Origin: a virus | Lineage: Duplodnaviria > Heunggongvirae > Uroviricota > Caudoviricetes | Virus record (IMG/VR): IMGVR_UViG_2713896799_000015 | Coordinates: 1 to 41,227 of that record | Strand: one strand, 5' to 3' | DNA length: 41,227 bases | Part shown: positions 1 to 41,227 of the stretch, in pieces | How the letters are laid out: every line of letters begins with the position of its first letter | How positions within the stretch are numbered: the stretch's first letter is position 1 | The notes under the pieces: model-generated | The model's input: only the letters and a program-made list of their open reading frames with translations | What the model was told of the DNA's origin: nothing | The model's database searches: none | Position numbers and translations under genes: made by a program

Positions 1-516
1 ATGAAATTTAAAAAATGTCTTCTGCCTGTGGCAATGTTAGCGTCATTCACTCTGGCAGGATGCCAGTCAAATGCTGACGATCATGCTGCCGATGTTTATC
101 AAACCGATCAACTGAATACCAAACAAGAAACTAAAACCGTTAATATTATTTCCATTCTTCCCGCAAAAGTTGCCGTAGACAACTCCCAAAATAAACGGAA
201 CGCACAAGCCTTCGGCGCGCTTATTGGCGCAGTCGCTGGCGGTGTTATCGGCCACAACGTCGGGTCTGGCAGCAATTCCGGAACGACGGCAGGTGCAGTT
301 GGCGGCGGAGCTGTAGGCGCGGCAGCGGGTTCTATGGTGAATGATAAAACCTTAGTGGAAGGTGTTTCTTTAACCTATAAGGAAGGCACCAAAGTGTATA
401 CCTCTACCCAGGTGGGTAAAGAGTGCCAGTTTACGACAGGTTTAGCCGTTGTTATTACCACGACGTATAACGAAACGCGTATTCAGCCAAATACCAAATG
501 TCCTGAAAAGAGCTAA
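1..516 (+). CDS. yfgH: Outer-membrane lipoprotein with glycine-zipper region; host flank, probably YfgH
   Basis: Signal peptide with lipobox LAGC, Gly/Ala-rich zipper (GALIGAVAGGVIGH...GAVGGGAVGAAAGS). Size (171 aa) and position next to a 179-aa gene fit E. coli yfgH-yfgI; symbol is from recollection of the locus, not sequence identity. Confidence 0.5.
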   Translation: MKFKKCLLPVAMLASFTLAGCQSNADDHAADVYQTDQLNTKQETKTVNIISILPAKVAVDNSQNKRNAQAFGALIGAVAGGVIGHNVGSGSNSGTTAGAVGGGAVGAAAGSMVNDKTLVEGVSLTYKEGTKVYTSTQVGKECQFTTGLAVVITTTYNETRIQPNTKCPEKS

Positions 517-531
517 TAATCAGGAGGAGTC

Positions 532-1071
532 ATGAAGAAAGTTTTTCTTTGCGCCATCTTAGCCTCCTTAAGCTATCCGGCTATCGCCTCATCATTGCAG
601 GATCAACTCTCTGCTGTCGCAGAAGCGGAACAGCAAGGTAAAAATGAAGAGCAAAGGCAGCATGACGAATGGGTCGCGGAGCGCAACAGGGAAATCCAGC
701 AAGAGAAGCAACGTCGCGCAAATGCCCAGGCCGCCGCTAACAAAAGAGCGGCAACGGCAGCGGCAAATAAGAAAGCTCGTCAGGATAAACTGGACGCCGA
801 AGCCTCTGCGGACAAAAAACGCGATCAAAGTTATGAAGATGAGCTACGCAGCTTAGAGATTCAGAAACAAAAACTGGCGCTGGCGAAAGAAGAAGCCCGC
901 GTTAAGCGAGAAAACGAATTTATCGATCAGGAACTGAAGCACAAAGCTGCGCAAACCGATGTGGTGCAATCTGAAGCTGACGCCAACAGAAATATGACTG
1001 AAGGCGGTCGCGATCTGATGAAAAGCGTGGGCAAAGCAGAAGAGAACAAATCGGACAGCTGGTTTAATTAA
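532..1071 (+). CDS. yfgI: Secreted Lys/Glu/Ala-rich coiled-coil protein; host flank, probably YfgI
   Basis: AGGAGG RBS 8 nt upstream, N-terminal signal peptide, 179 aa as in E. coli YfgI; followed by a strong terminator. Confidence 0.5.
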   Translation: MKKVFLCAILASLSYPAIASSLQDQLSAVAEAEQQGKNEEQRQHDEWVAERNREIQQEKQRRANAQAAANKRAATAAANKKARQDKLDAEASADKKRDQSYEDELRSLEIQKQKLALAKEEARVKRENEFIDQELKHKAAQTDVVQSEADANRNMTEGGRDLMKSVGKAEENKSDSWFN

Positions 1072-1110
1072 TCGATGTTAGTAACTTCAATCCTATAATT
1101 CTTGAAGATA

Positions 1111-1142
1111 AAAAACCCTCTGTAGTAACAGAGGGTTTTGTT
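1111..1142. terminator. Rho-independent terminator (bidirectional look) ending the host operon
   Basis: A-run, stem CCCTCTG (1116-1122), loop TAGTAA, stem CAGAGGG (1129-1135), then TTTTGTT. Confidence 0.7.
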
Positions 1143-1288
1143 CATTCATAGTGCAGGGTCAAATCATTCCCACTCAATTATTTACGACATGAATAACCAA
1201 TTGACTGATAACAACTTTCTGCAACCTGATTTTCACCGTACCGTTTTATATACCGTCACCGGAAATCAGTACCATGAAAAATGCCATG

Positions 1289-1771
1289 CTATCTGGTCAG
1301 GGTGTCGTACTGTTTTTCACAGACTCTTCCGGCTTCGGCTGCCCGGTCAGCATACTCTGCCAGTTGTCTGTTTCTCTCGAGAGATTTGCTGAGCACGTTG
1401 GCAAGCAAAACTCCGGTGTCTGCGGCTGACGTCCCAGCGCCGATAATGGCGTTATACTGCCTGAGCTGCTCACGGATGGCAACGAGCTGTTGCTGCAACC
1501 GGCCAGCGCGAGCGGCAGCATCAAGAGCATCATTGCGCGCCTGGTCGATCCTCTGCTGCGCTTCACGTTCATTGATCGATTTCTCCTGTTCGTAGTGCTG
1601 ACGAACTCTCTCATCTTCGGTTTTGCGGTCTTCTTTCGCCTGCGCATACCCGGCGTCGTACTGACGACTGCCGTGTGCATTCCAGGCGACAACTCCTGAT
1701 ATGACCAGAACAGCAAGCATCGCCATGATAACCAACTGTTTCCAGTATGCTTTTGCGAATGCCCAGATCAT
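1289..1771 (-). CDS. Rz-like i-spanin
   Basis: N-terminal TM helix then charged coiled-coil region; directly downstream of endolysin with 4-nt overlap. Confidence 0.6.
1297..1533 (-). CDS. Rz1-like o-spanin lipoprotein, embedded in Rz in another frame
   Basis: Internal Met followed by [11 protein letters not shown] lipobox and a Pro/Ser-rich 78-aa body, fully inside the Rz ORF. Confidence 0.5.
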   Translation of the reverse strand: MMLLMLPLALAGCSNSSLPSVSSSGSITPLSALGRQPQTPEFCLPTCSANLSRETDNWQSMLTGQPKPEESVKNSTTP

Positions 1772-2397
1772 ACCGCCAGCACCTTACTGGCAGTGATGTA
1801 TCGCGCGCGCCGGTCATCAATGCCGTTCCGACCACCATTGATAAGCAGAGTTACACGTGCAATATCTCCGGTATACTTCATGCAGCCTTTGCTGGAGAAG
1901 AACCACGCCGCGCTACGAGCCGCGTATTCGTCCTGCGCCAGCAGTTCAGGACTCTCCAGCAGGTCAACCTTAAGACCGTTTCCACAGTCACGATAGTTAT
2001 TCAAACCGGTAATCTGGATAAGTCCGCGCCCACGGTAGTTCCAGCCGTCACCATGGGCATTGTTACCCATGCGTTTGCTGTACACCAGATTTGCGATCGC
2101 ACGCTGGCGCTCGAGTGGTAATGGCGGTTCACCAGCACGGCGACCCAGTGCGTTGGCTTGTCCCTGAGTGAGACGACCGGCACGAACGAAGTTAGCCAGT
2201 CCGGTGACGCTGTAGTTGAAATTTTCCTGCAACCGGATGAAGCCTCCAGACTCATGCCCAACCTGAGCAATAAACATTGCCTGATCTTCTGGTTTGCTGA
2301 TACCAAACTCTTTCATCGCAGAAGTTATATGCGAGAACCAGCGTGCGGCCAGCGCCTCGCTAATACCAGCAGCTCGCTGGAATTGTTTAATCTCCAT
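1768..2397 (-). CDS. Endolysin, GH19 (chitinase-like) lysozyme type
   Basis: Motifs [12 protein letters not shown] and [15 protein letters not shown]; start taken at internal MEIKQ (ATG at 2397) rather than the longer ORF. Confidence 0.75.
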
Positions 2398-2695
2398 GTT
2401 TAGACCTCGATATTTTGAAAATCTGAACAACGTTACCGCGTGTTTTAATAACCGCGGCAAGCATGACAGCGTTGATAATGACCTCAGATAAATCCACAGC
2501 CATTGGCGTGCGTAACCAGATTGCATAGACGACACGAACAGGAATACTGGCAGCAGCAACAATAAGGAAATAAGCAAGCCACCCTCCCCATCTTCGATGT
2601 TGAGAGCCGTTACGCCGGAATGTGACAACGCGAATTGCTATGCCAGTACAAATAACTGCATTGGTGATAAGCAAAAAAAACTCATGCGTTACCAT
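2387..2695 (-). CDS. Holin/antiholin-like small membrane protein
   Basis: 102 aa with 2-3 hydrophobic helices, immediately upstream of endolysin. Confidence 0.45.
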
Positions 2696-3095
2696 CGTCT
2701 TTTCTCCCCGGAATTAAATCGCGTGGATTGTCTGAACGGTGGTAGAGCCATATACCAATACGCACAGCGACAATTGCTGACACGAATGCGCCAGCAGAGA
2801 AAACAATCCCTTTTTCAAAAGAGTCCTGCGTGATGGTAGGGATCAGGCTGGCTATGCCGATAAGAATTGATGCTGCTGGTTTGTAGAAAAGAAGTCCGCA
2901 GAGAAAGCTAAGCATCGATAAGAGTACGCGACGATGAATTGGGTACTCTACCGCAGAGGTAACAAAAATTACCGCACCAGCCAAAGACCCTAAAGCAACC
3001 TCAGGAGGAACTCCTGCTATAACCGCAGCAAGAGAACTCATACTAAGCCATTGATTTAAAGATTCGCTGGTTAGCTGAACTGACATAAAGACCAC
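2682..3095 (-). CDS. Holin-like membrane protein
   Basis: 137 aa, several TM segments, charged C-terminus; first gene of lysis cassette. Confidence 0.45.
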   Translation of the reverse strand: MVFMSVQLTSESLNQWLSMSSLAAVIAGVPPEVALGSLAGAVIFVTSAVEYPIHRRVLLSMLSFLCGLLFYKPAASILIGIASLIPTITQDSFEKGIVFSAGAFVSAIVAVRIGIWLYHRSDNPRDLIPGRKDDGNA

Positions 3096-3189
3096 CGTTT
3101 AATGTGCATGAAGCCCCACTTAGTTAGTGAAATAACACACATATTAAACCATATATGAATCACATTTAAACGGATAACTCTTCACGAAA

Positions 3190-3204
3190 TTACCCTATAG
3201 GTGA
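3190..3204. promoter_or_regulatory. Operator-like site TTACC-CTATA-GGTGA (imperfect) upstream of acyltransferase gene
   Basis: Matches the TTACC-N5-GGTAA family with one mismatch in the right half; 37 bp upstream of the 3241 start. Confidence 0.4.
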
Positions 3205-3240
3205 TATCATTGGGTTATCCTATTCAAAACGATAGCAATT

Positions 3241-5181
3241 ATGTCTTATTTAAAATACAGAACAGATATTGATGGGCTGCGAGCTATTGCGGTTTTGCTG
3301 GTCGTGCTGTACCACGCAAACTTTCCTATTCATGGTGGTTTTATTGGTGTAGATGTTTTTTTCGTCATATCAGGATATCTCATTACCAACATCATATATA
3401 AAGAGACTAAAAGAAATATTTTTTCATTCCTTAATTTTTACAAACGTCGAATAAAGAGATTGCTCCCAGCTTTTGCTTTTCTTCTTTTATTTTTATTTGT
3501 TTACTGCAAATTATATTTGATGCCAGATGAACTTATATCATTCTCTAAAAGTGCGGTATACGCTCTTCTTGGCATAAGCAATTTCTATTTTTTTAGTAGC
3601 ACAGGTTACTTTAACTCAACCTCTTATGAACCGCTTTTACACACATGGTCGCTTTCCGTTGAAGAGCAGTTCTACATTGTATGGCCTTTCATCGTTTTCA
3701 TGCTCGCTCGGAACTCAGGGACAAAAAAAGCAATAATAATATCCTCATTACTATTTATTGTATTCCTTGGTATTTCACAGTATGGAGCGGTTAATTATAA
3801 AACAGCAGCGTATCTCCTACTGCCTTTTAGGTTCTTTGAGTTGCTCTCAGGTGCCCTACTTGCTATCTATAAAGATTCAATAACAAAACATCTGCGCCAC
3901 GGTTCTGTAATTTCACTGGTCGGCGTAATGCTGATTGTGTTGAGTTCATTATTTATAAATTCTAACACGCCATTTCCTGGGTTCACTGTTTTGCCTACAT
4001 GTTTAGGCGCTGTAATGCTTATTGCTGCAGGTGACTCATCCAAAAACTTCATTTCTAAAGTGCTGTCTTTAACTCCAGTTGTTTATGTAGGAAGAATTTC
4101 CTACTCTCTTTATTTATGGCACTGGCCTGTACTGATTCTTGCTGAATATAGGGGGATCGATCTTACGGCCTTAAATGCGACGGCGCTCATACTTATCGCA
4201 TTCATCATGGCAAGCATAAGCTATCACTTCGTTGAAAAGCCATTTAGGAAGGATTCGCTGCAATATTTCAGGACTGCATTTATAACCATCTACCTGATAC
4301 CATTAATAGTATCCGCTGCCTATGCAGCGTACATTTTAAAAAATGATGGTTTTCGCGCCAAAAGTTCAGAGTTAGTATCTGAATTAGAAGAGAGAAATGC
4401 GACAAATATTATGCGCCCACAGTGTATTGATAAATTATTTATCGGTAATGTAAATGACTGTCATCTTGGCGTTAATAAAGGCGAAGTAGATGGCGTGCTT
4501 CTTGGTGACTCCTTTGGTAATGCATATGCTTACTTTATTGATGAACTTGCGAAAGATGCTGGAATATCAATAACAGATACTACATATAGCTCAACACCTG
4601 TAATATCAGGAATTTATGTGCAGGATATCAGGAATAAGATATCTGACATAGATGCTAACCTGATAATGACATATACAAAAAACAGGCTGGAGTATGCAGC
4701 AAAACAAAAGTTCGCGATAATTTCCGTTTTTTGGGATCAGTACGGGCCACAAAATAATTACTTCCGTATCTTCGATAAAAACGGTGACGTATCGGAGAAT
4801 GCTTACCAGTTGCAATCTGAAGCAATAAAATATCTGCTGTCCAATGGCGTGAAAGTTTACATCATTGCAAGACCTTACCAGTCTATTGGCCCTGCTGCGA
4901 TAAACAAACTGCGCCAAATTAAGCTGCGGCATGGGGATGTAACAACTGAAAAATATGAATACGGCGTAAAGAAAGATGATCGGATAGAATACAAGTTAAA
5001 GCAGGAGTTCCCTCAGATAACGCTAATCGATCCTAACGATGTACTTTGCCACAAAGGGGAATGTGATGCCATCGTGGATGGAAAGATCATTTTCAGAACT
5101 GATGGTTCACACCTGAATGCTGTTGGAGCAAAAAAAATCGGGGAAGAGTATTTGAAAAACTACGCAAACCCATTTCGATAA
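3241..5181 (+). CDS. O-antigen acetyltransferase, OafA/Oac-like (acyltransferase-3 membrane domain plus C-terminal SGNH-type domain)
   Basis: N-terminal RTDIDGLRAIAVLLVVLYHA...GVDVFFVISGYLIT motif, about 10 TM segments, 646 aa; AT-rich and opposite in strand to neighbours (moron). Confidence 0.8.
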   Translation: MSYLKYRTDIDGLRAIAVLLVVLYHANFPIHGGFIGVDVFFVISGYLITNIIYKETKRNIFSFLNFYKRRIKRLLPAFAFLLLFLFVYCKLYLMPDELISFSKSAVYALLGISNFYFFSSTGYFNSTSYEPLLHTWSLSVEEQFYIVWPFIVFMLARNSGTKKAIIISSLLFIVFLGISQYGAVNYKTAAYLLLPFRFFELLSGALLAIYKDSITKHLRHGSVISLVGVMLIVLSSLFINSNTPFPGFTVLPTCLGAVMLIAAGDSSKNFISKVLSLTPVVYVGRISYSLYLWHWPVLILAEYRGIDLTALNATALILIAFIMASISYHFVEKPFRKDSLQYFRTAFITIYLIPLIVSAAYAAYILKNDGFRAKSSELVSELEERNATNIMRPQCIDKLFIGNVNDCHLGVNKGEVDGVLLGDSFGNAYAYFIDELAKDAGISITDTTYSSTPVISGIYVQDIRNKISDIDANLIMTYTKNRLEYAAKQKFAIISVFWDQYGPQNNYFRIFDKNGDVSENAYQLQSEAIKYLLSNGVKVYIIARPYQSIGPAAINKLRQIKLRHGDVTTEKYEYGVKKDDRIEYKLKQEFPQITLIDPNDVLCHKGECDAIVDGKIIFRTDGSHLNAVGAKKIGEEYLKNYANPFR

Positions 5182-5185
5182 GGAG

Positions 5186-5203
5186 TGCGCCTCGCGGCGC
5201 ACA
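5186..5203. terminator. Hairpin between convergent acyltransferase and tailspike genes
   Basis: GTGCGCC-TCGC-GGCGCAC palindrome between two stop codons. Confidence 0.5.
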
Positions 5204-5211
5204 TGCCTAAA

Positions 5212-7443
5212 TTAAGACTTCTTAATGTACGACCATGTAACAGTGGTCGTACCGCTGCTGGTAATAGATATATTCCTTTCTGATGCGCTTGCTGTGAGGA
5301 ACGCCGCAGTCTTCAGCGTCTGGATCATTGCTGTCGTACCATCATAAATTACCAGGAATGAAATCGCGTAGTTTGCACCTCCGCCAGAAACCCACACGTT
5401 AACATCATAAACTCCCTCAGAGTTTGGCAAAGTAAATAGCACGGACGCTACGTTAGCGTTGACCGATTTAGTACCCTTGTCGGTATAGACCGTGGGCACC
5501 TGAAGCCCATTGGCATTTTTATTTTCTACATACCCACCAGCAATAACGCCTGACGTGATGCAGTTCGTGTAGTTAACGTTGCCGGTGCTCACAGTAGAGA
5601 TGGTTGGAGTTCCTCCGGCCGGAGCCTGGAACCGGCAGTTATCTGCATCAACCTGCGAGGTTACATCTGCGTGGATGAATGATGGATAGCCGGCCATTCC
5701 TTCAAAAGCGATCGGCGTACCATCGAAGCTATCTTTGCAGTTCAGCATCTTCACGCGAGATCCATTCATCGCGCGGTAAAAATCAACGATACCATTAGAA
5801 CCACCGAAAGATGTTTTCAACTTGTTGCCAGAACCAACTGCCCCGACTATCGAAACGGTTGAATTATCGAATGTCATAAACGCCACCTCAAGTGCTGAGT
5901 TGTTGTTTATAACGTTCGCCTCACCATCAAAACCGGAGATAAGAAATCCGTGACAATTCGAAAGGTAAATAGCAGACTGACCGATAGACGCGTTGGAGTT
6001 TACTGTCATCTTATCTGCTGCGCAGTTCGTCATCTGCCCTGAAAGGAGGTTTGTTAAATACCACGCGCATACACCCCCCATTACATAGCAGGACTCATAA
6101 TGGATCGTCGTGCCGGTGTTTTTGTAGAAACCACCGCGACTGCGACGCACCCATACATGCTCAAGCCTAGACATATAATTTCCAGAGTCGTCATATACTC
6201 CCCACCATGCCCCATCTATATCGACGTTTTTAATCCTTATCAAACCCGGCGATGTCTCACCACCATTTATAAGAATGCCAATTTTACCGTCGTTTGTGGC
6301 AGCATCTGTTGGATAGTCAATTCCATTCTGATCATAGAAAATATATAAATTCTCAATATTTCCTGAAGCAAAAGACTCTCCATAATGGAAGCACGCTTTA
6401 TTTCCAATTACGGAAATAAAAGTCCCTGATCTGTTTATTATGTTATTACACTCACCGTATACAGTTGCAGATGTATTCATCTTAATAATGTCATTAACAA
6501 AATATGCATTTCCACCTGGAATAAACACATTTCGTCCAGTGTTAATAGCTGCCTGTATTCCTGCGTAGTCAAAAGACTGGGTAAGCGATGTCACAAATGG
6601 ATATACCATTTGTGCTGCTGTCAATGTTGAAAACACTTCGCTTAACTGATGAAGTTTTCCATCGCCTGTAGCACCAAAATCTTTTGCACTAATAAAATCG
6701 CTGTTTTTATCATGCTGTGTACGAATAAATGAACTAATGAAAGGTTGCTTCACCGAGATCAGAGCATCGCCTTTCCCGTCCTCGCCGCTGGCCAACTGGT
6801 TGAATACGTCAGCCGCCGTTCCTGAAGGCACAGGGAACGGAACGGGCTTACCGTTGGCGATGCCGATTATGCTTCCTTCAAGTTGAGCGAGAGGTGGCAG
6901 CGGATCGATATAAGAATCAGGAACACGGATTGTATGGTCGATATTCGATAAAACTGTACTGTCCACATAATTCTTTGTGGATGCATCCTGCGGGTTTACC
7001 GGGTCTTTCAGGTTTCGAATATAGTTGTTCAGCGCGTTATAATAATTTGCCACGAATGACGGCTTGCGCAGCGCCAAGCTAAACCAACTTCGAACCTGCT
7101 GGATCAGCATCGTTAGCTTATCAAAAGCATCCTCATGCACTTCTGCAAAGAACTTACCCTGATTACGCAAATCAGTTTCCTGCGTAACCGGGAGCTCTCG
7201 TGATATAGAAATCTGGTAACCGTTAGCTAACGCCTTCGACAGAATTACATTACCGCCGTTATATCCACCAGCCCCAGTGACAGTGTAATCAGTATCAAGA
7301 GCCAGCACAGCGATATTTTCGTCAAGGTCAACCACCTGCACTACCAGATCAGATTCCTTGAAAACCCTAAAGGTATAAGGGAATGAAGTCGTAACGCCAT
7401 TGCCTGTGTATTCGTTGTGGTCAACTTCGGTTGAGACCGTCAT
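5212..7443 (-). CDS. Tailspike / tail fiber protein
   Basis: N-terminus (YTGNGVTTSFPYTFRVF...) resembles the T7 gp17-type adaptor domain; long Gly/Asn-rich beta-helix-like body; last gene of the T7-like structural order. Confidence 0.7.
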   Translation of the reverse strand: MTVSTEVDHNEYTGNGVTTSFPYTFRVFKESDLVVQVVDLDENIAVLALDTDYTVTGAGGYNGGNVILSKALANGYQISISRELPVTQETDLRNQGKFFAEVHEDAFDKLTMLIQQVRSWFSLALRKPSFVANYYNALNNYIRNLKDPVNPQDASTKNYVDSTVLSNIDHTIRVPDSYIDPLPPLAQLEGSIIGIANGKPVPFPVPSGTAADVFNQLASGEDGKGDALISVKQPFISSFIRTQHDKNSDFISAKDFGATGDGKLHQLSEVFSTLTAAQMVYPFVTSLTQSFDYAGIQAAINTGRNVFIPGGNAYFVNDIIKMNTSATVYGECNNIINRSGTFISVIGNKACFHYGESFASGNIENLYIFYDQNGIDYPTDAATNDGKIGILINGGETSPGLIRIKNVDIDGAWWGVYDDSGNYMSRLEHVWVRRSRGGFYKNTGTTIHYESCYVMGGVCAWYLTNLLSGQMTNCAADKMTVNSNASIGQSAIYLSNCHGFLISGFDGEANVINNNSALEVAFMTFDNSTVSIVGAVGSGNKLKTSFGGSNGIVDFYRAMNGSRVKMLNCKDSFDGTPIAFEGMAGYPSFIHADVTSQVDADNCRFQAPAGGTPTISTVSTGNVNYTNCITSGVIAGGYVENKNANGLQVPTVYTDKGTKSVNANVASVLFTLPNSEGVYDVNVWVSGGGANYAISFLVIYDGTTAMIQTLKTAAFLTASASERNISITSSGTTTVTWSYIKKS

Positions 7444-7547
7444 GTTAAATCTCCAGATAGTCGCAGCACCCGTTGCGCCGCATATCTGGTTATTCTATTA
7501 CCTGAAAAACCATATATGGATAGAAAGGCTGTAAATACGAATAGATA

Positions 7548-7562
7548 TTACCTTTCAGGTAA
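7548..7562. promoter_or_regulatory. Operator TTACCTTTCAGGTAA (perfect)
   Basis: 15-bp palindrome; the 16-mer ATTACCTTTCAGGTAA is identical to the copy at 25375-25390. Confidence 0.6.
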
Positions 7563-7599
7563 TTTGCAAAACGTGCTGGATAGCAAACAAATTATTTGC

Positions 7600-7619
7600 T
7601 ACTGTATAAATATACAGTT
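7600..7619. promoter_or_regulatory. LexA (SOS) box
   Basis: TACTGTATAAATATACAGTT matches consensus TACTGTATATATATACAGTA at 18 of 20 positions; 20 bp upstream of the 7640 ATG. Confidence 0.75.
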
Positions 7620-7639
7620 ATTGCATGGAGAAGATTAAG

Positions 7640-7897
7640 ATGCAGCAGTATCACTATCCACTGGAAGACGGATTTACCGAAAGGATTCACACGCCGGGAG
7701 GCGTCAGGTCACTGGTGGAGGGATCGCACTTGATGAAATTACTCCGGGATCTCGATAAGGATGGATTTAATGTCGATGGCCCACTTGCCGAACTGACTGC
7801 ACTGATTAACTACGTCACCAGCTCACAGATGTCTATGCGGGATCTGCAAACACATCTCGACTATTGTGCCGAACAATTACGAAAACAAACCCGGTAA
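7640..7897 (+). CDS. Small antirepressor-like protein (stand-alone homolog of Ant C-terminal domain)
   Basis: GGAG 9 nt upstream of ATG; aligns with the last ~85 residues of the 312-aa Ant (shared YxYPL, IHxPxGV, LMKLL, DG, AELT, RDxQTH). Confidence 0.55.
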   Translation: MQQYHYPLEDGFTERIHTPGGVRSLVEGSHLMKLLRDLDKDGFNVDGPLAELTALINYVTSSQMSMRDLQTHLDYCAEQLRKQTR

Positions 7898-7904
7898 ATT
7901 TAAA

Positions 7905-7920
7905 GGCCGCAAGAGCGGCC
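7905..7920. terminator. Hairpin GGCCGC-AAGA-GCGGCC downstream of ant (minus) and of the small gene (plus)
   Basis: On the minus strand the stem is followed by TTTAAATTT. Confidence 0.45.
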
Positions 7921-7921
7921 T

Positions 7922-7933
7922 GTGACATGTCAC
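7922..7933. repeat. Palindrome GTGACATGTCAC, copy 1 of 3
   Basis: Perfect 12-bp palindrome 1 nt from the hairpin; same 12-mer at 26364 and 28628. Confidence 0.7.
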
Positions 7934-7971
7934 GCTAGTTTCGTTTTGCACGTCCCTGTGCCGCCGTTCTG

Positions 7972-8910
7972 TCAGAAGAACCCTGCCTTGTCGTTGATGT
8001 ATTCCGCGTGCGTCTGGATATCACGCAGGCATTTGCTCACACCGACGATGTAGCAGAACATGGTGGTCAGCTCCGCCGCCGCGCCCGATACATCGTGCCC
8101 GTCTTCCTGTAACTGGTTCAGCAGTTTCATCAGCAGTGAGTTCTCCGTCAGGCCGAGAACACCCGACGGCGAATGAATCAGACTGCGGTAGCCTGGCTTC
8201 AATGGATAACCATAACATTTTGTCTGTGTTTTAATTGCCTCACGAAGCGCATCTAACATCTTGACTGCCACTTCATCATTCTCTGATGCAGATCCAGCAG
8301 GGAGATACTCCCCTTCAAGCGGAACCCGAGCAACAAGAGACAACGCTTCGGCAAATTGATCTTCACCAATTTCTTTGTACGAACAGCCAAAATGAGATTT
8401 CAGTGACGACCACATGGTGATCATCGCCTTAGCCTGTTTTTCTTTTGGCAGAGACTGACCGCGACTCATGACGAGTTGTTTAATGGCTTCCTGCTGTTCA
8501 GTTGTTATTTTACCCGGCAACGCCTTTTTAGCTTTGCGTGGGTTAACCACATGGCCTTTAGTCCAGTACTCGTAGAGCACATCGTCACACTCTTCCTGAT
8601 ACTGGATTACCTTGTCGCGGATTTCAGGGCGGACTTTGTTAGGGCTGATGCTGTTCAACCAAGCTGCCAATTTTCGTAAAGCCATACAAATCATGGCTTG
8701 CACCCCACCGGCAGAAGGTATGGTGATTTCCACCATACCCTTCGAGAAGCGTTGAGAAATCTTCTTATGTTGAGATTTCCAGTCTAGCCCCATTCCCTCA
8801 ACGATAGGTTTCATTGGGGTATACGGTTCGCCGTTGTGATTGACAACATAAAGCTCTGCGCCGTGGAATGGCACGTTGATAGTAGATACTGCTGTTGCTA
8901 TACTCGTCAT
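7972..8910 (-). CDS. Antirepressor Ant
   Basis: 312 aa, directly downstream of an Arc-like gene as in P22 immI; C-terminal domain shared with the small LexA-linked gene. Confidence 0.65.
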   Translation of the reverse strand: MTSIATAVSTINVPFHGAELYVVNHNGEPYTPMKPIVEGMGLDWKSQHKKISQRFSKGMVEITIPSAGGVQAMICMALRKLAAWLNSISPNKVRPEIRDKVIQYQEECDDVLYEYWTKGHVVNPRKAKKALPGKITTEQQEAIKQLVMSRGQSLPKEKQAKAMITMWSSLKSHFGCSYKEIGEDQFAEALSLVARVPLEGEYLPAGSASENDEVAVKMLDALREAIKTQTKCYGYPLKPGYRSLIHSPSGVLGLTENSLLMKLLNQLQEDGHDVSGAAAELTTMFCYIVGVSKCLRDIQTHAEYINDKAGFF

Positions 8911-8958
8911 GTCGTTAATTCCTATACGTAGTTTTACGATACTGAAGCCCTGACGGTC

Positions 8959-8973
8959 TGGCCACCGTGGGGC
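8959..8973. promoter_or_regulatory. Mnt/Arc-type operator-like site (core CCACCGTGGGGC)
   Basis: Shares 12 bp with the 9165-9179 palindrome; lies between arc and ant. Confidence 0.4.
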
Positions 8974-8982
8974 TTCGCTGTT

Positions 8983-9150
8983 TTATGCCACGCTATTCTT
9001 CTCACCAGTGAGTCCATACACTTTCCTCAGCTGATAGATAATCTCTGTATTGAACTTTCGGCATTCTTTTTCGCCATTTCTTTCAATAGCTAACTTCACA
9101 TCGTCCGGAAAACGAACTCGTCGTTGACACATCTCTTTTGCTTTTTGCAT
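8983..9150 (-). CDS. Arc-like ribbon-helix-helix repressor
   Basis: 55 aa from ATG at 9150 with AAGGAG RBS; RVRFPDDVKLAIERNGEKECRKFNTEIIYQL resembles the P22 Arc fold signature. Confidence 0.55.
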   Translation of the reverse strand: MQKAKEMCQRRVRFPDDVKLAIERNGEKECRKFNTEIIYQLRKVYGLTGEKNSVA

Positions 9151-9164
9151 TTCATATCTCCTTA

Positions 9165-9179
9165 GCCCCACCGTGGGGC
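9165..9179. promoter_or_regulatory. Perfect 15-bp palindrome GCCCCACCGTGGGGC (Mnt-operator-like)
   Basis: In the divergent arc/mnt control region; central CACCGTG recalls the P22 Omnt core (from memory). Confidence 0.5.
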
Positions 9180-9270
9180 AAAATAATTGTCACACCGTGC
9201 GTCATTGATGTCAAGCACACGGTGAGGCATACTTCAATCATTGCAAGTAACTCAATATTTGGTGAAGAAC

Positions 9271-9702
9271 ATGAGCAGAGAAGATCCACAACTAAGGATC
9301 AGACTTCCCGTCGAAGTAAAAGAAAAAATAGAAATTTCTGCAAAAGCCAATAAGCGATCAATGAACGCTGAAATAGTACAACGTCTTGACACCAGCTTTC
9401 TGAAAGATATTCATGAAGATGACGTAATTTCTGCTTATGAAGCAAAAATCATTGCAAACAATGCACGACATGAAATATCAAATATTATTTTCAAAAGAAC
9501 CTTTAATGAAATTAATAAGAAAATAACACTTGGACATACAAGTTTTTATATAAACCTTAATGACCTTGAACTGGAATCACTTGCAGATAATGATTACCAG
9601 ATCATCTTTGAAAAAACATTTAATAAGCTCAATGAACTAGGTTACATCATCTGTGAAAACTCATGGGATGCAGATGGTTTTGGAATTGAAATACCTGAAT
9701 AG
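9271..9702 (+). CDS. Mnt-like RHH repressor with ~70-aa AT-rich C-terminal extension
   Basis: N-terminus MSREDPQLRIRLPVEVKEKIEISAKANKRSMNAEIVQRL parallels P22 Mnt; protein is 143 aa versus 82 for Mnt. Confidence 0.5.
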   Translation: MSREDPQLRIRLPVEVKEKIEISAKANKRSMNAEIVQRLDTSFLKDIHEDDVISAYEAKIIANNARHEISNIIFKRTFNEINKKITLGHTSFYINLNDLELESLADNDYQIIFEKTFNKLNELGYIICENSWDADGFGIEIPE

Positions 9703-9744
9703 GAAGAACAAAAGGCGTGTACATATTACACGTCTTTAATACAA

Positions 9745-10356
9745 TTGAAAAACGCCACATTACTGATGTATGTTACAACAAGGAGCGATATTTTGAAAAC
9801 CATATCTATATTAAAGGTTGCATTAGGCGTCGCTATTATTTTGACTCTCTCAATATTGTTTTATTTTTACCACAAACAAACTGCTATTGCTCTTGATAGT
9901 CACGCGGCAAACTCATTTTTCTCAGAGTACATAGTGCCGCTATCAGGAAGCGGTATAACAAATAAATATACTGACTATGACATCAAATATGGAATTGATG
10001 ATGGGGAGACTATTGTATTACATGTAATCATTAAAAACCTAATGACAGTAAATAAAAATACAGACTTCAACGATAAAAATACAATACATCACAACAACAG
10101 CAAAACATTAATTTCTTATAGTAGCAACATCTATACGGATAAATACCTAAAATACATATCAGAAGATACAATAAAAGAAACCCGCGAAAAGTTAAAAAAC
10201 ATATATTGTGCATCCGGCAGTTTTCACAAATTATCGCCGCAAGAGCGTTTATTCTACGAAGCAAGAAAACAACGTAAGTCAATAATATTACATTATTATG
10301 CTGATTCAGGGGAGACACTCATATTTAATATTGGGGTTTCCCCTGAATCATGCTAA
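9745..10356 (+). CDS. Membrane-anchored protein of unknown function (candidate superinfection-exclusion protein)
   Basis: Single N-terminal TM helix, Asn/Lys/Tyr-rich body, very AT-rich; occupies the position of sieA next to mnt in P22. Confidence 0.4.
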   Translation: MKNATLLMYVTTRSDILKTISILKVALGVAIILTLSILFYFYHKQTAIALDSHAANSFFSEYIVPLSGSGITNKYTDYDIKYGIDDGETIVLHVIIKNLMTVNKNTDFNDKNTIHHNNSKTLISYSSNIYTDKYLKYISEDTIKETREKLKNIYCASGSFHKLSPQERLFYEARKQRKSIILHYYADSGETLIFNIGVSPESC

Positions 10357-10367
10357 AGGTGTTTAAC

Positions 10368-13300
10368 TCACCGCATCACCGGATCCACCTGGTTTATTAG
10401 TGGCGCAATCCAGAACAGGTTATTGCCGGGTATCAGGGTTCGGACATTATGCACAATACGATCACCGGCATCACCATTAAACACTCCTGCGGTCACATCA
10501 ATGATGCTATCCGCAAGACCAAATGACGGTCCGAATAGAGATCCTACGAATCCACGACTGGCATACCTAGACTGTGTGCCAGTGCCAAATAAAGCCCCCA
10601 GCCCAACAGCACCACCAGTAGCCTTTTCAGCCATATTGTTATATTCCATCAATGGCCCAAGAATACCGGATCTATCTATACCCTCAAGCACCAGCTTCTC
10701 TGGTGACCAGTCAACATTTTTCCCTTTCGATGCTTCTTTAAGCGCATAGACCAGTGAGCCAAGAGCAATCTGAAATGCAGTGCCATAATAAAATTGCGCA
10801 GTTCCTTCCTGTAACCCACCAAGTAGCGCACGGTTGTATGAAGCCGTTGTGAATGATTTAAACTGAAATATCGTTCGCCCCATTGGAGTACTCGCCCATA
10901 AAGGTGTGTCACCAATACCGGGGGTGATGATAGTGTTATTAACGTCTTTCAGAACCGCTGACTGGAATACTCCGGCAACGTACTGATCGTCCCATTTATC
11001 AAAGTTACCAATGTGCCATCCATCAATTACCTCACCATGTTTCTCGAACTCACTGCGAATACGCGCAGCCATATTGTCGTTGATACCGAGTTTTGCCATG
11101 CGACGTGCAGAAAACGCACCAGACAAAATACCGTCTGACGTGAGCATTCCGTTCATGGATTTGTTTATGTCATTAAATCGATCCATGAGTGTCAGCTTGC
11201 CGAAGGCATCAGTAATTCGCTCCATTCCTGCTTCGACTGCTGTTGTCCTGGAAGAACTGTCAACAAGATCACCAATTGCACGAGAACGTGAATGTAGTAC
11301 AGTTTCCAATCCAATCCCCATCTTCAACATCTCTTCTTTGCTGGCCTTAAATGCCGGTGATTGGGATATCTGAGAAGCATAGCCTTTCATGGAGTTACGG
11401 AAACCATTAACCATAACCCCTCTGGCCAGATCTGGAATAGCTGATACTGTCATTCCACCGAGTTTGGTCGTGAAGTTCACATCCCGCAGAAAAGCGCCAG
11501 CACGAACAAAAAACGAAGACGGGTCATCAGGCATACCATATGTACCAACAAGACGATCGCGTAATGCTGTTATGTCTCTGAGATCATTTGCTCTTGATTT
11601 TGAAAGTCTGGACTGTTCTTTCCGTAATTCCTTTTCGTACTTTCGCATTAATGAATCGAGTTTACCCTGAGGAACAACTTCACCATTGCTCTCATAACGT
11701 GCTTTCAGATTTGCCACACTTTCGTCATATTTCGCCTTTATTTTTTCAGGCACTTCCCGTAACAGACTGTCATATTCGTCCTCAATTAATTGCAGACGCT
11801 CTGTCATAGTTCGTTTGCCAAATGTTCTCGTCAACTCAATTTCTGCTGCCGCTTCACGGATATGACGTTGTAGAACGTAATTCACATCACTTTCGAGATA
11901 ATCCCTGATAAGACTATCAGGCACATTTAATGTTCTTTCTTTCGTACTACCTGCGGCTTTTACAGAAAATACGCTGACAAAATCCTGTGGAACCTTAGCA
12001 CCAGTAATTTTATTAATTACGATATCCGCTGCAATTTCAGCATCCTCAGGATCCAGTGTTTTATTGCCTCTCGACCACCAGTCAACCAAAATACGTCGAA
12101 ATTTATCGCGTTCACTGATTATTTTTCCAACTTTATATATACGTGGGAAATAGCTTGCCTGGCCTAATGCTTTCAGTTCTTCATCTGGCGGCAATAAACC
12201 AAGCTTTTGCATTTCAACCTTCACCCGATTTAATACAGTTCGCATCGCCTGCGCCGTTTCCTGAACAACAGGATTAGCATGCACATCACCGCTTCGCATA
12301 GCATTCCCAACCTGCTGACGAAATGAATCAAAACTCATGTCACCACCATCAGCTTTATACTTTGCGTATGCCTGTTTATTTCCGACAACAACAGCAGCTT
12401 CTTCACGCTGCCATCCACGTGTACGGGTTTCTACAGCTACCGGTGTTTCAATCCCCCTTTCATTTCCTTTAAGGGTGAAATTATTTTCGGCTAACTCCAG
12501 CGTTGTTTTTCGCACTGTCTTGGACGGAGACTCCATTAACCTTGTCAAAGGAGTAAGATAGCTCCCTGCTTTCCATGCAGCCTTTCCAACCACCCCACCG
12601 GAAACAGGGGTTAAATCATCCAGAGTCGCTGTATCAATTTTCATAGCACCAACACTACCACCATCAGAAAGCGAAGCGGCAGCCCTGTCAGTCGCTGATG
12701 TAATGCTCATATTATCAAGAGCATCAGCAACCTCACGCGTGGCTGCAGCCCGGACGGATGGCGAAAGCGCAACACCAGCACTGGCAAACACGCCGCTCAT
12801 CATCGCACCCGCTGCAATGTGAGCGGTACTTTCACCCCATGAGCGTGTTATTTGCTGATTATTCAGCACAACCTCGCTTAATGCTGTACCGGCTGCACCA
12901 ATCGCAATCTGTGAGCCAATACGCGCCAGTGCCCCTCCTTGAGCACCGGGGATAAACATTGACGCAACAGTAACCGGATCCATTCCCGCAGCAATACTGG
13001 CAAGGGTTCCAACTACGCCAGCATCAGACAATAAACGTCTGTCTTCATTTTCATCATCTATCTGCTGCTTAATCCACGCCGTTTCCTCTGGCGATCGGGA
13101 ATCTGCAAATTTCGCCCCCCAGTATTCATAACCGTGCAACTCATTTTTATCAGCATATGGGTTATAACCTTCGACCGGTTCAAACTGTCTGGCTGGTCGG
13201 AAAAAACCAGCCAGAATATTGTTCTGTCGCATTGCAGCCCCCCATACGGAAGGCTCCGGTGGCAATGGCTCAGGATTAGCCCCTTCCGGAAGGGCAACAT

Positions 13301-13382
13301 CAAACCCAGTTTGTTCCGGCAAAACATTACCTGACGGGATCAGTCCGTTATTAAGATCTTCAGCTTGTGCATAAACTGGCAT
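10368..13382 (-). CDS. Internal virion (ejection) protein, large
   Basis: 1004 aa, last of the core-protein run before the tailspike (T7 gp16-like position); start overlaps upstream stop as TAATG. Confidence 0.55.
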   Translation of the reverse strand: MPVYAQAEDLNNGLIPSGNVLPEQTGFDVALPEGANPEPLPPEPSVWGAAMRQNNILAGFFRPARQFEPVEGYNPYADKNELHGYEYWGAKFADSRSPEETAWIKQQIDDENEDRRLLSDAGVVGTLASIAAGMDPVTVASMFIPGAQGGALARIGSQIAIGAAGTALSEVVLNNQQITRSWGESTAHIAAGAMMSGVFASAGVALSPSVRAAATREVADALDNMSITSATDRAAASLSDGGSVGAMKIDTATLDDLTPVSGGVVGKAAWKAGSYLTPLTRLMESPSKTVRKTTLELAENNFTLKGNERGIETPVAVETRTRGWQREEAAVVVGNKQAYAKYKADGGDMSFDSFRQQVGNAMRSGDVHANPVVQETAQAMRTVLNRVKVEMQKLGLLPPDEELKALGQASYFPRIYKVGKIISERDKFRRILVDWWSRGNKTLDPEDAEIAADIVINKITGAKVPQDFVSVFSVKAAGSTKERTLNVPDSLIRDYLESDVNYVLQRHIREAAAEIELTRTFGKRTMTERLQLIEDEYDSLLREVPEKIKAKYDESVANLKARYESNGEVVPQGKLDSLMRKYEKELRKEQSRLSKSRANDLRDITALRDRLVGTYGMPDDPSSFFVRAGAFLRDVNFTTKLGGMTVSAIPDLARGVMVNGFRNSMKGYASQISQSPAFKASKEEMLKMGIGLETVLHSRSRAIGDLVDSSSRTTAVEAGMERITDAFGKLTLMDRFNDINKSMNGMLTSDGILSGAFSARRMAKLGINDNMAARIRSEFEKHGEVIDGWHIGNFDKWDDQYVAGVFQSAVLKDVNNTIITPGIGDTPLWASTPMGRTIFQFKSFTTASYNRALLGGLQEGTAQFYYGTAFQIALGSLVYALKEASKGKNVDWSPEKLVLEGIDRSGILGPLMEYNNMAEKATGGAVGLGALFGTGTQSRYASRGFVGSLFGPSFGLADSIIDVTAGVFNGDAGDRIVHNVRTLIPGNNLFWIAPLINQVDPVMR

Positions 13383-16099
13383 TATTTAGATCCCCACGAA
13401 AAGTAATCTTTAAATTTGTCCATACGTTCGTTATGCAGGCGCTGATACTGCTCATCCAGAGCGCGATGCTTGTCTTTGAAGTTTCGTATAGCCTGTCCAC
13501 GCATAATTTCTTCCTGCTCGTACTGCTCCCGTTCCTGCTGCATTTTCTTATAAGGTTCCCAATCTTCTAGTGATGGTTCCCAACGCATAGGACGCCCATG
13601 TTTGTTATAAAACGGCTGGACCCGATCGATGCCATTTTCATCCTTAGTTCTTACCATAATGGCGTAATCACCATTACGAGGTGTTAACACGTCAGGGGTT
13701 ATGAATAATTCTCCATTAATACGACTCTCAGGGGTTTTTGTCTCAACTACAGGAGCATTACCTGACGTGATCCCAAGCAACGTCGGACTGGTTGTTATAA
13801 TCTCTTTGCGCTCACCGTACATCAGCCGTTCTTTTTCAGCTTTCCACTGCGCCGCCTGCCAGCCTGACGGCCCATATTGATAAAGCGCCTCCGGTGCATA
13901 TTTCATAAACTGCGCTTCTCCGTTAACCTCGCTGATACTCCAGGTGCGGGCTATCTGCTGGTTGGTCATTTGCTTCGCTACGTCAGCGTTACCACCAGCA
14001 ACGCGGTAGTTAATGTCATACAGCGTCTGATAGTCATTACGGAATCTAGCTGCTTCCGGCGTCTGGTCATCCGCAGACGGATCCCAACGGAACCACTGCG
14101 CCATATTGCTGACAGCAGAATTCATCGCCTTGCTGCGATTATTTTTGTACTCTTTTGAACTCTGCGTTGATGCCAATTGAGCTTTAAGAGCATCGGTCTG
14201 GTTGTACGTCAGGTTCTGCGCCTGCTCGATAGCCGCATCAGCAGACATGCCAGAATCTGTTAGTTGCTTAACAGTCAGATAAAAACCCTGCATATCCTTC
14301 GGCATATTTCCAATAGATGCATTGTCTGTTTCATATAACCGACTAAACAAATTCGCTGCATTTTTAACCACTTCCTGATTGCTGGATCTGGATACTGCTG
14401 AAAGCTGCGTGATGACCTGCGAAGGCATGATGCCAGTCTGAGCCACAAGCCGAACAACCCCATCATGAGTGGAGGCATCATTAATACGAAAGTTCTGCGC
14501 CATTTCTGTGTAATCAGCAGCTTTCTGCATTGATTTGTTGCTTGGGTCTAATTTTTCACCTATTGTCAGCGCCTCATTGAATCTGCGTGAATCACGTTGC
14601 GCCTGAATTGCTTCATTTGATCGCTGAAGCAATGCAGACAATTTTCCGTAAGCATCGAGTTTTAACGCATAGTGAGGATCGTTAACCTCAGGCTTCACTT
14701 TCTGCATTTCTTCTTGCTGCTGAGAAGGAGGTAAATACTGAATTGCCTGGAATATTCTCGCGTTATCAATCGCTATATCCAGTTGATTGATTATTTTATC
14801 TGCATTTTTTCCATACCCCCTGATGATAGTCTCCTGAGCCGGTATATAATCTGGAACCTCACCGTTATATAGCTGGGCCATGGTGTTATTAATAGCTGGC
14901 TCAAGCTGTTCTAATATTAACTTCCTTTGCTTTTCTATCTGACTATTAGCAAGGTTATCTATTTGATAAATAGTCAGCGGATCCATTCCAGTTTTATTTT
15001 TTCTATATCGGGAAAGCCACCCTTGTGTTTCTGATGGAAGATTTCGGATAAATTCTTCTTCTGATATTTCACCTTTACGTGGATCACCGACTTTGGCGAT
15101 CAGTTTATCCACGTTACCCATCCCCCAGTTATATGCTGCTCCGGTCAATATTTCGGAGCCGTACTTACCATACAGTTGATTTACATAGTCACTGGCGAGC
15201 ATTTCATGCTGTTGTTCGTCCGTAGGGTTGTATTTAACGCCACGCTTGGCCGCCAGTTCTTTCCCTGTGCCCGGCATTAACTGGTATTTCCCCTGGGCTC
15301 TCTCTCCAGAAGATGTTATCGGTCCTTCAAGAAGACTACCATCAGGATTAAAATGTCGATCACCTGATTCAACAAGGCGTATGGCACGCATGTCCATGCC
15401 TCCAGAATCATTTTTCTGAAACAGACCATTTAGCCATCCTTCTGGATTGGCAGCGGCATAATTCTTCGCCCGCATTTCTGTGGCACGGCGATCATCACTT
15501 TCTATTTCTTCCAGAATGCGTTCTTGTGACCATCCCCTGGCAGCTCCATATCTGGCAATGGCTACCATTCTGGAATTTCTGGCTAAAGTGGCAGTTTGCG
15601 GGTCATTCCAGGCATCCGCTTCATTTTGTATCCATAATTTTCTCGTTGCCTGATATTGCTCATCTTCATAGGCATTTGTCTGCCCTATCTCGTGCCGCCC
15701 TGCCTGCGTAGTGAACTGAATGCGCTGCTGCTGCGCCTGCTGCATGAAAGCATTACGAGCCTGTTCATCCGGCAGCGACATAGCCAGTTGTTCGACCTGA
15801 GCATCAAACTGCTGCGTATACTCATGGCCTTTTCCAATAGCATTTTTCCCTTTCAGGTTAAGCAAACCTGTTTCAGGGTTATTCAGCAGATCACTGCTTA
15901 TCTGACTGAGGTTAAGAGATGCCTCCTGAGCCAGAGCGATATTGGCACGCTGTTTTGCCTGCCCCAAAACATCAATTGCCTCTGTCCCTGCCCGAACAAA
16001 AGCATCACCAATACCTGGCTGAGAAAACGTCTGCAAGCCTGCTGACTGAACTCCACGGCTCTCAACCTGGCGTCCGGATACTGTTGGTACGACTGGCAT
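13382..16099 (-). CDS. Internal virion protein with lytic transglycosylase (SLT) domain
   Basis: ESGDRHFNPDGS...SSGERAQGKYQLMPGT...AAYNWG fits the SLT motif; start taken at MPVVPTV (ATG 16099), overlapping upstream stop as TAATG. Confidence 0.6.
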   Translation of the reverse strand: MPVVPTVSGRQVESRGVQSAGLQTFSQPGIGDAFVRAGTEAIDVLGQAKQRANIALAQEASLNLSQISSDLLNNPETGLLNLKGKNAIGKGHEYTQQFDAQVEQLAMSLPDEQARNAFMQQAQQQRIQFTTQAGRHEIGQTNAYEDEQYQATRKLWIQNEADAWNDPQTATLARNSRMVAIARYGAARGWSQERILEEIESDDRRATEMRAKNYAAANPEGWLNGLFQKNDSGGMDMRAIRLVESGDRHFNPDGSLLEGPITSSGERAQGKYQLMPGTGKELAAKRGVKYNPTDEQQHEMLASDYVNQLYGKYGSEILTGAAYNWGMGNVDKLIAKVGDPRKGEISEEEFIRNLPSETQGWLSRYRKNKTGMDPLTIYQIDNLANSQIEKQRKLILEQLEPAINNTMAQLYNGEVPDYIPAQETIIRGYGKNADKIINQLDIAIDNARIFQAIQYLPPSQQQEEMQKVKPEVNDPHYALKLDAYGKLSALLQRSNEAIQAQRDSRRFNEALTIGEKLDPSNKSMQKAADYTEMAQNFRINDASTHDGVVRLVAQTGIMPSQVITQLSAVSRSSNQEVVKNAANLFSRLYETDNASIGNMPKDMQGFYLTVKQLTDSGMSADAAIEQAQNLTYNQTDALKAQLASTQSSKEYKNNRSKAMNSAVSNMAQWFRWDPSADDQTPEAARFRNDYQTLYDINYRVAGGNADVAKQMTNQQIARTWSISEVNGEAQFMKYAPEALYQYGPSGWQAAQWKAEKERLMYGERKEIITTSPTLLGITSGNAPVVETKTPESRINGELFITPDVLTPRNGDYAIMVRTKDENGIDRVQPFYNKHGRPMRWEPSLEDWEPYKKMQQEREQYEQEEIMRGQAIRNFKDKHRALDEQYQRLHNERMDKFKDYFSWGSK

Positions 16100-16644
16100 T
16101 ATAATCCTCCGGGTAATCTGGTTCCTGCTGCTGCCCCGATTGGCGCAGGGGTGCTTTGAGTAAACGGACTCCACGTCCCACCAAACATCTGGTACGCACC
16201 GTATGCCTTCAGAGGCGCAGTGAGCAATGTTGTTGCTGCTCCCACATTCCCCTGTTTACGGGCTGAACTGGCTTCTGCTTTATAGTTGGCAGCCTGAACC
16301 TGATAACCGTAAGCCTCGCGTTGCGCGTTATTCACCGTCGTCAGCGAATCAAGAGCGCCAAACTGGGCAGTGTCGCCAAATATATCCAGCGCGTTACCTG
16401 TAGATAAATCAGCGCCGGTAGCCCCCATTGTCGCTGCCTGTGTACCAAGCCGCTGTCGGGTCTCTCTGCGCCGTTGCTCAGCTTCAGCGTTACCCCTGTT
16501 TATTGCATCATTTGCCTGAGCTGTGGCTATATCTGCGTTCGCTTCTGCAACCTTCGAGGCATACTTTCCCTGTTGGTACTGGGTGTATGCCTGAATGCCA
16601 CTCATGGCGAGCATTGCGCCACCAGCAATAACCGGATCGCACAT
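16099..16644 (-). CDS. Internal virion protein (T7 gp14-like position)
   Basis: 181 aa, Ala/Gly/Gln-rich, in synteny. Confidence 0.4.
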   Translation of the reverse strand: MCDPVIAGGAMLAMSGIQAYTQYQQGKYASKVAEANADIATAQANDAINRGNAEAEQRRRETRQRLGTQAATMGATGADLSTGNALDIFGDTAQFGALDSLTTVNNAQREAYGYQVQAANYKAEASSARKQGNVGAATTLLTAPLKAYGAYQMFGGTWSPFTQSTPAPIGAAAGTRLPGGL

Positions 16645-17108
16645 TATTTTCTCTCCATGTGAAATCTGTGGAAATTAAGACCAAGAGCACCATAAGGCGC
16701 GGCTTCTTCAAGCCTGAATCCAAGCCAGTGGAGCCATGCTTTGGCAACATGGTTTCGCTCGTCGACGTAGTTTTCCAGGCGCGGATAAACTGCCAGCATC
16801 TGCCGCAATACAGGGCGGCAGTGGCGCAGAAATGTCTTCTGATATTTTTCAATACGGCTGGTTCCTACCAGCCAGGGCGTACCATTGCCACCGATCATTG
16901 ACGCCGGAGATACACCAAACATGGTTACCAGTTCTCCGTTCGCGAACCCTGACCAGGCCATAGTCGCAGTGCGAAGACCAACGCGCAGCGCATCTTCGGT
17001 AGTCATCAGCGATACCGCATACAGTTCGTCAATATCAGCCTGACGAACATCCGGCAAAATCATCTGAAGATGCTCTTCGGTAGCGGGAATAATTTGAACA
17101 TCAATCAT
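16644..17108 (-). CDS. Internal virion protein (T7 gp13-like position)
   Basis: 154 aa between tail tubular B and core proteins. Confidence 0.4.
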   Translation of the reverse strand: MIDVQIIPATEEHLQMILPDVRQADIDELYAVSLMTTEDALRVGLRTATMAWSGFANGELVTMFGVSPASMIGGNGTPWLVGTSRIEKYQKTFLRHCRPVLRQMLAVYPRLENYVDERNHVAKAWLHWLGFRLEEAAPYGALGLNFHRFHMERK

Positions 17109-19579
17109 CAGAATCCCCCAACAGTAAGGCGAGGAATAACGGCAAGAACAGACAGCGGCAACGGGTCAAGCTGACGGATTTTTACACGCCCGTTTTTGCC
17201 CCAGTTACTGTCCAGTTTCACTTCTACTTTTCCGGTAGCATCATCAACAGGATCATCGTAGAACTCGAATTCACGCTGTGGATATTCGTACCATTTACCG
17301 CCGGGCGTAGTCGCCCAGATGCCGCGACTGGCATTCACAACCAGAGTAACGGACGGGATCACCTGTTTTTTGTCCAGCAGCGTTTCCTGTCCGTTAATGT
17401 TGATATCCAGTGTTTCGAATTCAGCAGTTATTGGCAGGCCGATGTGCACTACAGCCCCCGGAGATTCCAGCGTGACGGCACCTCCGGAAACCACTTTCTG
17501 TGGTTCCACGTTCGCATCAGAGAGGATGTTTACGGTCTGACCTTCAAGATGAGACAAGCCGCCAAATGCCCGGCGCGCCATCTGCCAGTTCGTGGTGGCC
17601 ACATTCCTGAGGGATGGCGGGACGTTCCTGTTAGCACGAACCACTACAGCGGTGTTGCTGGTTACAGAAATAATGTCGCAACGTAATTCTTTTGACACTT
17701 CATCGCCAGTATCGGGAACAGTTCCGGTATAAGGGAACTGTAGTTGCGCACCGACATCACTACTGGTGAAGTACGCACCACCAGAAACACTGATTGTATA
17801 TTCCGCGCGGTAATCCCATTCGCCAGAACCACCAGTGATTGTCATCGTTCTGTCAGACGTATTTCTTCCATCATAGCTAAGGCCAGAATCAACAAAGAAA
17901 GCGTCTTCATCGCTGGTAAATAAACGGCTGGACAGCCGTTCGATGTATCTCACTGTTTGCCCGTTAACGGTTCGGTTAACGACGAAATACACCGCATCTT
18001 CATTGCCTTCGCTGATACTGCATGTGCTTTCATATTTTCCGGTACTGGATTGTGGTGCCCATGCAAAAACCTGCTGATCACGCAAATAGGTCATCACCAG
18101 TAATTTACCGTCATCACGAATGCAGAAGGCACTGGAGTAAGGGACAATCGAGAAGCACCAGTCAACAATGCTGTGCTTCTGAAAAAGATGATTGGCAAGG
18201 ATGGTCAGGTCGTTCCCCTGATAGCCGTCAACATCGAATGAGTAGGCCAGATCACGGACAACGCTGCCTTTCTCCTGGACGAACAGAGCAATATTCGCCA
18301 CAGCAATTGGTGGGACGTTGCTTGAGCCATTTGATCCCTGAGAGCTGAATGCAAATGATGATGGGGTTAACACTTTGTTCTGGTCGCCAGTGATGACGTA
18401 CTCACCTCCGGAAGTCAGCGCCACCAGCGAACCAACATCAATCAGGTGGCGGATCTCATTAACCTGACGCCCGGCATAGGTGTAGATAATTCTGTCGTCA
18501 TCCTGCGTAGGATTGCTTTTGCCAAAATCCTTATAATCCCCGGTACGGCTGGCCCAGATAGTCTGAGGGAACGCGGTCGATGCGGCGAAGTAAAGACGTT
18601 GTTGATAATAAACAACAGTGCCAGGATAACCATTAACACTGTTCCAGGCATATTTAGCCCATTTATAGCTGGCATTATCCTCGCCAACTACCTGCGAAGG
18701 GATATAGGAAATCACCTCAGCAGTTGCAGTAGTGCCATTTGCAGCAGTGATACGGGCAATGCCAAAACCACTGTGCAGATATTCCCACTCAATGCCAGTA
18801 TCATCATCACCGGATCCGCCCCAGCCATCCCATGATGTGCCTTCTGTATGCGAAGGGCGCAAAGTACCTGTTTTGCCTGCTGTAACGGCGCGATAGTAGT
18901 TACTGTCTGCACGGCGAATATCGCCAATCGACGTACTCTTACTGGTTTCCCATACCGGTACTGAATCCACTGCAGGCTGTTCCAGATAGAACAATTTGCC
19001 TACCTGCTCCGCGCCAAAAATAGAGGCGCTTGCCGTTAACGTAATTGTCCCGGTGCTGGCGCTGGCATAAACCGTCACTGACTCATCAATATTGATATCT
19101 TCAAATGGCCCGTTCTTCGTTACCACATCAACCAGTTGCCAGTTGTCATGCGCATAGCGGCGCAGCTCTTTCGGCGGGTATGCCGGATGAACCAGCGTAA
19201 GCACGTCGGCGCTTTGCGTGAATTTAATTCGGAACAGATCGGCTTCAGTATATGGCGTGGCAATTTCATAAATAACATTGCTGCTGTTCAGCACCAACGC
19301 ACCATCTTTGATAACGCGCATGTACTGGTGTCCGAACTCCAGAGCGTAGGTCTGAACCGTCGAGAACTGGAACGGGATCAGGCGGCATTTCCGATTTGGG
19401 TACTTGGCGGCACCGACAAAACGCGTACCAGGTCGATTCTCAACGCCGCCATACTGCCGCACGATAAAGTTATCGCACTTGCGCAATGCCACCTGGTACT
19501 TCGCCATGTCGATACGACCGTACAACGACGGTCCAATCTCACCACCGGCAAAGCTGGGCTGGATCCAACTGATAGCCAT
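17108..19579 (-). CDS. Tail tubular protein B (nozzle)
   Basis: 823 aa, size and position match T7 gp12. Confidence 0.55.
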   Translation of the reverse strand: MAISWIQPSFAGGEIGPSLYGRIDMAKYQVALRKCDNFIVRQYGGVENRPGTRFVGAAKYPNRKCRLIPFQFSTVQTYALEFGHQYMRVIKDGALVLNSSNVIYEIATPYTEADLFRIKFTQSADVLTLVHPAYPPKELRRYAHDNWQLVDVVTKNGPFEDINIDESVTVYASASTGTITLTASASIFGAEQVGKLFYLEQPAVDSVPVWETSKSTSIGDIRRADSNYYRAVTAGKTGTLRPSHTEGTSWDGWGGSGDDDTGIEWEYLHSGFGIARITAANGTTATAEVISYIPSQVVGEDNASYKWAKYAWNSVNGYPGTVVYYQQRLYFAASTAFPQTIWASRTGDYKDFGKSNPTQDDDRIIYTYAGRQVNEIRHLIDVGSLVALTSGGEYVITGDQNKVLTPSSFAFSSQGSNGSSNVPPIAVANIALFVQEKGSVVRDLAYSFDVDGYQGNDLTILANHLFQKHSIVDWCFSIVPYSSAFCIRDDGKLLVMTYLRDQQVFAWAPQSSTGKYESTCSISEGNEDAVYFVVNRTVNGQTVRYIERLSSRLFTSDEDAFFVDSGLSYDGRNTSDRTMTITGGSGEWDYRAEYTISVSGGAYFTSSDVGAQLQFPYTGTVPDTGDEVSKELRCDIISVTSNTAVVVRANRNVPPSLRNVATTNWQMARRAFGGLSHLEGQTVNILSDANVEPQKVVSGGAVTLESPGAVVHIGLPITAEFETLDININGQETLLDKKQVIPSVTLVVNASRGIWATTPGGKWYEYPQREFEFYDDPVDDATGKVEVKLDSNWGKNGRVKIRQLDPLPLSVLAVIPRLTVGGF

Positions 19580-20184
19580 CAGGACAACCTCGCAATGGTA
19601 AACTCGTCAACCGGTGGCTGTGGTTCCTGTGATTCATTCTGGCTATGCGAGCCAGCACTAAGAATCACGCGATTGTACATATTGAGAGCAAATGTACCGA
19701 GATCCGCATTCCCAGTCAGCGCCATGTTAATGGCTGCCGCAAGACGCCAGGCCAACGCCTCCATAAAAATGGCATCAAACATGTTCACATCTGAAACGCG
19801 AGAGACATACTTGAGCCATGCCTGCGGCTGGTCTGTGTAGATCAACTTTCCTGTTCCGTCGGTGTCTGCACCAACTTCGTACTGAACGCGCATTGCTGCT
19901 GTTGGATTGCGTACACCAGGAAGCATAATTTCAGTAATGCGCAGACAATCGGACGGGTACTGGTACGCATATTCCCAGTCAGGCGGTGGATTGCTCGTAT
20001 CTGCAAGCGCCACGCGTTTGGTAGCAAAGTTCCAGTCAAAATCAGAAAGCACAGCATCACGGCAGGCCTCAAAGTGCAGCGAACATTCCCCCGCTTCCTT
20101 GCTGGCTTCCGTCAGGCTGTTAATGCTGCGGCTATTGCCAATATTGGACAGCGCACGATTGCAGATCTCTACTACAGAGGCCAT
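19579..20184 (-). CDS. Tail tubular protein A (gatekeeper)
   Basis: 201 aa, size and position match T7 gp11. Confidence 0.5.
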   Translation of the reverse strand: MASVVEICNRALSNIGNSRSINSLTEASKEAGECSLHFEACRDAVLSDFDWNFATKRVALADTSNPPPDWEYAYQYPSDCLRITEIMLPGVRNPTAAMRVQYEVGADTDGTGKLIYTDQPQAWLKYVSRVSDVNMFDAIFMEALAWRLAAAINMALTGNADLGTFALNMYNRVILSAGSHSQNESQEPQPPVDEFTIARLS

Positions 20185-20513
20185 TACTCACCCCCATTGC
20201 CGTACAGGGTTTCAGCCGCTGATTTTTCTACATCCCCGGAAACAGGAGCGATCGCCATATCAGTGATCTGCAGATCGGCGCTGCGATTAGCACCATCGTC
20301 AGTTTCTCTGGCAGACAGGCCTCGAATAACAGCCTTTGCAGTTATCATCACTTCTGTTCCGACGCCCTGAGGTTGCGCCTTCAGCTTATTCAATGTGTCG
20401 TTATTAAGAGTGATGCACAGCCCCCACGGGTATTCATCGCGAGTTCTGGTTTCTCCGCTCTCATCCTGGTAGCTGTCAGTGCCGGTTTTGAGGTTTACGA
20501 GTTCCATATACAC
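20184..20513 (-). CDS. Hypothetical virion protein
   Basis: 109-aa ORF in synteny between capsid and tail genes. Confidence 0.35.
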   Translation of the reverse strand: MYMELVNLKTGTDSYQDESGETRTRDEYPWGLCITLNNDTLNKLKAQPQGVGTEVMITAKAVIRGLSARETDDGANRSADLQITDMAIAPVSGDVEKSAAETLYGNGGE

Positions 20514-20557
20514 TCCTGCAATAAAGGGGCCGAAGCCCCTTGTCTGATCCGCGAGGC

Positions 20558-20902
20558 TTACACGCCAAGTTCTTTACGCTTATCTGCGATCTTCTCGCGG
20601 AGCGTTTCGGCTTTGGCGTTATGGTGTGGCTTCTCGTTAAAGAGCAATTCGTACTCTTCACGGAGCTTATCCAGTTCACCATCATCTGACACATCATTGA
20701 TGATTTTGGTGCTGGTTGCTGCCATTGACACCTTTCCTGCAACTTTTGCTTTTGCCTGTCTGGCTGCATCGTTAACAGGTTCCAGTGCGCTACCAGGCTC
20801 ACCTTCGTATTCGATTTCTGCCCCCTCCGGCCACAGTGTGTTATGGATATGAGAGAGGCGCAGAACGCGGTATCTTGGTTTCTCACCTGACATCGAAATC
20901 AC
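20558..20902 (-). CDS. Hypothetical virion protein
   Basis: 114 aa; preferred over the overlapping 20476-20886 frame because of fit to neighbours. Confidence 0.35.
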   Translation of the reverse strand: MISMSGEKPRYRVLRLSHIHNTLWPEGAEIEYEGEPGSALEPVNDAARQAKAKVAGKVSMAATSTKIINDVSDDGELDKLREEYELLFNEKPHHNAKAETLREKIADKRKELGV

Positions 20903-20903
20903 C

Positions 20904-21341
20904 TTAACCAGTTACTTTTGAGCGGATCGGGTACGGTGTATTGGCATCAACATCCAGACTAATACTCGCAGTGAATTTGCCGGCCGTTAGTGGGCCAGTT
21001 GCGACGGAGTAGTTAACACGCAGATATCGCTGAACACCGGCAGGCACCTTTGCAGAAACAACTCGTTTACCTGCTGTCAGGGTAGCCTTTGCCAGTGCGC
21101 CACTATCATAAATAGTGGACCATGAGCTGTTATTCTCACTCGTCTGCAACTGGATGTTTACAGTTGCCTCACCACTTGCCTTGGCGGCTTCGTTAACCAG
21201 CACCCAAAACTCAAGCGGGTAACCTACACCGATATCGCGACGGTTTCCGTCAATTGGACCGAGATCGATTACGTCAGTTGAAGCCGCGGTATCAGTTACC
21301 GCCTGTGCTTCGGAGAACATCAACAGTTTGTCGGTGATCAT
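20904..21341 (-). CDS. Hypothetical capsid-associated protein
   Basis: 145 aa beta-rich ORF immediately after major capsid gene. Confidence 0.35.
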   Translation of the reverse strand: MITDKLLMFSEAQAVTDTAASTDVIDLGPIDGNRRDIGVGYPLEFWVLVNEAAKASGEATVNIQLQTSENNSSWSTIYDSGALAKATLTAGKRVVSAKVPAGVQRYLRVNYSVATGPLTAGKFTASISLDVDANTPYPIRSKVTG

Positions 21342-21392
21342 CTTCTTTCTCCATTAGTGGGTCTGTTACGACCCACTGGTTAATAACAGGCG

Positions 21393-22385
21393 TTACACCA
21401 CACGGGCTTCTGTTTCCAGAAGCGCATCAGTTTCACGGATTGGTACACCACGGAATGAAGTCCACCACTCGCCTTCTGTCTCTTTTACGCTGATCGCCAG
21501 AGATGTTTTCTCCAGAGATTGCAGATCAAGAGCCTGGCCTACAGTGCGGTTCATGTAGAACACCGGGCGACCCATTCCACGGTTTGGAATGCGATGCAGT
21601 GCTTTAACCATCAACTTCGCAATATTTGCGGCAGAGGAAGGTTCTGAAAGATTGCTGACATCGATGTTTGCAATGCGAACAACATAACGCCAGTCACGCA
21701 GAGCAAGTCCGTTGTCCCATTTGTAATGGGTGCGATAGCCTTCGTACTTGCCGCCATTAGCATCTTCCAGTGTCACCTGGCCTTTATCTTCCATCTGGAT
21801 GCCAGCCTTCTGCCCTTTCGGGAAGATGCCATGCACGGTGTTTTCGCCCCACACCACTAACCAGATTGAGGTGTTATCTGTACCCGTGCCACCAGCATCA
21901 ATGATGTTCTGAGCATTACCCGCAGACAGGCTGGAATAGCGGGAGGACAGTCCCATAAACTGCTGAGGGTTAACGCTGGAATCACCATAAAACAGCGTCT
22001 GCGCCATCTGCTGATTCATCGCTTCAATAAATGCGCGGTCTTCAGACAGGCGGAATTCGGCGGTATTGCCGTTCAGATCAGCCAGTGACTTATCGACTTC
22101 AGCATAGGTTTCCAGCATGCCCACGGAATCGGTTACCTGCACTGTGGTTGATTTGCTTGGCTGTACGCCATAGTTCAGCAAACGCCAGGTAGCTGAAGGT
22201 AAACCAGAACGAATGGTGGTTCGGTGTCCGGTAGGAAGGTTCCCTTCGACAAAAGGCATATCCTGAAGGATCGGGTTAGTTTGACCGAGAAGCTCGATAA
22301 TCTTATCGACTTTCCCGTTTGGATCGACGCGCTTACCCCAGTCAGCCAGCGTTAGCGCAGTTAAGCCTTTAACAGACATTGTCAT
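21393..22385 (-). CDS. Major capsid protein
   Basis: 330 aa, follows the scaffold gene; size fits epsilon15-type capsid proteins. Confidence 0.65.
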   Translation of the reverse strand: MTMSVKGLTALTLADWGKRVDPNGKVDKIIELLGQTNPILQDMPFVEGNLPTGHRTTIRSGLPSATWRLLNYGVQPSKSTTVQVTDSVGMLETYAEVDKSLADLNGNTAEFRLSEDRAFIEAMNQQMAQTLFYGDSSVNPQQFMGLSSRYSSLSAGNAQNIIDAGGTGTDNTSIWLVVWGENTVHGIFPKGQKAGIQMEDKGQVTLEDANGGKYEGYRTHYKWDNGLALRDWRYVVRIANIDVSNLSEPSSAANIAKLMVKALHRIPNRGMGRPVFYMNRTVGQALDLQSLEKTSLAISVKETEGEWWTSFRGVPIRETDALLETEARVV

Positions 22386-22393
22386 TTCCTCTC

Positions 22394-23095
22394 TTATTTG
22401 CCATAGAGCACTTCGGCCGCACTACGCTGGCCTTCATTACCACCGGTGACCATGCCATCTTCAGACATCGCCTTTCCGATTTTCACGAACGTTTTGACCA
22501 GATCAGGGTGATTACCCAGCCCGGTGGTGTTCAGATATTCTTTGAGTTCAGGTGTCCCGAACTGGTCAAGCGCACGCTGTGCGGCGCTAAGGTTAGAAAT
22601 CAACTTGTCGCCACCGATTTCTTTGTCAGCTTTTACATCCGCAGCCCACTGCTCGGTTGTTTTCTGCCAGGCTTCTGCCTGGCGCTGCTGAACACCTGCC
22701 AGAATCTTCGGATAAGCATCAACCAGCTTTTGCGCTTGCTCGTTGGTCAGGTTAAGTTCTCGCGCCACCGGCTCGAATTCCTTCAACGCTTCTGTATCCA
22801 GCTCTACGCCTTCGGCAGCCTGAAACTCGTACTTCTCAGGCGCACCCTCTGGTTTATCGCCGTCCTTTTTTTCATCCTGCTTATCGTTTTCAGGCTTTTT
22901 GTCATCAGCAGGTTTATCGCCATCAGCAACAGGTTGTGGCTTATCACCTTCCTGTTGTGATGGATCACCAACTGGAGCAGGGTTATCACCTGCAGGCGCT
23001 GACGGTTCTGACGCAGCCGGAGCTGCTCCACCATCGACTGGTTGCTCATTGCAAAGACGGCTATACAGCAAACGCTCAAATAAATTCATGATCAC
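22394..23095 (-). CDS. Scaffolding protein
   Basis: Acidic, Pro/Asp/Lys-rich low-complexity N-half; between portal and capsid. Confidence 0.5.
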   Translation of the reverse strand: MIMNLFERLLYSRLCNEQPVDGGAAPAASEPSAPAGDNPAPVGDPSQQEGDKPQPVADGDKPADDKKPENDKQDEKKDGDKPEGAPEKYEFQAAEGVELDTEALKEFEPVARELNLTNEQAQKLVDAYPKILAGVQQRQAEAWQKTTEQWAADVKADKEIGGDKLISNLSAAQRALDQFGTPELKEYLNTTGLGNHPDLVKTFVKIGKAMSEDGMVTGGNEGQRSAAEVLYGK

Positions 23096-23388
23096 TCCTG
23101 TTCACTGGCCTCTTTGGCCATCTTCAAATACTGTTCAGGGCAATGCGCCATAACGCGCTGAAACAGTTCCAGCGCCAGATTGCGTTGCCCCTCATTAAAT
23201 GCCATTGCCATAGCGTCCATCGGTGAGATAGCGGAAAACACACGGCCTTTCTCCAGCACCGACCAGACAACGCGACGCCCATGTTCACTGCTCATGACAA
23301 AGCGAATGTCATCAATTTCACGCTGTGCCATGTCACGTTGCTTACGGGCGTTTTCTTCTTTCAGTTGATCGTCTTCGTAATCTGTCAT
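23092..23388 (-). CDS. Hypothetical small protein between portal and scaffold
   Basis: 98 aa, 4-nt overlaps at both ends. Confidence 0.35.
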   Translation of the reverse strand: MTDYEDDQLKEENARKQRDMAQREIDDIRFVMSSEHGRRVVWSVLEKGRVFSAISPMDAMAMAFNEGQRNLALELFQRVMAHCPEQYLKMAKEASEQE

Positions 23389-25064
23389 TGTGATTGCCCA
23401 CCCTGACCACTAACTGCATTCGCCATAGCTGACAAAACACTCGGATCCGAAGTTTTAGCTTCGCTTAGCGTCTTGGCACCCTGTGCCGCCGCCATCCCCA
23501 TCGCCATCATTTGTTGCTGCTGTTGCTGCTGTGCCCGTTGCTGGCGAGCCTGCTCAACCTGTTCCTGCGGAACAATGACGGTTGGAGACACTCCGGACAT
23601 ATCAGCGAATGCATCGATCGCCTGATCAACGTTGAGTTTGTCGAGAGCTTCTGGTTTCGCTTGCGCAAGTTGACCAATGAAGTTAACCGTGGACGCCAGA
23701 CTGGACAGGCCGATAGACTTCTGCGCCTGAGCCATGACGGAAATGTATTCGACCTTCAGGGGCATGCCTTCCATCGCGTCAGGCGGTGGCGGCAGCATGT
23801 TTTTACGCACCATCATCGAGAAAGCGCGGTCAATGAGAGGATTAAGACATTCGTCGTTCAGACGCTCCAGAACCGGCCCCAACATCAGAAGCTTTTCTTC
23901 TTTCATTTCGATCACCGCTTCAACAGGCATTGAGCGGGTATTGATGTTCTGCAACATCATGAACAGATCGACGAAGTAGGCGCTGTTAATGATTTGACGA
24001 GTGTCCTGAATGTCTGCCACCAAATCTGCTGTACTTGGGTTAACCAGATAAGCAGGCCTGAAGCCATCCTGACCAGTAATCTGATCGATATACGTGATGT
24101 CGCCAGGAAGAAGGGAGGCACGCTGATTCTTGAGGGAAGTCGGAGCAACCATCGGCGGATTGGTGGCTTTATCAATCAACTGCGACTTGCGCTTCTGGAG
24201 AAGCTGCAATGCCTTAACAGGTCCAAGCGCCAGCATACCCGGGCATGATGATCCATAAACATCTTCGCCATTAACTTCCCAGCGCGGAGCCATAATTGGA
24301 AACTCATCGAATCCGGACTCACGCAACAACTTGTCGTTATCGCCACCAACCTCGTAATAAACCGATTTGAATGGCTTGTTCTTGCTATCCAGCTTCGATG
24401 TATCGCGGTCAATGTTCGGGTAAACCGAATGCATCACTTCGATCCACTTCTCGTAGGTGCCGCTTTCCCACATGCTTTTTACGGATTCGCTGACGTTATT
24501 TAGCCCGAACTCCTGAACAAGCTGACGAACAGTCATAGAGAACTTGCGAAAACAGGTGTCAACACTGCCACGAGGTGAGTTAGCCAGGTAGTAACTGCCT
24601 ATCGGGAATGGCATTGTGCGAATGATGTCCTCGTCATCCTCCAGCACCGCCATTGCACCAGTGCTGTATGTGCAGAGGCTTCCGTATAACTGCGGAAGAG
24701 ACTGGTAGAGATTCGACTTATTGAACATATCGTTCATGCGGTTCTGCACCGCCTCGAGCCACAACTTAACAGGACCATAATCCATCATTTCAGGATCTGG
24801 CGTAGCCAGGCGAAACCACGGACGCGCAGGGCTTGTGATGCCTGACATCATGCCGCTGGCGAGAGTGCGCGCCGCCATAGTCCCGGTCGAATCAATAATG
24901 CGTGTATTGCGTCGATCGTTACGGTTGACCTCAGAAGTCAGAAAGCGGGAACCACGCGGGTTGATGTAATCACTCAACTCGCGCCAGTGCGGCTCGAACG
25001 ACTGACGCTCGCTTTCAAGTTGTGCGAACTGTTTGTTCAATCGCTCTTTAGTTGTTTCCGCCAT
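23385..25064 (-). CDS. Portal (head-to-tail connector) protein
   Basis: 559 aa with Gln-rich C-terminus, downstream of terminase as in T7-like modules. Confidence 0.75.
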   Translation of the reverse strand: MAETTKERLNKQFAQLESERQSFEPHWRELSDYINPRGSRFLTSEVNRNDRRNTRIIDSTGTMAARTLASGMMSGITSPARPWFRLATPDPEMMDYGPVKLWLEAVQNRMNDMFNKSNLYQSLPQLYGSLCTYSTGAMAVLEDDEDIIRTMPFPIGSYYLANSPRGSVDTCFRKFSMTVRQLVQEFGLNNVSESVKSMWESGTYEKWIEVMHSVYPNIDRDTSKLDSKNKPFKSVYYEVGGDNDKLLRESGFDEFPIMAPRWEVNGEDVYGSSCPGMLALGPVKALQLLQKRKSQLIDKATNPPMVAPTSLKNQRASLLPGDITYIDQITGQDGFRPAYLVNPSTADLVADIQDTRQIINSAYFVDLFMMLQNINTRSMPVEAVIEMKEEKLLMLGPVLERLNDECLNPLIDRAFSMMVRKNMLPPPPDAMEGMPLKVEYISVMAQAQKSIGLSSLASTVNFIGQLAQAKPEALDKLNVDQAIDAFADMSGVSPTVIVPQEQVEQARQQRAQQQQQQQMMAMGMAAAQGAKTLSEAKTSDPSVLSAMANAVSGQGGQSQ

Positions 25065-25078
25065 TTCAATGACTCCGG

Positions 25079-25285
25079 TTACTGACCAAGCAGCGTTTTA
25101 CCGCTGGTATTAGCGGTTGATGTGTCGCCCTGAGAACCGGTAAGCAGCGTAGAACTACGACCAGCAGCAGCGCGACGGCGACGTGTTTCTTCGTCGCGGG
25201 CATCAACAACGGCGGCATCCTGCTCCTGTGGTGCTGCCTGAACTTCTGGTGTTGCAGGCACTGATGGTGAGCTACCCATGCACAT
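25079..25285 (-). CDS. Possible small protein upstream of portal
   Basis: 68-aa ORF only; low-complexity composition, no other support. Confidence 0.2.
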   Translation of the reverse strand: MCMGSSPSVPATPEVQAAPQEQDAAVVDARDEETRRRRAAAGRSSTLLTGSQGDTSTANTSGKTLLGQ

Positions 25286-25353
25286 ATCAATGACTCCGTA
25301 CGCAATTAAATTATTATCAATTTAACCACATATGATTTATTTATCGTAGAAGG

Positions 25354-25390
25354 TTGACATTTAACGCGTGAATTATTACCTTTCAGGTAA
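25354..25390 (+). promoter_or_regulatory. Promoter-like TTGACA plus operator TTACCTTTCAGGTAA (25376-25390)
   Basis: TTGACA at 25354-25359; perfect operator copy begins 17 bp later, upstream of the tRNA unit. Confidence 0.45.
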
Positions 25391-25712
25391 CTAAAGAGCT
25401 CATTCTGGTTACTAACCTGACTGGCTTGTCGTTAAATTAAACAGGTGGAGTGAGCTTTTATTTTGAGCAGTACGGCGTATGGCACATGCGCCGATAGCGG
25501 TCTGGATACGTTTAAGGGGCACCCTCCCTTGCTCGGGCAAACGAACCAGGTAGCCGGAATGTGCAAGTCGAGCGGTTTTATTCCGCGCACGGGGATTCAC
25601 CATCCCGGCGATTCGGTGTGACGCCTCGGAAGAGACGAGGGTACAACGATGAGAGCATTTATGGAGCCGCGACAAAGTGTGGCGCCTTAACAGGCTAAGT
25701 GCTCTCAGCGTT
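25391..25712 (+). ncRNA. Candidate ~320-nt noncoding leader upstream of the tRNA
   Basis: GC-rich region with several short stems; only ORF here is an Arg-rich antisense frame that looks non-coding. Confidence 0.25.
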
Positions 25713-25789
25713 GTGGCATTAGCTCAGTCGGACAGAGCAACCGCCTTCTAAGCGGTTGGTCGCAGGTTCGAATCCTGCATGCCACGCCA
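25713..25789 (+). tRNA. tRNA-Arg (anticodon UCU)
   Basis: 77-nt cloverleaf: acceptor GTGGCAT/ATGCCAC, anticodon stem ACCGC/GCGGT, loop CTTCTAA, T-arm GCAGG-TTCGAAT-CCTGC, encoded CCA. Confidence 0.85.
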
Positions 25790-25832
25790 GAATCACGCCT
25801 AAGGACCGTGATGCCAGAAGTTCCAGGGGCTT

Positions 25833-25876
25833 GGCGGTGATGGTTTCCCTTGAAGGACTATCACCGCCCTTTTTAC
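25833..25876 (+). terminator. Terminator after the tRNA
   Basis: GGCGGTGAT ... ATCACCGCC stem followed by CTTTTTAC. Confidence 0.5.
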
Positions 25877-25952
25877 AGCAGGACGCCATTGCGATGACTT
25901 CATGCTGTAAACCCGTACAGCCACGGAAGGCATAACTCATTGCTTCCAGTTC

Positions 25953-25977
25953 GCCCGGTTCGCCGGGCATTTTTTTA
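25953..25977 (+). terminator. Terminator hairpin 10 nt upstream of the next start codon
   Basis: GCCCGG-TTCG-CCGGGC followed by seven T. Confidence 0.55.
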
Positions 25978-25987
25978 AGGTGAGATT

Positions 25988-26359
25988 ATGAACGACAAGC
26001 AAATCGAAAAAGAAATCGTTGAGAAAGGCAAAACGGCACCGCGCGTTACGCCAGACCATATCGAAGGAATTATTGCTCAGGAGGCATATTTCACAGCAGA
26101 AGATGGTGCCTTTGGCAAAGCCATAAAAGCGAAACATACTGGCGGAGAGGTAAACTACCAGCCGCACGAATCACTTTCTCTGCTGACGTTCTGCGTCCTG
26201 GTGCTGCGCAACGGCTTCACCGTCACCGGAGAGAGCGCCTGTGCAAGCCCGGAAAACTTTGATGCAGAAATTGGTCGGAAGATTGCCCGGCAGAATGCTG
26301 TAAACAAAATCTGGATGCTCGAAGGTTACTTGCTGAAGCAGAAGCTAAGCGAGCAATAA
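25988..26359 (+). CDS. Small phage protein, possibly Gp49/Sf6-gp66-like family
   Basis: 123 aa, AAGGTGAG RBS; family call is from recalled motif resemblance only. Confidence 0.4.
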   Translation: MNDKQIEKEIVEKGKTAPRVTPDHIEGIIAQEAYFTAEDGAFGKAIKAKHTGGEVNYQPHESLSLLTFCVLVLRNGFTVTGESACASPENFDAEIGRKIARQNAVNKIWMLEGYLLKQKLSEQ

Positions 26360-26363
26360 CACC

Positions 26364-26375
26364 GTGACATGTCAC
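26364..26375. repeat. Palindrome GTGACATGTCAC, copy 2 of 3
   Basis: Perfect 12-mer 5 nt upstream of the 26381-26406 terminator. Confidence 0.7.
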
Positions 26376-26380
26376 AAACA

Positions 26381-26406
26381 GCCAGCCGATGAGCTGGCTT
26401 TGTTTT
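26381..26406 (+). terminator. Rho-independent terminator
   Basis: GCCAGC-CGATGA-GCTGGC followed by TTTGTTTT. Confidence 0.6.
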
Positions 26407-26449
26407 ATCCTCATCAGAGGATATCAACGACATTATCCCCACCAGCGGA

Positions 26450-27925
26450 TTAAGCATAGGGATCGTAATCTGTGATGGCCTTGCCTTGCTGGTTCTGCTG
26501 CCCGGGAATTCGCAGACGCTTCGACACAGGGAACGCAAACGTCAGCAGTAGCGCATCGCCTTTACCAGGCGAACGCCCAAGCCGCTCCTTGATATCTTCC
26601 TTCGGTTCGATAACGATTTTACCGTCCACTCGAACTTTGTACTCTGCCGCCGACAGATCGTCCGCTGTTTCCTGGTCATCCAGCATCCCGCCCAGCCTCA
26701 GCCATGTCTTGCATGAGTTGAACATCTCCCCACGCTTGTTGAGCATCTGCTGGTCAGTAGACGCGCCACCGAACGGAACAAGTTGCCATGTGCGCCCCCA
26801 ACCGTCACCGATTGACTTCAGACCGGTACCGTAACCAAAGTCGATGAACACTGCGTCAGCCTGATACAGGTCTTCAAAGTCAGCGATACGCTTCGCCATA
26901 ATCAGATCGTCGGTAGTCTTGTTGCCAGTCCACAGCACCTTACTGTGTAGCCCCTGCCGCAGGTATATCACCGCGTCATCAACGCCTGAATATGCCGGGT
27001 CAACACCGATTATCACCGGAGCATGCGCCACCTGCGCAGCGGTTACCACCCGTTTCATTGCCTCATCAGTAAGACCGGTAGGGATAAACTGCAATTCAGA
27101 TGCATCAGGGAATATGCCGCGCACACGGATTTTAACGAAGTCGCTGTCTTCCCCGTAGTCATCAACCCATTTCTGCAACTGCTGTTTGTTAGTGCCTTCC
27201 ACCGTCCGGCTGTCAATCTGCGCAGTTTTCCAGCGGTGTTTATATTTGCGGAAACATTCACGGAATCGCCCGGTATTACGCGTCGGGTTTCCGAACGCCA
27301 CCCAGATAATCTCAGTGTCTTCGTCCGTTAGCGCACCTTCGGCAACTTCCCACACCAGATCCGCAATGTTCGACGCTTCATCGAATACCACGATGATGCG
27401 TTTGCGCTCGTTGTGTAGTCCGGCGAATGCCTCAGTGTTGTGCTCAGACCAAGGGATTGCGTCAGCTCGCCACCGCTTGTCGTGCCCAGGATCATTGCTG
27501 TACATCGCGGTAGCGGTACAGGTAAACCAGTCTTTCGTGATAGCAAGGTTCGACCACTTGATAATTTCCGGCCAGGTCTTCGTTCGTAGCTGGTTGTCGG
27601 TGTTGGCGGTCACCACGACCTTACAATCCTCGCAAGTGGACATGCCCCAGTTGATCAGCATTGAGATGAATGCGGATTTACCAATACCGTGACCAGAAGC
27701 GCGTGCCAGCATAAGCGGCTGATAGCGCGTCTCTGGATTCTGCAGGTGATCACGTATCTCTCGGAACGCATCAGCCTGCCACTGACGTGGGCCGGTGGCA
27801 TGTGCCAGTTCAGTCCCCTCTTCCCCCCACGGGAACGCATAGAGGGCATAGCCAAGCGGATCGTGAGTGAACCCTGCAATATCCTCGATCAACTGCTCTT
27901 CAGGAGATAACGCTGTATCTGTCAC
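26450..27925 (-). CDS. Terminase large subunit
   Basis: Walker A GHGIGKS near N-terminus, 491 aa, 4-nt overlap with small subunit gene. Confidence 0.8.
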   Translation of the reverse strand: MTDTALSPEEQLIEDIAGFTHDPLGYALYAFPWGEEGTELAHATGPRQWQADAFREIRDHLQNPETRYQPLMLARASGHGIGKSAFISMLINWGMSTCEDCKVVVTANTDNQLRTKTWPEIIKWSNLAITKDWFTCTATAMYSNDPGHDKRWRADAIPWSEHNTEAFAGLHNERKRIIVVFDEASNIADLVWEVAEGALTDEDTEIIWVAFGNPTRNTGRFRECFRKYKHRWKTAQIDSRTVEGTNKQQLQKWVDDYGEDSDFVKIRVRGIFPDASELQFIPTGLTDEAMKRVVTAAQVAHAPVIIGVDPAYSGVDDAVIYLRQGLHSKVLWTGNKTTDDLIMAKRIADFEDLYQADAVFIDFGYGTGLKSIGDGWGRTWQLVPFGGASTDQQMLNKRGEMFNSCKTWLRLGGMLDDQETADDLSAAEYKVRVDGKIVIEPKEDIKERLGRSPGKGDALLLTFAFPVSKRLRIPGQQNQQGKAITDYDPYA

Positions 27926-28518
27926 TGATTACCATCCTGACGTTCTTTGAGTCGCTTCCTGGCTGCCGCTATGCGATCAGCAATTGTCACATTCACATTA
28001 ACATCCAGGCGTTCTTTGAACGCGTTGACGTCGACGTGCTTACCAATCAGTTCGAGGTTCTTCACCTTGTCAGGCCATTTAATTTTTTTGAGGATTGTCT
28101 CTATCGAATCCTCGTTCATGTTCATGATGGTCGATGACAGATCAAAGCCACTAAGCGTAGTGCGCCAGATTTTCGGCCACTCGCGGATTGGCTTAAGGCT
28201 CCCATCGTCGTTGAGGATGTCGATCACGTCCATCTGGTCGATCTCCACCAGGCGCATGAGAACGTAATCAGCACTGACGCGCATTCGTTTGTTGCGCTCC
28301 TCCATCAACTCGGCAATCCGTTTTTGAATGCGTTCATCGCGCATCATGACACTGGCTTTAACTGCCGCTGTATTTGGGGAGAATCCTGCGTTAATCGCTG
28401 CCTGAGTCTGGTTTTCAGGCGTTTTGATGTATGACTGGCAATAAGCCTCCTGCATTGCTGTTAGTGGCTTAAATTGCGTTGATTTGCGTTTATAGGTTTT
28501 AGGTTCAGCAGGCATCAT
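27922..28518 (-). CDS. Terminase small subunit
   Basis: Start taken at MMPAEPK (28518); the longer ORF's N-terminal extension lies over a DNA repeat region and is unlikely to be translated. Confidence 0.55.
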   Translation of the reverse strand: MMPAEPKTYKRKSTQFKPLTAMQEAYCQSYIKTPENQTQAAINAGFSPNTAAVKASVMMRDERIQKRIAELMEERNKRMRVSADYVLMRLVEIDQMDVIDILNDDGSLKPIREWPKIWRTTLSGFDLSSTIMNMNEDSIETILKKIKWPDKVKNLELIGKHVDVNAFKERLDVNVNVTIADRIAAARKRLKERQDGNQ

Positions 28519-28560
28519 AACCACCGTGGTAATAGTTACCGTTGTGGTAATAGTACCATG

Positions 28561-28587
28561 CAAAATAAAGCCGCCATAGTTGGCGGC
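28561..28587 (-). terminator. Minus-strand terminator just upstream of terminase genes
   Basis: On the minus strand GCCGCCA-ACTA-TGGCGGC followed by TTTATTTTG. Confidence 0.55.
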
Positions 28588-28627
28588 AGTATTCAAAACC
28601 ATCAAATTCATCATGCATAATCTACTC

Positions 28628-28639
28628 GTGACATGTCAC
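28628..28639. repeat. Palindrome GTGACATGTCAC, copy 3 of 3
   Basis: Perfect 12-mer overlapping the stop of the 28636-28977 gene, 41 nt upstream (minus sense) of the terminator. Confidence 0.7.
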
Positions 28640-28977
28640 ACTATTAATTTCGTTTCATGCCAGCCTTTAGTCACCCAGCATTGTGAGTCACCATTACACG
28701 GACATGAATTAACTGGAACTCTCTCGCCGCACTTACCGCAACGTTTTCTAATGATCGATTTTATACGCCCGCGCACGCGTGCATCATCCTGGCGGATCAG
28801 TAACGCTATATACTCACAAAATTCGTAAGGCGCACGCCCGGGGCGACGCGCAGCACAGTTACGCTCAAGCATTTCAATTTCCTGAGCATCAAGCACAATT
28901 TCCAGCTTACGCACACCAGATGCAGCTTGTCTGGCTCTCTGAGCGGCTTTGCGCTCTGCTGCTGATTTAGCCATCAA
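28636..28977 (-). CDS. Small Cys-rich protein (possible zinc-binding regulator)
   Basis: Basic N-terminus, C-terminal CGKCG...CPCNGDSQC cluster; last gene before the terminator preceding terminase. Confidence 0.4.
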   Translation of the reverse strand: MMAKSAAERKAAQRARQAASGVRKLEIVLDAQEIEMLERNCAARRPGRAPYEFCEYIALLIRQDDARVRGRIKSIIRKRCGKCGERVPVNSCPCNGDSQCWVTKGWHETKLIV

Positions 28978-29248
28978 TATTTACCTTTATCGCGTATACC
29001 TTTACCGGTTTATCGCCGAAGTGGGGATGTGTGATTGTCTTGATTTCATATCCGTCATACGGGACGTCAATTCTACGACTGGAGTCGTCGCGCTTCGGAT
29101 ATCCCTTTGTGATAATCAGTCGGTCATAATCCCTGAACATAATTCGCTTATTCCAGTAGTCATTACACAGGCGATACTCTTCCGTTTTCTCTCCGCGAAT
29201 GATGGCATCGAAGTATTCACCTTTAACGGCTAGTTGCAGGTTAGCCAC
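28967..29248 (-). CDS. Hypothetical protein (possibly ASCH-like)
   Basis: 93-aa ORF in operon; fold call is weak. Confidence 0.35.
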   Translation of the reverse strand: MANLQLAVKGEYFDAIIRGEKTEEYRLCNDYWNKRIMFRDYDRLIITKGYPKRDDSSRRIDVPYDGYEIKTITHPHFGDKPVKVYAIKVNIDG

Positions 29249-29912
29249 GATTAACCTCCTGCGGCGGTTCTGGTAGAGGCATCCAGAACAAGGCGTTCCC
29301 TAACCACGATAAAGTGCCGTCGCTCAACTCCACGTATTCCCCTTGTACCTGTCCTGCCATATACTCGCCGTGCTTTGAATAAATTAAAATCCAATCATCT
29401 TGAGGGGGCATTCGCTCACTACAGCTTATCCAACCATCCGGAGTTACCGGAGAGTTGCCTGCCAGTCTACGCAAAACAGCCTTAACAGCCTCAATACGGT
29501 CATCATCGCAATTTTCCAGCGTATCTATGCGGTCGAGCATGATGATGGCGTTATCAATATCAGGATTGCCGGTCCACTCATTACCGCGATTGGATTCGGC
29601 AGCCTGGTTGCGCATAATCTCAGGCGTAAGCTCTTTGTAAGCATAAGCAAGAGGCTCTGATGCATTATCCGGCACAACCGACGCAGGCGCGGCAGCATAA
29701 ACAGGAATAACGTCCGGTTGCTCTTTATTGCTTTCATCCGTTAAAGCCCAGAATAATTTCCCGGCCGGATGTTTGAAAATATAAGCAACTGGTTCTGCTT
29801 CCAGCGATGCCAGCGTAATCCGTGCAAGTTCCATTTGTTCACCACGGGTAAGCCCGTTTTCAAGCGGATTTTTAATGAACAATTCAATACGTTCTTTGGT
29901 AATAGTGGTCAT
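29241..29912 (-). CDS. DUF551-type phage protein
   Basis: C-terminal DGWISCSERMPP...FWMPLPEPP is the characteristic DUF551 signature. Confidence 0.5.
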   Translation of the reverse strand: MTTITKERIELFIKNPLENGLTRGEQMELARITLASLEAEPVAYIFKHPAGKLFWALTDESNKEQPDVIPVYAAAPASVVPDNASEPLAYAYKELTPEIMRNQAAESNRGNEWTGNPDIDNAIIMLDRIDTLENCDDDRIEAVKAVLRRLAGNSPVTPDGWISCSERMPPQDDWILIYSKHGEYMAGQVQGEYVELSDGTLSWLGNALFWMPLPEPPQEVNRG

Positions 29913-29922
29913 TTGTTAGTCC

Positions 29923-30678
29923 TTAAACTGCTAGTTGCAATTGCATTTCAAAGCGGTCGCGTTGTTCACAATACGCAAGAGAACCAGGGCTATTGTGTGC
30001 CTCAATCCGTTCTACCATTAATGCTGCGCGTGTCTCTTTACTTGCAGGTGCATAAGCCCCAGACCAGGCTTTATCAATACCGATGTTTCGAGCGACGTTC
30101 GTACTATCTGCGCTGGCTAAGGGTAATTTTGTGAATATCAGCGGATTTAACATGCGCAATCCATGTAGTTTCGTAACCGGCTGACCATGCTCATCAACAA
30201 TGTGACGAATCAGGTCTTTCATTCTGGCTACCGCAAGAGTTGGGCGCTTTACGTCATAGTCGCCACAACTACCGATAGCCACTCGCGGAAACTCATTGCA
30301 CAAATGAATAAATCGCTCGTCACTTTCATTCATGTGCCACACTGGAACGCCAGCTAGTTTTCCGTGAGGCCACTCATTCAGAAGCGCATCATTTTCCTCC
30401 TCTCCGCCATCAATAACATCCGGGATAATGGCAAAATCGAATCCTGGGTGATTCTTCCAGCGAGCGACAAACTCGTAGTAATCGCTCCAGTCGATTTTGT
30501 TTTTGCCAGCTGCTTTCCAGGCGGTGAATGCACCGTTGTCCAGCGCGAACGACTGACAGTATTCAGCCGCGAGATTGATCTGGCCTGAATGCGCAAAACT
30601 GATAAACGCATGTCGCCCTTTCCATGCTCTCATTGCGCACGTATCAGGAGTAATAGGCCCACCGTGGTAGTGAATCAT
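29923..30678 (-). CDS. Hypothetical protein, 251 aa
   Basis: No clear family; weak resemblance of VAIGSCGDYD to a TGT/DpdA glycine-rich motif. Confidence 0.4.
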   Translation of the reverse strand: MIHYHGGPITPDTCAMRAWKGRHAFISFAHSGQINLAAEYCQSFALDNGAFTAWKAAGKNKIDWSDYYEFVARWKNHPGFDFAIIPDVIDGGEEENDALLNEWPHGKLAGVPVWHMNESDERFIHLCNEFPRVAIGSCGDYDVKRPTLAVARMKDLIRHIVDEHGQPVTKLHGLRMLNPLIFTKLPLASADSTNVARNIGIDKAWSGAYAPASKETRAALMVERIEAHNSPGSLAYCEQRDRFEMQLQLAV

Positions 30679-30679
30679 C

Positions 30680-31093
30680 TCACTCTCCTTTGATGCGAAT
30701 GCCAGTGGCGCGGATTGCAGCGATGACTTCAGAAACTTTGTATGCCATTACCGTTTGGTAATCATCGTGAAAATCTGTTCGATGAAGCATGCTGCTACGT
30801 TCCGGGAGCAGTATTTCCCGCTCCTCCAGTTCTGCTATGCGCTTTTTTGCTGCTTCCAGTTCATCCAGTAATTCCAGCACGGTAGCCGGATTAGCCTTGG
30901 CAACAAAATCCCGGACTGGCTTACAATCAATCTCCGCAATGGGTTGATACGATGTGTAGCCATGCTGTCTTGTATAACTACCGTGACGAATAACGAAAAA
31001 ATCACCGTTTATTTTTTTAGCTTGCCACTTATCTTTACCGGCTTTCACTGCCACATCACGCAGTGCCTGATAGTCAATTGTCATTCTCGCCAT
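30680..31093 (-). CDS. Hypothetical protein with Ea22-like coiled-coil
   Basis: LLDELEAAKKRIAELEERE segment. Confidence 0.4.
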   Translation of the reverse strand: MARMTIDYQALRDVAVKAGKDKWQAKKINGDFFVIRHGSYTRQHGYTSYQPIAEIDCKPVRDFVAKANPATVLELLDELEAAKKRIAELEEREILLPERSSMLHRTDFHDDYQTVMAYKVSEVIAAIRATGIRIKGE

Positions 31094-31725
31094 CCTTCAC
31101 AGTTGTAATCACTACAGCCTTCAAAATCATATGGGCTGTACTGCCAGGAGATTTTTCCGCAATGCGGACAATTCCAACGCACCTTCCCGCTTCGCGACTT
31201 CTTTCTTCTGTTCTGCTCTTTCAACCAGTCAGGCATGACCAAACCTGCGCCCTGAACCATTGTTCTGCGGTTAAAGTTATTGATATTGAACGTCCGGCGC
31301 TTTGCTGCATCAGCAATGGAAAATGGCAACCAAACTATTCCTGGTTCGTTTTTGTTGGCGACGCTAAAGATGGTCGCTTTACTGAAGTCATCTGTTGGCA
31401 ATCCACCGTGTTGAAGCCAGTAAACATCGTTGCCGTTCCAGCTACCTTTTTTGTAGGCCACATACGCAGTGCAATCTGGCTCAATCAGGTTTTCTGTAGG
31501 GATGTACTGGCAATCAACGTGCCACACAGCCATTGCATTCACGCTATCAGCGCAAACAGGCTGATCGATATCTCGACCACAATTCCAGGCTTTTTGGGCT
31601 TCTTCCAGCGTGTAAACATGAGCGCGATCGATATTAGAACTGTAACCATTGCCGTTATGGCAATGGAATGAAGCGTTATTACCCACAGTTTCACGCAAGC
31701 ACATCATGTAAAAGCGGTTATTCAC
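31081..31725 (-). CDS. Hypothetical Cys-rich protein
   Basis: GTG start overlapping upstream stop (GTGA) with AAGGAGG 7 nt upstream; C-terminal CPHCG...CEGW cluster. Confidence 0.45.
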   Translation of the reverse strand: MNNRFYMMCLRETVGNNASFHCHNGNGYSSNIDRAHVYTLEEAQKAWNCGRDIDQPVCADSVNAMAVWHVDCQYIPTENLIEPDCTAYVAYKKGSWNGNDVYWLQHGGLPTDDFSKATIFSVANKNEPGIVWLPFSIADAAKRRTFNINNFNRRTMVQGAGLVMPDWLKEQNRRKKSRSGKVRWNCPHCGKISWQYSPYDFEGCSDYNCEGWRE

Positions 31726-32201
31726 TGGCTGCCTCCTTTGCGAAGCTGCTCCGCACAATGCAGCAGGGCGTCCGTCGCTTCTTTCACCGTAACGATGTCG
31801 CCATCGTCCAGCCCGACAACCGTCGCGTCCTTAACGAACACCGCGCAAAGGTCATTAAACGCCTTAGCCCGTACTTCAGCCAGGAAAGCGTCGGTAGCTG
31901 GGGTTTCGATATCGTTAATTTCAGGAAGAATCTCTTCCCATGTAGCGATATCGCCATTCAAATGCCATCCGGCAATTCCACTGGAGTTATCCGCAACACT
32001 GCGAACGGCTTCAATAGTTTCATGCATTGCCGCATTCTCCGCCACCAGCGCATTAGCACGCACCAGTTGCACTTCCAGTTGCGTTGCCAAATCGCTGAGC
32101 AGCTTTGCCACACTACGCATATCAACGGCACCACATTCAGCTTTCAGTTCCGAAGCCATCTCATGCCCGGCGGCAACTAACCCTTTGATATTACTTTCCA
32201 T
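31722..32201 (-). CDS. Hypothetical protein
   Basis: 159-aa acidic ORF in operon. Confidence 0.45.
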   Translation of the reverse strand: MESNIKGLVAAGHEMASELKAECGAVDMRSVAKLLSDLATQLEVQLVRANALVAENAAMHETIEAVRSVADNSSGIAGWHLNGDIATWEEILPEINDIETPATDAFLAEVRAKAFNDLCAVFVKDATVVGLDDGDIVTVKEATDALLHCAEQLRKGGSQ

Positions 32202-32262
32202 CTTTACCCTCGCTTATCCACATAACTTATTGATTACATTGATAACTAAAAAGATCGTCGAT

Positions 32263-32607
32263 TCAGAACTTTTCGATGTTCCAGCCACCACCTGCTTTCT
32301 TTGGTTTAACCGTTACCCCGATGATTCGGAACGGATACTGATCTGCGGCGACTTTGGTTTTCACCCTGGCGTCGTCGGTCCAGAAACCTTTCACTTCGTG
32401 CAGTTCCATCTCGCCGGTGGCGAGCATCACAGCAAAATCGGGCGTATAGAACGTGTTGTCAGCTAACCGCAACTTGATACCCTCAAATCGATACCAGACG
32501 ATTTCTCCTGCACGTTTACGCAGCTCAAGGTGCTGGCAATACGCAGATTCTGTTTTGTTCATCTGGCCTGTTTTGAGTCGACCAAGAGCCTGTATCTGTT
32601 TTCTCAT
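32263..32607 (-). CDS. DUF1064-type phage protein
   Basis: 114 aa, common small protein of lambdoid replication regions (family call by recollection). Confidence 0.45.
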   Translation of the reverse strand: MRKQIQALGRLKTGQMNKTESAYCQHLELRKRAGEIVWYRFEGIKLRLADNTFYTPDFAVMLATGEMELHEVKGFWTDDARVKTKVAADQYPFRIIGVTVKPKKAGGGWNIEKF

Positions 32608-32610
32608 GAT

Positions 32611-32688
32611 TTACCCCTTAGGTAATTAAAAACCACATAAGACATGAAATCAATAGAAATTAGAACATTTTATTACCTACAAGGTAAT
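32611..32688. promoter_or_regulatory. Two perfect operators (TTACCCCTTAGGTAA 32611-32625; TTACCTACAAGGTAA 32674-32688)
   Basis: First copy starts 4 bp from the ATG of the 32607 gene and covers its RBS; both lie in a 117-bp gap between same-strand genes. Confidence 0.55.
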
Positions 32689-32724
32689 CATATAGGCGTA
32701 AAAAAATGCGCTATCGCGCTGGTA

Positions 32725-33525
32725 TTACTTGATAAATCCTGCCGCCTTTCCCCGCCTGTATTCCTCCATCAGCCACTGCGCCGGTGTTATTCCCCCAAGG
32801 GTGGCGGCGTTAGGCATGCACCCGAAACTTCGCCCTGGTGGATGGTAAACGTCTCTCCCTGTGTCCGGAGGTGTACTCATGGGCTCTGGCTTTGCCTGTA
32901 TGCTGATCACCGGATCGGGTATCTGCTGTCCGGAAGCCACCTTTTTCGCCCAATCATCGAGCAGCCTGCGCGCGTGTTTCTCAACCTCAATCTCGCTAAG
33001 CTGGCGCTGATACATTGCACGGCGGGTATCACATACGACCCAGTACATAACCGGATGTCGCCACGGGAATCTTTCGGGACCACCAGGATATAAACTTTTT
33101 TCCTTGCTGTACCGATGAAACTCCGCCATCACATCGTCAATGGTGACGCCAAGAACCATCTTGCTGTCTTTACACCACTTGATGAATTGCCCTGGCGACG
33201 GCCAGAACGGAGATTCACTGGCGCGGGCGTGGCGCATACCAGCAGAAACCTGTTCACGGGTTCGGATCCCACTTTCAGCAAACGCAGCAATCCACTGCTG
33301 TTTTGCAGCGACTTCCTGCTCTGGCGTCTTCAGGTTGGTTACCACTGCCGCCGGAAACAGTTGTTTCAGCTGTTTAAAAAGGGCATCAACAAGCCTCTCT
33401 GCTGACATGTTCACCACATTGTCATTGTTGACGTACTGATGCTCATAACCTGACATGCGAGAAAGGGCTTCTCCGTCACGGTTTTGTATCGCGGTAAAAA
33501 CGTTGTTCACAAGAAATCCTCCCAT
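32725..33525 (-). CDS. Replication protein, lambda P-like (helicase loader candidate)
   Basis: Follows the initiator gene with overlap; family call by recollection. Confidence 0.45.
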   Translation of the reverse strand: MGGFLVNNVFTAIQNRDGEALSRMSGYEHQYVNNDNVVNMSAERLVDALFKQLKQLFPAAVVTNLKTPEQEVAAKQQWIAAFAESGIRTREQVSAGMRHARASESPFWPSPGQFIKWCKDSKMVLGVTIDDVMAEFHRYSKEKSLYPGGPERFPWRHPVMYWVVCDTRRAMYQRQLSEIEVEKHARRLLDDWAKKVASGQQIPDPVISIQAKPEPMSTPPDTGRDVYHPPGRSFGCMPNAATLGGITPAQWLMEEYRRGKAAGFIK

Positions 33526-34322
33526 GCTTCAGGGCTGTTCCAGTGCGGAACGTTGTTATCAGGTAATGTTGATTGCTTCTGTCTGCTAATCTGCAGCCGC
33601 CTTGCCAGCTTCTGCTCCCACTGTGCCTGATGGTATGCCTTACCCTCAGCCATCCAGTAAATTCTGAACTCTGCAAGTTCCTGTGCCGTTGGCAGACTGT
33701 CCAGGTAGATCCCCTGCAATGAGCTTTTCCGAAGAAAGTCATCTGATGGCTGCCATTGTTCATGCATGACAAATTTGCCTAATTGCCCTGGCCCACCAGG
33801 AGGAACAAAGTTATTCATCACGGCGTTGTTTGCTCCGGGGTCATGAGGCACAGAATCCCCGCTTTTTGTCCTGCTCTCCCTCTCTTGGTTAAATGACTGG
33901 TTATATGACTGGTTCTGGATCCCGTTTTTGGGATCATTCAACATCCCGTTTTTGGGATCATTCAACATCCCGTTTTTGGGTATATTCCCGTTTTCGGTAA
34001 CATTACCGTTTTCGGGTTCATTACCCCCTTCCCGGTTGCCTTTAATGTTCCCGTTTTTGGTTATATTAAGAGAGAAAACCCGCACTCTTTTCGTCGCTCC
34101 CTTTCTCTCTCCGGTATCTGAAATAAGCCCCATTTTCATGAGCGATATAAGCCCGGCCTGCACGGTTTTTTTATTCAGGCAAGTGTCTTTAACGAGGCGT
34201 TCTATGCTGGGGTAGCAGAGGTTATATTCATCGGCTCTGTCAGCCATCGAGAGCAGTATGAGCTTTAATGATGAGCTACCTGGATCTGTCTCCCAGGCCC
34301 AATCTGTTGCATGTCTGCTCAT
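33507..34322 (-). CDS. Replication initiator, lambda O-like, with internal iterons
   Basis: N-terminal winged-helix-like region; central NGxLNDPK peptide repeats encoded by DNA direct repeats. Confidence 0.55.
   Translation of the reverse strand: MSRHATDWAWETDPGSSSLKLILLSMADRADEYNLCYPSIERLVKDTCLNKKTVQAGLISLMKMGLISDTGERKGATKRVRVFSLNITKNGNIKGNREGGNEPENGNVTENGNIPKNGMLNDPKNGMLNDPKNGIQNQSYNQSFNQERESRTKSGDSVPHDPGANNAVMNNFVPPGGPGQLGKFVMHEQWQPSDDFLRKSSLQGIYLDSLPTAQELAEFRIYWMAEGKAYHQAQWEQKLARRLQISRQKQSTLPDNNVPHWNSPEAWEDFL
33919..34060. repeat. Iteron array (probable origin of replication)
   Basis: ATCCCGTTTTTGGGATCATTCAAC twice in tandem (33919-33942, 33943-33966), then four degenerate CCCGTTTT(T/C)GG copies. 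Confidence 0.65.
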
Positions 34323-34337
34323 GATTAATCTCCGCTA

Positions 34338-34538
34338 TCAGCTTGAGTGTTGTGGGGAGGAATTAATCATGATCTGCTTAATCTCTGCCCTGATGCGACG
34401 GTTTGATTCCATGGTGCACTCAACACAGTGTCCGTTGTAAACCCAGCGTTCACTGTCATGTCCGTGCTTACATGGTTTTCCGGTGTAGTAGCGTTTAAGT
34501 CCGCGCTTTGCGGCATCAATACGTGTAATGATTTCCAT
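34338..34538 (-). CDS. Small zinc-ribbon protein (candidate early regulator)
   Basis: Start taken at MEIITR; CKHGH...CVEC motif. Confidence 0.35.
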   Translation of the reverse strand: MEIITRIDAAKRGLKRYYTGKPCKHGHDSERWVYNGHCVECTMESNRRIRAEIKQIMINSSPQHSS

Positions 34539-34618
34539 GGTAAGCCCTGTTATTAGTATTGGGATTACGGTTATTTTGTGCTGACACAAAAAAAAGATCA
34601 ACCATATTTGGTTTTTTA

Positions 34619-34633
34619 TTACCTTTGAGGTAC
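34619..34633. promoter_or_regulatory. Operator-like site TTACCTTTGAGGTAC (one mismatch)
   Basis: Between the cro-like gene and the next downstream gene. Confidence 0.4.
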
Positions 34634-34688
34634 GAATAGATATGAAAAGACCGCCGGATGGCGGTCTACAGAGGGTTGTGGCTGGATA

Positions 34689-34919
34689 TCATGAGTAGAA
34701 GAAGTATGCCAATTCTGCTTTTGAGCGCAGCCATTGTCTTGATTTACAGGCTTTAAAAAGCCCATCCATCAATACCTTACCTGGCATTTTGCGCTTACCT
34801 GTTAAGTGAGTCTGGATATAGTGACTCGTCGTTCCGGCTTCCTGTGCGAAGGCTTCACGCTCATCCGGAGTAAGTGCAAGCCAGTGCTTTTTGAAATCGA
34901 AATGTCCGTTATCGCTCAT
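34689..34919 (-). CDS. Cro-like HTH regulator
   Basis: 76 aa, divergent from the repressor, reads toward replication genes; a hairpin (34649-34666) follows it. Confidence 0.5.
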   Translation of the reverse strand: MSDNGHFDFKKHWLALTPDEREAFAQEAGTTSHYIQTHLTGKRKMPGKVLMDGLFKACKSRQWLRSKAELAYFFYS

Positions 34920-34955
34920 AGCTATTGCCTGATATTTATTTCAGATAATAAATAT

Positions 34956-35019
34956 TCACCTATAAGGTAACAAAAATCAAGGATAGTTACCCATGAGGTG
35001 CATTTACCTGTTGGGTAAT
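34956..35019. promoter_or_regulatory. Operator cluster (OR-like): three sites between cro-like and repressor genes
   Basis: TCACCTATAAGGTAA (34956-34970), TTACCCATGAGGTGC (34987-35001), TTACCTGTTGGGTAA (35005-35019). Confidence 0.6.
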
Positions 35020-35073
35020 ATTGCTTTAAATTGAATCATCTTCTGATTCAGATATGAGGCGATTTTCCAGAAA

Positions 35074-35658
35074 ATGAAAAGTATCCAGGACGTCCGCAGG
35101 CAAAATCTCAACGACTTGATCGACCGTGAATTCAATGGTGTTCAGACGCGGATGGCTGAAAAACTTGGAACTCAGGCAAATCTGGTAAACCGCTGGGCTC
35201 TTGGCAAGAAGGTTATCGGCGACCAGGTTGCGCGAAAAATTGAAGCTGCCGCCAATAAACCCCGTAACTGGCTTGATATCGATCGCTCGCTTTCTCAGGA
35301 AGGTTTTCAGCCTGTCGGACCAAGCGACATTGGTCAACTGGCGGCTCACAACCTGGAACGCTGGATGAGCGAAAGCCGCGACCTTTCAACGCAGGGAAAA
35401 CTTCACCGCGCATCCGGCGTCGCCCAGGTGACAATCAGCCGCCTGTTAAACAATGAGGTCAGCGTTTCCATTTCCACCCTGGAGAATGTTGCATCCGCAT
35501 TCGGGCGTCACGGCTATGAATTACTGATTCACCCGCACGACCCTGCGACTATCAACTATGACCGCTCGCGCTACGCTTTGTTACCCGAAACCGAGAAAGC
35601 AAAGATCGAAAGTTACATTGAATTTGTCATCAACCAGAACGAAAAAAACAAACAATAA
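35074..35658 (+). CDS. Prophage repressor, tandem HTH, no peptidase domain
   Basis: Two XRE-type HTH segments in 194 aa; no S24 Ser/Lys autopeptidase region; flanked by operator clusters. Confidence 0.55.
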   Translation: MKSIQDVRRQNLNDLIDREFNGVQTRMAEKLGTQANLVNRWALGKKVIGDQVARKIEAAANKPRNWLDIDRSLSQEGFQPVGPSDIGQLAAHNLERWMSESRDLSTQGKLHRASGVAQVTISRLLNNEVSVSISTLENVASAFGRHGYELLIHPHDPATINYDRSRYALLPETEKAKIESYIEFVINQNEKNKQ

Positions 35659-35678
35659 AATCATATTTTTCAGTAAGT

Positions 35679-35705
35679 AAGCCGCCTTCTGGCGGCTTTT
35701 TTATT
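35679..35705 (+). terminator. Terminator after repressor gene
   Basis: GCCGCC-TTCT-GGCGGC followed by TTTTTTATT. Confidence 0.65.
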
Positions 35706-35715
35706 GCCTGTTAGA

Positions 35716-35792
35716 TTACCTAACAGGTAATTTTTTTAACTCATATCTATTGACATCAAACCAGATACGCATAATTATTACCTCAACGGTAA
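35716..35792. promoter_or_regulatory. Operator pair (OL-like) with TTGACA promoter element between them
   Basis: TTACCTAACAGGTAA (35716-35730) and TTACCTCAACGGTAA (35778-35792); TTGACA at 35750-35755. Confidence 0.6.
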
Positions 35793-35811
35793 CAAACCGA
35801 GGTAACAAGTT

Positions 35812-35964
35812 ATGCAGTGGAAAATCATCAACGGTTGGTACTGCGTTACTGCATGCGGATTCATGAGCTGGAAGTTCCGCACCTTACAGGAAGGCATTAA
35901 GTGGGCTTTCGTCAGCAAAGAAGCTCGCGATGTGGCCAACGATAACGAGATATGGGAGGGCTGA
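35812..35964 (+). CDS. Small Trp-rich protein, first gene of the rightward early operon
   Basis: 50 codons (below the ORF-track cutoff), GAGG 9 nt upstream of ATG. Confidence 0.3.
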   Translation: MQWKIINGWYCVTACGFMSWKFRTLQEGIKWAFVSKEARDVANDNEIWEG

Positions 35965-35966
35965 TA

Positions 35967-36266
35967 ATGAACGTTAATCAGCAGAAAAATCTTCAAAAAA
36001 TCATGCAGGCATTCGACAAGGACTACCGACTGTCAGAACAGCTATATGACCGACAAGTAGAACTGATTGAGAGTATCCGGCTTCATCAACTGTCCTCAAC
36101 TTTCGACGTTGTAACAGGCAAAGGCGTTCGTCAGGAAGTACTGGAGGCTGCTAAAGACAGCCCTGAGTTCGAAGAACTGATGGATGCCTATCGGCGAGAG
36201 GCAATGGCAATTATCGCCCGCTGGGATCTGGCTGATCAGCTTGATGGACAGAGGGACGCGGCATGA
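35967..36266 (+). CDS. Hypothetical protein
   Basis: Start taken at MNVNQQ with GGGAGG 7 nt upstream. Confidence 0.4.
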   Translation: MNVNQQKNLQKIMQAFDKDYRLSEQLYDRQVELIESIRLHQLSSTFDVVTGKGVRQEVLEAAKDSPEFEELMDAYRREAMAIIARWDLADQLDGQRDAA

Positions 36267-37084
36267 AACCGGGAATTTATTTCGACATCAGCAACGAAGA
36301 CTACCACGCCGGTGACGGCGTGAGTAAGTCGCAACTGGACATGGTTGCCAAGAATCCGGCGCTTCTTAAATGGATTCAGGCAGCACCAGAAGACGAAGAG
36401 AAAAAGTCTGCACTGGATATGGGAACCGCATTGCACTGTCTGCTTCTGGAGCCTGGAGAGTTCGACAAACGCTTCATTGTTTCACCGAAATTCGATCGTC
36501 GGACGAAACAAGGTAAAGCTGACGAAGAGGCATTTCTTCGTGATGTGGCGGATATGGGTATTTCGGTACTTGATGAAGAGCAGTGGCGGAAACTGGAGCT
36601 GATGCGTGATAGCGCAATGGCTCACCCGGCGGCACGCTGGATGTTGGAAGCACCTGGTTACTGCGAAGCGTCAATGTACTGGAACGATGAAGAGACGGGT
36701 GAGTTGTGCCGAATTCGTCCAGACAAATGGCTGAACGAGCACAACGTGATCATCGACGTGAAAAAGGTTGCAGATATGGACCGTTTTGCACGTCACATCG
36801 AGGAATTCCGCTACCACGTGCAGGACGCAATGTACCGCGAAGGCGCAATGAGGGTTACTGGTCAGCCGCATGGTTTTTTCTTTCTTGCCGTGAGCGAAAG
36901 CATTGATTGTGGTCGGTATCCGGTACGCGTGTTCGAGCTGGATGCGCCGGATGTCGATGCCGGGCACGCTCTGTTCCGCCGGGATCTGAATACCTATCAC
37001 GAATGCCGCATCAACGATGAGTGGGGCGGAGTGGAAATTATTAAACGCCCTGACTGGGCACGTAAACAGGATATGTACGTATGA
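36263..37084 (+). CDS. PD-(D/E)XK-type exonuclease (recombination partner)
   Basis: IIDVKK nuclease-like motif; ATGA overlap with both neighbours. Confidence 0.5.
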   Translation: MKPGIYFDISNEDYHAGDGVSKSQLDMVAKNPALLKWIQAAPEDEEKKSALDMGTALHCLLLEPGEFDKRFIVSPKFDRRTKQGKADEEAFLRDVADMGISVLDEEQWRKLELMRDSAMAHPAARWMLEAPGYCEASMYWNDEETGELCRIRPDKWLNEHNVIIDVKKVADMDRFARHIEEFRYHVQDAMYREGAMRVTGQPHGFFFLAVSESIDCGRYPVRVFELDAPDVDAGHALFRRDLNTYHECRINDEWGGVEIIKRPDWARKQDMYV

Positions 37085-37962
37085 GCAATGATATCGCAAT
37101 CACATCACAACCAGGCGCAACTGTAGGCACTGCTGCGGCAATCTTCAGCCCCGAGGGCATGAATCAACTGGTGCGTTTCGCTGAGTTGATGTCACAAAGC
37201 AAAGCGACTGTACCGAAACATCTTGAAGGCAAACCTGCCGATTGCCTGGCGGTGACCATGCAGGCGGCACAGTGGGGAATGAACCCTTTCGCCGTGGCGC
37301 AGAAAACGCATGTGGTAAACGGAACGTTAGGCTACGAAGCACAGTTGGTAAACGCGGTCGTATCCTCTTCCAGCCTGCTGGCGACACGCCTGAATTATCG
37401 CTGGAGCGGTGACTGGTCGAATGTTAACGGCAAAACAGATAAATCACCGAATCTGACGGTAACTGTGTCAGCAGTTCTTAAAGGAGAAGCAGAACCACGT
37501 GAGCTTACCATCAGTATGGCGCAAGCCGGAGTGCGTAACTCTCCATTGTGGGAACAGGATCCGCGCCAGCAGCTTGCCTATCTTTGCACGAAACGATGGG
37601 CTCGCCTGCACGCTCCTGATGTACTTCTCGGTGTTTACACCCCTGACGAATTACAGGAAACGGCACCGCGCGTTGAACGAGACATTACTCCGCAAACAAC
37701 TACTGCTGCGGGAATGAACAGTCTGATCAACGCTAAACCAATGAAAAAGCCTGATGAGCAAACGCGTAAAGCGGATAGCCGTGATCCAGAAGAAATGCTG
37801 ATGGCCTTTACCAGCGCAGCGATGAATTACAGCACTGTCTCCGAACTGGATAAGGCTTACAAATACATTGCACAAAAACTTTCAGATGATGACGAACTGC
37901 TGGCAAAAGCAACCGACGTTTACAGCGTTCGTCGGGAAGAATTAAACGAAACATCTATGTAA
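37081..37962 (+). CDS. RecT-family single-strand annealing protein
   Basis: 293 aa directly coupled to the exonuclease gene; family call by recollection. Confidence 0.55.
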   Translation: MSNDIAITSQPGATVGTAAAIFSPEGMNQLVRFAELMSQSKATVPKHLEGKPADCLAVTMQAAQWGMNPFAVAQKTHVVNGTLGYEAQLVNAVVSSSSLLATRLNYRWSGDWSNVNGKTDKSPNLTVTVSAVLKGEAEPRELTISMAQAGVRNSPLWEQDPRQQLAYLCTKRWARLHAPDVLLGVYTPDELQETAPRVERDITPQTTTAAGMNSLINAKPMKKPDEQTRKADSRDPEEMLMAFTSAAMNYSTVSELDKAYKYIAQKLSDDDELLAKATDVYSVRREELNETSM

Positions 37963-38011
37963 CCACCACCGCGGCGCCACGTGCGCCGCACTGCAACCAA
38001 GAGAGGTATTC

Positions 38012-38260
38012 ATGAAAGGTGCATTAGGTAAGAAAGAACTCCTGGCGGTGGTGCCACTGTCATGGAGCACTATCGACCGTATGGAGCGCGCAGGGGAATT
38101 TCCTAAACGCTGGTATATCACCGATAAACGCTGCGCATGGAACCGTGATGAAGTTGAGCGTTGGCTTGATGAACGTCAGGCAGCAAGCCCGGCAGAGTTC
38201 CAGGGTAAAAAGCCTCCTGTTCAGCAACGTGTATATCGTCCCGTGAGCAACGCTGCATGA
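38012..38260 (+). CDS. AlpA-type excisionase / regulator
   Basis: LSWSTIDRMERAGEFPKRWYITDKRCAWNRDEVERWL fits the AlpA pattern; partners with a P4-type integrase. Confidence 0.5.
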   Translation: MKGALGKKELLAVVPLSWSTIDRMERAGEFPKRWYITDKRCAWNRDEVERWLDERQAASPAEFQGKKPPVQQRVYRPVSNAA

Positions 38261-38369
38261 GTGCGCTGCTAAGGCACTGGAGCAAATGGTCAGGATGGTA
38301 CTTATTCCTGGCCTCTGTTTCAGCATGGCTTTATCTGCTGGCATTAATTTTCAGAGAGGGTTGGATTAA

Positions 38370-38669
38370 GTGAGAAAGTTAAGCCGACTTGAAAAATATC
38401 ACATGAATAAGGTTTCAATGCGCAGTCCGTCAAAGATTGTCGCCGTTACTCCTGCGGCGATAGAGATCGAAAAACGCGCGATTGAAAGAGAGAAAAAAGG
38501 GCAATTCCGCATTGCCGCTCACCTTTGGCTTCAGTGTATGGATGTTGCTTCTGGTGATGTTGAACGTGCAAGGATCGCGGTTCGCAGGGACCAATGTATC
38601 ACAAAAGGTAACGGCCTTCGCCGTGGCGACTATAGCGGCATAGGATGTTGTGGGGTGGTTTATGACTAA
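38370..38669 (+). CDS. Hypothetical protein
   Basis: 99-aa ORF in operon. Confidence 0.35.
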   Translation: MRKLSRLEKYHMNKVSMRSPSKIVAVTPAAIEIEKRAIEREKKGQFRIAAHLWLQCMDVASGDVERARIAVRRDQCITKGNGLRRGDYSGIGCCGVVYD

Positions 38670-39312
38670 GAAATACACACTAATCTATGCAGATCCACCC
38701 TGGGTATACCGGGACAAAGCCGCAGATGGTAATCGCGGTGCCGGTTTTAAATATCCGGTTATGAGTGTGCTGGATATCTGCCGCCTTCCTGTGTGGGATT
38801 TGGCCGATGAAAACTGTCTGTTGGCCATGTGGTGGGTGCCAACACAACCACTCGAAGCACTAAAAGTTGTTGAAGCCTGGGGATTCCGTCTGATGACGAT
38901 GAAGGGCTTCACGTGGATAAAATGTGGTAGTCGACAACCAGATAAACTGGTTATGGGTATGGGACACATGACTCGCGCCAATAGTGAAGATTGCCTGTTT
39001 GCGGTAAAGGGAAAACTACCTACGCGCATTAATGCAGGGATCGTTCAGTCATTTACCGCACCGCGGCTTGAGCATTCAAGAAAGCCAGATATCGTTCGTG
39101 AAAAACTTGTGCAATTATTAGGCGATGTTTCTCGCATTGAACTGTTCGCCCGCCAGACGTCTCATGGCTTCGATGTTTGGGGTAATCAGTGCGAAGACCC
39201 GGCAGTGCAACTACACCCTGGATACGCGTTGGATATCGGCGGATTAACAAATGCATTCAGCAATGCTCCGCTGTCACCAACAGACAACCAGGGGCGGGAG
39301 CGTGCAGCATGA
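38662..39312 (+). CDS. MT-A70-family DNA N6-adenine methyltransferase
   Basis: IYADPPW catalytic motif near the N-terminus; no nearby restriction gene. Confidence 0.65.
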
Positions 39313-39968
39313 ACCTATATCAACGCATCAATGGCGCTGACTGGTGCAATATCTTCGTCGTCGGCGATCTGCATGGGTGCTACACGCTGCTGATGAACGA
39401 ACTCGACAAAGTTTCATTCGACCCGGCGCGCGATTTGCTTATTTCCGTTGGTGACCTTGTTGACCGCGGCGCTGAAAACGTCGAATGCCTGGATTTGATT
39501 ACTATGCCGTGGTTCCGAGCTGTTCGTGGCAACCATGAGCAGATGATGCTGGATGCACTGGTCAACGGCGGAAGTTTCGGACATTGGATGTCAAACGGCG
39601 GTGGATGGTGGCACCAACTTGATTCTGAGCAGGATGTGCAACTCAAATACATTCTGCCAAAGGTTACCAACCTCCCGATGATTATCGAACTGGTTACCGG
39701 CAATAAGAAGGTCGTCATCTGCCACGCAGACTACCCGCACAACGAATACGCATTCGATAAGCCAGTACCGGAAGAAATGGTGATATGGAATCGTGAGCGG
39801 GTTAGCGACGCGCAGGACGGTATTGTCTCGGAGATAACCGGTGCCGATTTGTTCATCTTCGGTCATACGCCAGCACATCACCCACTGGTGTATGCAAACC
39901 AAATGTACATCGACACCGGCGCAGTGTTCTGCGGAAATCTGACGCTTACCAAAGTCCAGGAAGGATAG
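39309..39968 (+). CDS. Ser/Thr protein phosphatase (lambda PPase / PrpA-like)
   Basis: GDLHGC, GDLVDRG, GNHE metallophosphatase motifs; ATGA overlap with methylase gene. Confidence 0.7.
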
Positions 39969-39970
39969 AA

Positions 39971-41227
39971 TTATTTATTACTGTCTTCCATCCACTTCTC
40001 AAACTTCGACGGGGAGAACGGAATCAGATCCGTATGCTCCCCGTCAATCCAGGAATCAATCATATCTGCCCACTGCTGCAACATGTAGGCGCGCTGTCTG
40101 GCGTATTCCGCTTTGTTATATACGGCGCGCACACCTTTCTGCTCATGTGCCAGAGCCTTTTCAATCCAGTCTGAAGGATAACCAGCCTCATGCAATAACG
40201 TACTGGCTGTACGGCGCATATCGTGTACGGTGAAGTCCTGAATATGCTCACCATTTTCATTTATTATTTTCACCGTTCTGTCGATCAGAGAGTTCAGCGC
40301 GGCATTAGATAATGGCTTCCGGAAGTTGTAACGACCAGGAACCAGATATTCACTTCCACCAGCGCACATCTGCAGCCCGACCAATATATCCTGTGCCTGT
40401 TTAGGCAGGTAAATAACGTGCGCCCGGCTTCCCTTCATGCGGTCTGAAGGAATTGTCCATGTCCATTTTTTAAAATCTATTTCGTCCCACGTTGCATTGG
40501 TGAATTCGCCTTTACGAACCATAGTGATAAGCACCAGCTTTAAAGCCATTTTCATAGTGCCCATAGCACCAATGGCATCCAGCGTGCGGAAGAACAGACC
40601 AATTTCTTCTGGTGTCAGTGTTCGCTCTCGTGGTTTAAATATGGCGATAGACGAAGGTTTAATGTCAGCAGCAGGATTAAACAAACCATGACCACGGTCA
40701 TTGGCATGACGGTATACGCTGCTGATGATCTCCCTGGCCTGCACTGCTGTTGCCCGGCCGCCGCGTTCGACAATCCGGTCACACAAATCACGAACCATCG
40801 ATGTGGTAATTTCAGCCATCATTTTGTTACCAAGAACAGGAAGTATGTCACGGTCGATCACCGCCTGCTTCATTGCGCGGGTACTGTCAGCCAGGATGAC
40901 GTGTTTCATATAACTGTCGGTATGTACCGCAAACGTCTCGGCACCACGAATCTTTTTGATACCGTCACGTTTAGCCGCAGCCGGTGACTGGCCTGCTTTA
41001 AGCAGCTTCTTTGCAGCAATCAGTTCTTCTCGCGCTTCTGCCAGGCTGATACCGTCACGCCCATACTGCCCAATTACCAGTGTTTCGCGGCGACCGTTGA
41101 TACGGTAGTCATAGCGAAACGAGACCGTGCCTGACGTAAGCACAGCTACATACAGCCCGTCACGATCGGAGACCTTGTACAGTTTGTCCTGCGGCTTGAG
41201 GTTTTTTAATTTTGTATCGGTAAGCAC
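39971..41227 (-). CDS. Tyrosine integrase, P4-type; 5' end may be truncated by window
   Basis: N-terminal DUF4102-like arm-binding region, HDMRRT (H-x-x-R) and C-terminal Tyr region; ORF runs to the last base. Confidence 0.8.
   Translation of the reverse strand: MLTDTKLKNLKPQDKLYKVSDRDGLYVAVLTSGTVSFRYDYRINGRRETLVIGQYGRDGISLAEAREELIAAKKLLKAGQSPAAAKRDGIKKIRGAETFAVHTDSYMKHVILADSTRAMKQAVIDRDILPVLGNKMMAEITTSMVRDLCDRIVERGGRATAVQAREIISSVYRHANDRGHGLFNPAADIKPSSIAIFKPRERTLTPEEIGLFFRTLDAIGAMGTMKMALKLVLITMVRKGEFTNATWDEIDFKKWTWTIPSDRMKGSRAHVIYLPKQAQDILVGLQMCAGGSEYLVPGRYNFRKPLSNAALNSLIDRTVKIINENGEHIQDFTVHDMRRTASTLLHEAGYPSDWIEKALAHEQKGVRAVYNKAEYARQRAYMLQQWADMIDSWIDGEHTDLIPFSPSKFEKWMEDSNK

Follow-up and report, generated by a model that had tools for sequence, protein, structure and literature searches.

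The gene studied here encodes an acyltransferase of 646 residues with the two-domain AT3-SGNH architecture of OafA and OafB. It lies on the plus strand of a viral DNA stretch of 41,227 nucleotides, the whole of which is referred to below as the window. The late and lysis genes flanking it (tailspike, holin-like, holin, endolysin and Rz) all run on the minus strand, in agreement with an earlier note, which had placed the gene on the strand opposite to the late genes. The features of the window that are needed below are as follows.

1162-1178: attL core ATTGAGTGGGAATGATT, guaA end (core sequence from PMC9782041)
2682..3095, minus strand: holin-like gene, flanking the acyltransferase gene
3187..3210, plus strand: promoter/operator box upstream of the acyltransferase gene, AAATTACC-CTATA-GGTGATATCAT (promoter scan, conservation)
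~3212..6961: exchangeable module, made up of the acyltransferase coding sequence, the hairpin and the receptor-binding part of the tailspike (alignments)
3241..5181, plus strand: acyltransferase gene (open reading frame list, Pfam)
3265..4212, plus strand: AT3 membrane domain, aa 9-324 (Pfam Acyl_transf_3, PF01757)
4447..5154, plus strand: SGNH domain, aa 403-638, predicted periplasmic (Pfam, fold match to OafB)
5185..5202: GC-rich hairpin, 7-bp stem and 4-nt loop, between the convergent stop codons (folding, conservation)
5212..7443, minus strand: tailspike gene, convergent with the acyltransferase gene
5212..6961, minus strand: receptor-binding/enzymatic part of the tailspike, ~aa 162-743, parallel beta-helix (homology break, model)
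6962..7443, minus strand: conserved N-terminal epsilon15-type particle-binding part of the tailspike (homology)
7548..7562: perfect palindrome copy TTACCTTTCAGGTAA, ~105 nt upstream of the tailspike start codon (family search)
35074..35658, plus strand: prophage repressor gene, 194 aa, helix-turn-helix (Pfam HTH_3)
39971-41227: integrase

The acyltransferase gene and its protein

The gene is AT-rich foreign DNA, as had been noted earlier: its GC content is 38.1% and that of the upstream spacer 33.1%, against a mean of 48.0% (sd 3.7) for 1941-nt windows of the stretch, 1.1% of which are lower than the gene. No clear Shine-Dalgarno sequence was found in the spacer before the start codon. A megablast search of 3000-5300 against 50,697 phage records returned no match, and the allele is thus absent from the sequenced phages at the DNA level. 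At the protein level, the product matches PHROG 6705, "O-antigen acetylase" of the moron category, with an E value of 2.2e-166. PADLOC assigned it to no defence family, and its sole NCBIfam match, the succinyltransferase SucT, is uninformative at 129 bits against a cut-off of 1275.

The AT3 domain was recognized by Pfam with an E value of 1.8e-37 (129.6 bits against a cut-off of 31), and it carries the motifs R14-x10-H25, GGFIGVD (32-38), FFVISG (40-45), R70xxR73 and S113-N114. The helix-1 R/K-x10-H motif and the RxxR motif are both essential in OafA, as determined by mutagenesis (PMC7448272), and R14, H25, R70 and R73 (R70-I-K-R73) are invariant in the family alignment. Features specific to fused AT3-SGNH proteins are also found, namely, G32-G33-F34-I-G36-V37-D38 in helix 2 (GG-F/Y-xGV-D/P/V), S113 as the serine in the loop joining helix 3 to helix 4, and E332 as the Glu after helix 10; E332 follows the AT3 domain and is itself followed by an 11th helix (aa 343-367). 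The AlphaFold model (pLDDT 90.7) has 11 long helices before residue 368 and then a linking helix; hydropathy gives nine strong peaks.

The C-terminal region matches the Pfam family "SGNH fused to AT3" (PF19040) with an E value of 2.7e-27. In this domain, GDS 422-424 (Ser424) corresponds to block I and D621-G-S-H624 to the DxxH of block V, and the SGNH region contains the Cys pairs 395/407 and 603/608. Ser424 is invariant and His624 is present in at least 90% of the 57 homologues in the family alignment. When the residues essential in OafA are taken as those whose mutation reduced activity to <5% of wild type (PMC7448272), the equivalents of all of them are kept (R14, H25, G33, D38, R70, R73, S113, E332, S424 and H624); F34 and D621, the equivalents of two partially required OafA residues, are kept too. 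A Foldseek search of the model returned the periplasmic domain of OafB (6SE1) as the top solved structure, with an E value of 1.2e-5 and a target-normalised TM score of 0.64, and the PatB O-acetyltransferases ranked after it. OafB was found by this fold search only, phmmer against the PDB sequences giving no hit at E <= 0.01. The earlier note had called the protein an OafA/Oac-type enzyme of 646 residues; the OafA part of this description stands, in view of the AT3 and SGNH domains, and the Oac part does not, as the phiV10 Oac consists of an AT3 domain only and has no significant BLASTP similarity to our protein (best E 0.45).

Exchange with the tailspike and host serogroup

The element that carries the gene is a guaA-integrated, phiV10-homoimmune Uetakevirus prophage of E. 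coli. Of the region 5200-25000, 89% matches TL-2011b at 97.7%, and the gene order is that of phiV10: tailspike, opposite-strand acyltransferase, 3-TM protein, holin, endolysin and Rz. Window and phiV10 belong to the same genus and share the backbone, with flanks 88-89% identical in nucleotides, and the repressor is 100% identical to the phiV10 repressor p40.

By superposing the window on related sequences, the limits of the variable segment may be defined. In this region phiV10 aligns only to 1162-3211 and 6962-7897, while L003 aligns to 1-3168 and then from 6962 on. Between flanks that are 82-94% identical, the slot is without the gene in L003 and is occupied by other alleles in phiV10, L007 and L011, and these other alleles pair with other receptor-binding parts. 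In L006, on the other hand, the whole module is present at 77% nucleotide identity, and its acyltransferase and tailspike receptor-binding part are each 84.4% identical in amino acids to those of the window, with dN/dS values of 0.08 and 0.09. The acyltransferase and the receptor-binding part are thus exchanged together and diverge in parallel.

The break within the tailspike gene is sharp: at 6959-6962 the homology to phiV10, L003 and L007 is lost, and phiV10 is again homologous at the DNA level from 6962 on. The first 218-254 tailspike residues are ~67-74% identical to those of the phiV10, epsilon15 and SPN1S tailspikes. The model of the N-terminal 250 residues as a monomer is poor, whereas from ~aa 250 on the pLDDT is 80-95, and the top fold matches are the tailspikes LKA1 gp49, phi297 gp61, Sf6, HK620 and CBA120 TSP2. 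The model indicates a beta-helix protein of the O-antigen or capsule depolymerase type, which bears out the earlier view that the neighbouring tailspike is of the O-antigen type. For the lytic phages whose tailspike is most similar to this one, literature searches gave no host O-type.

Between the two convergent genes lies the hairpin GTGCGCC-TCGC-GGCGCAC, whose folding energy is -16.2 and -17.8 kcal/mol on the two strands (z -2.2 and -2.4). It is identical in L006 and has a compensatory arm change in L007, while phiV10 has another hairpin in this position. The bounding hairpin that had been described earlier is therefore real, stable on both strands and kept in related cassettes. There is no T-run on either side of it, which is why it was passed over by the terminator scan; it may act as a terminator in both directions or stabilise RNA ends.

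The phiV10 oac gene (PhiV10p26) occupies the same slot in the same opposite-strand orientation, with the same promoter/operator box and with a hairpin after the gene, and both products are Pfam AT3 proteins. However, the phiV10 Oac has 338 residues and lacks the fused SGNH domain, the receptor-binding part of the tailspike differs, and the host serogroup is O157 for phiV10 and O2/O50 here. The likeness is thus one of position and superfamily, not of orthology; the parallel to phiV10 drawn in the earlier note is valid for slot, orientation and box and does not make the two enzymes orthologues.

The acyltransferase gene is present in eight of the 5,426 complete E. coli genomes searched, and all eight carriers fall among the 133 genomes with an O2/O50 wzy. 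The naive hypergeometric probability of this link, ~1e-13, is inflated because the eight carriers may stem from a small number of clones; 04-00955 and VG38-53E1, for instance, are closely related. The gene is present on three or more distinct prophage backbones, the matches ending at 7897, 7921 and 7934. Strain 04-00955 has the O2/O50 cluster and has been published as O2:H6 (PMC3958309). In the review text consulted, O-acetyl groups on O2/O50 are not mentioned (PMC7685785), which counts against the acetylation proposed below. The same text traces the division between O2 and O50 to a point mutation in fdtB by which the Fuc3NAc branch is lost, and the acyltransferase was accordingly rejected as its cause.

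The slot shared with phiV10 oac, the exchange with the tailspike part and the O2/O50-only hosts support the O-antigen reading of the earlier note, and the O2/O50 O-antigen is most likely both the receptor of the phage and the target of acetylation. We consider it probable that the gene encodes an OafA/OafB-type inner-membrane O-acetyltransferase on a phiV10-like prophage, where it is exchanged as a unit with the receptor-binding part of the tailspike, and that the enzyme acetylates the O2/O50 O-antigen and masks the phage receptor. Transcription would start from an extended -10 promoter overlapping a weakened copy of the immunity operator. In the AT3 domain, R14/H25 of helix 1 and R70/R73 are the candidate residues; the 11th helix would place the SGNH domain in the periplasm, where the Ser424/Asp621/His624 triad would move the acetyl group to a hydroxyl of the O2/O50 repeat, which consists of three L-rhamnoses and GlcNAc, with or without Fuc3NAc. 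The matching tailspike would then no longer properly bind or cut the acetylated O-antigen, carrier or freshly infected cells would stop adsorbing the phage, and the O-epitope would be altered. We infer both O-antigen acetylation and superinfection exclusion from the locus, and the acetyl donor, the substrate, the effect on adsorption and the operator binder with its sign are deduced in the same manner.

The promoter/operator box and the timing of expression

The promoter scan identified an extended -10 upstream of the gene (TG at 3202-3203 and TATCAT at 3205-3210) with a weak -35, TTCACG, at 3181-3186. Between the -35 and the -10, and taking in the TG of the extended -10, lies the operator-like palindrome TTACC-N5-GGTGA at 3190-3204 (TTACCCTATAGGTGA), which has one mismatch to the family consensus TTACC-N5-GGTAA. 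The operator-like site of the earlier note is thereby borne out and placed in a family that has 13 members in the window, where 0.76 would be expected; in phiV10, the same family has 14 matches against 0.64 expected. A generic shuffle test for inverted repeats and palindromes on 3096-3240 gave nothing above chance, the test being too blunt for this family. The copy at 7548..7562 has its phiV10 counterpart at 20877-20891. The same spacer was found by the promoter scan to contain no sigma-70-like leftward promoter for the lysis genes. In addition, a box CCATATATG is common to the spacer and the region upstream of the tailspike, with four matches against 1.24 expected; this enrichment is not significant.

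The box is conserved across the window, phiV10, L006 and L007 although the downstream genes differ, and in IMG/VR viral contigs an exact copy of the 21-nt box lies ahead of 21 different AT3 genes. This bears on the term moron used in the earlier note, which is apt with regard to variable presence and deviant GC content and not with regard to full autonomy, as the promoter and operator are part of the conserved phage backbone. The repressor gene is closely flanked by palindrome pairs, at 34956 and 35004 on its upstream side and at 35716 and 35778 on its downstream side, and the repressor is a candidate binder of the family. No published operator sequence for epsilon15/phiV10-type repressors was found in the literature. 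The family also marks the immunity region, and the palindrome at 3190-3204 is predicted to be a weakened copy of the immunity operator.

The predicted operator lies over the promoter spacer and the -10, which would normally mean repression by the prophage repressor, and the gene need not be expressed, let alone constitutively, in a stable lysogen. It is therefore conceivable, though we think it rather unlikely, that the same enzyme with the same target is mostly silenced by the repressor once lysogeny is stable and is made early after infection or induction, so that rapid masking of the receptor in the lytic or establishment phase limits superinfection of the infected cell and the loss of progeny on debris, instead of bringing about permanent serotype conversion. 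The position of the palindrome within the promoter suits this timing, as do the pairs that lie between repressor and cro and those surrounding a TTGACA promoter immediately behind the repressor gene, which are classical repressor-operator positions; moreover, further copies stand ahead of the tailspike, the portal operon and the terminase region, all of which are necessarily silent in a lysogen. However, every acyltransferase-linked copy has the half-site GGTGA in place of the family GGTAA, a weakening change that may let the promoter escape repression, and the repressor is a candidate binder of the palindrome. In the literature, too, the phiV10 oac gene is reported to acetylate the O157 antigen and to block phiV10 infection, and it is described as serving immunity and serotype conversion, although the experiments cited there relied on expression from a plasmid (PMC9558356, PMC11854483).

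A broader proposal, offered tentatively, is that epsilon15/phiV10-like phages possess a fixed, repressor-wired socket behind the tailspike, marked by the box AAATTACC-N5-GGTGATAT. AT3 genes unrelated to one another would be inserted there, as a rule along with a new receptor-binding part of the tailspike. The immunity circuit would on this view govern receptor modification, which would either leak through in the lysogen or be switched on early after infection or induction, and would not be the work of an autonomous constitutive moron; the eight carriers among the 133 complete O2/O50 genomes would then show an undescribed O-acetylated O2 variant.

Related systems and implications

With the Salmonella proteins OafA and OafB the enzyme shares the two-domain architecture, the functional motifs and the catalytic triad. 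The Cys439/453 pair of OafA is missing from the window protein. OafB, the family II GtrC of prophage BTP1, is also prophage-borne, and the window protein is ~36% identical to the BTP1 GtrC over the N-terminal two-thirds only; the phage is P22-like there and epsilon15-like here, and the genomic slot differs. OafB acetylates rhamnose (PMC9558356), and the O2 backbone is likewise rhamnose-rich. The "O-antigen acetylases" of Tyrion, vB_EcoP_PAS61 and Pseudomonas D3 (orf28) are also full-length AT3-SGNH proteins from temperate podophages or siphophages, and in the first two, which are epsilon15-like, the gene lies behind the tailspike as in the window; the window acyltransferase is, however, only 28-30% identical to these three proteins. 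Sf6 Oac and the Shigella flexneri enzymes OacB/C/D, through which phage-borne acetylation of a Rha-Rha-Rha-GlcNAc O-antigen blocks the phage's own endorhamnosidase tailspike (PMC9558356), are AT3-only and come from another phage lineage; the Sf6 tailspike is among the fold matches obtained here. The present gene is thus a new allele of a known phage trick, not a new kind of system. The genome plan is also that of epsilon15 at the genus level, with receptor-modifying genes behind the tailspike. Epsilon15, though, works by changing the linkage made by the O-antigen polymerase and by suppressing acetylation; it does not add acetyl groups.

The substrates of AT3 and AT3-SGNH proteins are many (PMC9558356), and the enzyme could instead acylate enterobacterial common antigen, colanic acid, a K capsule, the LPS core, peptidoglycan or periplasmic glucans, its linkage to the tailspike being merely physical. 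The closest non-phage homologues, 73-77% identical in amino acids (Enterobacter asburiae, Citrobacter freundii), agree with this in lying neither in prophages nor in O-antigen clusters but beside an MBOAT and AlgX-type pair near cls and opp, so that the clade is not tied to the O-antigen by context alone; a Pseudomonas homologue is a lone gene, and the single NCBIfam match, far under its cut-off, is to SucT. We nevertheless regard a different glycan as improbable, given the slot shared with phiV10 oac, the divergence parallel to that of the tailspike receptor-binding part, the restriction of all eight carriers to O2/O50 and the best fold match to an O-antigen enzyme, and a 50% homologue next to thrS is likewise paired with a convergent tailspike. 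It is still more improbable that the gene is an inert passenger or a decaying remnant: the AT-rich foreign DNA, the lack of a clear ribosome-binding site and the splitting of the Citrobacter homologue into two reading frames would fit this, but the 646-codon frame is unbroken in the window, all eight carrier genomes have it annotated as a normal acyltransferase CDS that is not flagged as a pseudogene, dN/dS against the 84%-identical homologue in L006 is 0.08 over a dS of ~1.2, every allele compared retains all catalytic residues, and the promoter box is conserved. Taken at the sequence level, the acyltransferase gene is intact, catalytically complete and under purifying selection.

Phage-borne O-antigen acetylation alters serotype, phage susceptibility and antibody recognition, and the present allele occurs solely in O2/O50 E. 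coli, among them the heteropathogenic STEC/UPEC lineage O2:H6 ST141 (PMC3958309, PMC11948896). The module supports the prediction of host O-types from prophage tailspikes, with the caveat that a prophage may have changed the receptor that it formerly used (PMC10408124). The shared operator box provides a simple handle for finding receptor-modification genes in epsilon15-like phages. O2 is among the serotypes of the ExPEC glycoconjugate vaccine candidates. An unrecognised acetylated O2 variant, if real, could matter for vaccine coverage, for serotyping and for the choice of therapeutic phages and tailspike reagents.

Position and boundaries of the acyltransferase module

The 646-codon acyltransferase frame is located between the lysis genes and the tailspike gene, and its neighbours lie on the minus strand, as an earlier note on this DNA had described in placing a 646-aa enzyme opposite the late genes within 3100-5211; the position of the frame, 3241-5181, agrees with this. 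The gene has a GC content of 38.1%, whereas the window averages 48.0% (sd 3.7) and only 1.1% of equal-sized windows are lower, which bears out the AT-rich insert proposed there. From the attachment core, a phiV10/TL-2011b-like prophage extends to an integrase gene truncated by the window end.

Features of the prophage around the acyltransferase gene
Window start: host genes yfgH and yfgI
1162-1178: attachment core ATTGAGTGGGAATGATT (core sequence from PMC9782041)
1289-1771, minus strand: Rz
Lysis genes, minus strand: GH19 endolysin
2387-2695, minus strand: holin
Ending at about 3087, minus strand: 3-TM holin-like gene
3181-3210: predicted promoter TTCACG-18-TATCAT with TG, upstream of the acyltransferase gene (promoter scan)
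3241-5181, plus strand: acyltransferase reading frame
5185-5202: hairpin GTGCGCC-TCGC-GGCGCAC, between convergent stop codons
5212-7443, minus strand: tailspike
7972-8910, minus strand: antirepressor with P22_AR_N domain, immI-like region
8912-8979, plus strand: sar antisense RNA (Rfam RF00262, 44.8 bits), immI-like region
9241-9702, plus strand: Arc-domain protein, immI-like region

phiV10 DNA aligns to 1162-3211 and 6962-7897; L003, a sister prophage from E. coli OkiPb01684 whose slot is empty, aligns to 1-3168 and again from 6962; and L007, with another allele at the slot, aligns up to 3687 and then from 6959. Consequently, the variable module spans approximately 3212-6961: it takes in the coding sequence of the acyltransferase, the hairpin, and the two-thirds of the tailspike that bind the receptor. 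The first ~160 residues of the tailspike form a conserved particle-binding part of the epsilon15 type.

The hairpin (folding energy between -16 and -18 kcal/mol, z ~-2.3) recurs unchanged in L006, a 39.4-kb phage contig; L007 has a variant with a compensatory change in the arms, and phiV10 has a different hairpin instead. The hairpin that the earlier note saw bounding the gene is present, and relatives keep a hairpin at this position, but because a T-run is absent, the role of the hairpin as a bidirectional terminator is putative.

Elsewhere in the prophage, a P22-type immI-like region lies between the tail genes and the tailspike (7972-9702). A second strongly AT-rich stretch (9300-10356, ~30-32% GC) is on the opposite strand to the late genes; its 203-aa ORF (9745-10356), without a Pfam family and with a weak TIR-like (ThsB) PADLOC match (E 0.006), may be a further accessory or defence gene. 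A tRNA-Arg gene (anticodon TCT) is found at 25713-25789 (+), opposite to the head genes.

The enzyme and the adjoining tailspike

The protein contains an AT3 acyltransferase domain (aa 9-324, E 1.8e-37) and an SGNH domain of the AT3-fused kind (aa 403-638, E 2.7e-27; both Pfam), and it matches the PHROGs family 'O-antigen acetylase', category moron, over its full length (E 2.2e-166). The residues whose loss abolishes or strongly reduces the activity of Salmonella OafA have been listed by mutagenesis (PMC7448272), and all of them are matched here, most being invariant among 57 aligned homologues: R14 and H25 in helix 1; G33, F34 and D38 in the GG-F-xGV-D motif; R70 and R73 of RxxR; S113; E332; and the triad of S424 (GDS) with D621 and H624 (DxxH). 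In the AlphaFold model built from this alignment (pLDDT 90.7), 11 long helices precede an alpha/beta domain. Among solved structures, the periplasmic domain of OafB, an LPS acetyltransferase (6SE1), matches the model best, and the PatB O-acetyltransferases of peptidoglycan come next. A sequence search of the PDB gave no match, and the resemblance to OafB came from structure comparison. Of the earlier label "OafA/Oac-type", the OafA part holds for this AT3 plus SGNH architecture, but the Oac part does not.

The tailspike model is all-beta from about residue 250 (pLDDT 80-95), and its best fold matches are the O-antigen- or capsule-degrading tailspikes LKA1 gp49, phi297 gp61, Sf6, HK620 and CBA120 TSP2, in agreement with the O-antigen type previously assigned. 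In L006, which carries the same module, the acyltransferase and the tailspike are both 84.4% identical to those of the window, with dN/dS values of 0.08 and 0.09, respectively, at dS ~1. The L007 slot holds a 51%-identical AT3-SGNH protein with an unrelated receptor-binding part; L011 and L012, other alleles, hold 27-29% identical AT3-SGNH proteins with receptor-binding parts only 30-44% identical; phiV10 pairs an AT3-only Oac with an O157 tail fibre; and a 50% homologue adjoining thrS is convergent with a tailspike of another type. At the same site, L003 has no acyltransferase gene and encodes an 879-aa tailspike (L003 positions 4186-6825) with a GDSL/SGNH esterase domain (aa 567-757), a predicted deacetylase-type tailspike where the window phage holds a predicted acetylase and depolymerase pair.

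A proposed operator-promoter socket and its palindrome family

The element AAATTACC-N5-GGTGATATnAT is conserved ahead of four different acyltransferase genes. A generic inverted-repeat test upstream of the acyltransferase gene gave nothing above chance; the palindrome TTACC-N5-GGTAA emerged from a close copy of the box that lies ~100 nt ahead of the tailspike gene. When up to one mismatch is allowed, the window contains 13 sites where 0.76 are expected and phiV10 contains 14 where 0.64 are expected, which substantiates the operator-like site noted before the gene. Copies occupy equivalent operon junctions in both phages, at nearly every junction of the prophage: two in the spacer between repressor and cro, two around a TTGACA promoter immediately past the repressor gene, and copies ahead of the replication-distal operon, small terminase, portal operon, tailspike and acyltransferase (family positions 7548-7562, 25376-25390, 28518-28550, 32611-32687, 34619-34633, 34956-35018 and 35716-35792). 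The repressor encoded at 35074-35658 and its phiV10 counterpart are 100% identical, and the sites are therefore most simply read as putative operators of this repressor. This suggests that one repressor may directly control many promoters, including structural-gene ones.

All acyltransferase-linked copies have GGTGA for GGTAA, a change that provides the extended -10 with its TG and is expected to make the putative operator weaker; L003 lacks this copy as well as the gene. With the putative operator lying across the core of the predicted promoter, expression may fall either in the lysogen or early in infection. The exact 21-nt box occurs at 95 loci in IMG/VR; 21 of these have an ORF of ≥249 aa that begins within ~95 nt downstream (≤45 nt with two exceptions). 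Every one of these 21 ORFs encodes a Pfam AT3 protein (five AT3-SGNH), the proteins are mostly only 13-31% identical to one another, and the remaining matches look like chance. An exact box ahead of such divergent genes, kept in the backbone, argues for a fixed promoter/operator with the acyltransferase as swappable cargo.

Towards the lysis genes, the spacer upstream of the acyltransferase gene also contains a CCATATATG(G/A) palindrome (3149-3158), separated from the putative operator by ~30 nt; a second copy, at 7510-7519, lies at a similar distance downstream of the putative tailspike operator. This palindrome is also conserved in phiV10, L006 and L007, but its 4 matches in the window do not significantly exceed the 1.24 expected. 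A 42.3 kb prophage contig (IMGVR_UViG_2541047709_000005, 3242-5182) carries this 646-aa gene too, with the box equally far upstream, so the element was already in a public viral collection, unannotated.

Host serogroup and proposed function

Among 5,426 complete E. coli genomes, eight and no others carry the gene, at ≥99% identity. A chimeric query, joining the module to the O2/O50 wzy gene of strain 04-00955 (published as STEC O2:H6, ST141; PMC3958309), matched at two places in all eight, and its total of 133 genomes equals that of wzy alone; therefore, all carriers are O2/O50. The naive hypergeometric probability is ~1e-13 by our own arithmetic, with fewer than eight independent events because 04-00955 and VG38-53E1 are closely related. 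The carriers represent at least three prophage backbones (match ends 7897, 7921 and 7934), and the window is a fourth, matching L003 at 99.8% from 7903 onward. In the O2 cluster of 04-00955, the Fuc3NAc-pathway acetyltransferase gene, between the 3,4-ketoisomerase and aminotransferase genes, is represented in the annotation by no more than two short, incomplete pieces (38318-38692 of that locus), so this branch may be affected in that strain.

The O2/O50 antigen would be the target of the predicted acetylation. The main caveat on this substrate is the setting of the nearest non-phage homologues (73-77% aa): on the chromosomes of Enterobacter asburiae (L008, 3988-7935) and Citrobacter freundii (L009, 3817-8662), they adjoin an MBOAT and AlgX-type gene pair near cls/opp, at a distance from O-antigen genes. 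There, too, the genes form AT-rich islands (37-38% GC vs 48-50% in the flanks), and in Citrobacter the reading frame is broken into pieces of 89 and 553 aa.

The best explanation is still the one first put forward, a phage-borne O-antigen acetyltransferase altering the receptor of the adjoining tailspike. It would work as do phiV10 Oac and Sf6 Oac (PMC9558356; PMC11854483), although the enzyme belongs to the OafA/OafB architectural class and not, like phiV10 Oac, to the Oac class. This kind of system is already known; no published description of the operator-promoter socket was found in the literature searched. What is new is this allele, its confinement to O2/O50 hosts, its divergence in step with the tailspike, and the putative operator-promoter socket shared among acyltransferase genes.

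Follow-up and report, generated by a model that had tools for sequence, protein, structure and literature searches.

Dispersed TTACC-N5-GGTAA sites as probable operators of the master repressor in a phiV10/epsilon15-type prophage

The prophage and its repressor

The window, by which we mean the whole 41,227-nucleotide stretch analysed, is a phiV10/TL-2011b-like Uetakevirus prophage, of the phiV10/epsilon15 type that is common in E. coli. Prophages matching its 10-kb structural-gene block were found in 569 of the 5,426 complete E. coli genomes searched. The window carries a lysis cassette, a tailspike gene divergent from the antirepressor gene ant, head genes, terS, a DUF1064 (Holliday-junction-resolvase-like) unit, a replication unit and an immunity region, where the repressor gene rep and a cro-like gene are divergent (Table 1). 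A P22 immI-like Ant/Arc module is also present.

Table 1. Positions of the features in the window. Sites called operators are those attributed, with high probability, to Rep.
Feature	Position	Strand	Remarks
One-mismatch match	2948-2962		within gp23-like ORF; not syntenic in relatives
Lysis cassette (gp23-like, holin, endolysin, Rz)	gp23-like start at 3095	-	
Lysis-cassette operator	3190-3204		one mismatch; divergent gap beside acyltransferase gene
Tailspike gene	5212-7443	-	
Tailspike/ant operator	7548-7562		perfect; divergent gap between the two genes; syntenic in six genomes
LexA box CTGTATAAATATACAG	7602-7617	+	perfect; overlaps ant promoter region
Ant, small antirepressor inactivating Rep	7625-7897	+	matches 5D50_E (Anti-repressor protein), E 1.6e-46
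gp3-like gene	25079-25285	-	
Head/structural operon operator	25376-25390		perfect; serves gp3-like gene
terS tandem operators	28518-28550		28536 perfect, 28518 one mismatch; 18 bp apart
DUF1064 unit, downstream operator	32611-32625		perfect; starts at end of -10 hexamer, includes Shine-Dalgarno
DUF1064 unit, upstream operator	32673-32687		perfect; directly after replication-gene terminator
gp40/replication-unit operator	34619-34633		one mismatch; after cro-like terminator, upstream of unit
Terminator of cro-like gene	34667-34648		
cro-like gene	34689-34919	-	matches phrog_35 (transcriptional-repressor PHROG)
Promoter of cro-like gene (PR)	34973-34945	-	TTGTTA-17-TATTAT
OR1-like operator	34956-34970		one mismatch; overlaps -35 hexamer and spacer of PR
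OR2-like degenerate operator	34987-35001		TTACCCATGAGGTGC, 2 mismatches
OR3-like operator	35004-35018		perfect; closest to rep start; syntenic with epsilon15 33341
Rep, prophage master repressor	35074-35658	+	N-terminal HTH DNA-binding, middle HTH_3-type dimerisation, C-terminal tetramerisation/Ant-binding region
rep terminator hairpin	35679-35698		
OL2, upstream operator of early-left promoter	35716-35730		perfect; centre at about -62; directly after rep terminator
PL-like early-left promoter	35750-35778	+	TTGACA-17-AATTAT, 10/12 consensus positions
OL1	35778-35792		perfect; begins at last base of -10 hexamer, covers PL +1

The tandem-HTH repressor expected from the original prediction was recovered. 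Pfam placed an HTH_3 domain at residues 106-147 of Rep and a weak YdaS/Cro-like HTH at residues 21-61; it returned HTH families only, with no S24 self-cleavage domain. The alignment of Rep with the SPC32H repressor 5D50_A spanned the whole protein (E 4e-42; residues 1-190), the C-terminal half of Rep aligning with the dimerisation and tetramerisation domains of 5D50_A. Rep was 100% identical to phiV10 gp40 and to the experimentally tested ORF21 repressor of ZX5, and the 80 IMG/VR loci that matched Rep all encode the identical protein. Together with epsilon15 gp38 and the SPC32H Rep-Ant pair (PDB 5D50/5D4Z), these proteins represent a single Rep family. In the family alignment 29 of the 46 invariant columns fell within residues 1-70, including N36, L37, R40 and W41. 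SPC32H Rep is a tetramer on palindromic sites and the tetramer is broken by Ant (PMC9638917). Overexpression of the ZX5 repressor lowered holin and endolysin transcripts by 99.97-99.99% and abolished free phage (PMC9782041). The mechanism of the unusual tetrameric Rep "has not been extensively characterized", according to a recent paper (PMC9986798).

Number and placement of the sites

An exact search of the window detected eight perfect TTACC-N5-GGTAA sites, against 0.01 expected from shuffles of the same sequence. Permitting one mismatch added five sites, giving 13 against 0.76 expected (Table 1). The family reported previously, with seven perfect and four one-mismatch members, is thus real but was under-counted: the terS tandem (28518/28536) and the match at 2948 had been missed. 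The site listed at 32674 starts at 32673, and sites 7548 and 25376 share 17 bases (TATTACCTTTCAGGTAA) rather than 16. In an unbiased count of 5-N-5 palindromes, TTACC with a gap of 5 ranked top in the window and in every related locus tested.

The frequency of the motif in unrelated DNA, proposed as a check, was determined in four 50-kb pieces of an E. coli chromosome (200 kb). These contained no perfect site and seven one-mismatch sites, so about 1.4 one-mismatch matches per 41 kb are to be expected by chance. Given this background, the match at 2948 is probably a chance match, since it lies inside an ORF, carries one mismatch and is not syntenic; it was rejected as a member of the family.

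The 12 syntenic sites were spread over nine regulatory regions, and all of them lay at transcription-unit borders, beside a terminator, a promoter or both. Three are in divergent intergenic regions, into which no upstream operon can read. No syntenic site was found inside an ORF or between translationally coupled genes, and the earlier description of copies "inside operons" is not supported. Similarly, 12 of the 14 sites in phiV10 fell in the non-coding 6.5% of the genome (binomial P ~5e-13).

Conservation among related phages

Synteny was assessed in ten genomes: the window, phiV10, TL-2011b, epsilon15, SPC32H, Klebsiella phage BUCT711 and four prophage contigs (Serratia, Raoultella, E. coli and one from a Logan run). 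Across these, sites recurred at the same positions, in the regulatory regions of terS, head, tail/ant, lysis, PL, OR, gp40 and DUF1064/RuvC. The motif was unchanged throughout, while Rep identity spanned 42-100%. The spacings were also fixed, comprising pairs 62 bp apart, an OR triplet with intervals of 17 and 30/31 bp (47-48 bp in total) and an 18-bp tandem, although the sequence between the paired sites diverges. The sole operator variant found was in an independent lineage, Pseudomonas phage PseuP_224, where TTACC-N4-GGTAA sites flank the cI gene on both sides. The N-terminal domain of this cI is 39% identical to that of Rep, and its C-terminal region is different, showing no similarity to Rep.

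Mosaic phages often share short conserved sequences at module borders, which is where the present sites lie. They might thus be module-junction sequences kept by recombination, or chance and compositional matches, with no regulatory role. Against this, essentially no such sites occurred in shuffles or in host DNA, and sites in the window overlap promoter elements. Moreover, the ten specified bases and the spacings are conserved, whereas the central N5 and the flanks diverge, which is the signature of a protein-binding site and not of a recombination remnant. We give this reading next to no credence, and it is refuted for practical purposes.

The sites are not new in kind. The epsilon15 record (NC_004775.2) contains seven dispersed ATTACC-N5-GGTAAT sites annotated as protein_bind "repressor", preceding terS, gp3, the tail fibre gene, the early-left genes and the RuvC unit. 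Searching epsilon15 with the 15-bp core recovered more than these seven: the lysis site, the OR triplet and, in the 62-bp pairs, the second member were added. In the phiV10 records operators are not annotated. A text search of the literature, within whose reach the original epsilon15 and SPC32H papers did not fall, found no paper defining the sites for Uetakevirus or SPC32H, and queries with the motif letters returned unrelated papers only. The novelty implied by the original prediction is not sustained, as the same motif was already annotated as repressor-bound at the same kinds of places. The dispersed-operator arrangement is already known, being annotated in epsilon15 and studied in SPC32H. 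The new points are minor: the fixed 62-bp phasing, the occurrence of Shine-Dalgarno sequences within operators and, at the late units, another conserved palindrome, AACCATATATGGTT.

The immunity region

Five sites had been reported on both sides of rep. Five are indeed present, but the fifth, at 34987, has two mismatches. It lies 17 and 31 bp from its neighbours, against 17 and 30 bp in the epsilon15 triplet 33341/33358/33388, and so corresponds in spacing to the middle site of that triplet. The OR3-like site is probably the site of rep autoregulation.

Operators overlapped the promoter elements of both PL and PR. The sequence CTATTGACA and the -10 element of PL were conserved in eight genomes. 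The distance between OL2 and OL1 was 62 bp in eight of the ten genomes, 63 bp in Klebsiella BUCT711 and 75 bp in Serratia L090. Confident promoter calls were limited to PL and PR. Scans of the window with consensus promoters gave matches no more numerous than in shuffles, so the DUF1064, terS, tail, gp40 and late promoters considered below are candidates placed by conservation.

Single operators of the head, tail and lysis units

Three perfect or near-perfect sites precede late genes, and their gene assignments required revision. The site at 25376 had been assigned to a tRNA unit. However, seven genomes conserve the block from this operator to the start of the gp3-like gene, and one of them, epsilon15, lacks a tRNA; the site therefore belongs to the head operon. 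Site 3190 had been assigned to the acyltransferase gene. Its position, and the sequence from it toward gp23, were conserved in phiV10, epsilon15 and SPC32H, where the neighbouring conversion genes differ. Because its relation to gp23-holin-endolysin-Rz is constant whichever serotype-conversion gene lies opposite, it belongs to the lysis cassette. Site 7548 had been described as that of a LexA-linked antirepressor. The LexA link holds, as a perfect LexA box precedes the homologue of SPC32H Ant (~87% identical to 5D50_E over 83 residues), but the site is linked equally tightly to the tailspike promoter.

These single operators lie ~85-112 bp upstream of the start codons. With the promoters that we would guess, they fall near -60 to -70, too far for simple occlusion. 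The distance raises the question of whether Rep matters only at OL and OR, the other sites being used mainly by another phage regulator that times lytic genes, such as the cro-like gp39. Cro and CI bind the same operators in lambdoid phages, and for the cro-like ORF (34689-34919) the match is to a transcriptional-repressor PHROG. Several observations nonetheless point to Rep: the depositors of epsilon15 assigned the sites to the repressor, overexpression of Rep alone removed the lysis-gene transcripts in ZX5, the N-terminal domain is the part of Rep that is invariant along with the motif, and a homologous N-terminal domain in the Pseudomonas cI accompanies the same half-site. We regard use mainly by another regulator as unlikely; it is in any case not exclusive of operators bound by Rep.

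Operators of the gp40/replication, DUF1064 and terS units

The gp40/replication site was found in identical form in phiV10 (at 33112), and a conserved TTGATC-16/17-CAAAAT sequence, a candidate promoter, lies downstream of it. The DUF1064 region reads, on the minus strand, CTATTGATT-17-TTTAAT followed by TTACCTAAGGGGTAA-ATC-ATG. Read in this way, the Shine-Dalgarno sequence is within the downstream operator, in agreement with the proposal that site 32611 covers the ribosome-binding site. The two DUF1064 sites were 62 bp apart in the window and in six of the nine relatives; in L090 and L093 an 18-bp tandem takes the place of the pair. The terS tandem sits between the terminator of a gp49-like gene and the terS start codon, with the terS Shine-Dalgarno (GGTGG) inside the promoter-distal copy. 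A TGgTACTAT sequence resembling an extended -10 element was conserved directly before the first terS operator in nine genomes.

At all three units the sites (34619; 32673/32611; 28536/28518) come after the terminator of an upstream unit read in the same direction and fall within the 5' UTR or earliest transcribed bases of the next gene; at terS and DUF1064 they take in the ribosome-binding site. This placement would suit a roadblock, in which bound Rep, like L5 gp71 at stoperators, mainly halts RNA polymerase elongating from upstream units. As a general account we consider it very unlikely. The sites are palindromic and thus give no orientation dependence, those of the head, tail and lysis units are in divergent regions without an upstream operon reading in, and at PL and PR the operators extend over core promoter elements. 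No syntenic site separates coupled genes or interrupts an ORF, and the Rep family, unlike the L5 repressor, is tetrameric and has an antirepressor. Since 5' UTR operators stand just after terminators, bound Rep would also stop terminator read-through, and elongation may be blocked incidentally at terS, DUF1064 and gp40.

Proposed mode of repression

The TTACC-N5-GGTAA sites are very probably operators to which Rep binds as the non-cleavable master repressor of this phiV10/epsilon15-type prophage. The idea that one repressor silences many entry points is plausible, there being a single operator family syntenic at the starts of lytic units. From the geometry of the sites and the SPC32H literature, we infer that the half-sites, one helical turn apart from centre to centre, take a pair of N-terminal HTH domains. 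A Rep tetramer would comprise two such pairs and could therefore bind a pair of operators simultaneously. At PL, and likewise at the DUF1064 unit, the operators 62 bp apart bracket a sigma-70 promoter, at about -62 and over +1, and may be bridged by Rep. The OR triplet would cover PR and probably the rep promoter as well, and the terS tandem would sit over the ribosome-binding site and the start of the transcript. Single operators are expected to act upstream of the gp40/replication, head, tailspike/ant and lysis promoters. If Rep occupies each of these sites in the window prophage, every lytic transcription unit would be shut at its own start in the lysogen. On induction, cleavage of LexA would allow Ant to be made, and Ant would strip Rep from the DNA.

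Two units in the window have no Rep site, namely the O-antigen acyltransferase gene and the P22 immI-like module. The region upstream of the integrase is outside the window; relatives carry a one-mismatch site there.

The practical value of these results is in annotation, because the repressor regulon can be transferred from epsilon15 and SPC32H to related E. coli prophages. The operator map marks the units silenced in the lysogen as all of the lytic ones, and the conserved 62-bp pairs are a concrete prediction of how tetrameric Rep engages DNA. The finding is correct but ordinary, and opens no new class of regulation.

Comparison with other phage repressors

The closest counterparts are the epsilon15-like podophages. 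Epsilon15 shares the operator core (A)TTACC-N5-GGTAA(T) between its annotated repressor sites and those of the window, and sites occupy the same syntenic places throughout the group. The window also has the arrangement of the epsilon15/SPC32H type, in which a small LexA-controlled Ant replaces self-cleavage of the repressor. Nothing in the window differs in kind from the epsilon15-like Rep/Ant switch.

The system resembles that of lambda CI in having an OR of three sites where the repressor and cro-like genes diverge, and in operators that overlap -35 and -10 elements. In lambda, OR and OL are tripartite, and binding to separated operators depends on CI oligomers, which are cooperative and form loops. 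CI-type (LexA-like) repressors have a C-terminal S24 peptidase domain and undergo RecA-stimulated self-cleavage; Rep has no S24 domain and is inactivated by an antirepressor. Its operators also extend to late, lysis and packaging units, which in lambda are controlled through N and Q antitermination. Master repressors with sites scattered round the genome over many transcription units are known from phage P1 (C1) and Streptomyces phage phiC31. The conserved inverted repeats (CIRs) of phiC31 are palindromic and lie at intergenic unit borders, and the P1 operators are asymmetric; the repressor families and motifs of both phages are unrelated to those of Rep.

An analogy with the stoperators of mycobacteriophage L5 had been drawn. 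The likeness lies in a single repressor with many dispersed silencing sites: L5 gp71 is one immunity repressor with many genome-wide sites, silencing lytic genes at many points (PMC9283540). In other respects the analogy fails. L5 stoperators are asymmetric 13-mers numbering more than 20, bound by a monomer through two domains and elongation-blocking; their orientation correlates with that of transcription and is needed for function, and no antirepressor is known in L5 and other Cluster A phages (PMC9283540). The sites in the window are palindromic and so have no orientation, and Rep comes from a tetrameric family and is countered by an antirepressor. Many L5 stoperators are in short gaps inside operons, whereas the 12 sites of the window, in their nine regions, are at terminators and promoters, with none between coupled genes.

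A second palindrome at the late units

A second conserved palindrome of 14 bp, AACCATATATGGTT, was identified at the head, tailspike, lysis and gp40/replication units. Its distance downstream of the Rep operator is 20-53 bp, and it overlaps the candidate late promoters at their weak -35 element or spacer. Readings of it as a -10 element, an extended -10 or an IHF site each failed at some loci and were rejected. No informative match in Pfam, NCBIfam or PDB, from which a binder of AACCATATATGGTT could be named, was obtained for the gp49-like regulator or for the cro-like and PerC-like proteins. Tentatively, the palindrome may be the site of a second late regulator in epsilon15-like phages, or of the middle HTH of Rep. 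In either case the late promoters would be composites of Rep and a second component, and the 62-bp phasing would arise because the tetramer must bridge its operators. At the head and tail units, AACCATATATGGTT is fused to a Rep half-site (TTACC-N5-AACCA).

Abundance and specificity of the operator motif

An exact search of the window recovered eight perfect copies of the 15-bp palindrome TTACC-N5-GGTAA, where dinucleotide-preserving shuffles of the window gave a mean of 0.01. With one mismatch allowed, 13 sites were found against 0.76 expected. The first observation of a dispersed family is confirmed, though its seven perfect and four single-mismatch copies were an undercount (eight and five were found) and the pair before terS had been overlooked. 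The fifth site counted near the repressor gene is probably 34987, a two-mismatch copy that makes OR (the sites between rep and the cro-like gene) a triplet. In an unbiased count of all 5-N(0-8)-5 palindromes, TTACC with a gap of 5 ranked top for the window and likewise for all related loci. As a control we used 200 kb of an E. coli chromosome whose related prophage sits elsewhere. It held seven one-mismatch sites and no perfect site, so the perfect sites are specific to the element. About one of the five one-mismatch window sites would be expected by chance, and the candidate is 2948, an intragenic site that is missing from the relatives.

Coordinates of the features discussed (in the window unless another genome, L001 to L095, is named)
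Feature	Position	Strand	Details
Master repressor gene, rep	35074-35658	+	
Small antirepressor gene, ant	7625-7897	+	90-residue ORF
LexA box	7602-7617		perfect, CTGTATAAATATACAG
Perfect operators	7548, 25376, 28536, 32611, 32673, 35004, 35716, 35778		
One-mismatch sites	2948, 3190, 28518, 34619, 34956		
Promoter-proximal operator, DUF1064	32611-32625		contains Shine-Dalgarno AAGGGG
Promoter-proximal operator, terS	28518-28532		contains Shine-Dalgarno GGTGG
62-bp operator pairs	35716/35778, 32611/32673		both loci: window, L001, L002, L004, L005, L091, L092; first locus: L093
Inverted repeat with OL2	35703-35731		12 pairs, then T run
Second palindrome	3147-3160, 7508-7521, 25324-25337, 34600-34613		AACCATATATGGTT, up to two mismatches
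Second palindrome, weaker copy	near 32631		
Fused half-sites, tail	7498-7512		TTACC-TGAAA-AACCA
Fused half-sites, head	25314-25328		TTATC-AATTT-AACCA
tRNA-Arg(TCT)	25713-25789	+	
immI-like module	7972-8910	-	large Ant with P22_AR_N domain
immI-like module	8983-9171	-	small ORF, counterpart of TL-2011b Arc-like repressor
immI-like module	9241-9702	+	divergent ORF with Arc domain
Cargo genes	1-516, 532-1071	+, +	one a glycine-zipper/TraT-like lipoprotein, the other a DUF5384 protein
Integrase-upstream site	L001 26870, L002 26882, L004 26960, L005 135, L091 16073, L092 16783, L093 15724, L095 12620		one mismatch
Sites flanking cI, PseuP_224	L094 2922, 2961, 3797, 3823		TTACC-N4-GGTAA
Accessory sites, TL-2011b	L005 33333, 34385, 34478		perfect

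Identity of the repressor and antirepressor

The window DNA was 96-98% identical to Escherichia phages phiV10, TL-2011b, phiv142-3, PAS61 and ZX5, which belong to or resemble Uetakevirus, the epsilon15-like temperate podophages. Related prophages were present in 569 of 5,426 complete E. coli genomes. The master repressor, Rep, was 100% identical to phiV10 gp40 and to ZX5 ORF21, named repressor by its authors, and gave a full-length alignment with the crystal structure of the Salmonella phage SPC32H repressor (5D50_A, E 4e-42). The small antirepressor, Ant, preceded by a LexA box, was ~87% identical to that of SPC32H (5D50_E, E 1.6e-46). Rep was only ~42% identical to its SPC32H counterpart, the antirepressor being far more conserved than its target. 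Ten Rep proteins, when aligned, had 46 invariant columns, of which 29 fell in residues 1-70; among these were N36, L37, R40 and W41, in the presumed recognition helix.

According to PMC9638917, SPC32H Rep is a tetramer on palindromic sites, with paired DNA-binding domains from different dimers, and is broken by an Ant tetramer. PMC9986798 assigns DNA binding to the N-terminal, dimerisation to the middle and tetramerisation to the C-terminal domain. Overexpression of the identical ZX5 repressor left no free phage and lowered holin and endolysin mRNA by 99.97-99.99% (PMC9782041). Judged from sequence, the TTACC-N5-GGTAA sites are best read as putative operators of this known Rep/Ant switch.

The epsilon15 RefSeq record carries seven protein_bind features labelled 'repressor / lysogeny': one each ahead of terS, the head gene gp3 and the RuvC unit, one in the gap from gp19 to the tail fibre gene, and three next to the early-left genes. 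They read ATTACC-N5-GGTAAT, the window's motif. A 17-bp consensus of this form was reportedly given by Kropinski et al. in 2007. The dispersed-operator phenomenon is already known for Uetakevirus.

Conservation among related prophages

Ten genomes were scanned: the window, phiV10, TL-2011b, epsilon15, SPC32H, Klebsiella phage BUCT711 and four prophage contigs (Serratia, Raoultella, E. coli and one Logan run) found through Rep homologues of 54-59% identity. Over a range of 42-100% Rep identity, the motif stayed the same and the sites were syntenic. Operator spacings were conserved while the intervening sequence diverged. At PL, the early-left promoter, eight of the ten genomes space the two operators 62 bp apart; the exceptions are BUCT711 (63 bp) and the Serratia contig L090 (75 bp). 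The DUF1064/RuvC pair had the same 62-bp spacing in seven (the window and six relatives); an 18-bp tandem replaced it in L090 and L093. Measured from centre to centre, 62 bp is ~5.9 helical turns, and this phasing suggests a fixed bridging geometry of the Rep tetramer. The OR spacing was 17 plus 30 or 31 bp (47-48 bp overall), BUCT711 having the 17-bp pair only, and the terS tandem spacing was 18 bp wherever both sites exist.

A more distant case is Pseudomonas phage PseuP_224, whose cI shared 39% identity with Rep in the N-terminal domain and showed no similarity in the C-terminal part. Sites with the same half-site and a spacer one base shorter flanked the cI gene on both sides. As an independent check, this links the half-site to the N-terminal domain.

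In eight of nine relatives a conserved one-mismatch site, GGTATTACC-N5-GGTATAC or ATACC-N5-GGTAATAC, directly precedes the integrase gene close to attP; none was listed in L090. The window ends within int, so this site falls outside it. Three more perfect sites were found among Bro-N and toxin genes of a TL-2011b accessory region that is absent from the window, which indicates that acquired modules also bring Rep operators.

Positions of the sites and their probable targets

In phiV10, 12 of 14 sites lay in non-coding DNA, which is 6.5% of the genome; the other two fell within the annotated terS ORF, in a 5′ extension that is doubtful. PL reads TTGACA-17-AATTAT (10 of 12 consensus positions), and operator 35778 (OL1) begins at the final base of its -10 hexamer. 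Operator 35716 (OL2) is 62 bp upstream, directly past the rep terminator, within a longer inverted repeat that our scan called terminator-like. The repeat could serve as an additional terminator, or its inverted symmetry may come simply from the operator being palindromic. PR, the minus-strand promoter of the cro-like gene, reads TTGTTA-17-TATTAT; operator 34956 occupies its spacer and reaches into the -35 hexamer. The DUF1064 unit repeats the PL design: terminator, operator, CTATTGAtt-17-TTTAAT, operator, ATC-ATG. At terS a terminator is followed by a conserved TGgTACTAT, resembling an extended -10, and two operators, the second with GGTGG 2 nt before ATG. The promoter-proximal operators of these two units end 2-3 nt ahead of the start codon and hold the Shine-Dalgarno, so the 5′ UTR is almost wholly operator. 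The gp40 site follows the cro-like gene terminator and precedes a conserved TTGATC-16/17-CAAAAT.

The head, tailspike/ant and lysis sites lie in gaps whose upstream genes are on the opposite strand. No upstream operon therefore reads into them, and they must act on local promoters. Roadblocking is possible as a side effect only, at terS, DUF1064 and gp40. Copies had been placed inside operons; terminator and promoter positions and the divergent gaps show instead that the sites all stand where a transcription unit begins.

Several assigned targets also changed. Across phiV10, epsilon15 and SPC32H, site 3190, ascribed to the acyltransferase, stays at a constant distance from the gp23-holin-endolysin-Rz cassette, and the sequence downstream of it is retained. 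What flanks the site opposite the cassette varies (O-acetyltransferase, polymerase-inhibitor genes or a gtr-like gene). Rep is also unlikely to target a serotype-conversion gene that is expressed in the lysogen. Seven genomes conserve site 25376, ascribed to the tRNA unit, along with the block up to gp3; one of them, epsilon15, lacks the tRNA. The tRNA gene reads away from the head operon and is present in phiV10, SPC32H and TL-2011b. Site 7548, ascribed to the LexA-linked antirepressor, is shared by ant (plus strand) and the divergent tailspike gene, and conservation on the tailspike side extends to Klebsiella.

A second palindrome

In four units (lysis, tail, head and gp40) the stretch from the Rep operator to the gene also holds the conserved palindrome AACCATATATGGTT, 20-53 bp past the operator in the downstream direction. 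It is syntenic in phiV10, TL-2011b, epsilon15, SPC32H and BUCT711. With up to two mismatches it had no matches in 200 kb of host DNA; with up to three, seven matches compared with 1.9 in shuffles. It overlaps weak -35/spacer elements in variable register (TCCATA-17-TAGAAT at the tail unit). One half of this palindrome is joined to a Rep half-site in the tail and head units, in what looks like a composite element, and GGTAA on the coding strand runs right up to the first base of the likely -10 hexamer.

Probable mode of repression

The original prediction, one repressor at many entry points, is correct in outline; several details were wrong. One non-cleavable tetrameric Rep would hold each lytic unit shut at its own promoter. 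The tetramer, through its two DNA-binding pairs, would bridge paired operators, and induction would proceed through LexA-controlled Ant. The late-unit promoters are uncertain. With the single late operators apparently at about -60 to -70, repression of these units takes more than occlusion to explain. The likeness to mycobacteriophage L5 stoperators fails in every defining feature testable in the window. Stoperators are asymmetric, orientation-dependent 13-mers, more than 20 in number and bound by a monomer, in phages with no known antirepressor (PMC9283540); the sole resemblance is one repressor with many sites.

Neighbouring modules

A P22 immI-like module accompanies the small LexA-controlled Ant, so the prophage has two antirepressor systems; the window scan found no Rep sites within the module. 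Two cargo genes lie past the Rz gene, and the 'DNA methyltransferase' label of the TraT-like lipoprotein in the TL-2011b RefSeq record looks like a misannotation.

Follow-up and report, generated by a model that had tools for sequence, protein, structure and literature searches.

[quoted passage not shown] As summarised in later work that cites Kim & Ryu 2013, Lemire 2011 and Shearwin 1998, LexA self-cleavage is the trigger and the antirepressor then inhibits the repressor by protein-protein contact. A LexA-repressed small antirepressor directed against a non-cleavable repressor has already been characterised in the Salmonella phage SPC32H (Kim & Ryu 2013, J Virol 87:11775; Kim et al. 2016, PNAS 113:E2480; PDB 5D50, with Ant as chains E-H, and 5D4Z). 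SPC32H Rep is described as binding DNA as a tetramer, and tetrameric Ant as binding two Rep dimers and breaking the Rep tetramer.

We analysed a stretch of viral DNA of 41,227 nucleotides (the window) which, judged by its sequence, is a prophage of the phiV10/epsilon15 type (genus Uetakevirus). Positions 7547-7897 of the window are predicted to be the phiV10-type E. coli counterpart of the SPC32H ant switch and a member of the SPC32H Ant/Rep/LexA system. The arrangement is a rediscovery of the one known from SPC32H and no new wiring. The locus is not novel because its nearest relative is the SPC32H Ant family rather than Gifsy GfoA/GftA or 186 Tum. A first-pass annotation of this DNA had proposed that the prophage is induced through a LexA-derepressed small antirepressor acting on a repressor that does not cleave itself. 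Orthology with the Ant, Rep and LexA components of SPC32H strongly supports this putative route. The comparison with the Gifsy phages and 186 Tum that the annotation had offered has to be replaced by the closer one with SPC32H Ant.

The gene ant (7640..7897, + strand) encodes a small antirepressor of the SPC32H Ant family. As annotated before, the gene encodes 85 aa and lies 20 nt past a LexA box, with its ATG at 7640 and a stop codon that ends at 7897. A Shine-Dalgarno sequence, GGAG (7627..7630, +), can be read directly ahead of the ATG and is kept in the relatives. An open reading frame of 90 aa could also be started at 7625, where an ATG is in frame here, yet this ATG is out of frame in all aligned relatives and the start was therefore placed at 7640. 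The small Ant is 86% identical to SPC32H Ant across the full length of the two proteins (85 aa versus 86 aa). It matches PDB 5D50 chain E, which is SPC32H Ant in the structure solved with its repressor, with E=1.6e-46, and phrog_450 with E=2.4e-48 (match at 5-90 of its 88 positions). Searched against Pfam, the protein reached no family at threshold (ANT/KilAC PF03374, P22_AR_N PF10547, P22_AR_C PF10548 and Bro-N PF02498 were all absent), and at E<=0.1 the sole match was a sub-threshold DUF724. No NCBIfam model matched either. The term 'Ant-domain' that had been attached to this gene is thus justified by homology to a structurally solved antirepressor, but not by any Pfam antirepressor domain at threshold.

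The gene is located between the injection-protein genes and the tailspike gene, from which it diverges, and is separated from the repressor gene rep by 27 kb. The position between injection-protein genes and tailspike is the same in 15 relatives and in distant homologues. The tailspike gene itself (5212..7443, - strand) was taken from the list of open reading frames, and the N-terminus of its product is homologous to the epsilon15 and phiV10 tailspikes. The 197-bp spacer between tailspike and ant carries, from left to right, a half-site TATTACC, AACCATATATGGAT, ATTACCTTTCAGGTAAT, CTGGATAG, the LexA box, GGAG and the ATG. Order and positions of these elements are kept in all 15 relatives, which comprise nine phages and six prophages of other genera. 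The latter were added from Citrobacter (two), Erwinia, Superficieibacter, Pseudocitrobacter and Scandinavium, so that the comparison spans Escherichia, Salmonella, Enterobacter, Klebsiella and these five genera.

The LexA box, TACTGTATAAATATACAGTT (7600..7619), agrees with the consensus TACTGTATATATATACAGTA at 18 of 20 positions, as had been noted. We scored LexA sites with a symmetrised weight matrix built from 20 E. coli LexA sites. With 27.3 bits the box is the top-scoring site of the window and exceeds every site of the training set. The runner-up in the window reached 15.0 bits and the maximum over 200 shuffled sequences was 21.3 bits, so that the box scored above all 200 shuffles. The bare pattern CTGT-N8-ACAG is not significant by itself (2 matches versus 0.53 expected, with >=2 matches in 9 of 100 shuffles). 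Its second occurrence, at 25905, was rejected as a LexA site on account of a GC-rich centre, a score of 10.8 bits and the adjoining tRNA-Arg region. The runner-up at 4061 was rejected as well, being located within an acyltransferase gene and scoring below the 95th percentile of the shuffles.

The position of the LexA box is kept in the 15 relatives, and its distance to the ATG is the same in SPC32H. Indeed, the box aligns base for base with that of SPC32H, including the position that is mutated in SPC32N. Across an aligned stretch of 1050 bp we found two base differences between SPC32N and SPC32H. One of them, a change from C to A in SPC32N, hits the CAG arm of the corresponding LexA box, and the Rep operator of SPC32N is intact. 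Over their whole genomes the two phages reportedly differ at just two nucleotides, and the change in the LexA box is said to result in constitutive Ant and lytic growth. Among 76 near-identical IMG/VR copies of the locus, both arms of the LexA box are intact in 75, with variation confined to the central spacer, and the operator half-sites are kept as well. Such retention of box arms and operator half-sites is the pattern expected of functional sites and would fit that role here. Both ant and its LexA box are under evident purifying selection.

A generic sigma-70 scan of positions 7300-8000 on both strands found no promoter, suggesting that the ant promoter is weak or non-canonical. Because of this negative scan, the promoter positions given here are those indicated by conservation. 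The 9 aligned relatives agree fully in CTGGATAG and in T.TG.TA, and the 17 nt between the two are fixed in length and variable in sequence. We therefore propose a candidate ant promoter (7577..7605, +) that consists of a -35 element TGGATA (7577-7582), a 17-nt spacer and an extended -10 element TGcTACTGT (7597-7605). The LexA box overlaps this putative -10 and start region.

The second component, rep (35074..35658, + strand), encodes a prophage repressor of 194 aa with two domains of the HTH type. Pfam yielded HTH families only (HTH_3 and related) and no Peptidase_S24, in line with the earlier statement that the repressor does not possess an S24 autopeptidase. Rep is 100% identical to the phiV10 repressor and matches SPC32H Rep (PDB 5D50_A) with E=4e-42. 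Its identity to SPC32H Rep is 41% overall, 53% in the N-terminal alignment columns 1-72 and 37% in the C-terminal columns 101-200. The C-terminal part of Rep is said to be the domain that is bound by Ant. Since Rep is only 41% identical to its SPC32H counterpart, and 37% identical in the C-terminal part, the pairing of Ant and Rep in this phage is one that we infer.

We consider it highly probable that a mechanism of the SPC32H type, with ant as the SOS sensor of the prophage, is the best explanation of the locus. In a lysogen, host LexA bound to 7600-7619 would keep the weak ant promoter silent. DNA damage would lead to RecA-stimulated self-cleavage of LexA and hence to transcription of ant. 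The 85-aa Ant would then bind the non-cleavable Rep, and Rep would leave its ATTACC-N5-GGTAAT operators so that the lytic genes could be expressed. Of these steps, the repression of ant by LexA and the breaking apart of tetrameric Rep by tetrameric Ant are taken from the SPC32H literature and are inferred by analogy for this phage. The behaviour of related prophages in E. coli fits such a mechanism. Phage ZX5, which encodes the same Rep as the window and a small Ant that is 98.8% identical, is induced by mitomycin C to 1e9 PFU/ml. In gut isolates, a microcin that damages DNA induces prophages of the phiV10 species 21- to 47-fold.

Downstream of ant, the window carries a complete P22-type immI module (mnt/arc/sar/ant) at 7972-9702. 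It consists of an Mnt-like protein that contains an Arc domain (9241-9702, +), an Arc-like protein (8983-9171, -), the sar antisense RNA (8912-8979; Rfam RF00262, 44.8 bits) and an immI Ant of 312 aa with a P22_AR_N domain (7972-8910, -; Pfam E=5.7e-45). The N-terminal two thirds of the immI Ant show 94% DNA identity to the ant gene of CUS-3, and over its final 76 residues the protein shares 45% identity with the small Ant. The same Ant-like C-terminal domain is found in the Bro-N antirepressor of Tyrion (40% identity), and the Bro-N counterpart in phiV10 carries a truncated copy of it. The fusion of P22_AR_N or Bro-N to an Ant-like C-terminal domain suggests that the Ant fold of roughly 80 aa is a portable Rep-targeting module, which is used on its own under LexA and also, in larger proteins with a different N-terminal domain, under other regulation.

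The immI Ant (7972-8910) is a further antirepressor of the prophage and could contribute to induction. Going further, one may ask whether the small Ant is the operative inducer at all. Induction might instead run through the immI antirepressor, with its Mnt/Arc/sar control, or another route, and the small gene might be a conserved passenger or act on co-resident prophages. Three observations would be in keeping with this. The 312-aa protein carries its Ant-like C-terminal domain within a complete immI module; overexpression of ZX5 ORF4, which is a larger antirepressor, has a Bro domain at its N-terminus and corresponds to the Bro-N proteins of phiV10 and Tyrion that carry the Ant-like C-terminal domain, causes a shift toward lysis; and Ant is conserved at 86% versus only 37% for the C-terminal part of Rep. 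However, the immI module is accessory: SPC32H, epsilon15 and BUCT554 lack it and have the small ant only. Induction of SPC32H is reported to run through the small Ant. The purifying selection on the small ant and its LexA box also argues against a passenger. In addition, the weight-matrix scan of the window found no LexA box near the immI genes and the module alone therefore cannot explain inducibility by the SOS response. That something other than the small Ant serves as the operative inducer is, in our view, very improbable.

The assignment has a practical consequence for annotation. Public records label the small Ant of the phiV10 lineage a 'hypothetical protein', as is the case for ant in E. 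coli, phiV10, TL-2011b and ZX5. These genes can be named SPC32H-type SOS antirepressors, and this would explain how mitomycin C, colicins and microcins can induce such prophages despite their non-cleavable repressors. Of the complete E. coli genomes, 531 of 5426, about one in ten, carry this gene. A tblastn search with the small Ant matched only phage records of the Uetakevirus type, 35 in number and several of them hit at two or three places; P22-like phages were not among them. Scans for Ant homologues found 6 loci with the same architecture in genome contigs and 80 near-identical copies in viral contigs, and a profile search of 1.8 billion representatives yielded only 63 clusters at 50% identity. 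Among five distant standalone homologues, three are located beside a tailspike-sized gene and a fourth lies on a contig that is too short to judge. The one homologue in a different setting (L107) lies ahead of a lysis cassette, and beside this gene a LexA box is missing, as is a clean operator.

We then considered the operator in the spacer (ATTACCTTTCAGGTAAT, 7547..7563), a perfect palindrome of 17 bp that is kept in the 15 relatives. The first-pass annotation had placed a perfect operator upstream of the LexA box. The site is indeed present; its start is 7547, one base from the 7548 given before, and it lies 36 nt before the box. ATTACC-N5-GGTAA with <=1 mismatch identifies 11 distinct sites in the window versus 0.4 matches expected, and none of 100 shuffles did as well. 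The site at 7547-7563 is thus a genuine Rep-type site as far as its sequence pattern can tell. The set of operators predicted for this phage is that of epsilon15-like phages, with the 17-bp palindrome found around rep and cro as well as at the syntenic intergenic places. Two operators are located between the cro-like gene (34689-34919, -) and rep, a weaker one at 34955-34971 and one at 35003-35019, and are syntenic with SPC32H sites at 34389, 34406 and 34436. Another two (35715-35731 and 35777-35793) follow rep at a distance of 62 bp from each other, flank a TTGACA promoter for the early-left genes, and are syntenic with 'repressor' sites of epsilon15 at 32479-32632. Further operators precede the gene for the small terminase subunit, gp3-portal, a gene of the DUF1064 family (32263-32607; the epsilon15 counterpart is annotated as RuvC-like) and the lysis cassette.

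For the site beside ant, the GenBank record of epsilon15 (AY150271.2) already annotates the homologue, which is syntenic with 7547-7563: a protein_bind feature at 19895-19911, labelled 'repressor / lysogeny' and located in the interval from gp19, which encodes the Ant ortholog, to the tailspike gene. The record gives the same annotation to sites ahead of its terminase, gp3 and RuvC-like genes and to those next to the gene for the repressor. SPC32H has the same operator set as epsilon15, with the consensus ATTACC-N5-GGTAAT and an operator at 20012 that is syntenic with 7547-7563.

What the operator beside ant controls is a separate question. On its tailspike side lies a second conserved and recurrent motif, the quasi-palindrome AACCATATATGGAT (7508..7521). 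A search of the window with AACCAYATATGRWT returned 8 strand-matches, corresponding to 4 sites, versus 1.9 expected (0 of 100 shuffles). All 4 sites adjoin a Rep operator and do so on its late-gene side. The pairs of operator and second motif are found at the lysis cassette (3189/3147), the tailspike (7547/7508), gp3-portal (25375/25324) and the gene after cro (34618/34600), and all four places with an operator and AACCAYATATGR are syntenic in epsilon15 and SPC32H. Candidate binders of AACCAYATATGR are the cro-like protein (34689-34919) and a PerC-like protein (38370-38669). Still closer to the tailspike gene, an operator half-site ATTACC (7497-7502) overlaps a candidate tailspike -10 element TAGAAT (7497-7492, -), forming a conserved block at 7492..7502 (-). 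All 9 aligned relatives share TATTACC, and 8 of them also have the ATTCTA before it, where BUCT554 reads AGTTTATTACC; the block is also present in the six prophages of other genera.

Taken together, these elements make us lean, with modest conviction, towards a role in the control of the divergent late promoter of the tailspike gene. Operator, second motif and half-site/-10 block would then keep the tailspike off in the lysogen, and ant would be controlled by LexA only. The recurrence of the module of operator and AACCAYATATGR ahead of four late-side gene blocks, at syntenic places in epsilon15 and SPC32H, argues for this. So does a GC-rich hairpin between the two convergent ant genes (7904..7921, -), which was found in a terminator scan and is terminator-like on the - strand. 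It folds with -17.1 kcal/mol (z = -2.7), and in the records of epsilon15 and phiV10 the corresponding position, past the last injection-protein gene, is annotated as a terminator. As the terminator-like 7921-7904 precedes ant in the late direction, the tailspike gene would need a promoter of its own in the spacer. The divergent spacer between oac and the lysis genes offers a parallel, with the same order of elements and an operator 36 nt before the oac ATG. In the phiV10 record, oac is annotated as acetylating the host O-antigen and as acting in superinfection immunity. This annotation implies that oac is expressed in the lysogen, and the operator between oac and the lysis genes must therefore act on the late side.

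The position of the operator relative to ant points in the same direction. It ends 13 nt before the proposed ant -35 element and does not overlap the core promoter. SPC32N, in which the operator is intact and the LexA box is mutated, is likewise consistent with control of ant by LexA, given that its Ant is reportedly constitutive. On the other hand, the scan found no canonical sigma-70 promoter for the tailspike gene either, and its -10 and -35 elements are proposed ones. Moreover, the spacing between operator and LexA box is kept as strictly as that between operator and tailspike, so that conservation cannot discriminate between the two sides. A single site in a divergent spacer could also serve both promoters.

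Dual control of ant by LexA and the repressor had been put forward as a notable wiring. We find it unproven and probably misassigned, as the operator lies beyond the proposed ant core promoter and recurs at late-gene blocks. Under dual control, Rep bound at 7547-7563 would also modulate the ant promoter, damping or stimulating it from about -57, as the operator is centred about 57 bp upstream of the putative ant start. A perfect operator 36 nt ahead of the LexA box, at a distance that is fixed in 15 of 15 relatives, would agree with this, and so would the operator half-sites kept in the IMG/VR copies. In addition, the Rep tetramer is described as able to engage two DNA sites (attributed to Kim et al. 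2016), and looping between the operator and the half-site, which are 50 bp apart, could thus act on both promoters. Nevertheless, repression by Rep cannot by itself suffice to silence ant, since cleavage of LexA would then never be able to start induction. The operator is outside the proposed core promoter of ant, and a module that recurs at late-gene blocks accounts for the operator without any role for ant. SPC32N again weighs against Rep as a second regulator, having lost the LexA binding site alone, with the operator intact and Ant said to be constitutive. Overall, we consider modulation of ant by Rep rather doubtful, and continue to favour the tailspike promoter as the target of the operator.

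Were Rep nonetheless to damp ant, the two proteins would oppose each other, with Rep damping ant and Ant removing Rep behind a LexA gate. Such mutual inhibition could create a bistable, self-reinforcing commitment as well as cross-induction of heteroimmune co-resident prophages, a combination that we regard as unlikely. If true, it would mean a sharper commitment to induction after DNA damage. Cross-induction between heteroimmune prophages may be possible because two Rep immunity types share a near-identical Ant and one operator consensus.

Compared with the systems described before, the locus follows the same logic as Gifsy, 186 Tum and N15 AntC: an antirepressor gene with a LexA box is located far from the immunity region and the repressor is inactivated by protein binding. 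A comparison of domains and PHROG families detected no sequence relationship of these antirepressors to the small Ant, and the PHROG family is a different one. 186 Tum has a DinI-like C-terminal half, and the small Ant is without a DinI-like domain. In the Gifsy phages, the antirepressor is encoded in a dinI-led operon beside replication genes (PMC3121763), whereas here it is a single gene beside the tailspike gene with no adjacent dinI homologue. The immI Ant of P22 also acts on the prophage repressor, but the small Ant does not contain P22_AR_N and would be controlled by LexA instead of Mnt/Arc. The closest system is SPC32H, likewise a Uetakevirus. There, too, ant diverges from the tailspike gene, the gene order and the distance from LexA box to ATG are the same, and ATTACC-N5-GGTAAT is found at syntenic places. 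The two differ in that SPC32H is a Salmonella phage whereas the phage described here has an E. coli host, in that Rep is of the phiV10 immunity type here, and in the extra P22-type immI module downstream of ant, which is present here only. Ant homology, LexA box, Rep type and genomic position nevertheless all place the locus with the SPC32H type.

Beside the small SPC32H-type ant gene, the window carries a complete immI module of the P22 type (7972-9702). This module comprises the gene for a 312-aa immI Ant with a P22_AR_N N-terminus (7972-8910, minus strand), a sar antisense RNA on the plus strand (8912-8979; 44.8 bits to Rfam RF00262) and the genes for an Arc-like protein (8983-9171, minus strand) and for a Mnt-like protein with an Arc domain (9241-9702, plus strand). 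The immI Ant is a chimera in which the P22_AR_N N-terminus is joined to a C-terminus similar to the small Ant. The DNA encoding the N-terminus shares 94% identity with CUS-3 ant, and the final 76 aa of the protein are 45% identical to the small Ant. Because of this resemblance at the C-terminus, the prophage possesses two antirepressors with one common domain. The two differ in their control, which is exerted by LexA for the small Ant and by Mnt, Arc and sar for the immI Ant. In other Uetakeviruses, an Ant-like domain also forms the C-terminal end of Bro-N-type 'anti-immunity' proteins. We found it in Tyrion gp20 (comparison locus L018, 20417-21121; 40% identity over 78 aa) and, as a truncated copy, in phiV10p23 (comparison locus L017, 19646-20230). 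That Bro-N-type proteins end in this domain suggests that it could serve as a portable module for targeting repressors.

In more distant lineages, namely those of BUCT711 (L006/L019), Superficieibacter (L013), a metagenome (L101) and Yersinia (L104, CP009997.1), ATGT or TTGT replaces CTGT as the left arm of the LexA box. All of these retain ACAG as the right arm, together with the operator and the half-site on the tailspike side. Judging from the altered arm, SOS control may be weaker or altered in these lineages. At L110, the locus of one distant Ant homolog, neither a recognisable LexA box nor an ATTACC operator was found. The window contains a single further CTGT-N8-ACAG site (25905-25920), which at 10.8 bits is not LexA-like. 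It lies close beside a tRNA-Arg gene (anticodon TCT, 25713-25789), which is located in non-coding DNA separating the terminase block from the portal block. At the syntenic place, SPC32H likewise carries a tRNA-Arg.

Rep-type operators are not limited to the immunity region and also precede late and middle gene blocks of the window. Such operators lie at 3189, 25375, 28517/28535, 32610/32672 and 34618, and the blocks behind them are the lysis cassette, gp3-portal, the gene for the small terminase subunit, a gene of the DUF1064 family (its epsilon15 counterpart is RuvC-like) and the gene that follows cro. The operator pairs 32610/32672 and 35715/35777 are both spaced by exactly 62 bp. Taken together, the positions ahead of late and middle blocks and the shared spacing of the two pairs imply that many promoters would be under direct Rep control, or else that Rep tetramers would engage in looping.

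Near these operators we noticed a second, quasi-palindromic motif, AACCAYATATGRWT, with four sites in the window (3147-3160, 7508-7521, 25324-25337 and 34600-34613), which gives 8 strand-matches where 1.9 are expected. Every site lies 18-51 bp, start to start, from a Rep operator, always on its late-gene side (4/4), and all four are syntenic in epsilon15 and SPC32H. Candidates for binding AACCAYATATGRWT are a cro-like protein and the PerC-like transcriptional activator (38370-38669). The latter is encoded in the early-left region (38012-39968) along with an AlpA-like regulator (38012-38260) and a calcineurin-like metallophosphatase (39309-39968).

The gene for a 646-aa O-antigen acyltransferase (Acyl_transf_3 plus SGNH; 3241-5181) runs against the late genes. 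A Rep operator ends 36 nt ahead of the ATG of this lysogenic-conversion gene, which would have to be expressed in spite of so near a Rep site. Beyond the lysis cassette, whose Rz-like ORF spans 1289-1771, two plus-strand ORFs resembling secreted proteins or lipoproteins (1-516 and 532-1071) are probably host or cargo genes.

Between E. coli and Salmonella phages (window versus comparison loci L016 and L009), Ant shows 86% identity, whereas for Rep the figure is only 41%, and 37% in its C-terminal part. Rep falls into two immunity types, one comprising the window, phiV10 and Tyrion and the other epsilon15, SPC32H and BUCT711. As Ant is nearly identical in both types and their operator half-sites are the same, co-resident Uetakevirus prophages could possibly cross-induce one another.

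Follow-up and report, generated by a model that had tools for sequence, protein, structure and literature searches.

Two antirepressors with a homologous C-terminal domain lie under separate predicted control in an Escherichia coli Uetakevirus prophage

Why would a single prophage carry two antirepressor genes that end in a common domain and lie under different control, and do their products act on the same repressor? We addressed this question for IMG/VR record IMGVR_UViG_2713896799_000015, an epsilon15/phiV10-like (Uetakevirus) prophage of E. coli; the whole stretch of 41,227 nucleotides is referred to as the window. The original prediction held that a small protein (Ant1) aligns with the end of a 312-residue Ant (large Ant), that the small gene lies behind a LexA box and the large one in an Arc/Mnt-controlled module, and that the shared domain, here called Ant-C, binds the repressor, giving two input routes (SOS and immI) to one output. 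The features of the locus are collected in Table 1.

Table 1. Coordinates of the antirepressor genes, the immI module, the repressor gene and associated sites in the window.
Feature	Position	Strand	Remarks
Small-ant promoter	7577-7619	+	TGGATA 7577-7582, 17-nt spacer, TACTGT 7600-7605; read from sequence
Predicted LexA box, TACTGTATAAATATACAGTT	7600-7619		Overlaps small-ant promoter; CTGT-N8-ACAG at 7602-7617
Candidate Rep operator, TTACCTTTCAGGTAA	7548-7562	.	Between tailspike start and small-ant promoter
Ant1, small antirepressor, 85 aa	7640-7897	+	Type-1 Ant-C domain; SPC32H Ant orthologue
Hairpin terminator, AGGCCGCAAGAGCGGCCT	7904-7921	.	Bidirectional, common to both convergent ant genes; also deletion junction
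Large antirepressor, 312 aa	7972-8910	-	Chimeric: P22-type chassis and type-2 Ant-C domain
Type-2 Ant-C domain, large Ant residues 214-312	7975-8271	-	Domain shared with Ant1
Large Ant chassis, residues 1-206	8293-8910	-	P22_AR_N domain (1-118) and helical middle domain (134-197); ends at VPLEGE hinge
Psar-like promoter	8876-8904	+	TTGATA-17-TATACT; promoter scan
sar antisense RNA	8912-8979	+	Opposite ant leader; Rfam RF00262, 44.8 bits (gathering score 43)
Arc-like protein, 55 aa from ATG 9150	8983-9150	-	First gene of Pant transcript
immI control region	9165-9229	.	Palindrome, Pant, inverted repeat pair
Palindrome, GCCCCACCGTGGGGC	9165-9179		Omnt position
Pant	TTGACA 9214 to GACAAT 9186	-	Promoter scan
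Inverted pair	9188-9199 / 9218-9229		CACCGTG core
Mnt-like repressor, 143 aa	9271-9702	+	N-terminal ribbon-helix-helix domain; long C-terminal part unrelated to P22 Mnt
Rep, tandem-HTH prophage repressor	35074-35658	+	Presumed common target of both antirepressors

The two proteins are homologous exactly where the similarity had been placed. In a BLASTP alignment, residues 2-84 of Ant1 match residues 224-308 of large Ant with 38 of 85 positions identical (45%), two gaps and an E-value of 3e-22. Both match the same PDB chain, 5d50_E, annotated ‘Anti-repressor protein’: Ant1 with an E-value of 1.6e-46 (residues 7-89 versus 3-85), and large Ant, over residues 231-307, with an E-value of 1.4e-14. 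The AlphaFold2 model of large Ant comprises three domains, and its top Foldseek match in the PDB is chain 5d50_G (probability 1.00, target TM-score 0.79, rmsd 2.1 Å over 71 columns). All 11 positions that are invariant or nearly invariant across the family (Y, H, G, L, S, L, G, V, E, Y and H) are retained in large Ant. In 5D50 the entire 86-residue Ant of SPC32H serves as the Rep-binding unit, and this Ant is a tetramer; homology to the protein agrees, at the level of sequence, with the predicted role of the shared domain as a repressor-binding module. Because the domain matches a protein solved with a phage repressor, large Ant and Ant1 probably both switch off the same repressor.

Ant1 is 86.7% identical to the SPC32H ant product (tblastn). 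We place its start at ATG 7640, which is homologous to the start of SPC32H ant, while the program-called reading frame begins at 7625. It falls in phrog_450, labelled ‘unknown function’, and no Pfam or NCBIfam family matched it; a match to Pfam DUF724 was discarded as spurious (below threshold or repeat-driven). As predicted, the small gene lies behind a putative LexA box, which agrees at 18 of 20 positions with the E. coli consensus. The box aligns column for column with that of the experimentally studied SPC32H ant, and together with both promoter hexamers it is conserved in register in SPC32H, phiV10, TL-2011b, phiv142-3, Tyrion and a Klebsiella phage. A second CTGT-N8-ACAG sequence at 25905-25920 was not taken as a LexA box, because its spacer is G+C-rich (AAACCCGT) and promoter context is absent.

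The assignment of the large gene to an Arc/Mnt module also proved accurate: an Mnt-like ribbon-helix-helix protein, an Arc-like protein and a sar antisense RNA are encoded, the promoter and operator positions align with those of P22, and by sequence the gene sits in a genuine P22-type immI module. The Mnt-like repressor matches Pfam Arc (PF03869, E 1.2e-14), phrog_1388 over its full length and, as its best PDB match, the Mnt repressor 1mnt (E 3.5e-7). The Arc-like assignment is weak; the protein has the position and size expected of Arc, is 33% identical to P22 Arc (E 4e-5), matches the Arc-like repressor family phrog_228 (E 3.4e-5) and is annotated as ‘Arc-like repressor’ in NC_019445. Searches of Pfam and PDB sequences returned no match for it other than TALE and primase structures, which we rejected as spurious (below threshold or repeat-driven). 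The sar terminator stem and the ant start align with P22, and so do the -35 TTGACAT and the palindrome at the Omnt position when compared with the annotated Pant/Oarc/Omnt region (P22 GGTCCACGGTGGACC versus window GCCCCACGGTGGGGC). Overlapping Pant and Pmnt promoters with predicted Arc and Mnt operators are recognizable in the control region, which contains four repeats with the CACCGTG core. Neither a Rep-operator motif nor a LexA box was found in the immI module (7900-10360).

Large Ant itself is a chimera. Its N-terminal part matches Pfam P22_AR_N (PF10547, residues 12-121, E 5.7e-45), and the Pfam search gave no match to P22_AR_C (PF10548). Aligned with the Ant proteins of CUS-3, P22 and TL-2011b, it is nearly identical to that of the P22-like phage CUS-3 up to the VPLEGE motif (residues 1-206) and unrelated beyond it; at the nucleotide level, window positions 8307-8976 are 94% identical to CUS-3 ant. 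The motif, which stands before four different types of C-terminal domain, lies in a flexible part of the model, with pLDDT values below 50 at residues 202-213 and no secondary structure assigned by DSSP at residues 196-207. On the other side of the junction, positions 7948-8205 repeat, in inverted orientation, the 3’ end of ant genes in which Ant-C is fused to a Bro-N/AntA domain (89-96% nucleotide identity to those of phiV10, phiv142-3 and TL-2011b). P22_AR_C has thus given way to a type-2 Ant-C domain from a resident Bro-N/AntA-fused gene. The small gene, called a copy in the original prediction, is no shortened version of the large one; large ant took its domain from this third, N-terminally fused paralogue. 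As far as sequence can tell, the exchange was non-homologous. A remote relationship between P22_AR_C and Ant-C was considered, since a few residues fall in register in a MAFFT alignment, and was rejected at an hhalign probability of 0.4% (E 0.14). The donor gene has disappeared from the window through a deletion that joined two terminator copies, in that the loop of the AGGCCGCAAGAGCGGCCT hairpin, AAGA, equals that of copy 1 in TL-2011b, whereas its right flank, GTGACATGTCACG, equals that of copy 2.

In relatives the fused gene persists (phiV10 gp23, phiv142-3 Orf8, ZX5 ORF4 and TL-2011b gp46), with type-2 Ant-C domains 86-95% identical to that of the window. It lies behind Rfam isrK and C4 RNAs, and the promoter further upstream contains a TTACC-N5-GGTAA site. 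The two control routes of the original prediction are too few for the lineage, in which the sequences indicate three control systems for Ant-C: LexA, IsrK/C4 RNA and immI. One of the fused proteins has been studied experimentally. ZX5 ORF4, which promotes lytic growth, joins a Bro-N domain to a type-2 C-terminal domain that shares 88% identity with that of the window. When the tagged fusion was overexpressed, its domains not separated, lysogens fell from 10^9 to 10^6 and rep mRNA dropped by 75%.

The presumed target is encoded in the window, as had been foreseen: a tandem-HTH repressor, Rep, which matches the repressor chain 5d50_A (E 4e-42) and 5d4z_A (E 4.1e-20) and has an HTH_3 domain at residues 106-147 and an HTH-like region at the N-terminus. 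It is 100% identical to Rep of phiV10, ZX5 and phiv142-3 and homologous to that of SPC32H (42% identity), and a Rep homologue is present in all 35 phage records that carry Ant-C. We infer that TTACC-N5-GGTAA serves as the Rep operator. The motif occurs 13 times in the window (0.76 expected), concentrated around rep, and clusters likewise around SPC32H rep (six sites versus 0.04 expected). The copy upstream of the small-ant promoter is invariant and occupies the same position in seven Uetakeviruses. Identities to the window for Rep, Ant1 and the type-2 C-terminal domain are, respectively, 78, 85.5 and 68.5% in Tyrion and 45, 60-64 and 52% in Klebsiella; in Salmonella they are 42 and 83-87%, with the type-2 domain absent. 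By these values conservation is clearly much stronger in Ant1 than in Rep. Covariation between Rep and either antirepressor was set aside as an argument, the four lineages being too few to separate co-evolution with a target from shared ancestry.

A common fold need not mean a common target. The type-2 domain of large Ant might act on a protein other than the resident Rep, for instance the repressor made by a heteroimmune prophage in the same host, in the manner of the crosstalk of Gifsy antirepressors, and the outputs of the two genes would then differ. Type-1 and type-2 Ant-C domains share no more than 34-44% identity and fall into two ancient clades, separately maintained across four host genera, which suggests that their roles are not redundant and possibly that their contact surfaces or targets differ. 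Antirepressors can moreover hit non-cognate repressors (P22 Ant acts on several lambdoid repressors), and some Ant proteins of P22-like prophages have a distant Ant-C-like C-terminal domain, so that the fold need not go together with a Rep-type repressor. Against a different target, phage records with the type-2 domain also contain Rep, the lysis-lysogeny balance of ZX5, whose Rep is identical, is shifted by a type-2 protein, and in E. coli the domain has been homogenised between two genes of one phage that have different heads, with a single Rep common to all E. coli phiV10-like relatives in the phage collection. On balance we consider a different target unlikely.

Alternatively, Ant-C might only tetramerise an N-terminal effector of the KilA-N/APSES-like kind, possibly a DNA-binding one, with Rep binding lost. 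The tetrameric state of SPC32H Ant would fit such a role, as would the variety of unrelated N-terminal domains, five or six in number (P22_AR_N, AntA, Bro-N, pRha and ORF6N among them) to which Ant-C is fused, and the N-terminal domain of the large Ant model bears a weak likeness to the Dachshund/Ski and Mbp1 DNA-binding folds (E ~0.3). However, a pure oligomeriser need not track the phage lineage, as Ant-C does irrespective of the N-terminal domain joined to it, nor be exchanged when the cassette passes from one phage to another with a different repressor, and standalone type-2 proteins of 95-97 residues exist that have no N-terminal domain at all. This makes mere tetramerisation improbable. 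More improbable still is cross-regulation, in which large Ant would assemble with Ant1 into mixed tetramers and so dampen or sharpen SOS induction instead of acting on Rep: the fold and all family-invariant positions are common to both proteins, the family is tetrameric, and the two genes converge on one terminator, but 55-60% of positions differ between the paralogues, and no expression of the large gene is expected in the lysogen, which is the state in which Ant1 acts.

We therefore favour the reading in which two inputs converge on one target, with Rep of this Uetakevirus-type prophage being removed by SOS-driven Ant1 and by immI-driven, chimeric large Ant, and assign it a probability of about 0.7. 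Homology, the logic of the domain swap and, as indirect experimental evidence, the published overexpression of a type-2 protein in a phage with identical Rep together give good support to convergence on one output. In this model, lysogeny would be held by a non-cleavable Rep, which protein antirepressors built on the small helical Ant-C domain would remove. In the SOS route, LexA would occupy the box overlapping the -10 element of the small-ant promoter; DNA damage would remove LexA and allow Ant1 to be made. As was demonstrated with its SPC32H orthologue, Ant1 is expected to act as a tetramer that binds Rep and displaces it from its operators. The second route would run through the immI cassette (mnt, Pmnt-Pant, arc, sar and ant). 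In the lysogen, Mnt, with help from sar RNA, would keep large ant silent, and a genome entering a cell without matching Mnt would activate Pant for a short time, until repression by Arc; large Ant made in this burst would neutralise the resident Rep. Here we infer both that large Ant binds Rep and that immI expression follows a P22-like timing. The immI input of the original prediction has to be qualified accordingly: in P22 the module gives no induction signal to the resident prophage but acts from the superinfecting genome, and Ant is not needed for induction. As to origin, recombination cut a P22-like ant chassis at the flexible hinge and joined it to the Ant-C 3’ end of the resident fused gene, an event that would have switched the target of the cassette from a lambda-type C2 repressor to Rep. 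A more general form of the model, to which we give roughly even odds, is that Ant-C is a portable anti-Rep ‘warhead’ wired into LexA/SOS, IsrK-C4 RNA and Mnt/Arc/sar control, and that immI was retargeted to an unrelated tandem-HTH repressor by swapping no more than the ~100 residues after the hinge by way of the resident paralogue.

P22 Ant has been known for 50 years; to our knowledge, neither its repressor-contacting part nor the role of its N-terminal domain has been mapped. The locus offers a natural domain swap, in which one chassis is found with P22_AR_C, where the phage has a C2-type repressor, and with Ant-C, a homologue of which was crystallised with Rep. The swap leads to the prediction that target specificity lies with the C-terminal module, and it opens the old question about P22 Ant to testing. 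If the prediction is right, antirepressor specificity in the P22_AR_N/Bro-N/AntA/pRha superfamily would be encoded in the C-terminal module and readable from sequence, and the conserved N-terminal ‘heads’ would do a separate job. There is also a gap in annotation: Ant-C has no Pfam or NCBIfam model, the PHROG label of the SOS-controlled SPC32H-type Ant is uninformative, and papers on relatives, for example on ZX5, present the Bro-N protein as the sole antirepressor and overlook the one under LexA control. Uetakevirus prophages are frequent in pathogenic E. coli, Salmonella and Klebsiella, and the presence of up to three independently controlled antirepressors per prophage bears on the prediction of their induction and superinfection behaviour.

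Among known systems, the closest to the SOS route is the Ant-Rep switch of SPC32H, reportedly described by Kim & Ryu in 2013 (J Virol) and by Kim et al. in 2016 (PNAS), with structures 5D4Z/5D50. SPC32H and the window have in common an orthologous small ant (87%) adjoining the tailspike gene, the same LexA box and promoter, a homologous Rep and the clustering of TTACC-N5-GGTAA around rep. SPC32H, epsilon15 and SPN1S each have a single Ant-C gene (one place per record), to which the window adds a fused paralogue under different control. Tum of 186, AntC of N15 and GfoA/GfhA of Gifsy follow the same logic of an uncleavable repressor and a LexA-repressed antirepressor encoded outside the immunity region; none showed a sequence relationship to Ant-C in our searches, and for none has a second, differently controlled paralogue been reported, such as the window has. 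The immI module resembles that of P22 in gene order, divergent promoters, the position of the Omnt palindrome, sar RNA, the P22_AR_N domain and the adjacent tailspike gene. It differs in that large Ant ends in Ant-C where P22 Ant has P22_AR_C, and in the C-terminal part of the 143-residue Mnt. The phages differ too: P22 has a RecA-cleavable C2 repressor, whereas Rep is uncleavable, so that in the window SOS, too, would act through an antirepressor. The fused genes of the phiV10 type carry the same type-2 domain with another N-terminal domain and another control system, in a module absent from the window; for their IsrK and C4 arrangement, isrK-orf45-anrP of Gifsy-1 and c4-icd-ant of P1 are the systems to compare. 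Antirepressor-like phage proteins are, more generally, shuffled from heads (KilA-N, Bro-N, pRha, AntA, ORF6N and P22_AR_N) and tails (KilAC, ORF6C and P22_AR_C), a design reportedly set out by Iyer, Koonin & Aravind in 2002. Ant-C is one more tail module of this design and, unlike the other tails, has a solved complex with its repressor.

A pairwise BLASTP alignment upholds the original prediction that the 85-residue protein (small Ant, or Ant1) is homologous along its length to the end of the 312-residue large Ant: it matches residues 224-308 with 38 of 85 positions identical (45%; E 3e-22), far beyond chance. Each protein also matches a common PDB chain, 5d50_E ('Anti-repressor protein'): E is 1.6e-46 for small Ant and, over residues 231-307, 1.4e-14 for large Ant. 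In the AlphaFold2 model of large Ant (mean pLDDT 75.5), residues 1-118 fold into a beta/alpha domain and 134-197 into a helical middle domain, and a low-confidence linker (202-213, pLDDT <50) leads to a helical C-terminal domain; the model's top PDB match in Foldseek is 5d50_G (probability 1.00, target TM 0.79, rmsd 2.1 Å, 71 columns). The interpretation built on this common domain, Ant-C, was largely right, with three corrections, which concern the origin of the small gene, the source of the large gene's tail and the role of its P22-type mnt-arc-sar-ant module (immI).

Features of the window and of related loci (L-numbers; L001, TL-2011b; L010 and L011, Salmonella and Klebsiella prophages)
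Feature	Record	Position	Strand	Remarks
Small ORF	window	7625/7640-7897	+	convergent with large ORF
Large ORF	window	7972-8910	-	convergent with small ORF
LexA box TACTGTATAAATATACAGTT	window	7600-7619		CTGT-N8-ACAG motif match
Small-ant promoter TGGATA-17-TACTGT	window			-10 element inside LexA box
TTACC-N5-GGTAA inverted repeat	window	7548-7562		upstream of small ant
TTACC-N5-GGTAA sites	window	2948, 3190, 7548, 25376, 28518, 28536, 32611, 32673, 34619, 34956, 35004, 35716, 35778		
sar antisense RNA	window	8912-8979		Rfam, 44.8 bits (gathering score 43)
Pant-like promoter TTGACA-17-GACAAT	window	9214-9186		
Integrase	window	39971-41227		
Terminator direct copies 1 and 2	L001	1056-1073 and 4002-4019		
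isrK/C4	L001	1965-2150		
isrK/C4	L002	2351-2536		
isrK/C4	L003	2391-2576		
isrK/C4	L004	2340-2525		
isrK/C4	L005	2348-2535		
isrK/C4	L010	11251-11437		
isrK/C4	L011	10525-10712		

By megablast and tblastn, the window falls within the epsilon15/phiV10-like podoviruses (Uetakevirus) of E. coli, with TL-2011b as the closest relative for the ant region. The tandem-HTH repressor on which the two Ants were proposed to converge does exist: Rep, at 35074-35658, is a homologue of the SPC32H Rep with two HTH-like halves (E 4e-42 to 5d50_A, 4e-20 to 5d4z_A), and is 100% identical to the Reps of phiV10, ZX5, phiv142-3 and others. The motif TTACC-N5-GGTAA occurs 13 times in the window with up to one mismatch (0.76 expected), clustered on both sides of rep, and six such sites (0.04 expected) likewise surround the rep gene of SPC32H, whose product is 42% identical to the window Rep. 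Judged by this distribution, the motif is likely the Rep operator. If so, operator specificity would be common to 'different' Reps, which fits the far stronger conservation of Ant1 (83-87%) than of Rep. At 25340-25790, the -10 element of a strong promoter-like TTGACA-17-TACCTT is overlaid by a perfect TTACCTTTCAGGTAA, identical to the 15-mer at 7548. A leader of ~330 nt without annotated gene and tRNA-Arg(TCT) (25713-25789) follow, and Rep may here control a transcript that runs opposite to the structural genes. Adjoining the tailspike gene, 3241-5181 encodes a 646-residue Acyl_transf_3 plus SGNH protein resembling OafA O-antigen acetyltransferases, a probable serotype-conversion gene; Oac of phiV10 has been described as such (PMC9782041).

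Small Ant is 87% identical to the Ant of SPC32H, and its gene adjoins the tailspike gene, as in that phage. When the regions upstream of the gene in seven Uetakeviruses, SPC32H included, are aligned, three conserved blocks emerge: the LexA box, the promoter and the TTACC-N5-GGTAA inverted repeat. Small Ant has no model in Pfam or NCBIfam, and PHROGs labels it 'unknown function'. Because of its orthology with SPC32H Ant, its position and these upstream blocks, the gene is a known kind of element: it is the ancestral antirepressor of the SOS route, rather than the 'small copy' that had been supposed. In 2013, Kim and Ryu reportedly placed SPC32H Ant under LexA repression, with a point mutation in the box yielding a constitutively lytic phage, SPC32N. 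The first route to induction is homologous to this experimentally established system: LexA cleavage would allow synthesis of Ant1, which would sequester Rep, and lytic genes would be expressed.

The control region of large ant is a genuine P22-type immI module. Large Ant has a P22_AR_N domain at residues 12-121 (E 5.7e-45). Its gene is preceded, on the same strand, by one for a 55-residue Arc-like protein (33% identity to P22 Arc, E 4e-5; phrog_228), and divergent from the latter lies one for a 143-residue protein with a Mnt-like ribbon-helix-helix N-terminus (PF03869, E 1.2e-14; 1mnt, E 3.5e-7). A Psar-like promoter immediately precedes the sar RNA. Aligned with the annotated P22 immI, the Pant -35 element, the sar terminator and the ant start are in register, as is a palindrome at the position of the Mnt operator (GGTCCACGGTGGACC in P22, GCCCCACGGTGGGGC in the window), and the core CACCGTG occurs four times in the control region. 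Neither a LexA box nor the Rep-operator motif is present in the module. A near-copy of the palindrome, TGGCCACCGTGGGGC, at 8959-8973 within the sar terminator and arc 3' region, might act as another Mnt site, unless the resemblance is a coincidence of the hairpin. Between mnt and the structural genes, where P22 has sieA, a 203-residue ORF (9745-10356) has a full-length match to phrog_8033 (unknown function) and none to a Pfam family; by position, a superinfection-exclusion function is possible.

Large Ant is a P22-type cassette with a tail acquired from a third paralogue, which corrects the earlier two-gene picture. Up to about residue 206 it hardly differs from the Ant of CUS-3, a P22-like phage (94% nucleotide identity over 8307-8976), and beyond the hinge VPLEGE the two are unrelated. 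The segment 7948-8205 is an inverted copy (89-96% DNA identity) of the 3' end of another antirepressor gene, with a Bro-N or AntA head, in phiV10, phiv142-3, Tyrion and TL-2011b. At least four tail types are found on the same chassis and hinge among public proteins: P22_AR_C, the window Ant-C, a 286-residue type and a 307-residue type from P22-like prophages. The last is a distant Ant-C relative (hhalign 90%, E 1.7e-6) and is neither P22_AR_C nor the window type; between P22_AR_C and Ant-C, hhalign detects no homology (probability 0.4%). The 307-residue immI Ants (P0184 and P0224; 10001-10924 in loci L018 and L019) have P22 coat, gp7 and gp16 as neighbours.

In the relatives, isrK (RF01394, 68-80 bits) and C4 antisense RNA (RF01695, 61-78 bits) precede the Bro-N- or AntA-fused gene; these are phiV10, TL-2011b, phiv142-3, Tyrion, a Klebsiella phage and the Salmonella and Klebsiella prophages. 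A TTGCAA-17-TATATT promoter with a Rep-operator-like TTACC-N5-GGTAA site lies upstream of the RNAs. The order recalls isrK-orf45-anrP of Gifsy-1, and c4-icd-ant of P1 is a comparable RNA-controlled layout; by this analogy, the module, which is absent from the window, would place the third Ant-C paralogue under RNA control. Three Ant-C genes occur together, with toxin-antitoxin cargo between them, in TL-2011b, an APEC chromosome and the Salmonella and Klebsiella prophages, and the window has the order small ant, terminator, large ant. The window terminator (7904-7921) is a recombinant of the two direct copies seen in TL-2011b, combining the loop of copy 1 with the right flank of the other. Recombination between such copies thus removed ~2.9 kb, which contained IsrK/C4, the gene for the Bro-N Ant and a toxin-antitoxin pair with YafO. 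Among 5,426 complete genomes of E. coli, 33 contain 80% or more of the length of the immI module. Among the matches listed, all 25 records align only with 7903-9760 (one from 7948) in a single place and match the small ant region elsewhere; the one of these genomes that was examined has the undeleted layout.

An exhaustive profile search for Ant-C found only 54 clusters among 1.84 billion representative proteins, mostly standalone proteins of 85-95 residues. In every fused protein found, the domain is C-terminal, behind AntA, Bro-N, Phage_pRha, ORF6N or P22_AR_N heads. A tree of 16 domains cleanly gives two clades, 34-44% identical to each other: type 1, standalone, adjoining the tailspike gene downstream of a LexA box, and type 2, fused. 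Given how long the split has been maintained, the type 2 domain could have another target or contact surface, which we consider unlikely. Type 2 domains group by phage lineage, not by head, and that of the window is 92-93% identical to AntA- and Bro-N-fused domains of E. coli phages. The Salmonella phages epsilon15, SPC32H and SPN1S have type 1 only, and a Rep homologue accompanies Ant-C in 35 of 35 records of the phage collection. In ZX5, ORF4 joins a Bro-N head to a type 2 tail 88% identical to that of the window, and its overexpression reduced lysogens from 10^9 to 10^6 and rep mRNA by 75% (PMC9782041). That paper names ORF4 as the only antirepressor and mentions neither small ant nor LexA; tblastn locates in ZX5 a 98.8% identical small Ant of the LexA-box-associated kind, annotated 'hypothetical protein'. 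Five lines of evidence support action of the large Ant domain on Rep: the domain is homologous to a protein that binds Rep, the tail is exchanged exactly when its cassette resides in a phage with this type of repressor, the tail tracks lineage, it strictly co-occurs with Rep, and the ZX5 study points the same way. That Ant-C only oligomerises the N-terminal head is improbable, and mixed tetramers of large Ant with Ant1 are more improbable still; the data favour none of these three alternatives.

The original prediction treated immI, beside SOS, as one of two input routes to one output. Induction of P22 does not need its Ant, whose only known role is transactivation on superinfection, and we now assign immI a superinfection (anti-immunity) input and not an induction input. 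Following the P22 paradigm, Mnt and sar RNA of the prophage would hold ant off in a lysogen, and an incoming genome would briefly express arc-ant where matching Mnt is absent. The main interest of large Ant is as a natural domain-swap experiment on the determinants of antirepressor specificity: in the Ants of CUS-3 and P22 the hinge is followed by P22_AR_C, whereas in the window it is followed by Ant-C.

Follow-up and report, generated by a model that had tools for sequence, protein, structure and literature searches.

A palindrome beside three terminators of an epsilon15-like prophage as the predicted operator of the PHROG 536 protein, with a possible role in terminator read-through

Phages of the epsilon15/phiV10 type are without homologues of N and Q, and we know of no established switch to late gene expression in them. 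The window analysed here, i.e., the whole stretch of 41,227 nucleotides of DNA, is an epsilon15/phiV10-like (Uetakevirus) prophage with its late genes on the minus strand, in which a 12-bp palindrome, GTGACATGTCAC, recurs at three places beside hairpins (Table 1), and the question raised by this locus is which protein reads the palindrome and what it does there. The sequence-only reading had counted three copies of the 12-mer, more than chance would give, and had seen in them a reused regulatory cassette. All three copies were confirmed as exact, where ~0.0025 exact copies are expected from the length of the window alone. When up to one mismatch was allowed, shuffled versions of the window contained a mean of 0.11 matches, and four or more matches were reached in 0 of 100 shuffles. 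The only single-mismatch copy in the window, GTGCCATGTCAC at position 23325, was considered as a fourth site and rejected as a chance match, since it lies within a coding region and varies in relatives (GGCAC or GGCGC). The palindrome is most likely bound by a small uncharacterised phage regulator, whose gene adjoins one copy and which would probably decide between stopping and read-through at the terminators between early and late genes, and a concrete pair of protein and site is now a candidate for these phages.

The genes that end at the three copies are ant (minus strand), a plus-strand ORF resembling Sf6 gene 66 (25988-26359; Pfam PF13876), and the regulator gene (minus strand), and along the direction of the gene ending there the order at each copy is gene stop, palindrome, terminator. 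Beside all three copies, a GC-rich hairpin and, behind it, a T-run lie on the upstream gene's strand, which identifies intrinsic terminators; the palindrome itself forms part of no terminator stem. Hairpins had previously been placed 1, 5, and 41 nt from the copies, and the gaps given in Table 1 bear this out within 1 nt. Copy 1 follows a P22-type ant gene, part of an arc-sar-ant module that was inserted behind the structural genes; copy 2 is located between the gene-66-like ORF and the convergent terL; and copy 3 is located between the last gene of the early-right operon, i.e., the regulator gene, and terS. Copies 1 and 2 are both situated at convergent gene junctions. The T-run after the hairpin beside copy 2 is good on the plus strand and weak on the minus strand (GTTTGTG), and in the late direction this copy comes after the hairpin, not before it. 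That copies 1 and 3 precede late genes, as had been stated, holds only loosely: copy 3 lies ~110 nt before terS, but copy 1 is separated from the tailspike gene by ~480 nt and one reversed ORF. The sequence AAACGAAA, described as common to copies 1 and 3, was located correctly on the minus strand, 5 and 8 nt upstream of these copies, but was not found to be conserved. At copy 3 it represents the last codons of the regulator gene (..E-T-K..), and at copy 1 it is missing in most relatives (phiV10, epsilon15, PAT1, and Tyrion), so it is not part of the element.

Among close relatives, the exact 12-mer is present at all three equivalent positions in epsilon15 (the element is also carried by Salmonella, Enterobacter, and Klebsiella phages) and in the Enterobacter phage Tyrion. 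Salmonella phage PAT1 has the same three positions with a change of a central base only at copy 2 (GTGACAGGTCAC), and phiV10 has two exact copies and a third one with one mismatch, which is split across the ends of the record. In 80 close relatives from viral contigs, copy 3 was exact in 75 of 79 cases and copy 2 in 49 of 60, and copy 2 was absent from TL-2011b and from Klebsiella phage BUCT711. Copy 3 is the universal copy of a gene-site cassette, and copy 2 the least constrained and a dispensable one. Copy 1 is present in phiV10, TL-2011b, epsilon15, PAT1, Tyrion, and BUCT711 with unrelated upstream flanks; the gene upstream of it is ant, gp21, or gp18 depending on the phage, and the palindrome and the AGGCCGC...GCGGCCT hairpin persist. 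The stem of this hairpin is kept in all Uetakeviruses examined, with a variable loop and a gap to the palindrome that varies from 0 to 10 nt. The copy-3 terminator is conserved in epsilon15, PAT1, and Tyrion with a gap of 22-24 nt. At copy 2, the sequence of the stem differs among the window and phiV10, epsilon15, and PAT1, and the hairpin itself is retained; that of epsilon15 is imperfect and is missed by a simple hairpin finder. A terminator is found within 0-41 nt after all three sites of the window and after sites 1 and 3 of every Uetakevirus examined. The search of related prophages for the 12-mer plus a terminator, which had been proposed as a check, thus recovered both at equivalent positions (epsilon15, PAT1, Tyrion), and within the Uetakeviruses the idea of a reused regulatory element that is conserved and linked to terminators stands. 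Outside the Uetakeviruses, the motif rarely adjoins a terminator.

Flanks, hairpin loops, and neighbouring genes differ among the phages that keep the 12-mer, and homology with different relatives breaks within 7891-7936 and at 28636-28643 of the window. Such breaks would be compatible with a passive by-product of recombination, i.e., a mosaic boundary without a function of its own, and the copy-1 upstream flank of the window and of TL-2011b (AAACGAAACTA) looks like the 3' end of a regulator gene of the BUCT711 type, which suggests spread by recombination. We read the element as a conserved island in mosaic flanks, at which a clustering of breakpoints is to be expected. Amid diverging surroundings, its half-sites are perfect from E. 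coli phages to elements of Pseudomonas and Pseudoalteromonas, their spacing is strictly N2, and the motif is retained even in frame within coding sequence, all of which argues for selection on the site itself and leaves a functionless boundary with hardly any likelihood. An interpretation as a moron boundary element had also been offered, and the clustering of homology breakpoints at the element agrees with it; the Sf6-gene-66-like moron of other phage types, however, comes without the palindrome, which is therefore not a generic moron boundary. The palindrome was also rejected as a part of the gene-66 moron, since homology with the copies in Sf6, mEpX1, and Stx phages stops before the stop codon and the palindrome.

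Table 1. Features of the window and sites of the GTGAC-N2-GTCAC motif at PHROG 536 genes of other lineages
Feature or genome	Position	Strand	Sequence	Remark
Palindrome copy 1	7922..7933	.	GTGACATGTCAC	end of virion-structural / arc-ant transcription unit
Palindrome copy 2	26364..26375	.	GTGACATGTCAC	4 nt past stop of plus-strand Sf6-gene-66-like ORF; beside terminator shared with terL
Palindrome copy 3	28628..28639	.	GTGACATGTCAC	the regulator gene has its TGA stop in bases 2-4
Intrinsic terminator at copy 1	7904/7905-7920/7921	-	AGGCCGC-loop-GCGGCCT, then TTTAAATTT	0-1 nt after copy 1
Terminator hairpin at copy 2	26380-26399	+	hairpin, then TTGTTTTAT	4 nt after copy 2; between convergent terL and gene-66-like ORF
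Strong intrinsic terminator at copy 3	28570-28587	-	GCCGCC-AACT-ATGGCGGC, then TTTATTTTG	separates regulator gene from terS; starts after a 40-nt gap downstream of copy 3
Regulator gene, 112 aa, PHROG 536 (epsilon15 gp49, phiV10 gp55, N15 gp46 family)	28636..28974	-		presumed palindrome binder
Two repressor-type operators	28518..28550	.	TTACC-N5-GGTAA	between copy-3 terminator and terS start; context, outside the palindrome element
terS	~27922-28519	-
terL	26450-27925	-
Portal	23385-25064	-
Major capsid protein	21393-22385	-
Tailspike	5212-7443	-
N15 gp46			GCG-TGA-CTGGTCAC, site GTGACTGGTCAC	overlaps stop
Yersinia P2-like phage			TTG-TGA-CGCGTCAC, site GTGACGCGTCAC	overlaps stop
Lambdoid Chlobot			exact 12-mer	6 nt past TAA
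Metagenomic contigs L090, L092			GTGACAGGTCAC	overlaps stop
Metagenomic contig L091				two copies
Vibrio 10N.237			GTGACAGGTCAC	overlaps stop
Pseudomonas element L097			GTGACTGGTCAC	overlaps stop
Pseudoalteromonas element L098			GTGACATGTCAC (exact)	overlaps stop
Mu-like prophages L101, L102			in frame, codons V-T-G-H	where other family members stop
Vibrio K233, PhiPS02				~230 nt downstream of gene; two further copies each
Two Aeromonas lineages			GTGACCGGACAC	1-mismatch versions only

The 12-mer is one allele of a general motif, GTGAC-N2-GTCAC, which was inherited together with the PHROG 536 gene in at least 12 of 14 independent lineages, with protein identities of 31-45% (Table 1). The site at the stop codon is also kept in epsilon15, PAT1, Tyrion, and BUCT711. 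In an unbiased count across 20 lineages (570 kb), 37 copies of the motif were found versus 0.54 expected, and the runner-up among palindromes of the form 5-N2-5 reached 9 copies. Within the same 20 lineages, the half-sites were separated by N2 in these 37 cases, by N1 and N3 in three cases each, and by N0 or N4-N7 in none. Each genome carries 1-4 dispersed copies (usually 1-3), and N15, K233, epsilon15, and the window have three copies each where 0.03-0.05 are expected. Gene and site together constitute an old cassette, with the site overlapping or adjoining the stop codon of the gene itself; the hosts of the phages that carry it include Salmonella, Klebsiella, Enterobacter, Yersinia, Vibrio, Aeromonas, Pseudomonas, and Pseudoalteromonas. 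A common target gene downstream was rejected, as the genes that follow the site are from unrelated families; a pac or packaging site was rejected as well, because in cos phages (N15, P2-like) and Mu-like phages the gene ahead of the motif is that of the regulator and not terS.

Between lineages, the half-sites are invariant and the two central bases vary freely, which is the signature of a DNA site for a symmetric dimer and not of an RNA stem. The sites are transcribed at the 3' ends of genes just upstream of terminators, where an element acting as RNA could be placed, either nut/boxB-like or as a 3'-UTR hairpin bound by a protein, and zinc ribbons, one of which is predicted in the regulator (see below), can bind RNA. 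The hairpin would, however, comprise 4 bp with an MFE of -1.2 kcal/mol, the invariant half-sites come without compensatory changes while the centre varies, and copy 2 would need to work on either strand; an RNA element is accordingly given next to no weight. Rfam gave no family match at the sites. Because of the co-inheritance of gene and motif and the modelled ribbon-helix-helix (RHH)/zinc-ribbon protein, the palindrome is most likely the operator of the PHROG 536 protein, a prediction that we hold with good confidence. The protein at 28636-28977, which the sequence-only reading had singled out as the partner of the palindrome, is thereby strongly backed across very distant phages. The ten specified bases would then predict the targets of the PHROG 536 protein, and its regulon could be read in any genome.

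The regulator belongs to PHROG 536, which is labelled “transcriptional regulator” (E 1.6e-53). Searches against Pfam gave nothing at E <= 0.01 for the regulator and nothing at <= 1 across 52 members of the family, searches against NCBIfam gave nothing significant, and no match was obtained against PDB sequences. In the literature searched, there was no published description of the PHROG 536 family or its site, and no papers on the 12-mer or on late regulation of Uetakeviruses were found. An AlphaFold2 model based on 52 homologues (pLDDT 91.8) consists of a basic N-terminal helix (5-19), an extended stretch (20-29), two helices (30-42 and 52-75), a Cys-rich ribbon (77-99), and a short helix. 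R8 and R13 are invariant in the N-terminal basic helix, C79 and C82 are invariant in the family as well, and C99 is ~90% conserved. The model contains the strand-helix-helix unit that dimerises into a two-stranded sheet and by which RHH proteins are recognised, and the fold is confidently predicted to combine a basic helix, an RHH core, a long helix, and a zinc ribbon. The regulator resembles RHH repressors (Arc, Mnt, CopG, TacA, AmrZ) in its predicted fold, in being small, and in having a palindromic target beside its gene. It differs from them in that the target is located at the 3' end of the gene and not in a promoter, recognition seems to reside on the invariant N-terminal basic helix instead of a variable beta-strand, a zinc ribbon is present at the C-terminus, and the half-sites are only 7 bp apart from centre to centre.

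For the half of the protein that contains the long helix and the ribbon, a profile search of PDB sequences gave marginal hits, namely YbiI (E 0.065) and TraR (E 0.096), both of which are DksA/TraR zinc fingers that bind the secondary channel of RNA polymerase. Comparison of the ribbon half with the DksA/TraR zinc finger resulted in a weak hhalign probability of 45%, and Foldseek found no match. What is shared is a long helix followed by a zinc ribbon of the form CxxC-G-x-x-(I/L)-P...C and a short helix; the likeness is weak, with scores below significance and no structural match, and the regulator is without the acidic tip residues, has C-W in place of CxxC as its last ligand pattern, and uses its long helix also as helix 2 of the RHH. 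The TraR/YbiI-like zinc ribbon is the sole hint of a module binding RNA polymerase and is taken as a weak lead only.

The half-sites also occur in a host system. The consensus of matS in E. coli is GTGACATTGTCAC (PMC8669397), and the general form of matS is GTGAC[AG]N[TC]GTCAC with a length of 13 bp (PMC3603311). The half-sites GTGAC/GTCAC are identical to those of the phage motif, the sites are dispersed in both systems, and MatP likewise has an RHH domain; the copies in the window, however, are all 12 bp long (N2), whereas matS has 13 bp (N3), such that removal of one central base from the E. coli consensus yields the 12-mer. A role in DNA architecture or segregation, as known for MatP/matS or ParB/parS, was considered on these grounds, in which the protein would bridge or mark dispersed sites, or host MatP/MukBEF would interact with near-matS sites, and in which the neighbouring terminators would be incidental because sites can live only in intergenic DNA. 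The dispersal of one to four copies per genome would suit such a role, as would the several carriers that are plasmid-prophages with ParA and the three loci that additionally carry a 13-bp site fitting the matS consensus. A site just 3' of the gene of its binder is also the layout of parB-parS and sopB-sopC. The PHROG 536 profile gives no significant alignment with MatP (hhalign probability 0.5%), which has a four-helix bundle and a coiled coil where the PHROG 536 protein has its zinc ribbon. Further points that speak against an architectural role are the preference for N2 over N3 (37 versus 3 copies, 20 lineages), the presence of the family and the same half-sites in Pseudomonas elements, the integrated state of Uetakevirus, Mu-like, and P2-like prophages, which need no partition, and the tight, conserved pairing with terminators in Uetakeviruses, which it would leave unexplained. 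As far as we know, Pseudomonas lacks MatP. Since there is no homology to MatP, the spacing is N2, and the same half-sites occur in Pseudomonas elements, the binder would be a phage protein and not host MatP, and an architectural role is considered distinctly unlikely. A true matS site was rejected on spacing and lack of homology, despite the difference of one base from the consensus. This small difference raises the question of cross-talk with, or origin from, the chromosome-organising system of the host, and the resemblance may be due to common descent, convergence, or cross-talk.

In the early-right operon of the window, no N- or Q-type genes were found, and the only regulators encoded there are a Cro-like protein, a CI-like protein, and the PHROG 536 protein. 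In a scan for sigma-70 promoters, none reached the threshold ahead of the tailspike gene, terS, or the portal block. The early genes of the Pseudomonas, Pseudoalteromonas, and Vibrio elements also end with the regulator, downstream of which come a strong promoter, a conserved 5' hairpin, and one or two strong terminators before the holin, endolysin, and terminase genes; no Q gene was found within the 10 kb inspected in these elements, and the layout is Q-like. Taken literally, the sequence-only reading would make of each copy a late promoter with an antiterminator-loading site and a terminator, as in lambda PR'-qut-tR'. Copy 3 does read GTGACA-18-CATGAT, a weak match to sigma-70 (9/12), and epsilon15 reads GTGACA-17-TAAATT (by eye), with a terminator following and the regulator gene directly upstream, as with Q. 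Nothing comparable was found at copies 1 and 2, where the hairpin begins 1-5 nt past the palindrome and leaves neither strand with a fitting -10 element, and a promoter was rejected as the general function. The number of promoter-like matches equals the expectation from shuffling, the start codon of the next gene follows within 10-19 nt of the motif in N15, K233, and Chlobot, the motif is part of coding sequence in Mu-like phages, and the strong promoter of the Pseudomonas, Pseudoalteromonas, and Vibrio elements is 50-150 nt away at no fixed distance, all of which renders a promoter cassette very unlikely.

The analogy to lambda survives with respect to position, in that the regulator occupies the place of lambda Q and is followed by a terminator and then the late genes, but not with respect to a Q-family protein or a site embedded in a promoter. 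The cassette is nearest to lambda Q-QBE-tR' by position: the early-right operon ends with the regulator gene, the site is immediately downstream, a strong terminator precedes the late genes, and the cassette is modular and found in mosaic contexts. It departs from lambda in its regulator, which combines an RHH with a zinc ribbon (on the model) and is outside the Q families (Q-lambda, Q21, Q82), and in its site, which is a perfect palindrome overlapping a stop codon with no convincing constitutive sigma-70 promoter around it (the 9/12 match at copy 3 only). Moreover, extra copies of the palindrome are placed directly before other terminators, and N15 and Chlobot carry a Q besides PHROG 536.

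As the best explanation overall, we propose that the palindrome is the operator of the PHROG 536 protein and serves the control of read-through, to which a probability of roughly 0.45 is assigned. We infer the binding, a contact of the protein with RNA polymerase, and the direction of its effect as follows. A dimer of the RHH/zinc-ribbon protein probably puts its two invariant N-terminal basic helices on the GTGAC half-sites, and the RHH sheet would lie over the free 2-bp centre of the palindrome. In Uetakeviruses, the cassette closes the early-right operon and is directly followed by a strong terminator and the terminase genes. Another universal copy stands immediately ahead of the terminator of the virion-structural unit, with the tailspike and lysis genes beyond it, and a third, dispensable copy is placed at the terL/gene-66 terminator. 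Once accumulated, the regulator would occupy these sites and act on RNA polymerase crossing them, such that the adjacent terminators are read through; it would thereby do the work of lambda Q by means of an unrelated fold. Without the regulator, in the lysogen, the terminators would insulate the late genes. It fits this proposal that both universal copies mark points at which rightward-to-late transcription would otherwise end, i.e., the early-right/terS and the structural/tailspike-lysis junctions. That the regulator at the palindromes controls passage through the neighbouring terminators is a tentative claim, somewhat short of even odds, and antitermination as the direction of this control is more doubtful. 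Read-through by the bound regulator is our best guess because no N or Q gene was found, no late promoter reached the scan threshold, and the layout in distant elements is Q-like.

The same operator and binder could also have the opposite effect, namely as a roadblock or insulator at operon ends, which would reinforce the terminators and exert feedback on the operon of the regulator. In N15, Chlobot, K233, and Mu-like phages, this feedback would extend to the genes just behind the site; in the former three, the site is at the 3' end of the regulator's own gene, and its short distance to the next start codon fits a roadblock or a repressor equally well. RHH proteins are classically repressors, and the convergent junctions at copies 1 and 2 would suit a roadblock too. 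In addition, CI-type operators (TTACC-N5-GGTAA), a type annotated as repressor-binding in epsilon15, are located upstream of every late block and may belong to separate, repressible late promoters; the existence of such independent promoters would make antitermination unnecessary. A roadblock placed 1-5 nt before a hairpin would, however, stall the polymerase first and render the pairing with a terminator redundant, a block of read-through at the early-to-late junction would bring no obvious benefit late in infection, and terS needs read-through, as it has no promoter at the scan threshold. A roadblock is regarded as unlikely for these reasons. Concerning the reach of the proposed read-through control, Q-type late regulators are encoded by N15 and Chlobot themselves, and activators of the Mor/C and Ogr types by Mu-like and P2-like phages, so the PHROG 536 protein is not a universal late switch. 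The place of copy 2 beyond its hairpin in the late direction and the rarity of adjoining terminators outside the Uetakeviruses also speak against read-through control. With palindrome and terminator 0 to 41 nt apart, there is no fixed geometry for a model of local contact.

The ops element is read as single-stranded non-template DNA by a NusG paralogue. The phage palindrome is comparable to RfaH/ops and Xp10 p7 in that a short DNA element in a transcribed region could recruit a factor to the polymerase ahead of terminators. Xp10 p7 acts through the upstream DNA duplex (PMC4513864). In contrast to the phage regulator, p7 is without a DNA site, and the regulator is homologous to neither factor. 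It is improbable, yet conceivable, that PHROG 536 represents a new class of sequence-specific antiterminator loaded from duplex DNA, in which the RHH and basic helix would read GTGAC-N2-GTCAC where the early operon ends and once more ahead of later terminators, and the TraR/DksA-like ribbon would be handed to the polymerase, making it resistant to terminators. If this were true, a Q-like late switch would be common to the Uetakeviruses and the Vibrio, Pseudomonas, and Pseudoalteromonas elements (some with ParA-type genes) and accessory in N15-, Mu-, and P2-like phages; a regulator that acts on elongating polymerase would add a new fold to the few antiterminators that are loaded at DNA sites. 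In a more unusual variant, the near-matS sequence would result from descent from, or interference with, host MatP/matS.

In the annotation of phiV10, terminators are placed inside the early-right operon without a nearby motif, which counts against the proposed read-through control. The region of regulator, site, and terminator was matched in 612 of 5426 complete E. coli genomes, in which the gene is annotated as hypothetical.

Sites of the repressor-type form TTACC-N5-GGTAA occur eight times exactly in the window, and 37 times when up to two mismatches are allowed (versus 11.7 expected). They make up OR- and OL-like clusters in the immunity region and are also found immediately 5' of terS, the portal block, and the tailspike gene, with the copies at 7548 and 25376 being the same sequence (TTACCTTTCAGGTAA). 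This placement suggests that every late block is directly guarded by the prophage repressor, which may either occupy a promoter operator or form a roadblock. The annotation of epsilon15 includes equivalent sites. The gap from the gene-66-like ORF to the portal block contains a tRNA gene (25713-25786, plus strand, 73 bits) on the strand opposite the late genes.

Features located in the window and in loci carrying the regulator (PHROG 536)
Feature	Location	Remark
Repressor-type operators	window 7548-7562, 25376-25390, 28518-28550	late-block side
Repressor-type operators	window 34956-35018, 35716-35792, 32611-32687	further positions
Regulator-to-lysis conserved unit	L097 10450-10670; L098 10450-10615; L095 9000-9120; L088 20600-20790; L096 20610-20800; L090 ~600-690	
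In-frame motif, Mu-like prophages	L101 6337-6348; L102 6349-6360	
One-mismatch copy of the 12-mer	window 23325-23336	GTGCCATGTCAC; within small ORF 23092-23388 (-)

The elements from Pseudomonas, Pseudoalteromonas, and Vibrio share a conserved unit located downstream of the regulator gene and ahead of the lysis genes, in which a near-consensus sigma-70 promoter (e.g., TTGACA-17-TATCTT) is followed by a conserved 5' hairpin (CGTGGTG-N6-CGCCAC) and, about 100 nt further on, by one or two strong terminators. The unit could encode a small RNA or represent a late leader of the PR'/tR' kind, the hairpin possibly serving as a put- or qut-like element. In the window, a few genes 5' of the regulator, the early-right operon carries a queuine tRNA-ribosyltransferase-like gene (29923-30678, minus strand; PHROG 887, E-value 3e-103), whose product may have a DNA or tRNA modification function.

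In the two Mu-like prophages, the GTGAC-N2-GTCAC motif lies away from the stop codon and is read in frame as V-T-G-H within the C-terminal extension of the regulator, shortly 5' of gemA, so that the DNA site has been retained in a changed coding context. The phage 12-mer equals the consensus of matS, the E. coli MatP site (GTGACATTGTCAC), minus one central base (PMC8669397, PMC3603311). Although matS is reportedly avoided by prophages, 13-bp sites fitting its consensus were found in three family-bearing loci, namely the Vibrio loci K233 (19491) and PhiPS02 (8818) and an Aeromonas locus (L100, 5622). The one-mismatch copy in the window is no fourth site but a coincidence of coding sequence, since relatives vary at this position (GTGACATGGCAC, n = 39; GTGACATGGCGC, n = 33).

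A sar antisense RNA (Rfam, 44.8 bits; gathering threshold 43) was identified at 8912-8979 on the plus strand, overlapping the start of the P22-type ant gene (7972-8910, minus strand), and this Uetakevirus thus carries an inserted P22 immI-like arc-sar-ant module where its structural genes end, like the related phage TL-2011b. In both phages, the non-coding flank 5' of copy 1 of the 12-mer (window 7934-7950, minus strand) reads AAAACGAAACTAGC, which is similar to GAAACGAAACTACCGCT, the last codons of a BUCT711-type regulator allele (BUCT711, L104 ~443-465). Based on this similarity, copy 1 in ant-carrying phages may have arisen from a recombination that brought along a 3'-end fragment of the regulator gene.

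Follow-up and report, generated by a model that had tools for sequence, protein, structure and literature searches.

The Mnt and Arc repressors of phage P22 are textbook models of beta-sheet DNA recognition, and the immI region of that phage is the natural point of comparison for the locus presented here. In P22, mnt is divergent from the arc-ant operon, of which ant, the antirepressor gene, is the final member, and the antisense RNA sar runs from a promoter inside the 5' end of ant to a terminator at the end of arc. At +1 of the ant promoter (Pant) there is a palindromic operator, whose core is CCACGGTGG. P22 possesses one Mnt operator (Omnt) and an unrelated 21-bp Arc operator (Oarc), the latter placed between the -35 and -10 hexamers of Pant, and its Pant and Pmnt overlap fully on opposite strands. 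Mnt itself has 82 aa and ends in a short segment that is a coiled-coil tetramerisation domain. In Mnt, operator positions 16 and 17 are governed by residue 6, the 'master residue'; we take these positions to be +5 and +6 in the numbering used here. According to secondary statements in two papers, positions 16 and 17 of the operator were those varied, and one residue change shifts the preference at two adjacent operator positions (PMC1131891, PMC1184061).

Among P22-like phages, the 'ant moron' is a highly mosaic, independently expressed insert lying between the DNA-injection/tail genes on one side and the tailspike gene on the other; it often carries mnt, arc, ant, and sar, and ten moron types were distinguished among sixteen P22-like genomes (Villafane et al. 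2008, PMC2629481). A ribbon-helix-helix (RHH)-plus-alpha/beta Mnt and a three-operator layout are not described in that paper. A second group for comparison is the Mnt of the P22-like phages SE1, ST64T, and Gally, which shares with our locus the CAC-N-GTG core upstream of mnt (TAAGACCAC-C-GTGGTCTTA) and a Gln at residue 6, but differs in having Asn at residue 8, A at operator position -5, and a single site. In the SE1, ST64T, and Gally loci that were fetched, no arc or ant was found.

Here, we describe a stretch of viral DNA of 41,227 nt (the window), a phiV10/epsilon15-like prophage (Uetakevirus, as opposed to the Lederbergvirus P22) with genes for an integrase, an O-antigen acyltransferase, and the small terminase. 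Its closest phage is TL-2011b, and the whole control region discussed below is carried by 38 of 5,426 complete Escherichia coli genomes. A literature search returned no published description of this three-operator variant or of the TL-2011b immI region. The insert occupies a slot equivalent to that of the ant moron, in another phage genus. Its genes are as follows.

7972-8910, minus strand: ant-like antirepressor gene (312 aa; Pfam P22_AR_N, E 5.7e-45)
8983-9150, minus strand: arc-like gene (55 aa; beta-strand QRRVRF; aligned to P22 Arc with hhalign)
9271-9702, plus strand: mnt-like repressor gene (143 aa; N-terminus MSREDPQLRIRLP plus a C-terminal alpha/beta domain)

The mnt-like gene is divergent from an arc-ant operon in which ant comes last, and this ORF layout agrees with that of the P22 record. 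The mnt side of the module is AT-rich (30-34% GC).

The Mnt-like protein belongs to a large family (more than 260 homologue clusters). Its first 46 residues match the Pfam Arc family (PF03869, E 1.1e-14). Among PDB entries, the Mnt repressor 1mnt matches best (E 3.5e-7, residues 3-45), with sequence similarity stopping at residue 45. The arm and strand at the N-terminus read SREDPQLRIRLP, as compared with ARDDPHFNFRMP in P22 Mnt; Arg2 and Arg10 are kept, residue 6 has changed from His to Gln, and residue 8 from Asn to Arg. In the AlphaFold2 model (pLDDT 79), a long helix leads into an alpha/beta C-terminal domain of ~95 residues where P22 Mnt has its short segment. Foldseek returned 1par as the top match of the model, and no significant PDB match for the C-terminal domain in a search against the PDB. 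This domain presumably provides oligomerisation and possibly the bridging of adjacent sites.

The alignment of the Arc-like protein to P22 Arc with hhalign is statistically weak (probability 40%, E 2.9e-4), a profile search retrieved Arc PDB chains at E 0.2-0.5, and there is no Pfam match; the alignment is nevertheless colinear and without gaps, with R13, P15, R31, and E36 invariant and N34 nearly so. Homologues traced to contigs (64-81% identity) are labelled 'Arc family' by NCBI. They start with MQKAK or MEKAK, which places the arc translation start at the ATG at 9150; the GTG at 9171, which overlaps a 15-bp palindrome, is a mechanical ORF call only.

The promoters and the antisense RNA complete the module.

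8876-8904, plus strand: Psar-like promoter (TTGATA-17-TATACT with TG extension; promoter scan 10/12)
9186-9214, minus strand: Pant-like promoter (TTGACA-17-GACAAT with TG extension; promoter scan 10/12)
9205-9233, plus strand: candidate Pmnt (TTGATG-17-CATACT; 8/12, below the scanner threshold)
8912-8986, plus strand: sar-like antisense RNA, including its U-tail (Rfam RF00262 over 8912-8979, full model)
8944-8976, unstranded: sar terminator hairpin (GAAGCCC...GGGCTTC, followed by GCTGTTTTAT; RNA: GCUGUUUUAU)

As in P22, the Psar-like promoter sits within the 5' end of ant and the sar terminator at the end of arc. The predicted start, 7-8 nt downstream of the promoter (~8911-8912), falls on the first base of the Rfam sar match. 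The match scores 44.8 bits against a gathering score of 43, and RF00262 also matches P22 (97.8 bits) and other immI loci. The RNA is complementary to the ant ribosome-binding site and folds with a minimum free energy of -24.1 kcal/mol (z -2.5).

The Pant-like promoter points into arc and is conserved in the alignment of relatives (A1); in this family the scan reads it as TTGACW-17-GACAAT. For the candidate Pmnt, the scanner did pick up a homologue, TTGATG/TTGAAG-17-CATAAT, in two relatives (L010 and L031) with which it aligns in A1. The same scan recovered both annotated P22 promoters, Pant at 3294-3322(+) and Pmnt at 3327-3299(-). By consensus matches, Pant and the candidate Pmnt are arranged back-to-back with only their -35 hexamers overlapping, in the window as well as in relatives, in contrast to the fully overlapping pair of P22.

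Taken together, the original prediction of an immI-like region here holds, from the Pfam and 1mnt matches to the above-threshold sar, and the locus is a version of the classic P22 immI system, not a separate kind of system. What is new relative to P22, as read from sequence comparison, is the presence of three predicted operators of one consensus, the back-to-back promoters, an apparently altered specificity, and the repressor C-terminal domain.

The operators can be recognised with the consensus GNCNCAC-N-GTGNGNC (equivalent to GNCNCACNGTGNGNC), which, with at most one mismatch, has only three matches in 41 kb.

O1, 9165-9179, unstranded: perfect 15-bp palindrome GCCCCACCGTGGGGC at approximately +1 to +15 of Pant (zero mismatches to GNCNCACNGTGNGNC)
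O2, 9189-9203, unstranded: in the Pant spacer, abutting the -10 (minus-strand 17-mer TGACGCACGGTGTGACA; zero mismatches)
O3, 9214-9228, unstranded: in the candidate Pmnt spacer, abutting the Pant -35 (one mismatch)

Their centres (9172, 9196, and 9221) lie 24 and 25 bp apart. The 15-bp palindrome, two 12-mers, CACCGTG (9193-9199), CACGGTG (9218-9224), and a CCACCGTGG at 28521-28529 had all been reported beforehand and were found where they had been placed, though some of the interpretations need to be revised. The palindrome had been said to overlap the start of arc; it overlaps only the mechanical GTG, and O1 lies 15-29 nt upstream of the ATG, directly 5' of the Shine-Dalgarno sequence. CACCGTG and CACGGTG are present, but not as an inverted pair, since each forms the core of its own partial palindrome of 15-17 bp (O2 and O3, respectively). 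That the two elements (CACSGTG) mark additional predicted operators, with the consensus that also fits the palindrome, had gone unnoticed.

The likeness of the core to the P22 Mnt operator, which had been noted beforehand, stands up to alignment with the P22 record. There, the palindrome AGGTCCACGGTGGACCT is contained in the feature annotated as the mnt operator. Read in the direction of arc, P22 has TTGACA, a 17-nt spacer containing Oarc, TATATT, CTCAAT, and AGGTCCACGGTGGACCT, while the window has TTGACA, a 17-nt spacer, GACAAT, TATTTT, and GCCCCACGGTGGGGC, so that the centre of the palindrome follows the -10 by 15 nt in P22 and by 14 nt in the window. O1 and GGTCCACGGTGGACC of P22 match at 11 of 15 bases, and the core CCACGGTGG is common to both phages at this place relative to Pant. 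The differences are symmetric, at +-5 and +-6, where the window has GG/CC and P22 has AC/GT. The spacer is a different matter: the P22 Arc operator ATGATAGAAGCACTCTACTAT is missing from the Pant spacer of the window, where we find TGACGCACGGTGTGACA with its Mnt-type core in the position that Oarc takes in P22, between -35 and -10. Where P22 has one Omnt and an unrelated Oarc, the window thus has three sites of one consensus.

This layout is widely retained. Approximately 40 relatives keep the three sites, from Enterobacterales to Acinetobacter and Comamonadaceae; three CAC-N-GTG sites can be found in Kluyvera, Yersinia pestis, Xenorhabdus, Proteus, Serratia, Acinetobacter, Giesbergeria, Pseudorhodoferax, and a human-gut phage scaffold; in the last four, the sites precede Mnt-like genes that are more distant. 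Two strong sites are present in a Rhizobium locus. Homologues of the Arc-like and Mnt-like proteins were traced to their contigs, and in each case conservation extends from the Pmnt -10 to the arc leader, with diverging flanks. The O3-O2 interval is 25 bp in every enterobacterial locus and the O2-O1 interval 24-27 bp, and the position of O1 is also conserved. In most relatives, O3 is a near-perfect palindrome, GCCCCAC-N-GTGGGG, fused to the TTGACA hexamer (ATGCCCCAC-N-GTGGGG-TTGACA). The O2 17-mer TGACGCACGGTGTGACA is identical in nearly all arc-containing relatives; part of this invariance may reflect promoter constraint, since O2 reaches into the -10 hexamer with its right arm.

The bases of the sites change together with the repressor. 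The CAC core is essentially invariant and position -4 is free (C, T, G, and A occur even within O1/O3), while position -5 follows residue 8 of the Mnt-like protein. Pooling both arms of all sites, and therefore counting sites and not independent lineages (roughly two with Arg, three with Lys, and two with Asn), Arg at residue 8 goes with C at -5 in 150/150 half-sites (two sub-lineages), Lys with A in 30/30 (three lineages), and Asn with A or T in 6/6, from P22 and from SE1 and Gally, the latter two sharing the palindrome GACCAC-N-GTGGTC. The one exception is the Rhizobium locus L050, whose repressor strand (PPLRIRLP) combines Pro6 with Arg8 and which has T at -5 in one arm per site. The pattern of residue 8 and base -5 is as expected of a repressor and its operator, and it would be hard to explain otherwise.

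In our best explanation, which we regard as probable when taken as a whole, the region is the control core of an immI-type antirepressor switch inserted in a phiV10/epsilon15-like prophage, and O1-O3 are the predicted operators for the RHH N-terminal domain of the Mnt-like repressor. Pant would read leftward into the arc-like gene and ant, and Pmnt rightward into the mnt-like gene, both as sigma-70 promoters. In the lysogen, the Mnt-like protein would silence ant by occupying O1, at the Pant start, and O2, within the spacer of that promoter. From O3, in the Pmnt spacer, it would restrict its own production. The invariant CAC-N-GTG core would be read by Arg2 and Arg10, both conserved with P22 Mnt, and the flanking base at -5 by residue 8, the Arg of this protein pairing with C:G. 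The sar-like RNA would pair with the ant ribosome-binding site and block translation of ant from read-through transcript, as in P22. Produced from Pant following infection, the Arc-like protein would probably shut the same pair of promoters through this cluster, with O2 as its most likely site by position.

Two kinds of loci point to the Mnt-like N-terminal domain as the sole constant partner of the sites. One relative (L014) shares its N-terminus and its operators with the window but carries an unrelated C-terminal domain, and this places recognition in the N-terminal domain. In Xenorhabdus and Serratia, the arc-like gene is missing and a 58-aa helical ORF and a Bro-N antirepressor are found instead; because these loci keep three sites, all of one class, the Mnt-like protein alone can account for them.

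The DNA-facing residues of the Arc-like protein are Q, R, and R in the window and Q, K, and R in most relatives, as compared with Q, R, and R in the Mnt-like protein, and given this similarity it may use the Mnt-like sites. Caution is advised, as Q/N/R is the set in both P22 Arc and SE1 Mnt, but the operator of the former is unrelated in sequence to the palindrome that precedes mnt in SE1; a common set of Q/R/R strand residues is thus no proof of common specificity. We also sought an Arc-like operator by covariation and rejected the approach: at residue 11, the window and L038 have R and the other loci K, and the operators do not change accordingly.

A broader reading can be offered only tentatively, as we think it somewhat improbable in its full form. 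It would hold that this is one widespread switch, from Enterobacterales to Acinetobacter and Comamonadaceae, in which a single family of RHH repressors uses three operators spaced ~25 bp apart, with a core read by invariant residues and a flank set by residue 8 (at -5, C for Arg and A/T for Lys or Asn), and in which, in contrast to P22, the early Arc-like repressor has no private operator and competes or cooperates on the same sites.

The alternative that survives best, though we consider it unlikely, is a division of labour as in P22, where O1 (and O3) would be Mnt-like operators, O2 would serve the Arc-like protein only, and the common core would reflect the ancestry of the two repressors. 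P22 Oarc is likewise in the Pant spacer, and in arc-containing loci O2 does depart at +-4 and +-6 from the majority of O1 and O3 sites (TGACGCAC / GTGTGACA): its left arm has G instead of a pyrimidine at -4 and its right arm reads GTGTGAC, in all such loci save L032. The arc-less loci have an O2 of the O1/O3 class. Nor can the O2-type arm be dismissed as only a by-product of the -10 hexamer, since O1 of L043 is a perfect GTCACAC-C-GTGTGAC, which makes that arm a genuine half-site. The same arms, however, turn up at O1 and O3 of several loci, as well as at O3 of the arc-less L054, and the base at -4 varies freely even among O1 and O3. O2 agrees with the one consensus and every copy of it has C at -5, and two loci with an identical Arc-like protein (L012 and L013) have different O2 left arms.

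A shared repressor for all three sites remains our preferred reading. A second copy of the 12-bp core stands between arc and ant. The 12-mer CCACCGTGGGGC occurs exactly at two places only, 8962-8973 and 9168-9179 (within O1); allowing one mismatch, there are 3 matches where 0.08 would be expected by chance. The original prediction had taken the copy at 8962-8973 for a second operator, and one could imagine a roadblock, or a regulator of sar/ant, bound by the Mnt-like or Arc-like protein. We find this quite improbable. The copy is identical to O1 over 12/12 bases (13 bp at 92% as an inverted pair) and its left arm, GCCCCAC, is a perfect half-site, but the other arm, GTGGCCA, fails at the informative positions +5 and +7, and the operator consensus misses the copy even with one mismatch. 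It lies wholly within the sar terminator hairpin, consisting of the CC of the loop, the 3' arm of the upper stem (ACCGT), and GGGGC of the lower stem.

Nine pairs at the base of this hairpin are kept in 10 loci with G-U wobble changes only, and GAAGCCCC belongs to the conserved sar stem even in P22, whose Mnt reads another flank. The upper stem is allele-specific (ACGGU/ACCGU in the window, ACUG/CAGU in P22), and relatives that keep O1-O3 have entirely different upper stems. In L009, which is 97.8% identical to the window, the O1 palindrome is kept save for its free centre base, while the 12-mer copy is broken (GCCCAACGGTGG). Conversely, E. coli A41 (L008) has the same hairpin allele beside genes for an unrelated small protein and a LexA-family regulator, with no O1-like palindrome upstream. 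We conclude from this comparison that the 12-mer located between arc and ant represents the loop and 3' arm of the predicted sar terminator hairpin and is not an operator.

The CCACCGTGG motif requires similar care. It occurs four times in the window as compared with 0.19 expected; the occurrence at 28521-28529, in the leader of the small terminase gene, had been listed as the third, and a fourth at 30659-30667 had been overlooked. The terminase copy is unchanged in phiV10, for which DNA and protein searches revealed no mnt-like gene (the virion structural/tail fibre slot has a Bro-N gene only). In PAT1 and Tyrion, the GGTGG part alone is conserved, and the base at -5 is A, the wrong class for Arg8. 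We rejected a role in Mnt binding for the terminase copy, which most likely represents the Shine-Dalgarno region of that gene. The copy at 30659-30667 was rejected as well, being a single arm inside a coding sequence (the Y-H-G-G codons of MIHYHGGP). Both copies are outside the switch.

A last alternative, that the palindromes are RNA hairpins (for example, a 5' stem-loop stabilising the arc-ant mRNA) or chance GC-rich repeats, is very improbable. Where the transcript is predicted to begin, O1 can fold into a hairpin of 6 bp (-10.7 kcal/mol), but this fold does not surpass that of shuffled sequence (z -1.2), and in relatives it is weak or missing (z +0.4 in L010 and +1.2 in L014). Both O2 and O3 precede the predicted start of Pant, and O3 precedes that of the candidate Pmnt as well. 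What is conserved is a pattern of DNA half-sites, which varies in step with a residue of the protein, and chance would have to account for three clustered matches with zero elsewhere in 41 kb.

For annotation, the analysis corrects this locus in three respects, namely the sar RNA, the full-length start of mnt, and the operators. Short repeats within RNA structures should not be taken for protein sites. For the biology of these prophages, the loci form a natural series of Mnt-type repressors in which one core is kept and one flanking base tracks one residue, which would amount to a simple recognition rule. Such a rule predicts heteroimmunity groups among prophage antirepressor modules, including those of Yersinia pestis, Proteus, Enterobacter, and E. 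coli.

The mnt-like gene (window 9271-9702, + strand) and the ORF that follows it have a GC content of 30-34% (window 9250-10300), compared with 45-55% in the surroundings. The second gene is:

9745-10356, a 203-aa ORF downstream of the mnt-like gene, with a hydrophobic segment at its N-terminus.

We found no Pfam match for this product; in P22, the equivalent position is occupied by sieA. In phage TL-2011b (NC_019445, ~3520-3525, corresponding to window ~9296), codon 9 of the mnt-like gene contains one additional G, which changes CTAAGGATC to CTAAGGGATC. The extra base shifts the reading frame of the DNA-binding strand and, because of this frameshift, only a truncated "hypothetical protein" appears for the gene in that record. 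Either the additional G stems from a sequencing error in a homopolymer, or TL-2011b is naturally mnt-defective.

Small ORFs also adjoin or correspond to members of the immI-type module. Beside ant lies:

7625-7897, + strand, a 90-aa ORF convergent with ant.

Its product matches the final 85 residues of the adjoining Ant protein at 45% identity (E 3e-22); the ORF is a paralogue of the Ant C-terminal domain that stands alone on the opposite strand. It could be left over from recombination, or it could act as a modulator of Ant. In CUS-3 (CP000711), described in PMC2629481 as apparently lacking arc, the only annotation at 3221-3702 is "bsq2; boundary sequence". An Arc-family protein of 46 aa, MKVKTLRMPEKLEKILEEKAKEECRSF..., is encoded here without annotation; the homologous ORF at another comparison locus (L006) is labelled "Arc family". 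Next comes a small Cys-rich ORF resembling the one labelled "ClpX C4-type zinc finger protein" at L005.

Two further features were recorded elsewhere in the prophage:

25713-25789, + strand, a tRNA-Arg gene (anticodon TCT).
28525-28600, - strand, a segment of the leader of the small-terminase gene.

This segment has a GC-rich hairpin and T-run, GCCGCCAACTATGGCGGCTTTATTTT, and after them a direct repeat, CTATTACCAC...CTATTACCAC; both elements are kept in phiV10, the record of which starts ~20 bp past this leader element, and largely kept in PAT1 and Tyrion. The element may be a late-operon regulator or may be related to packaging.

Parts of the module are also found in other gene arrangements. 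At 1500-2700 of the Escherichia coli A41 locus, an ant gene is accompanied by a near-threshold sar match (42.2 bits against a threshold of 43), the small upstream protein differs, and a divergent gene for a LexA-family (S24-type) repressor replaces mnt; here, the ant/sar cassette is under another control logic. ORF7 of the Pseudomonas filamentous phage PfAC03, a Pf inovirus, shares 40% identity with the Mnt-like repressor over 125 residues, C-terminal domain included, and is divergent from an excisionase gene; the region upstream of ORF7 showed no CAC-N-GTG palindromes.

Upstream of the mnt-like gene of Mixta (L043), the predicted operator O1 is an O2-type arm in the form of a perfect palindrome, GTCACACCGTGTGAC. 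At the same position in Xenorhabdus bakwenae (L041), O1 is an exact repeat of O2, including GACAAT, and TGACGCACGGTGTGACAAT is present twice, 26 bp apart from centre to centre. The identity of these two copies suggests that operator sites multiply through tandem duplication.
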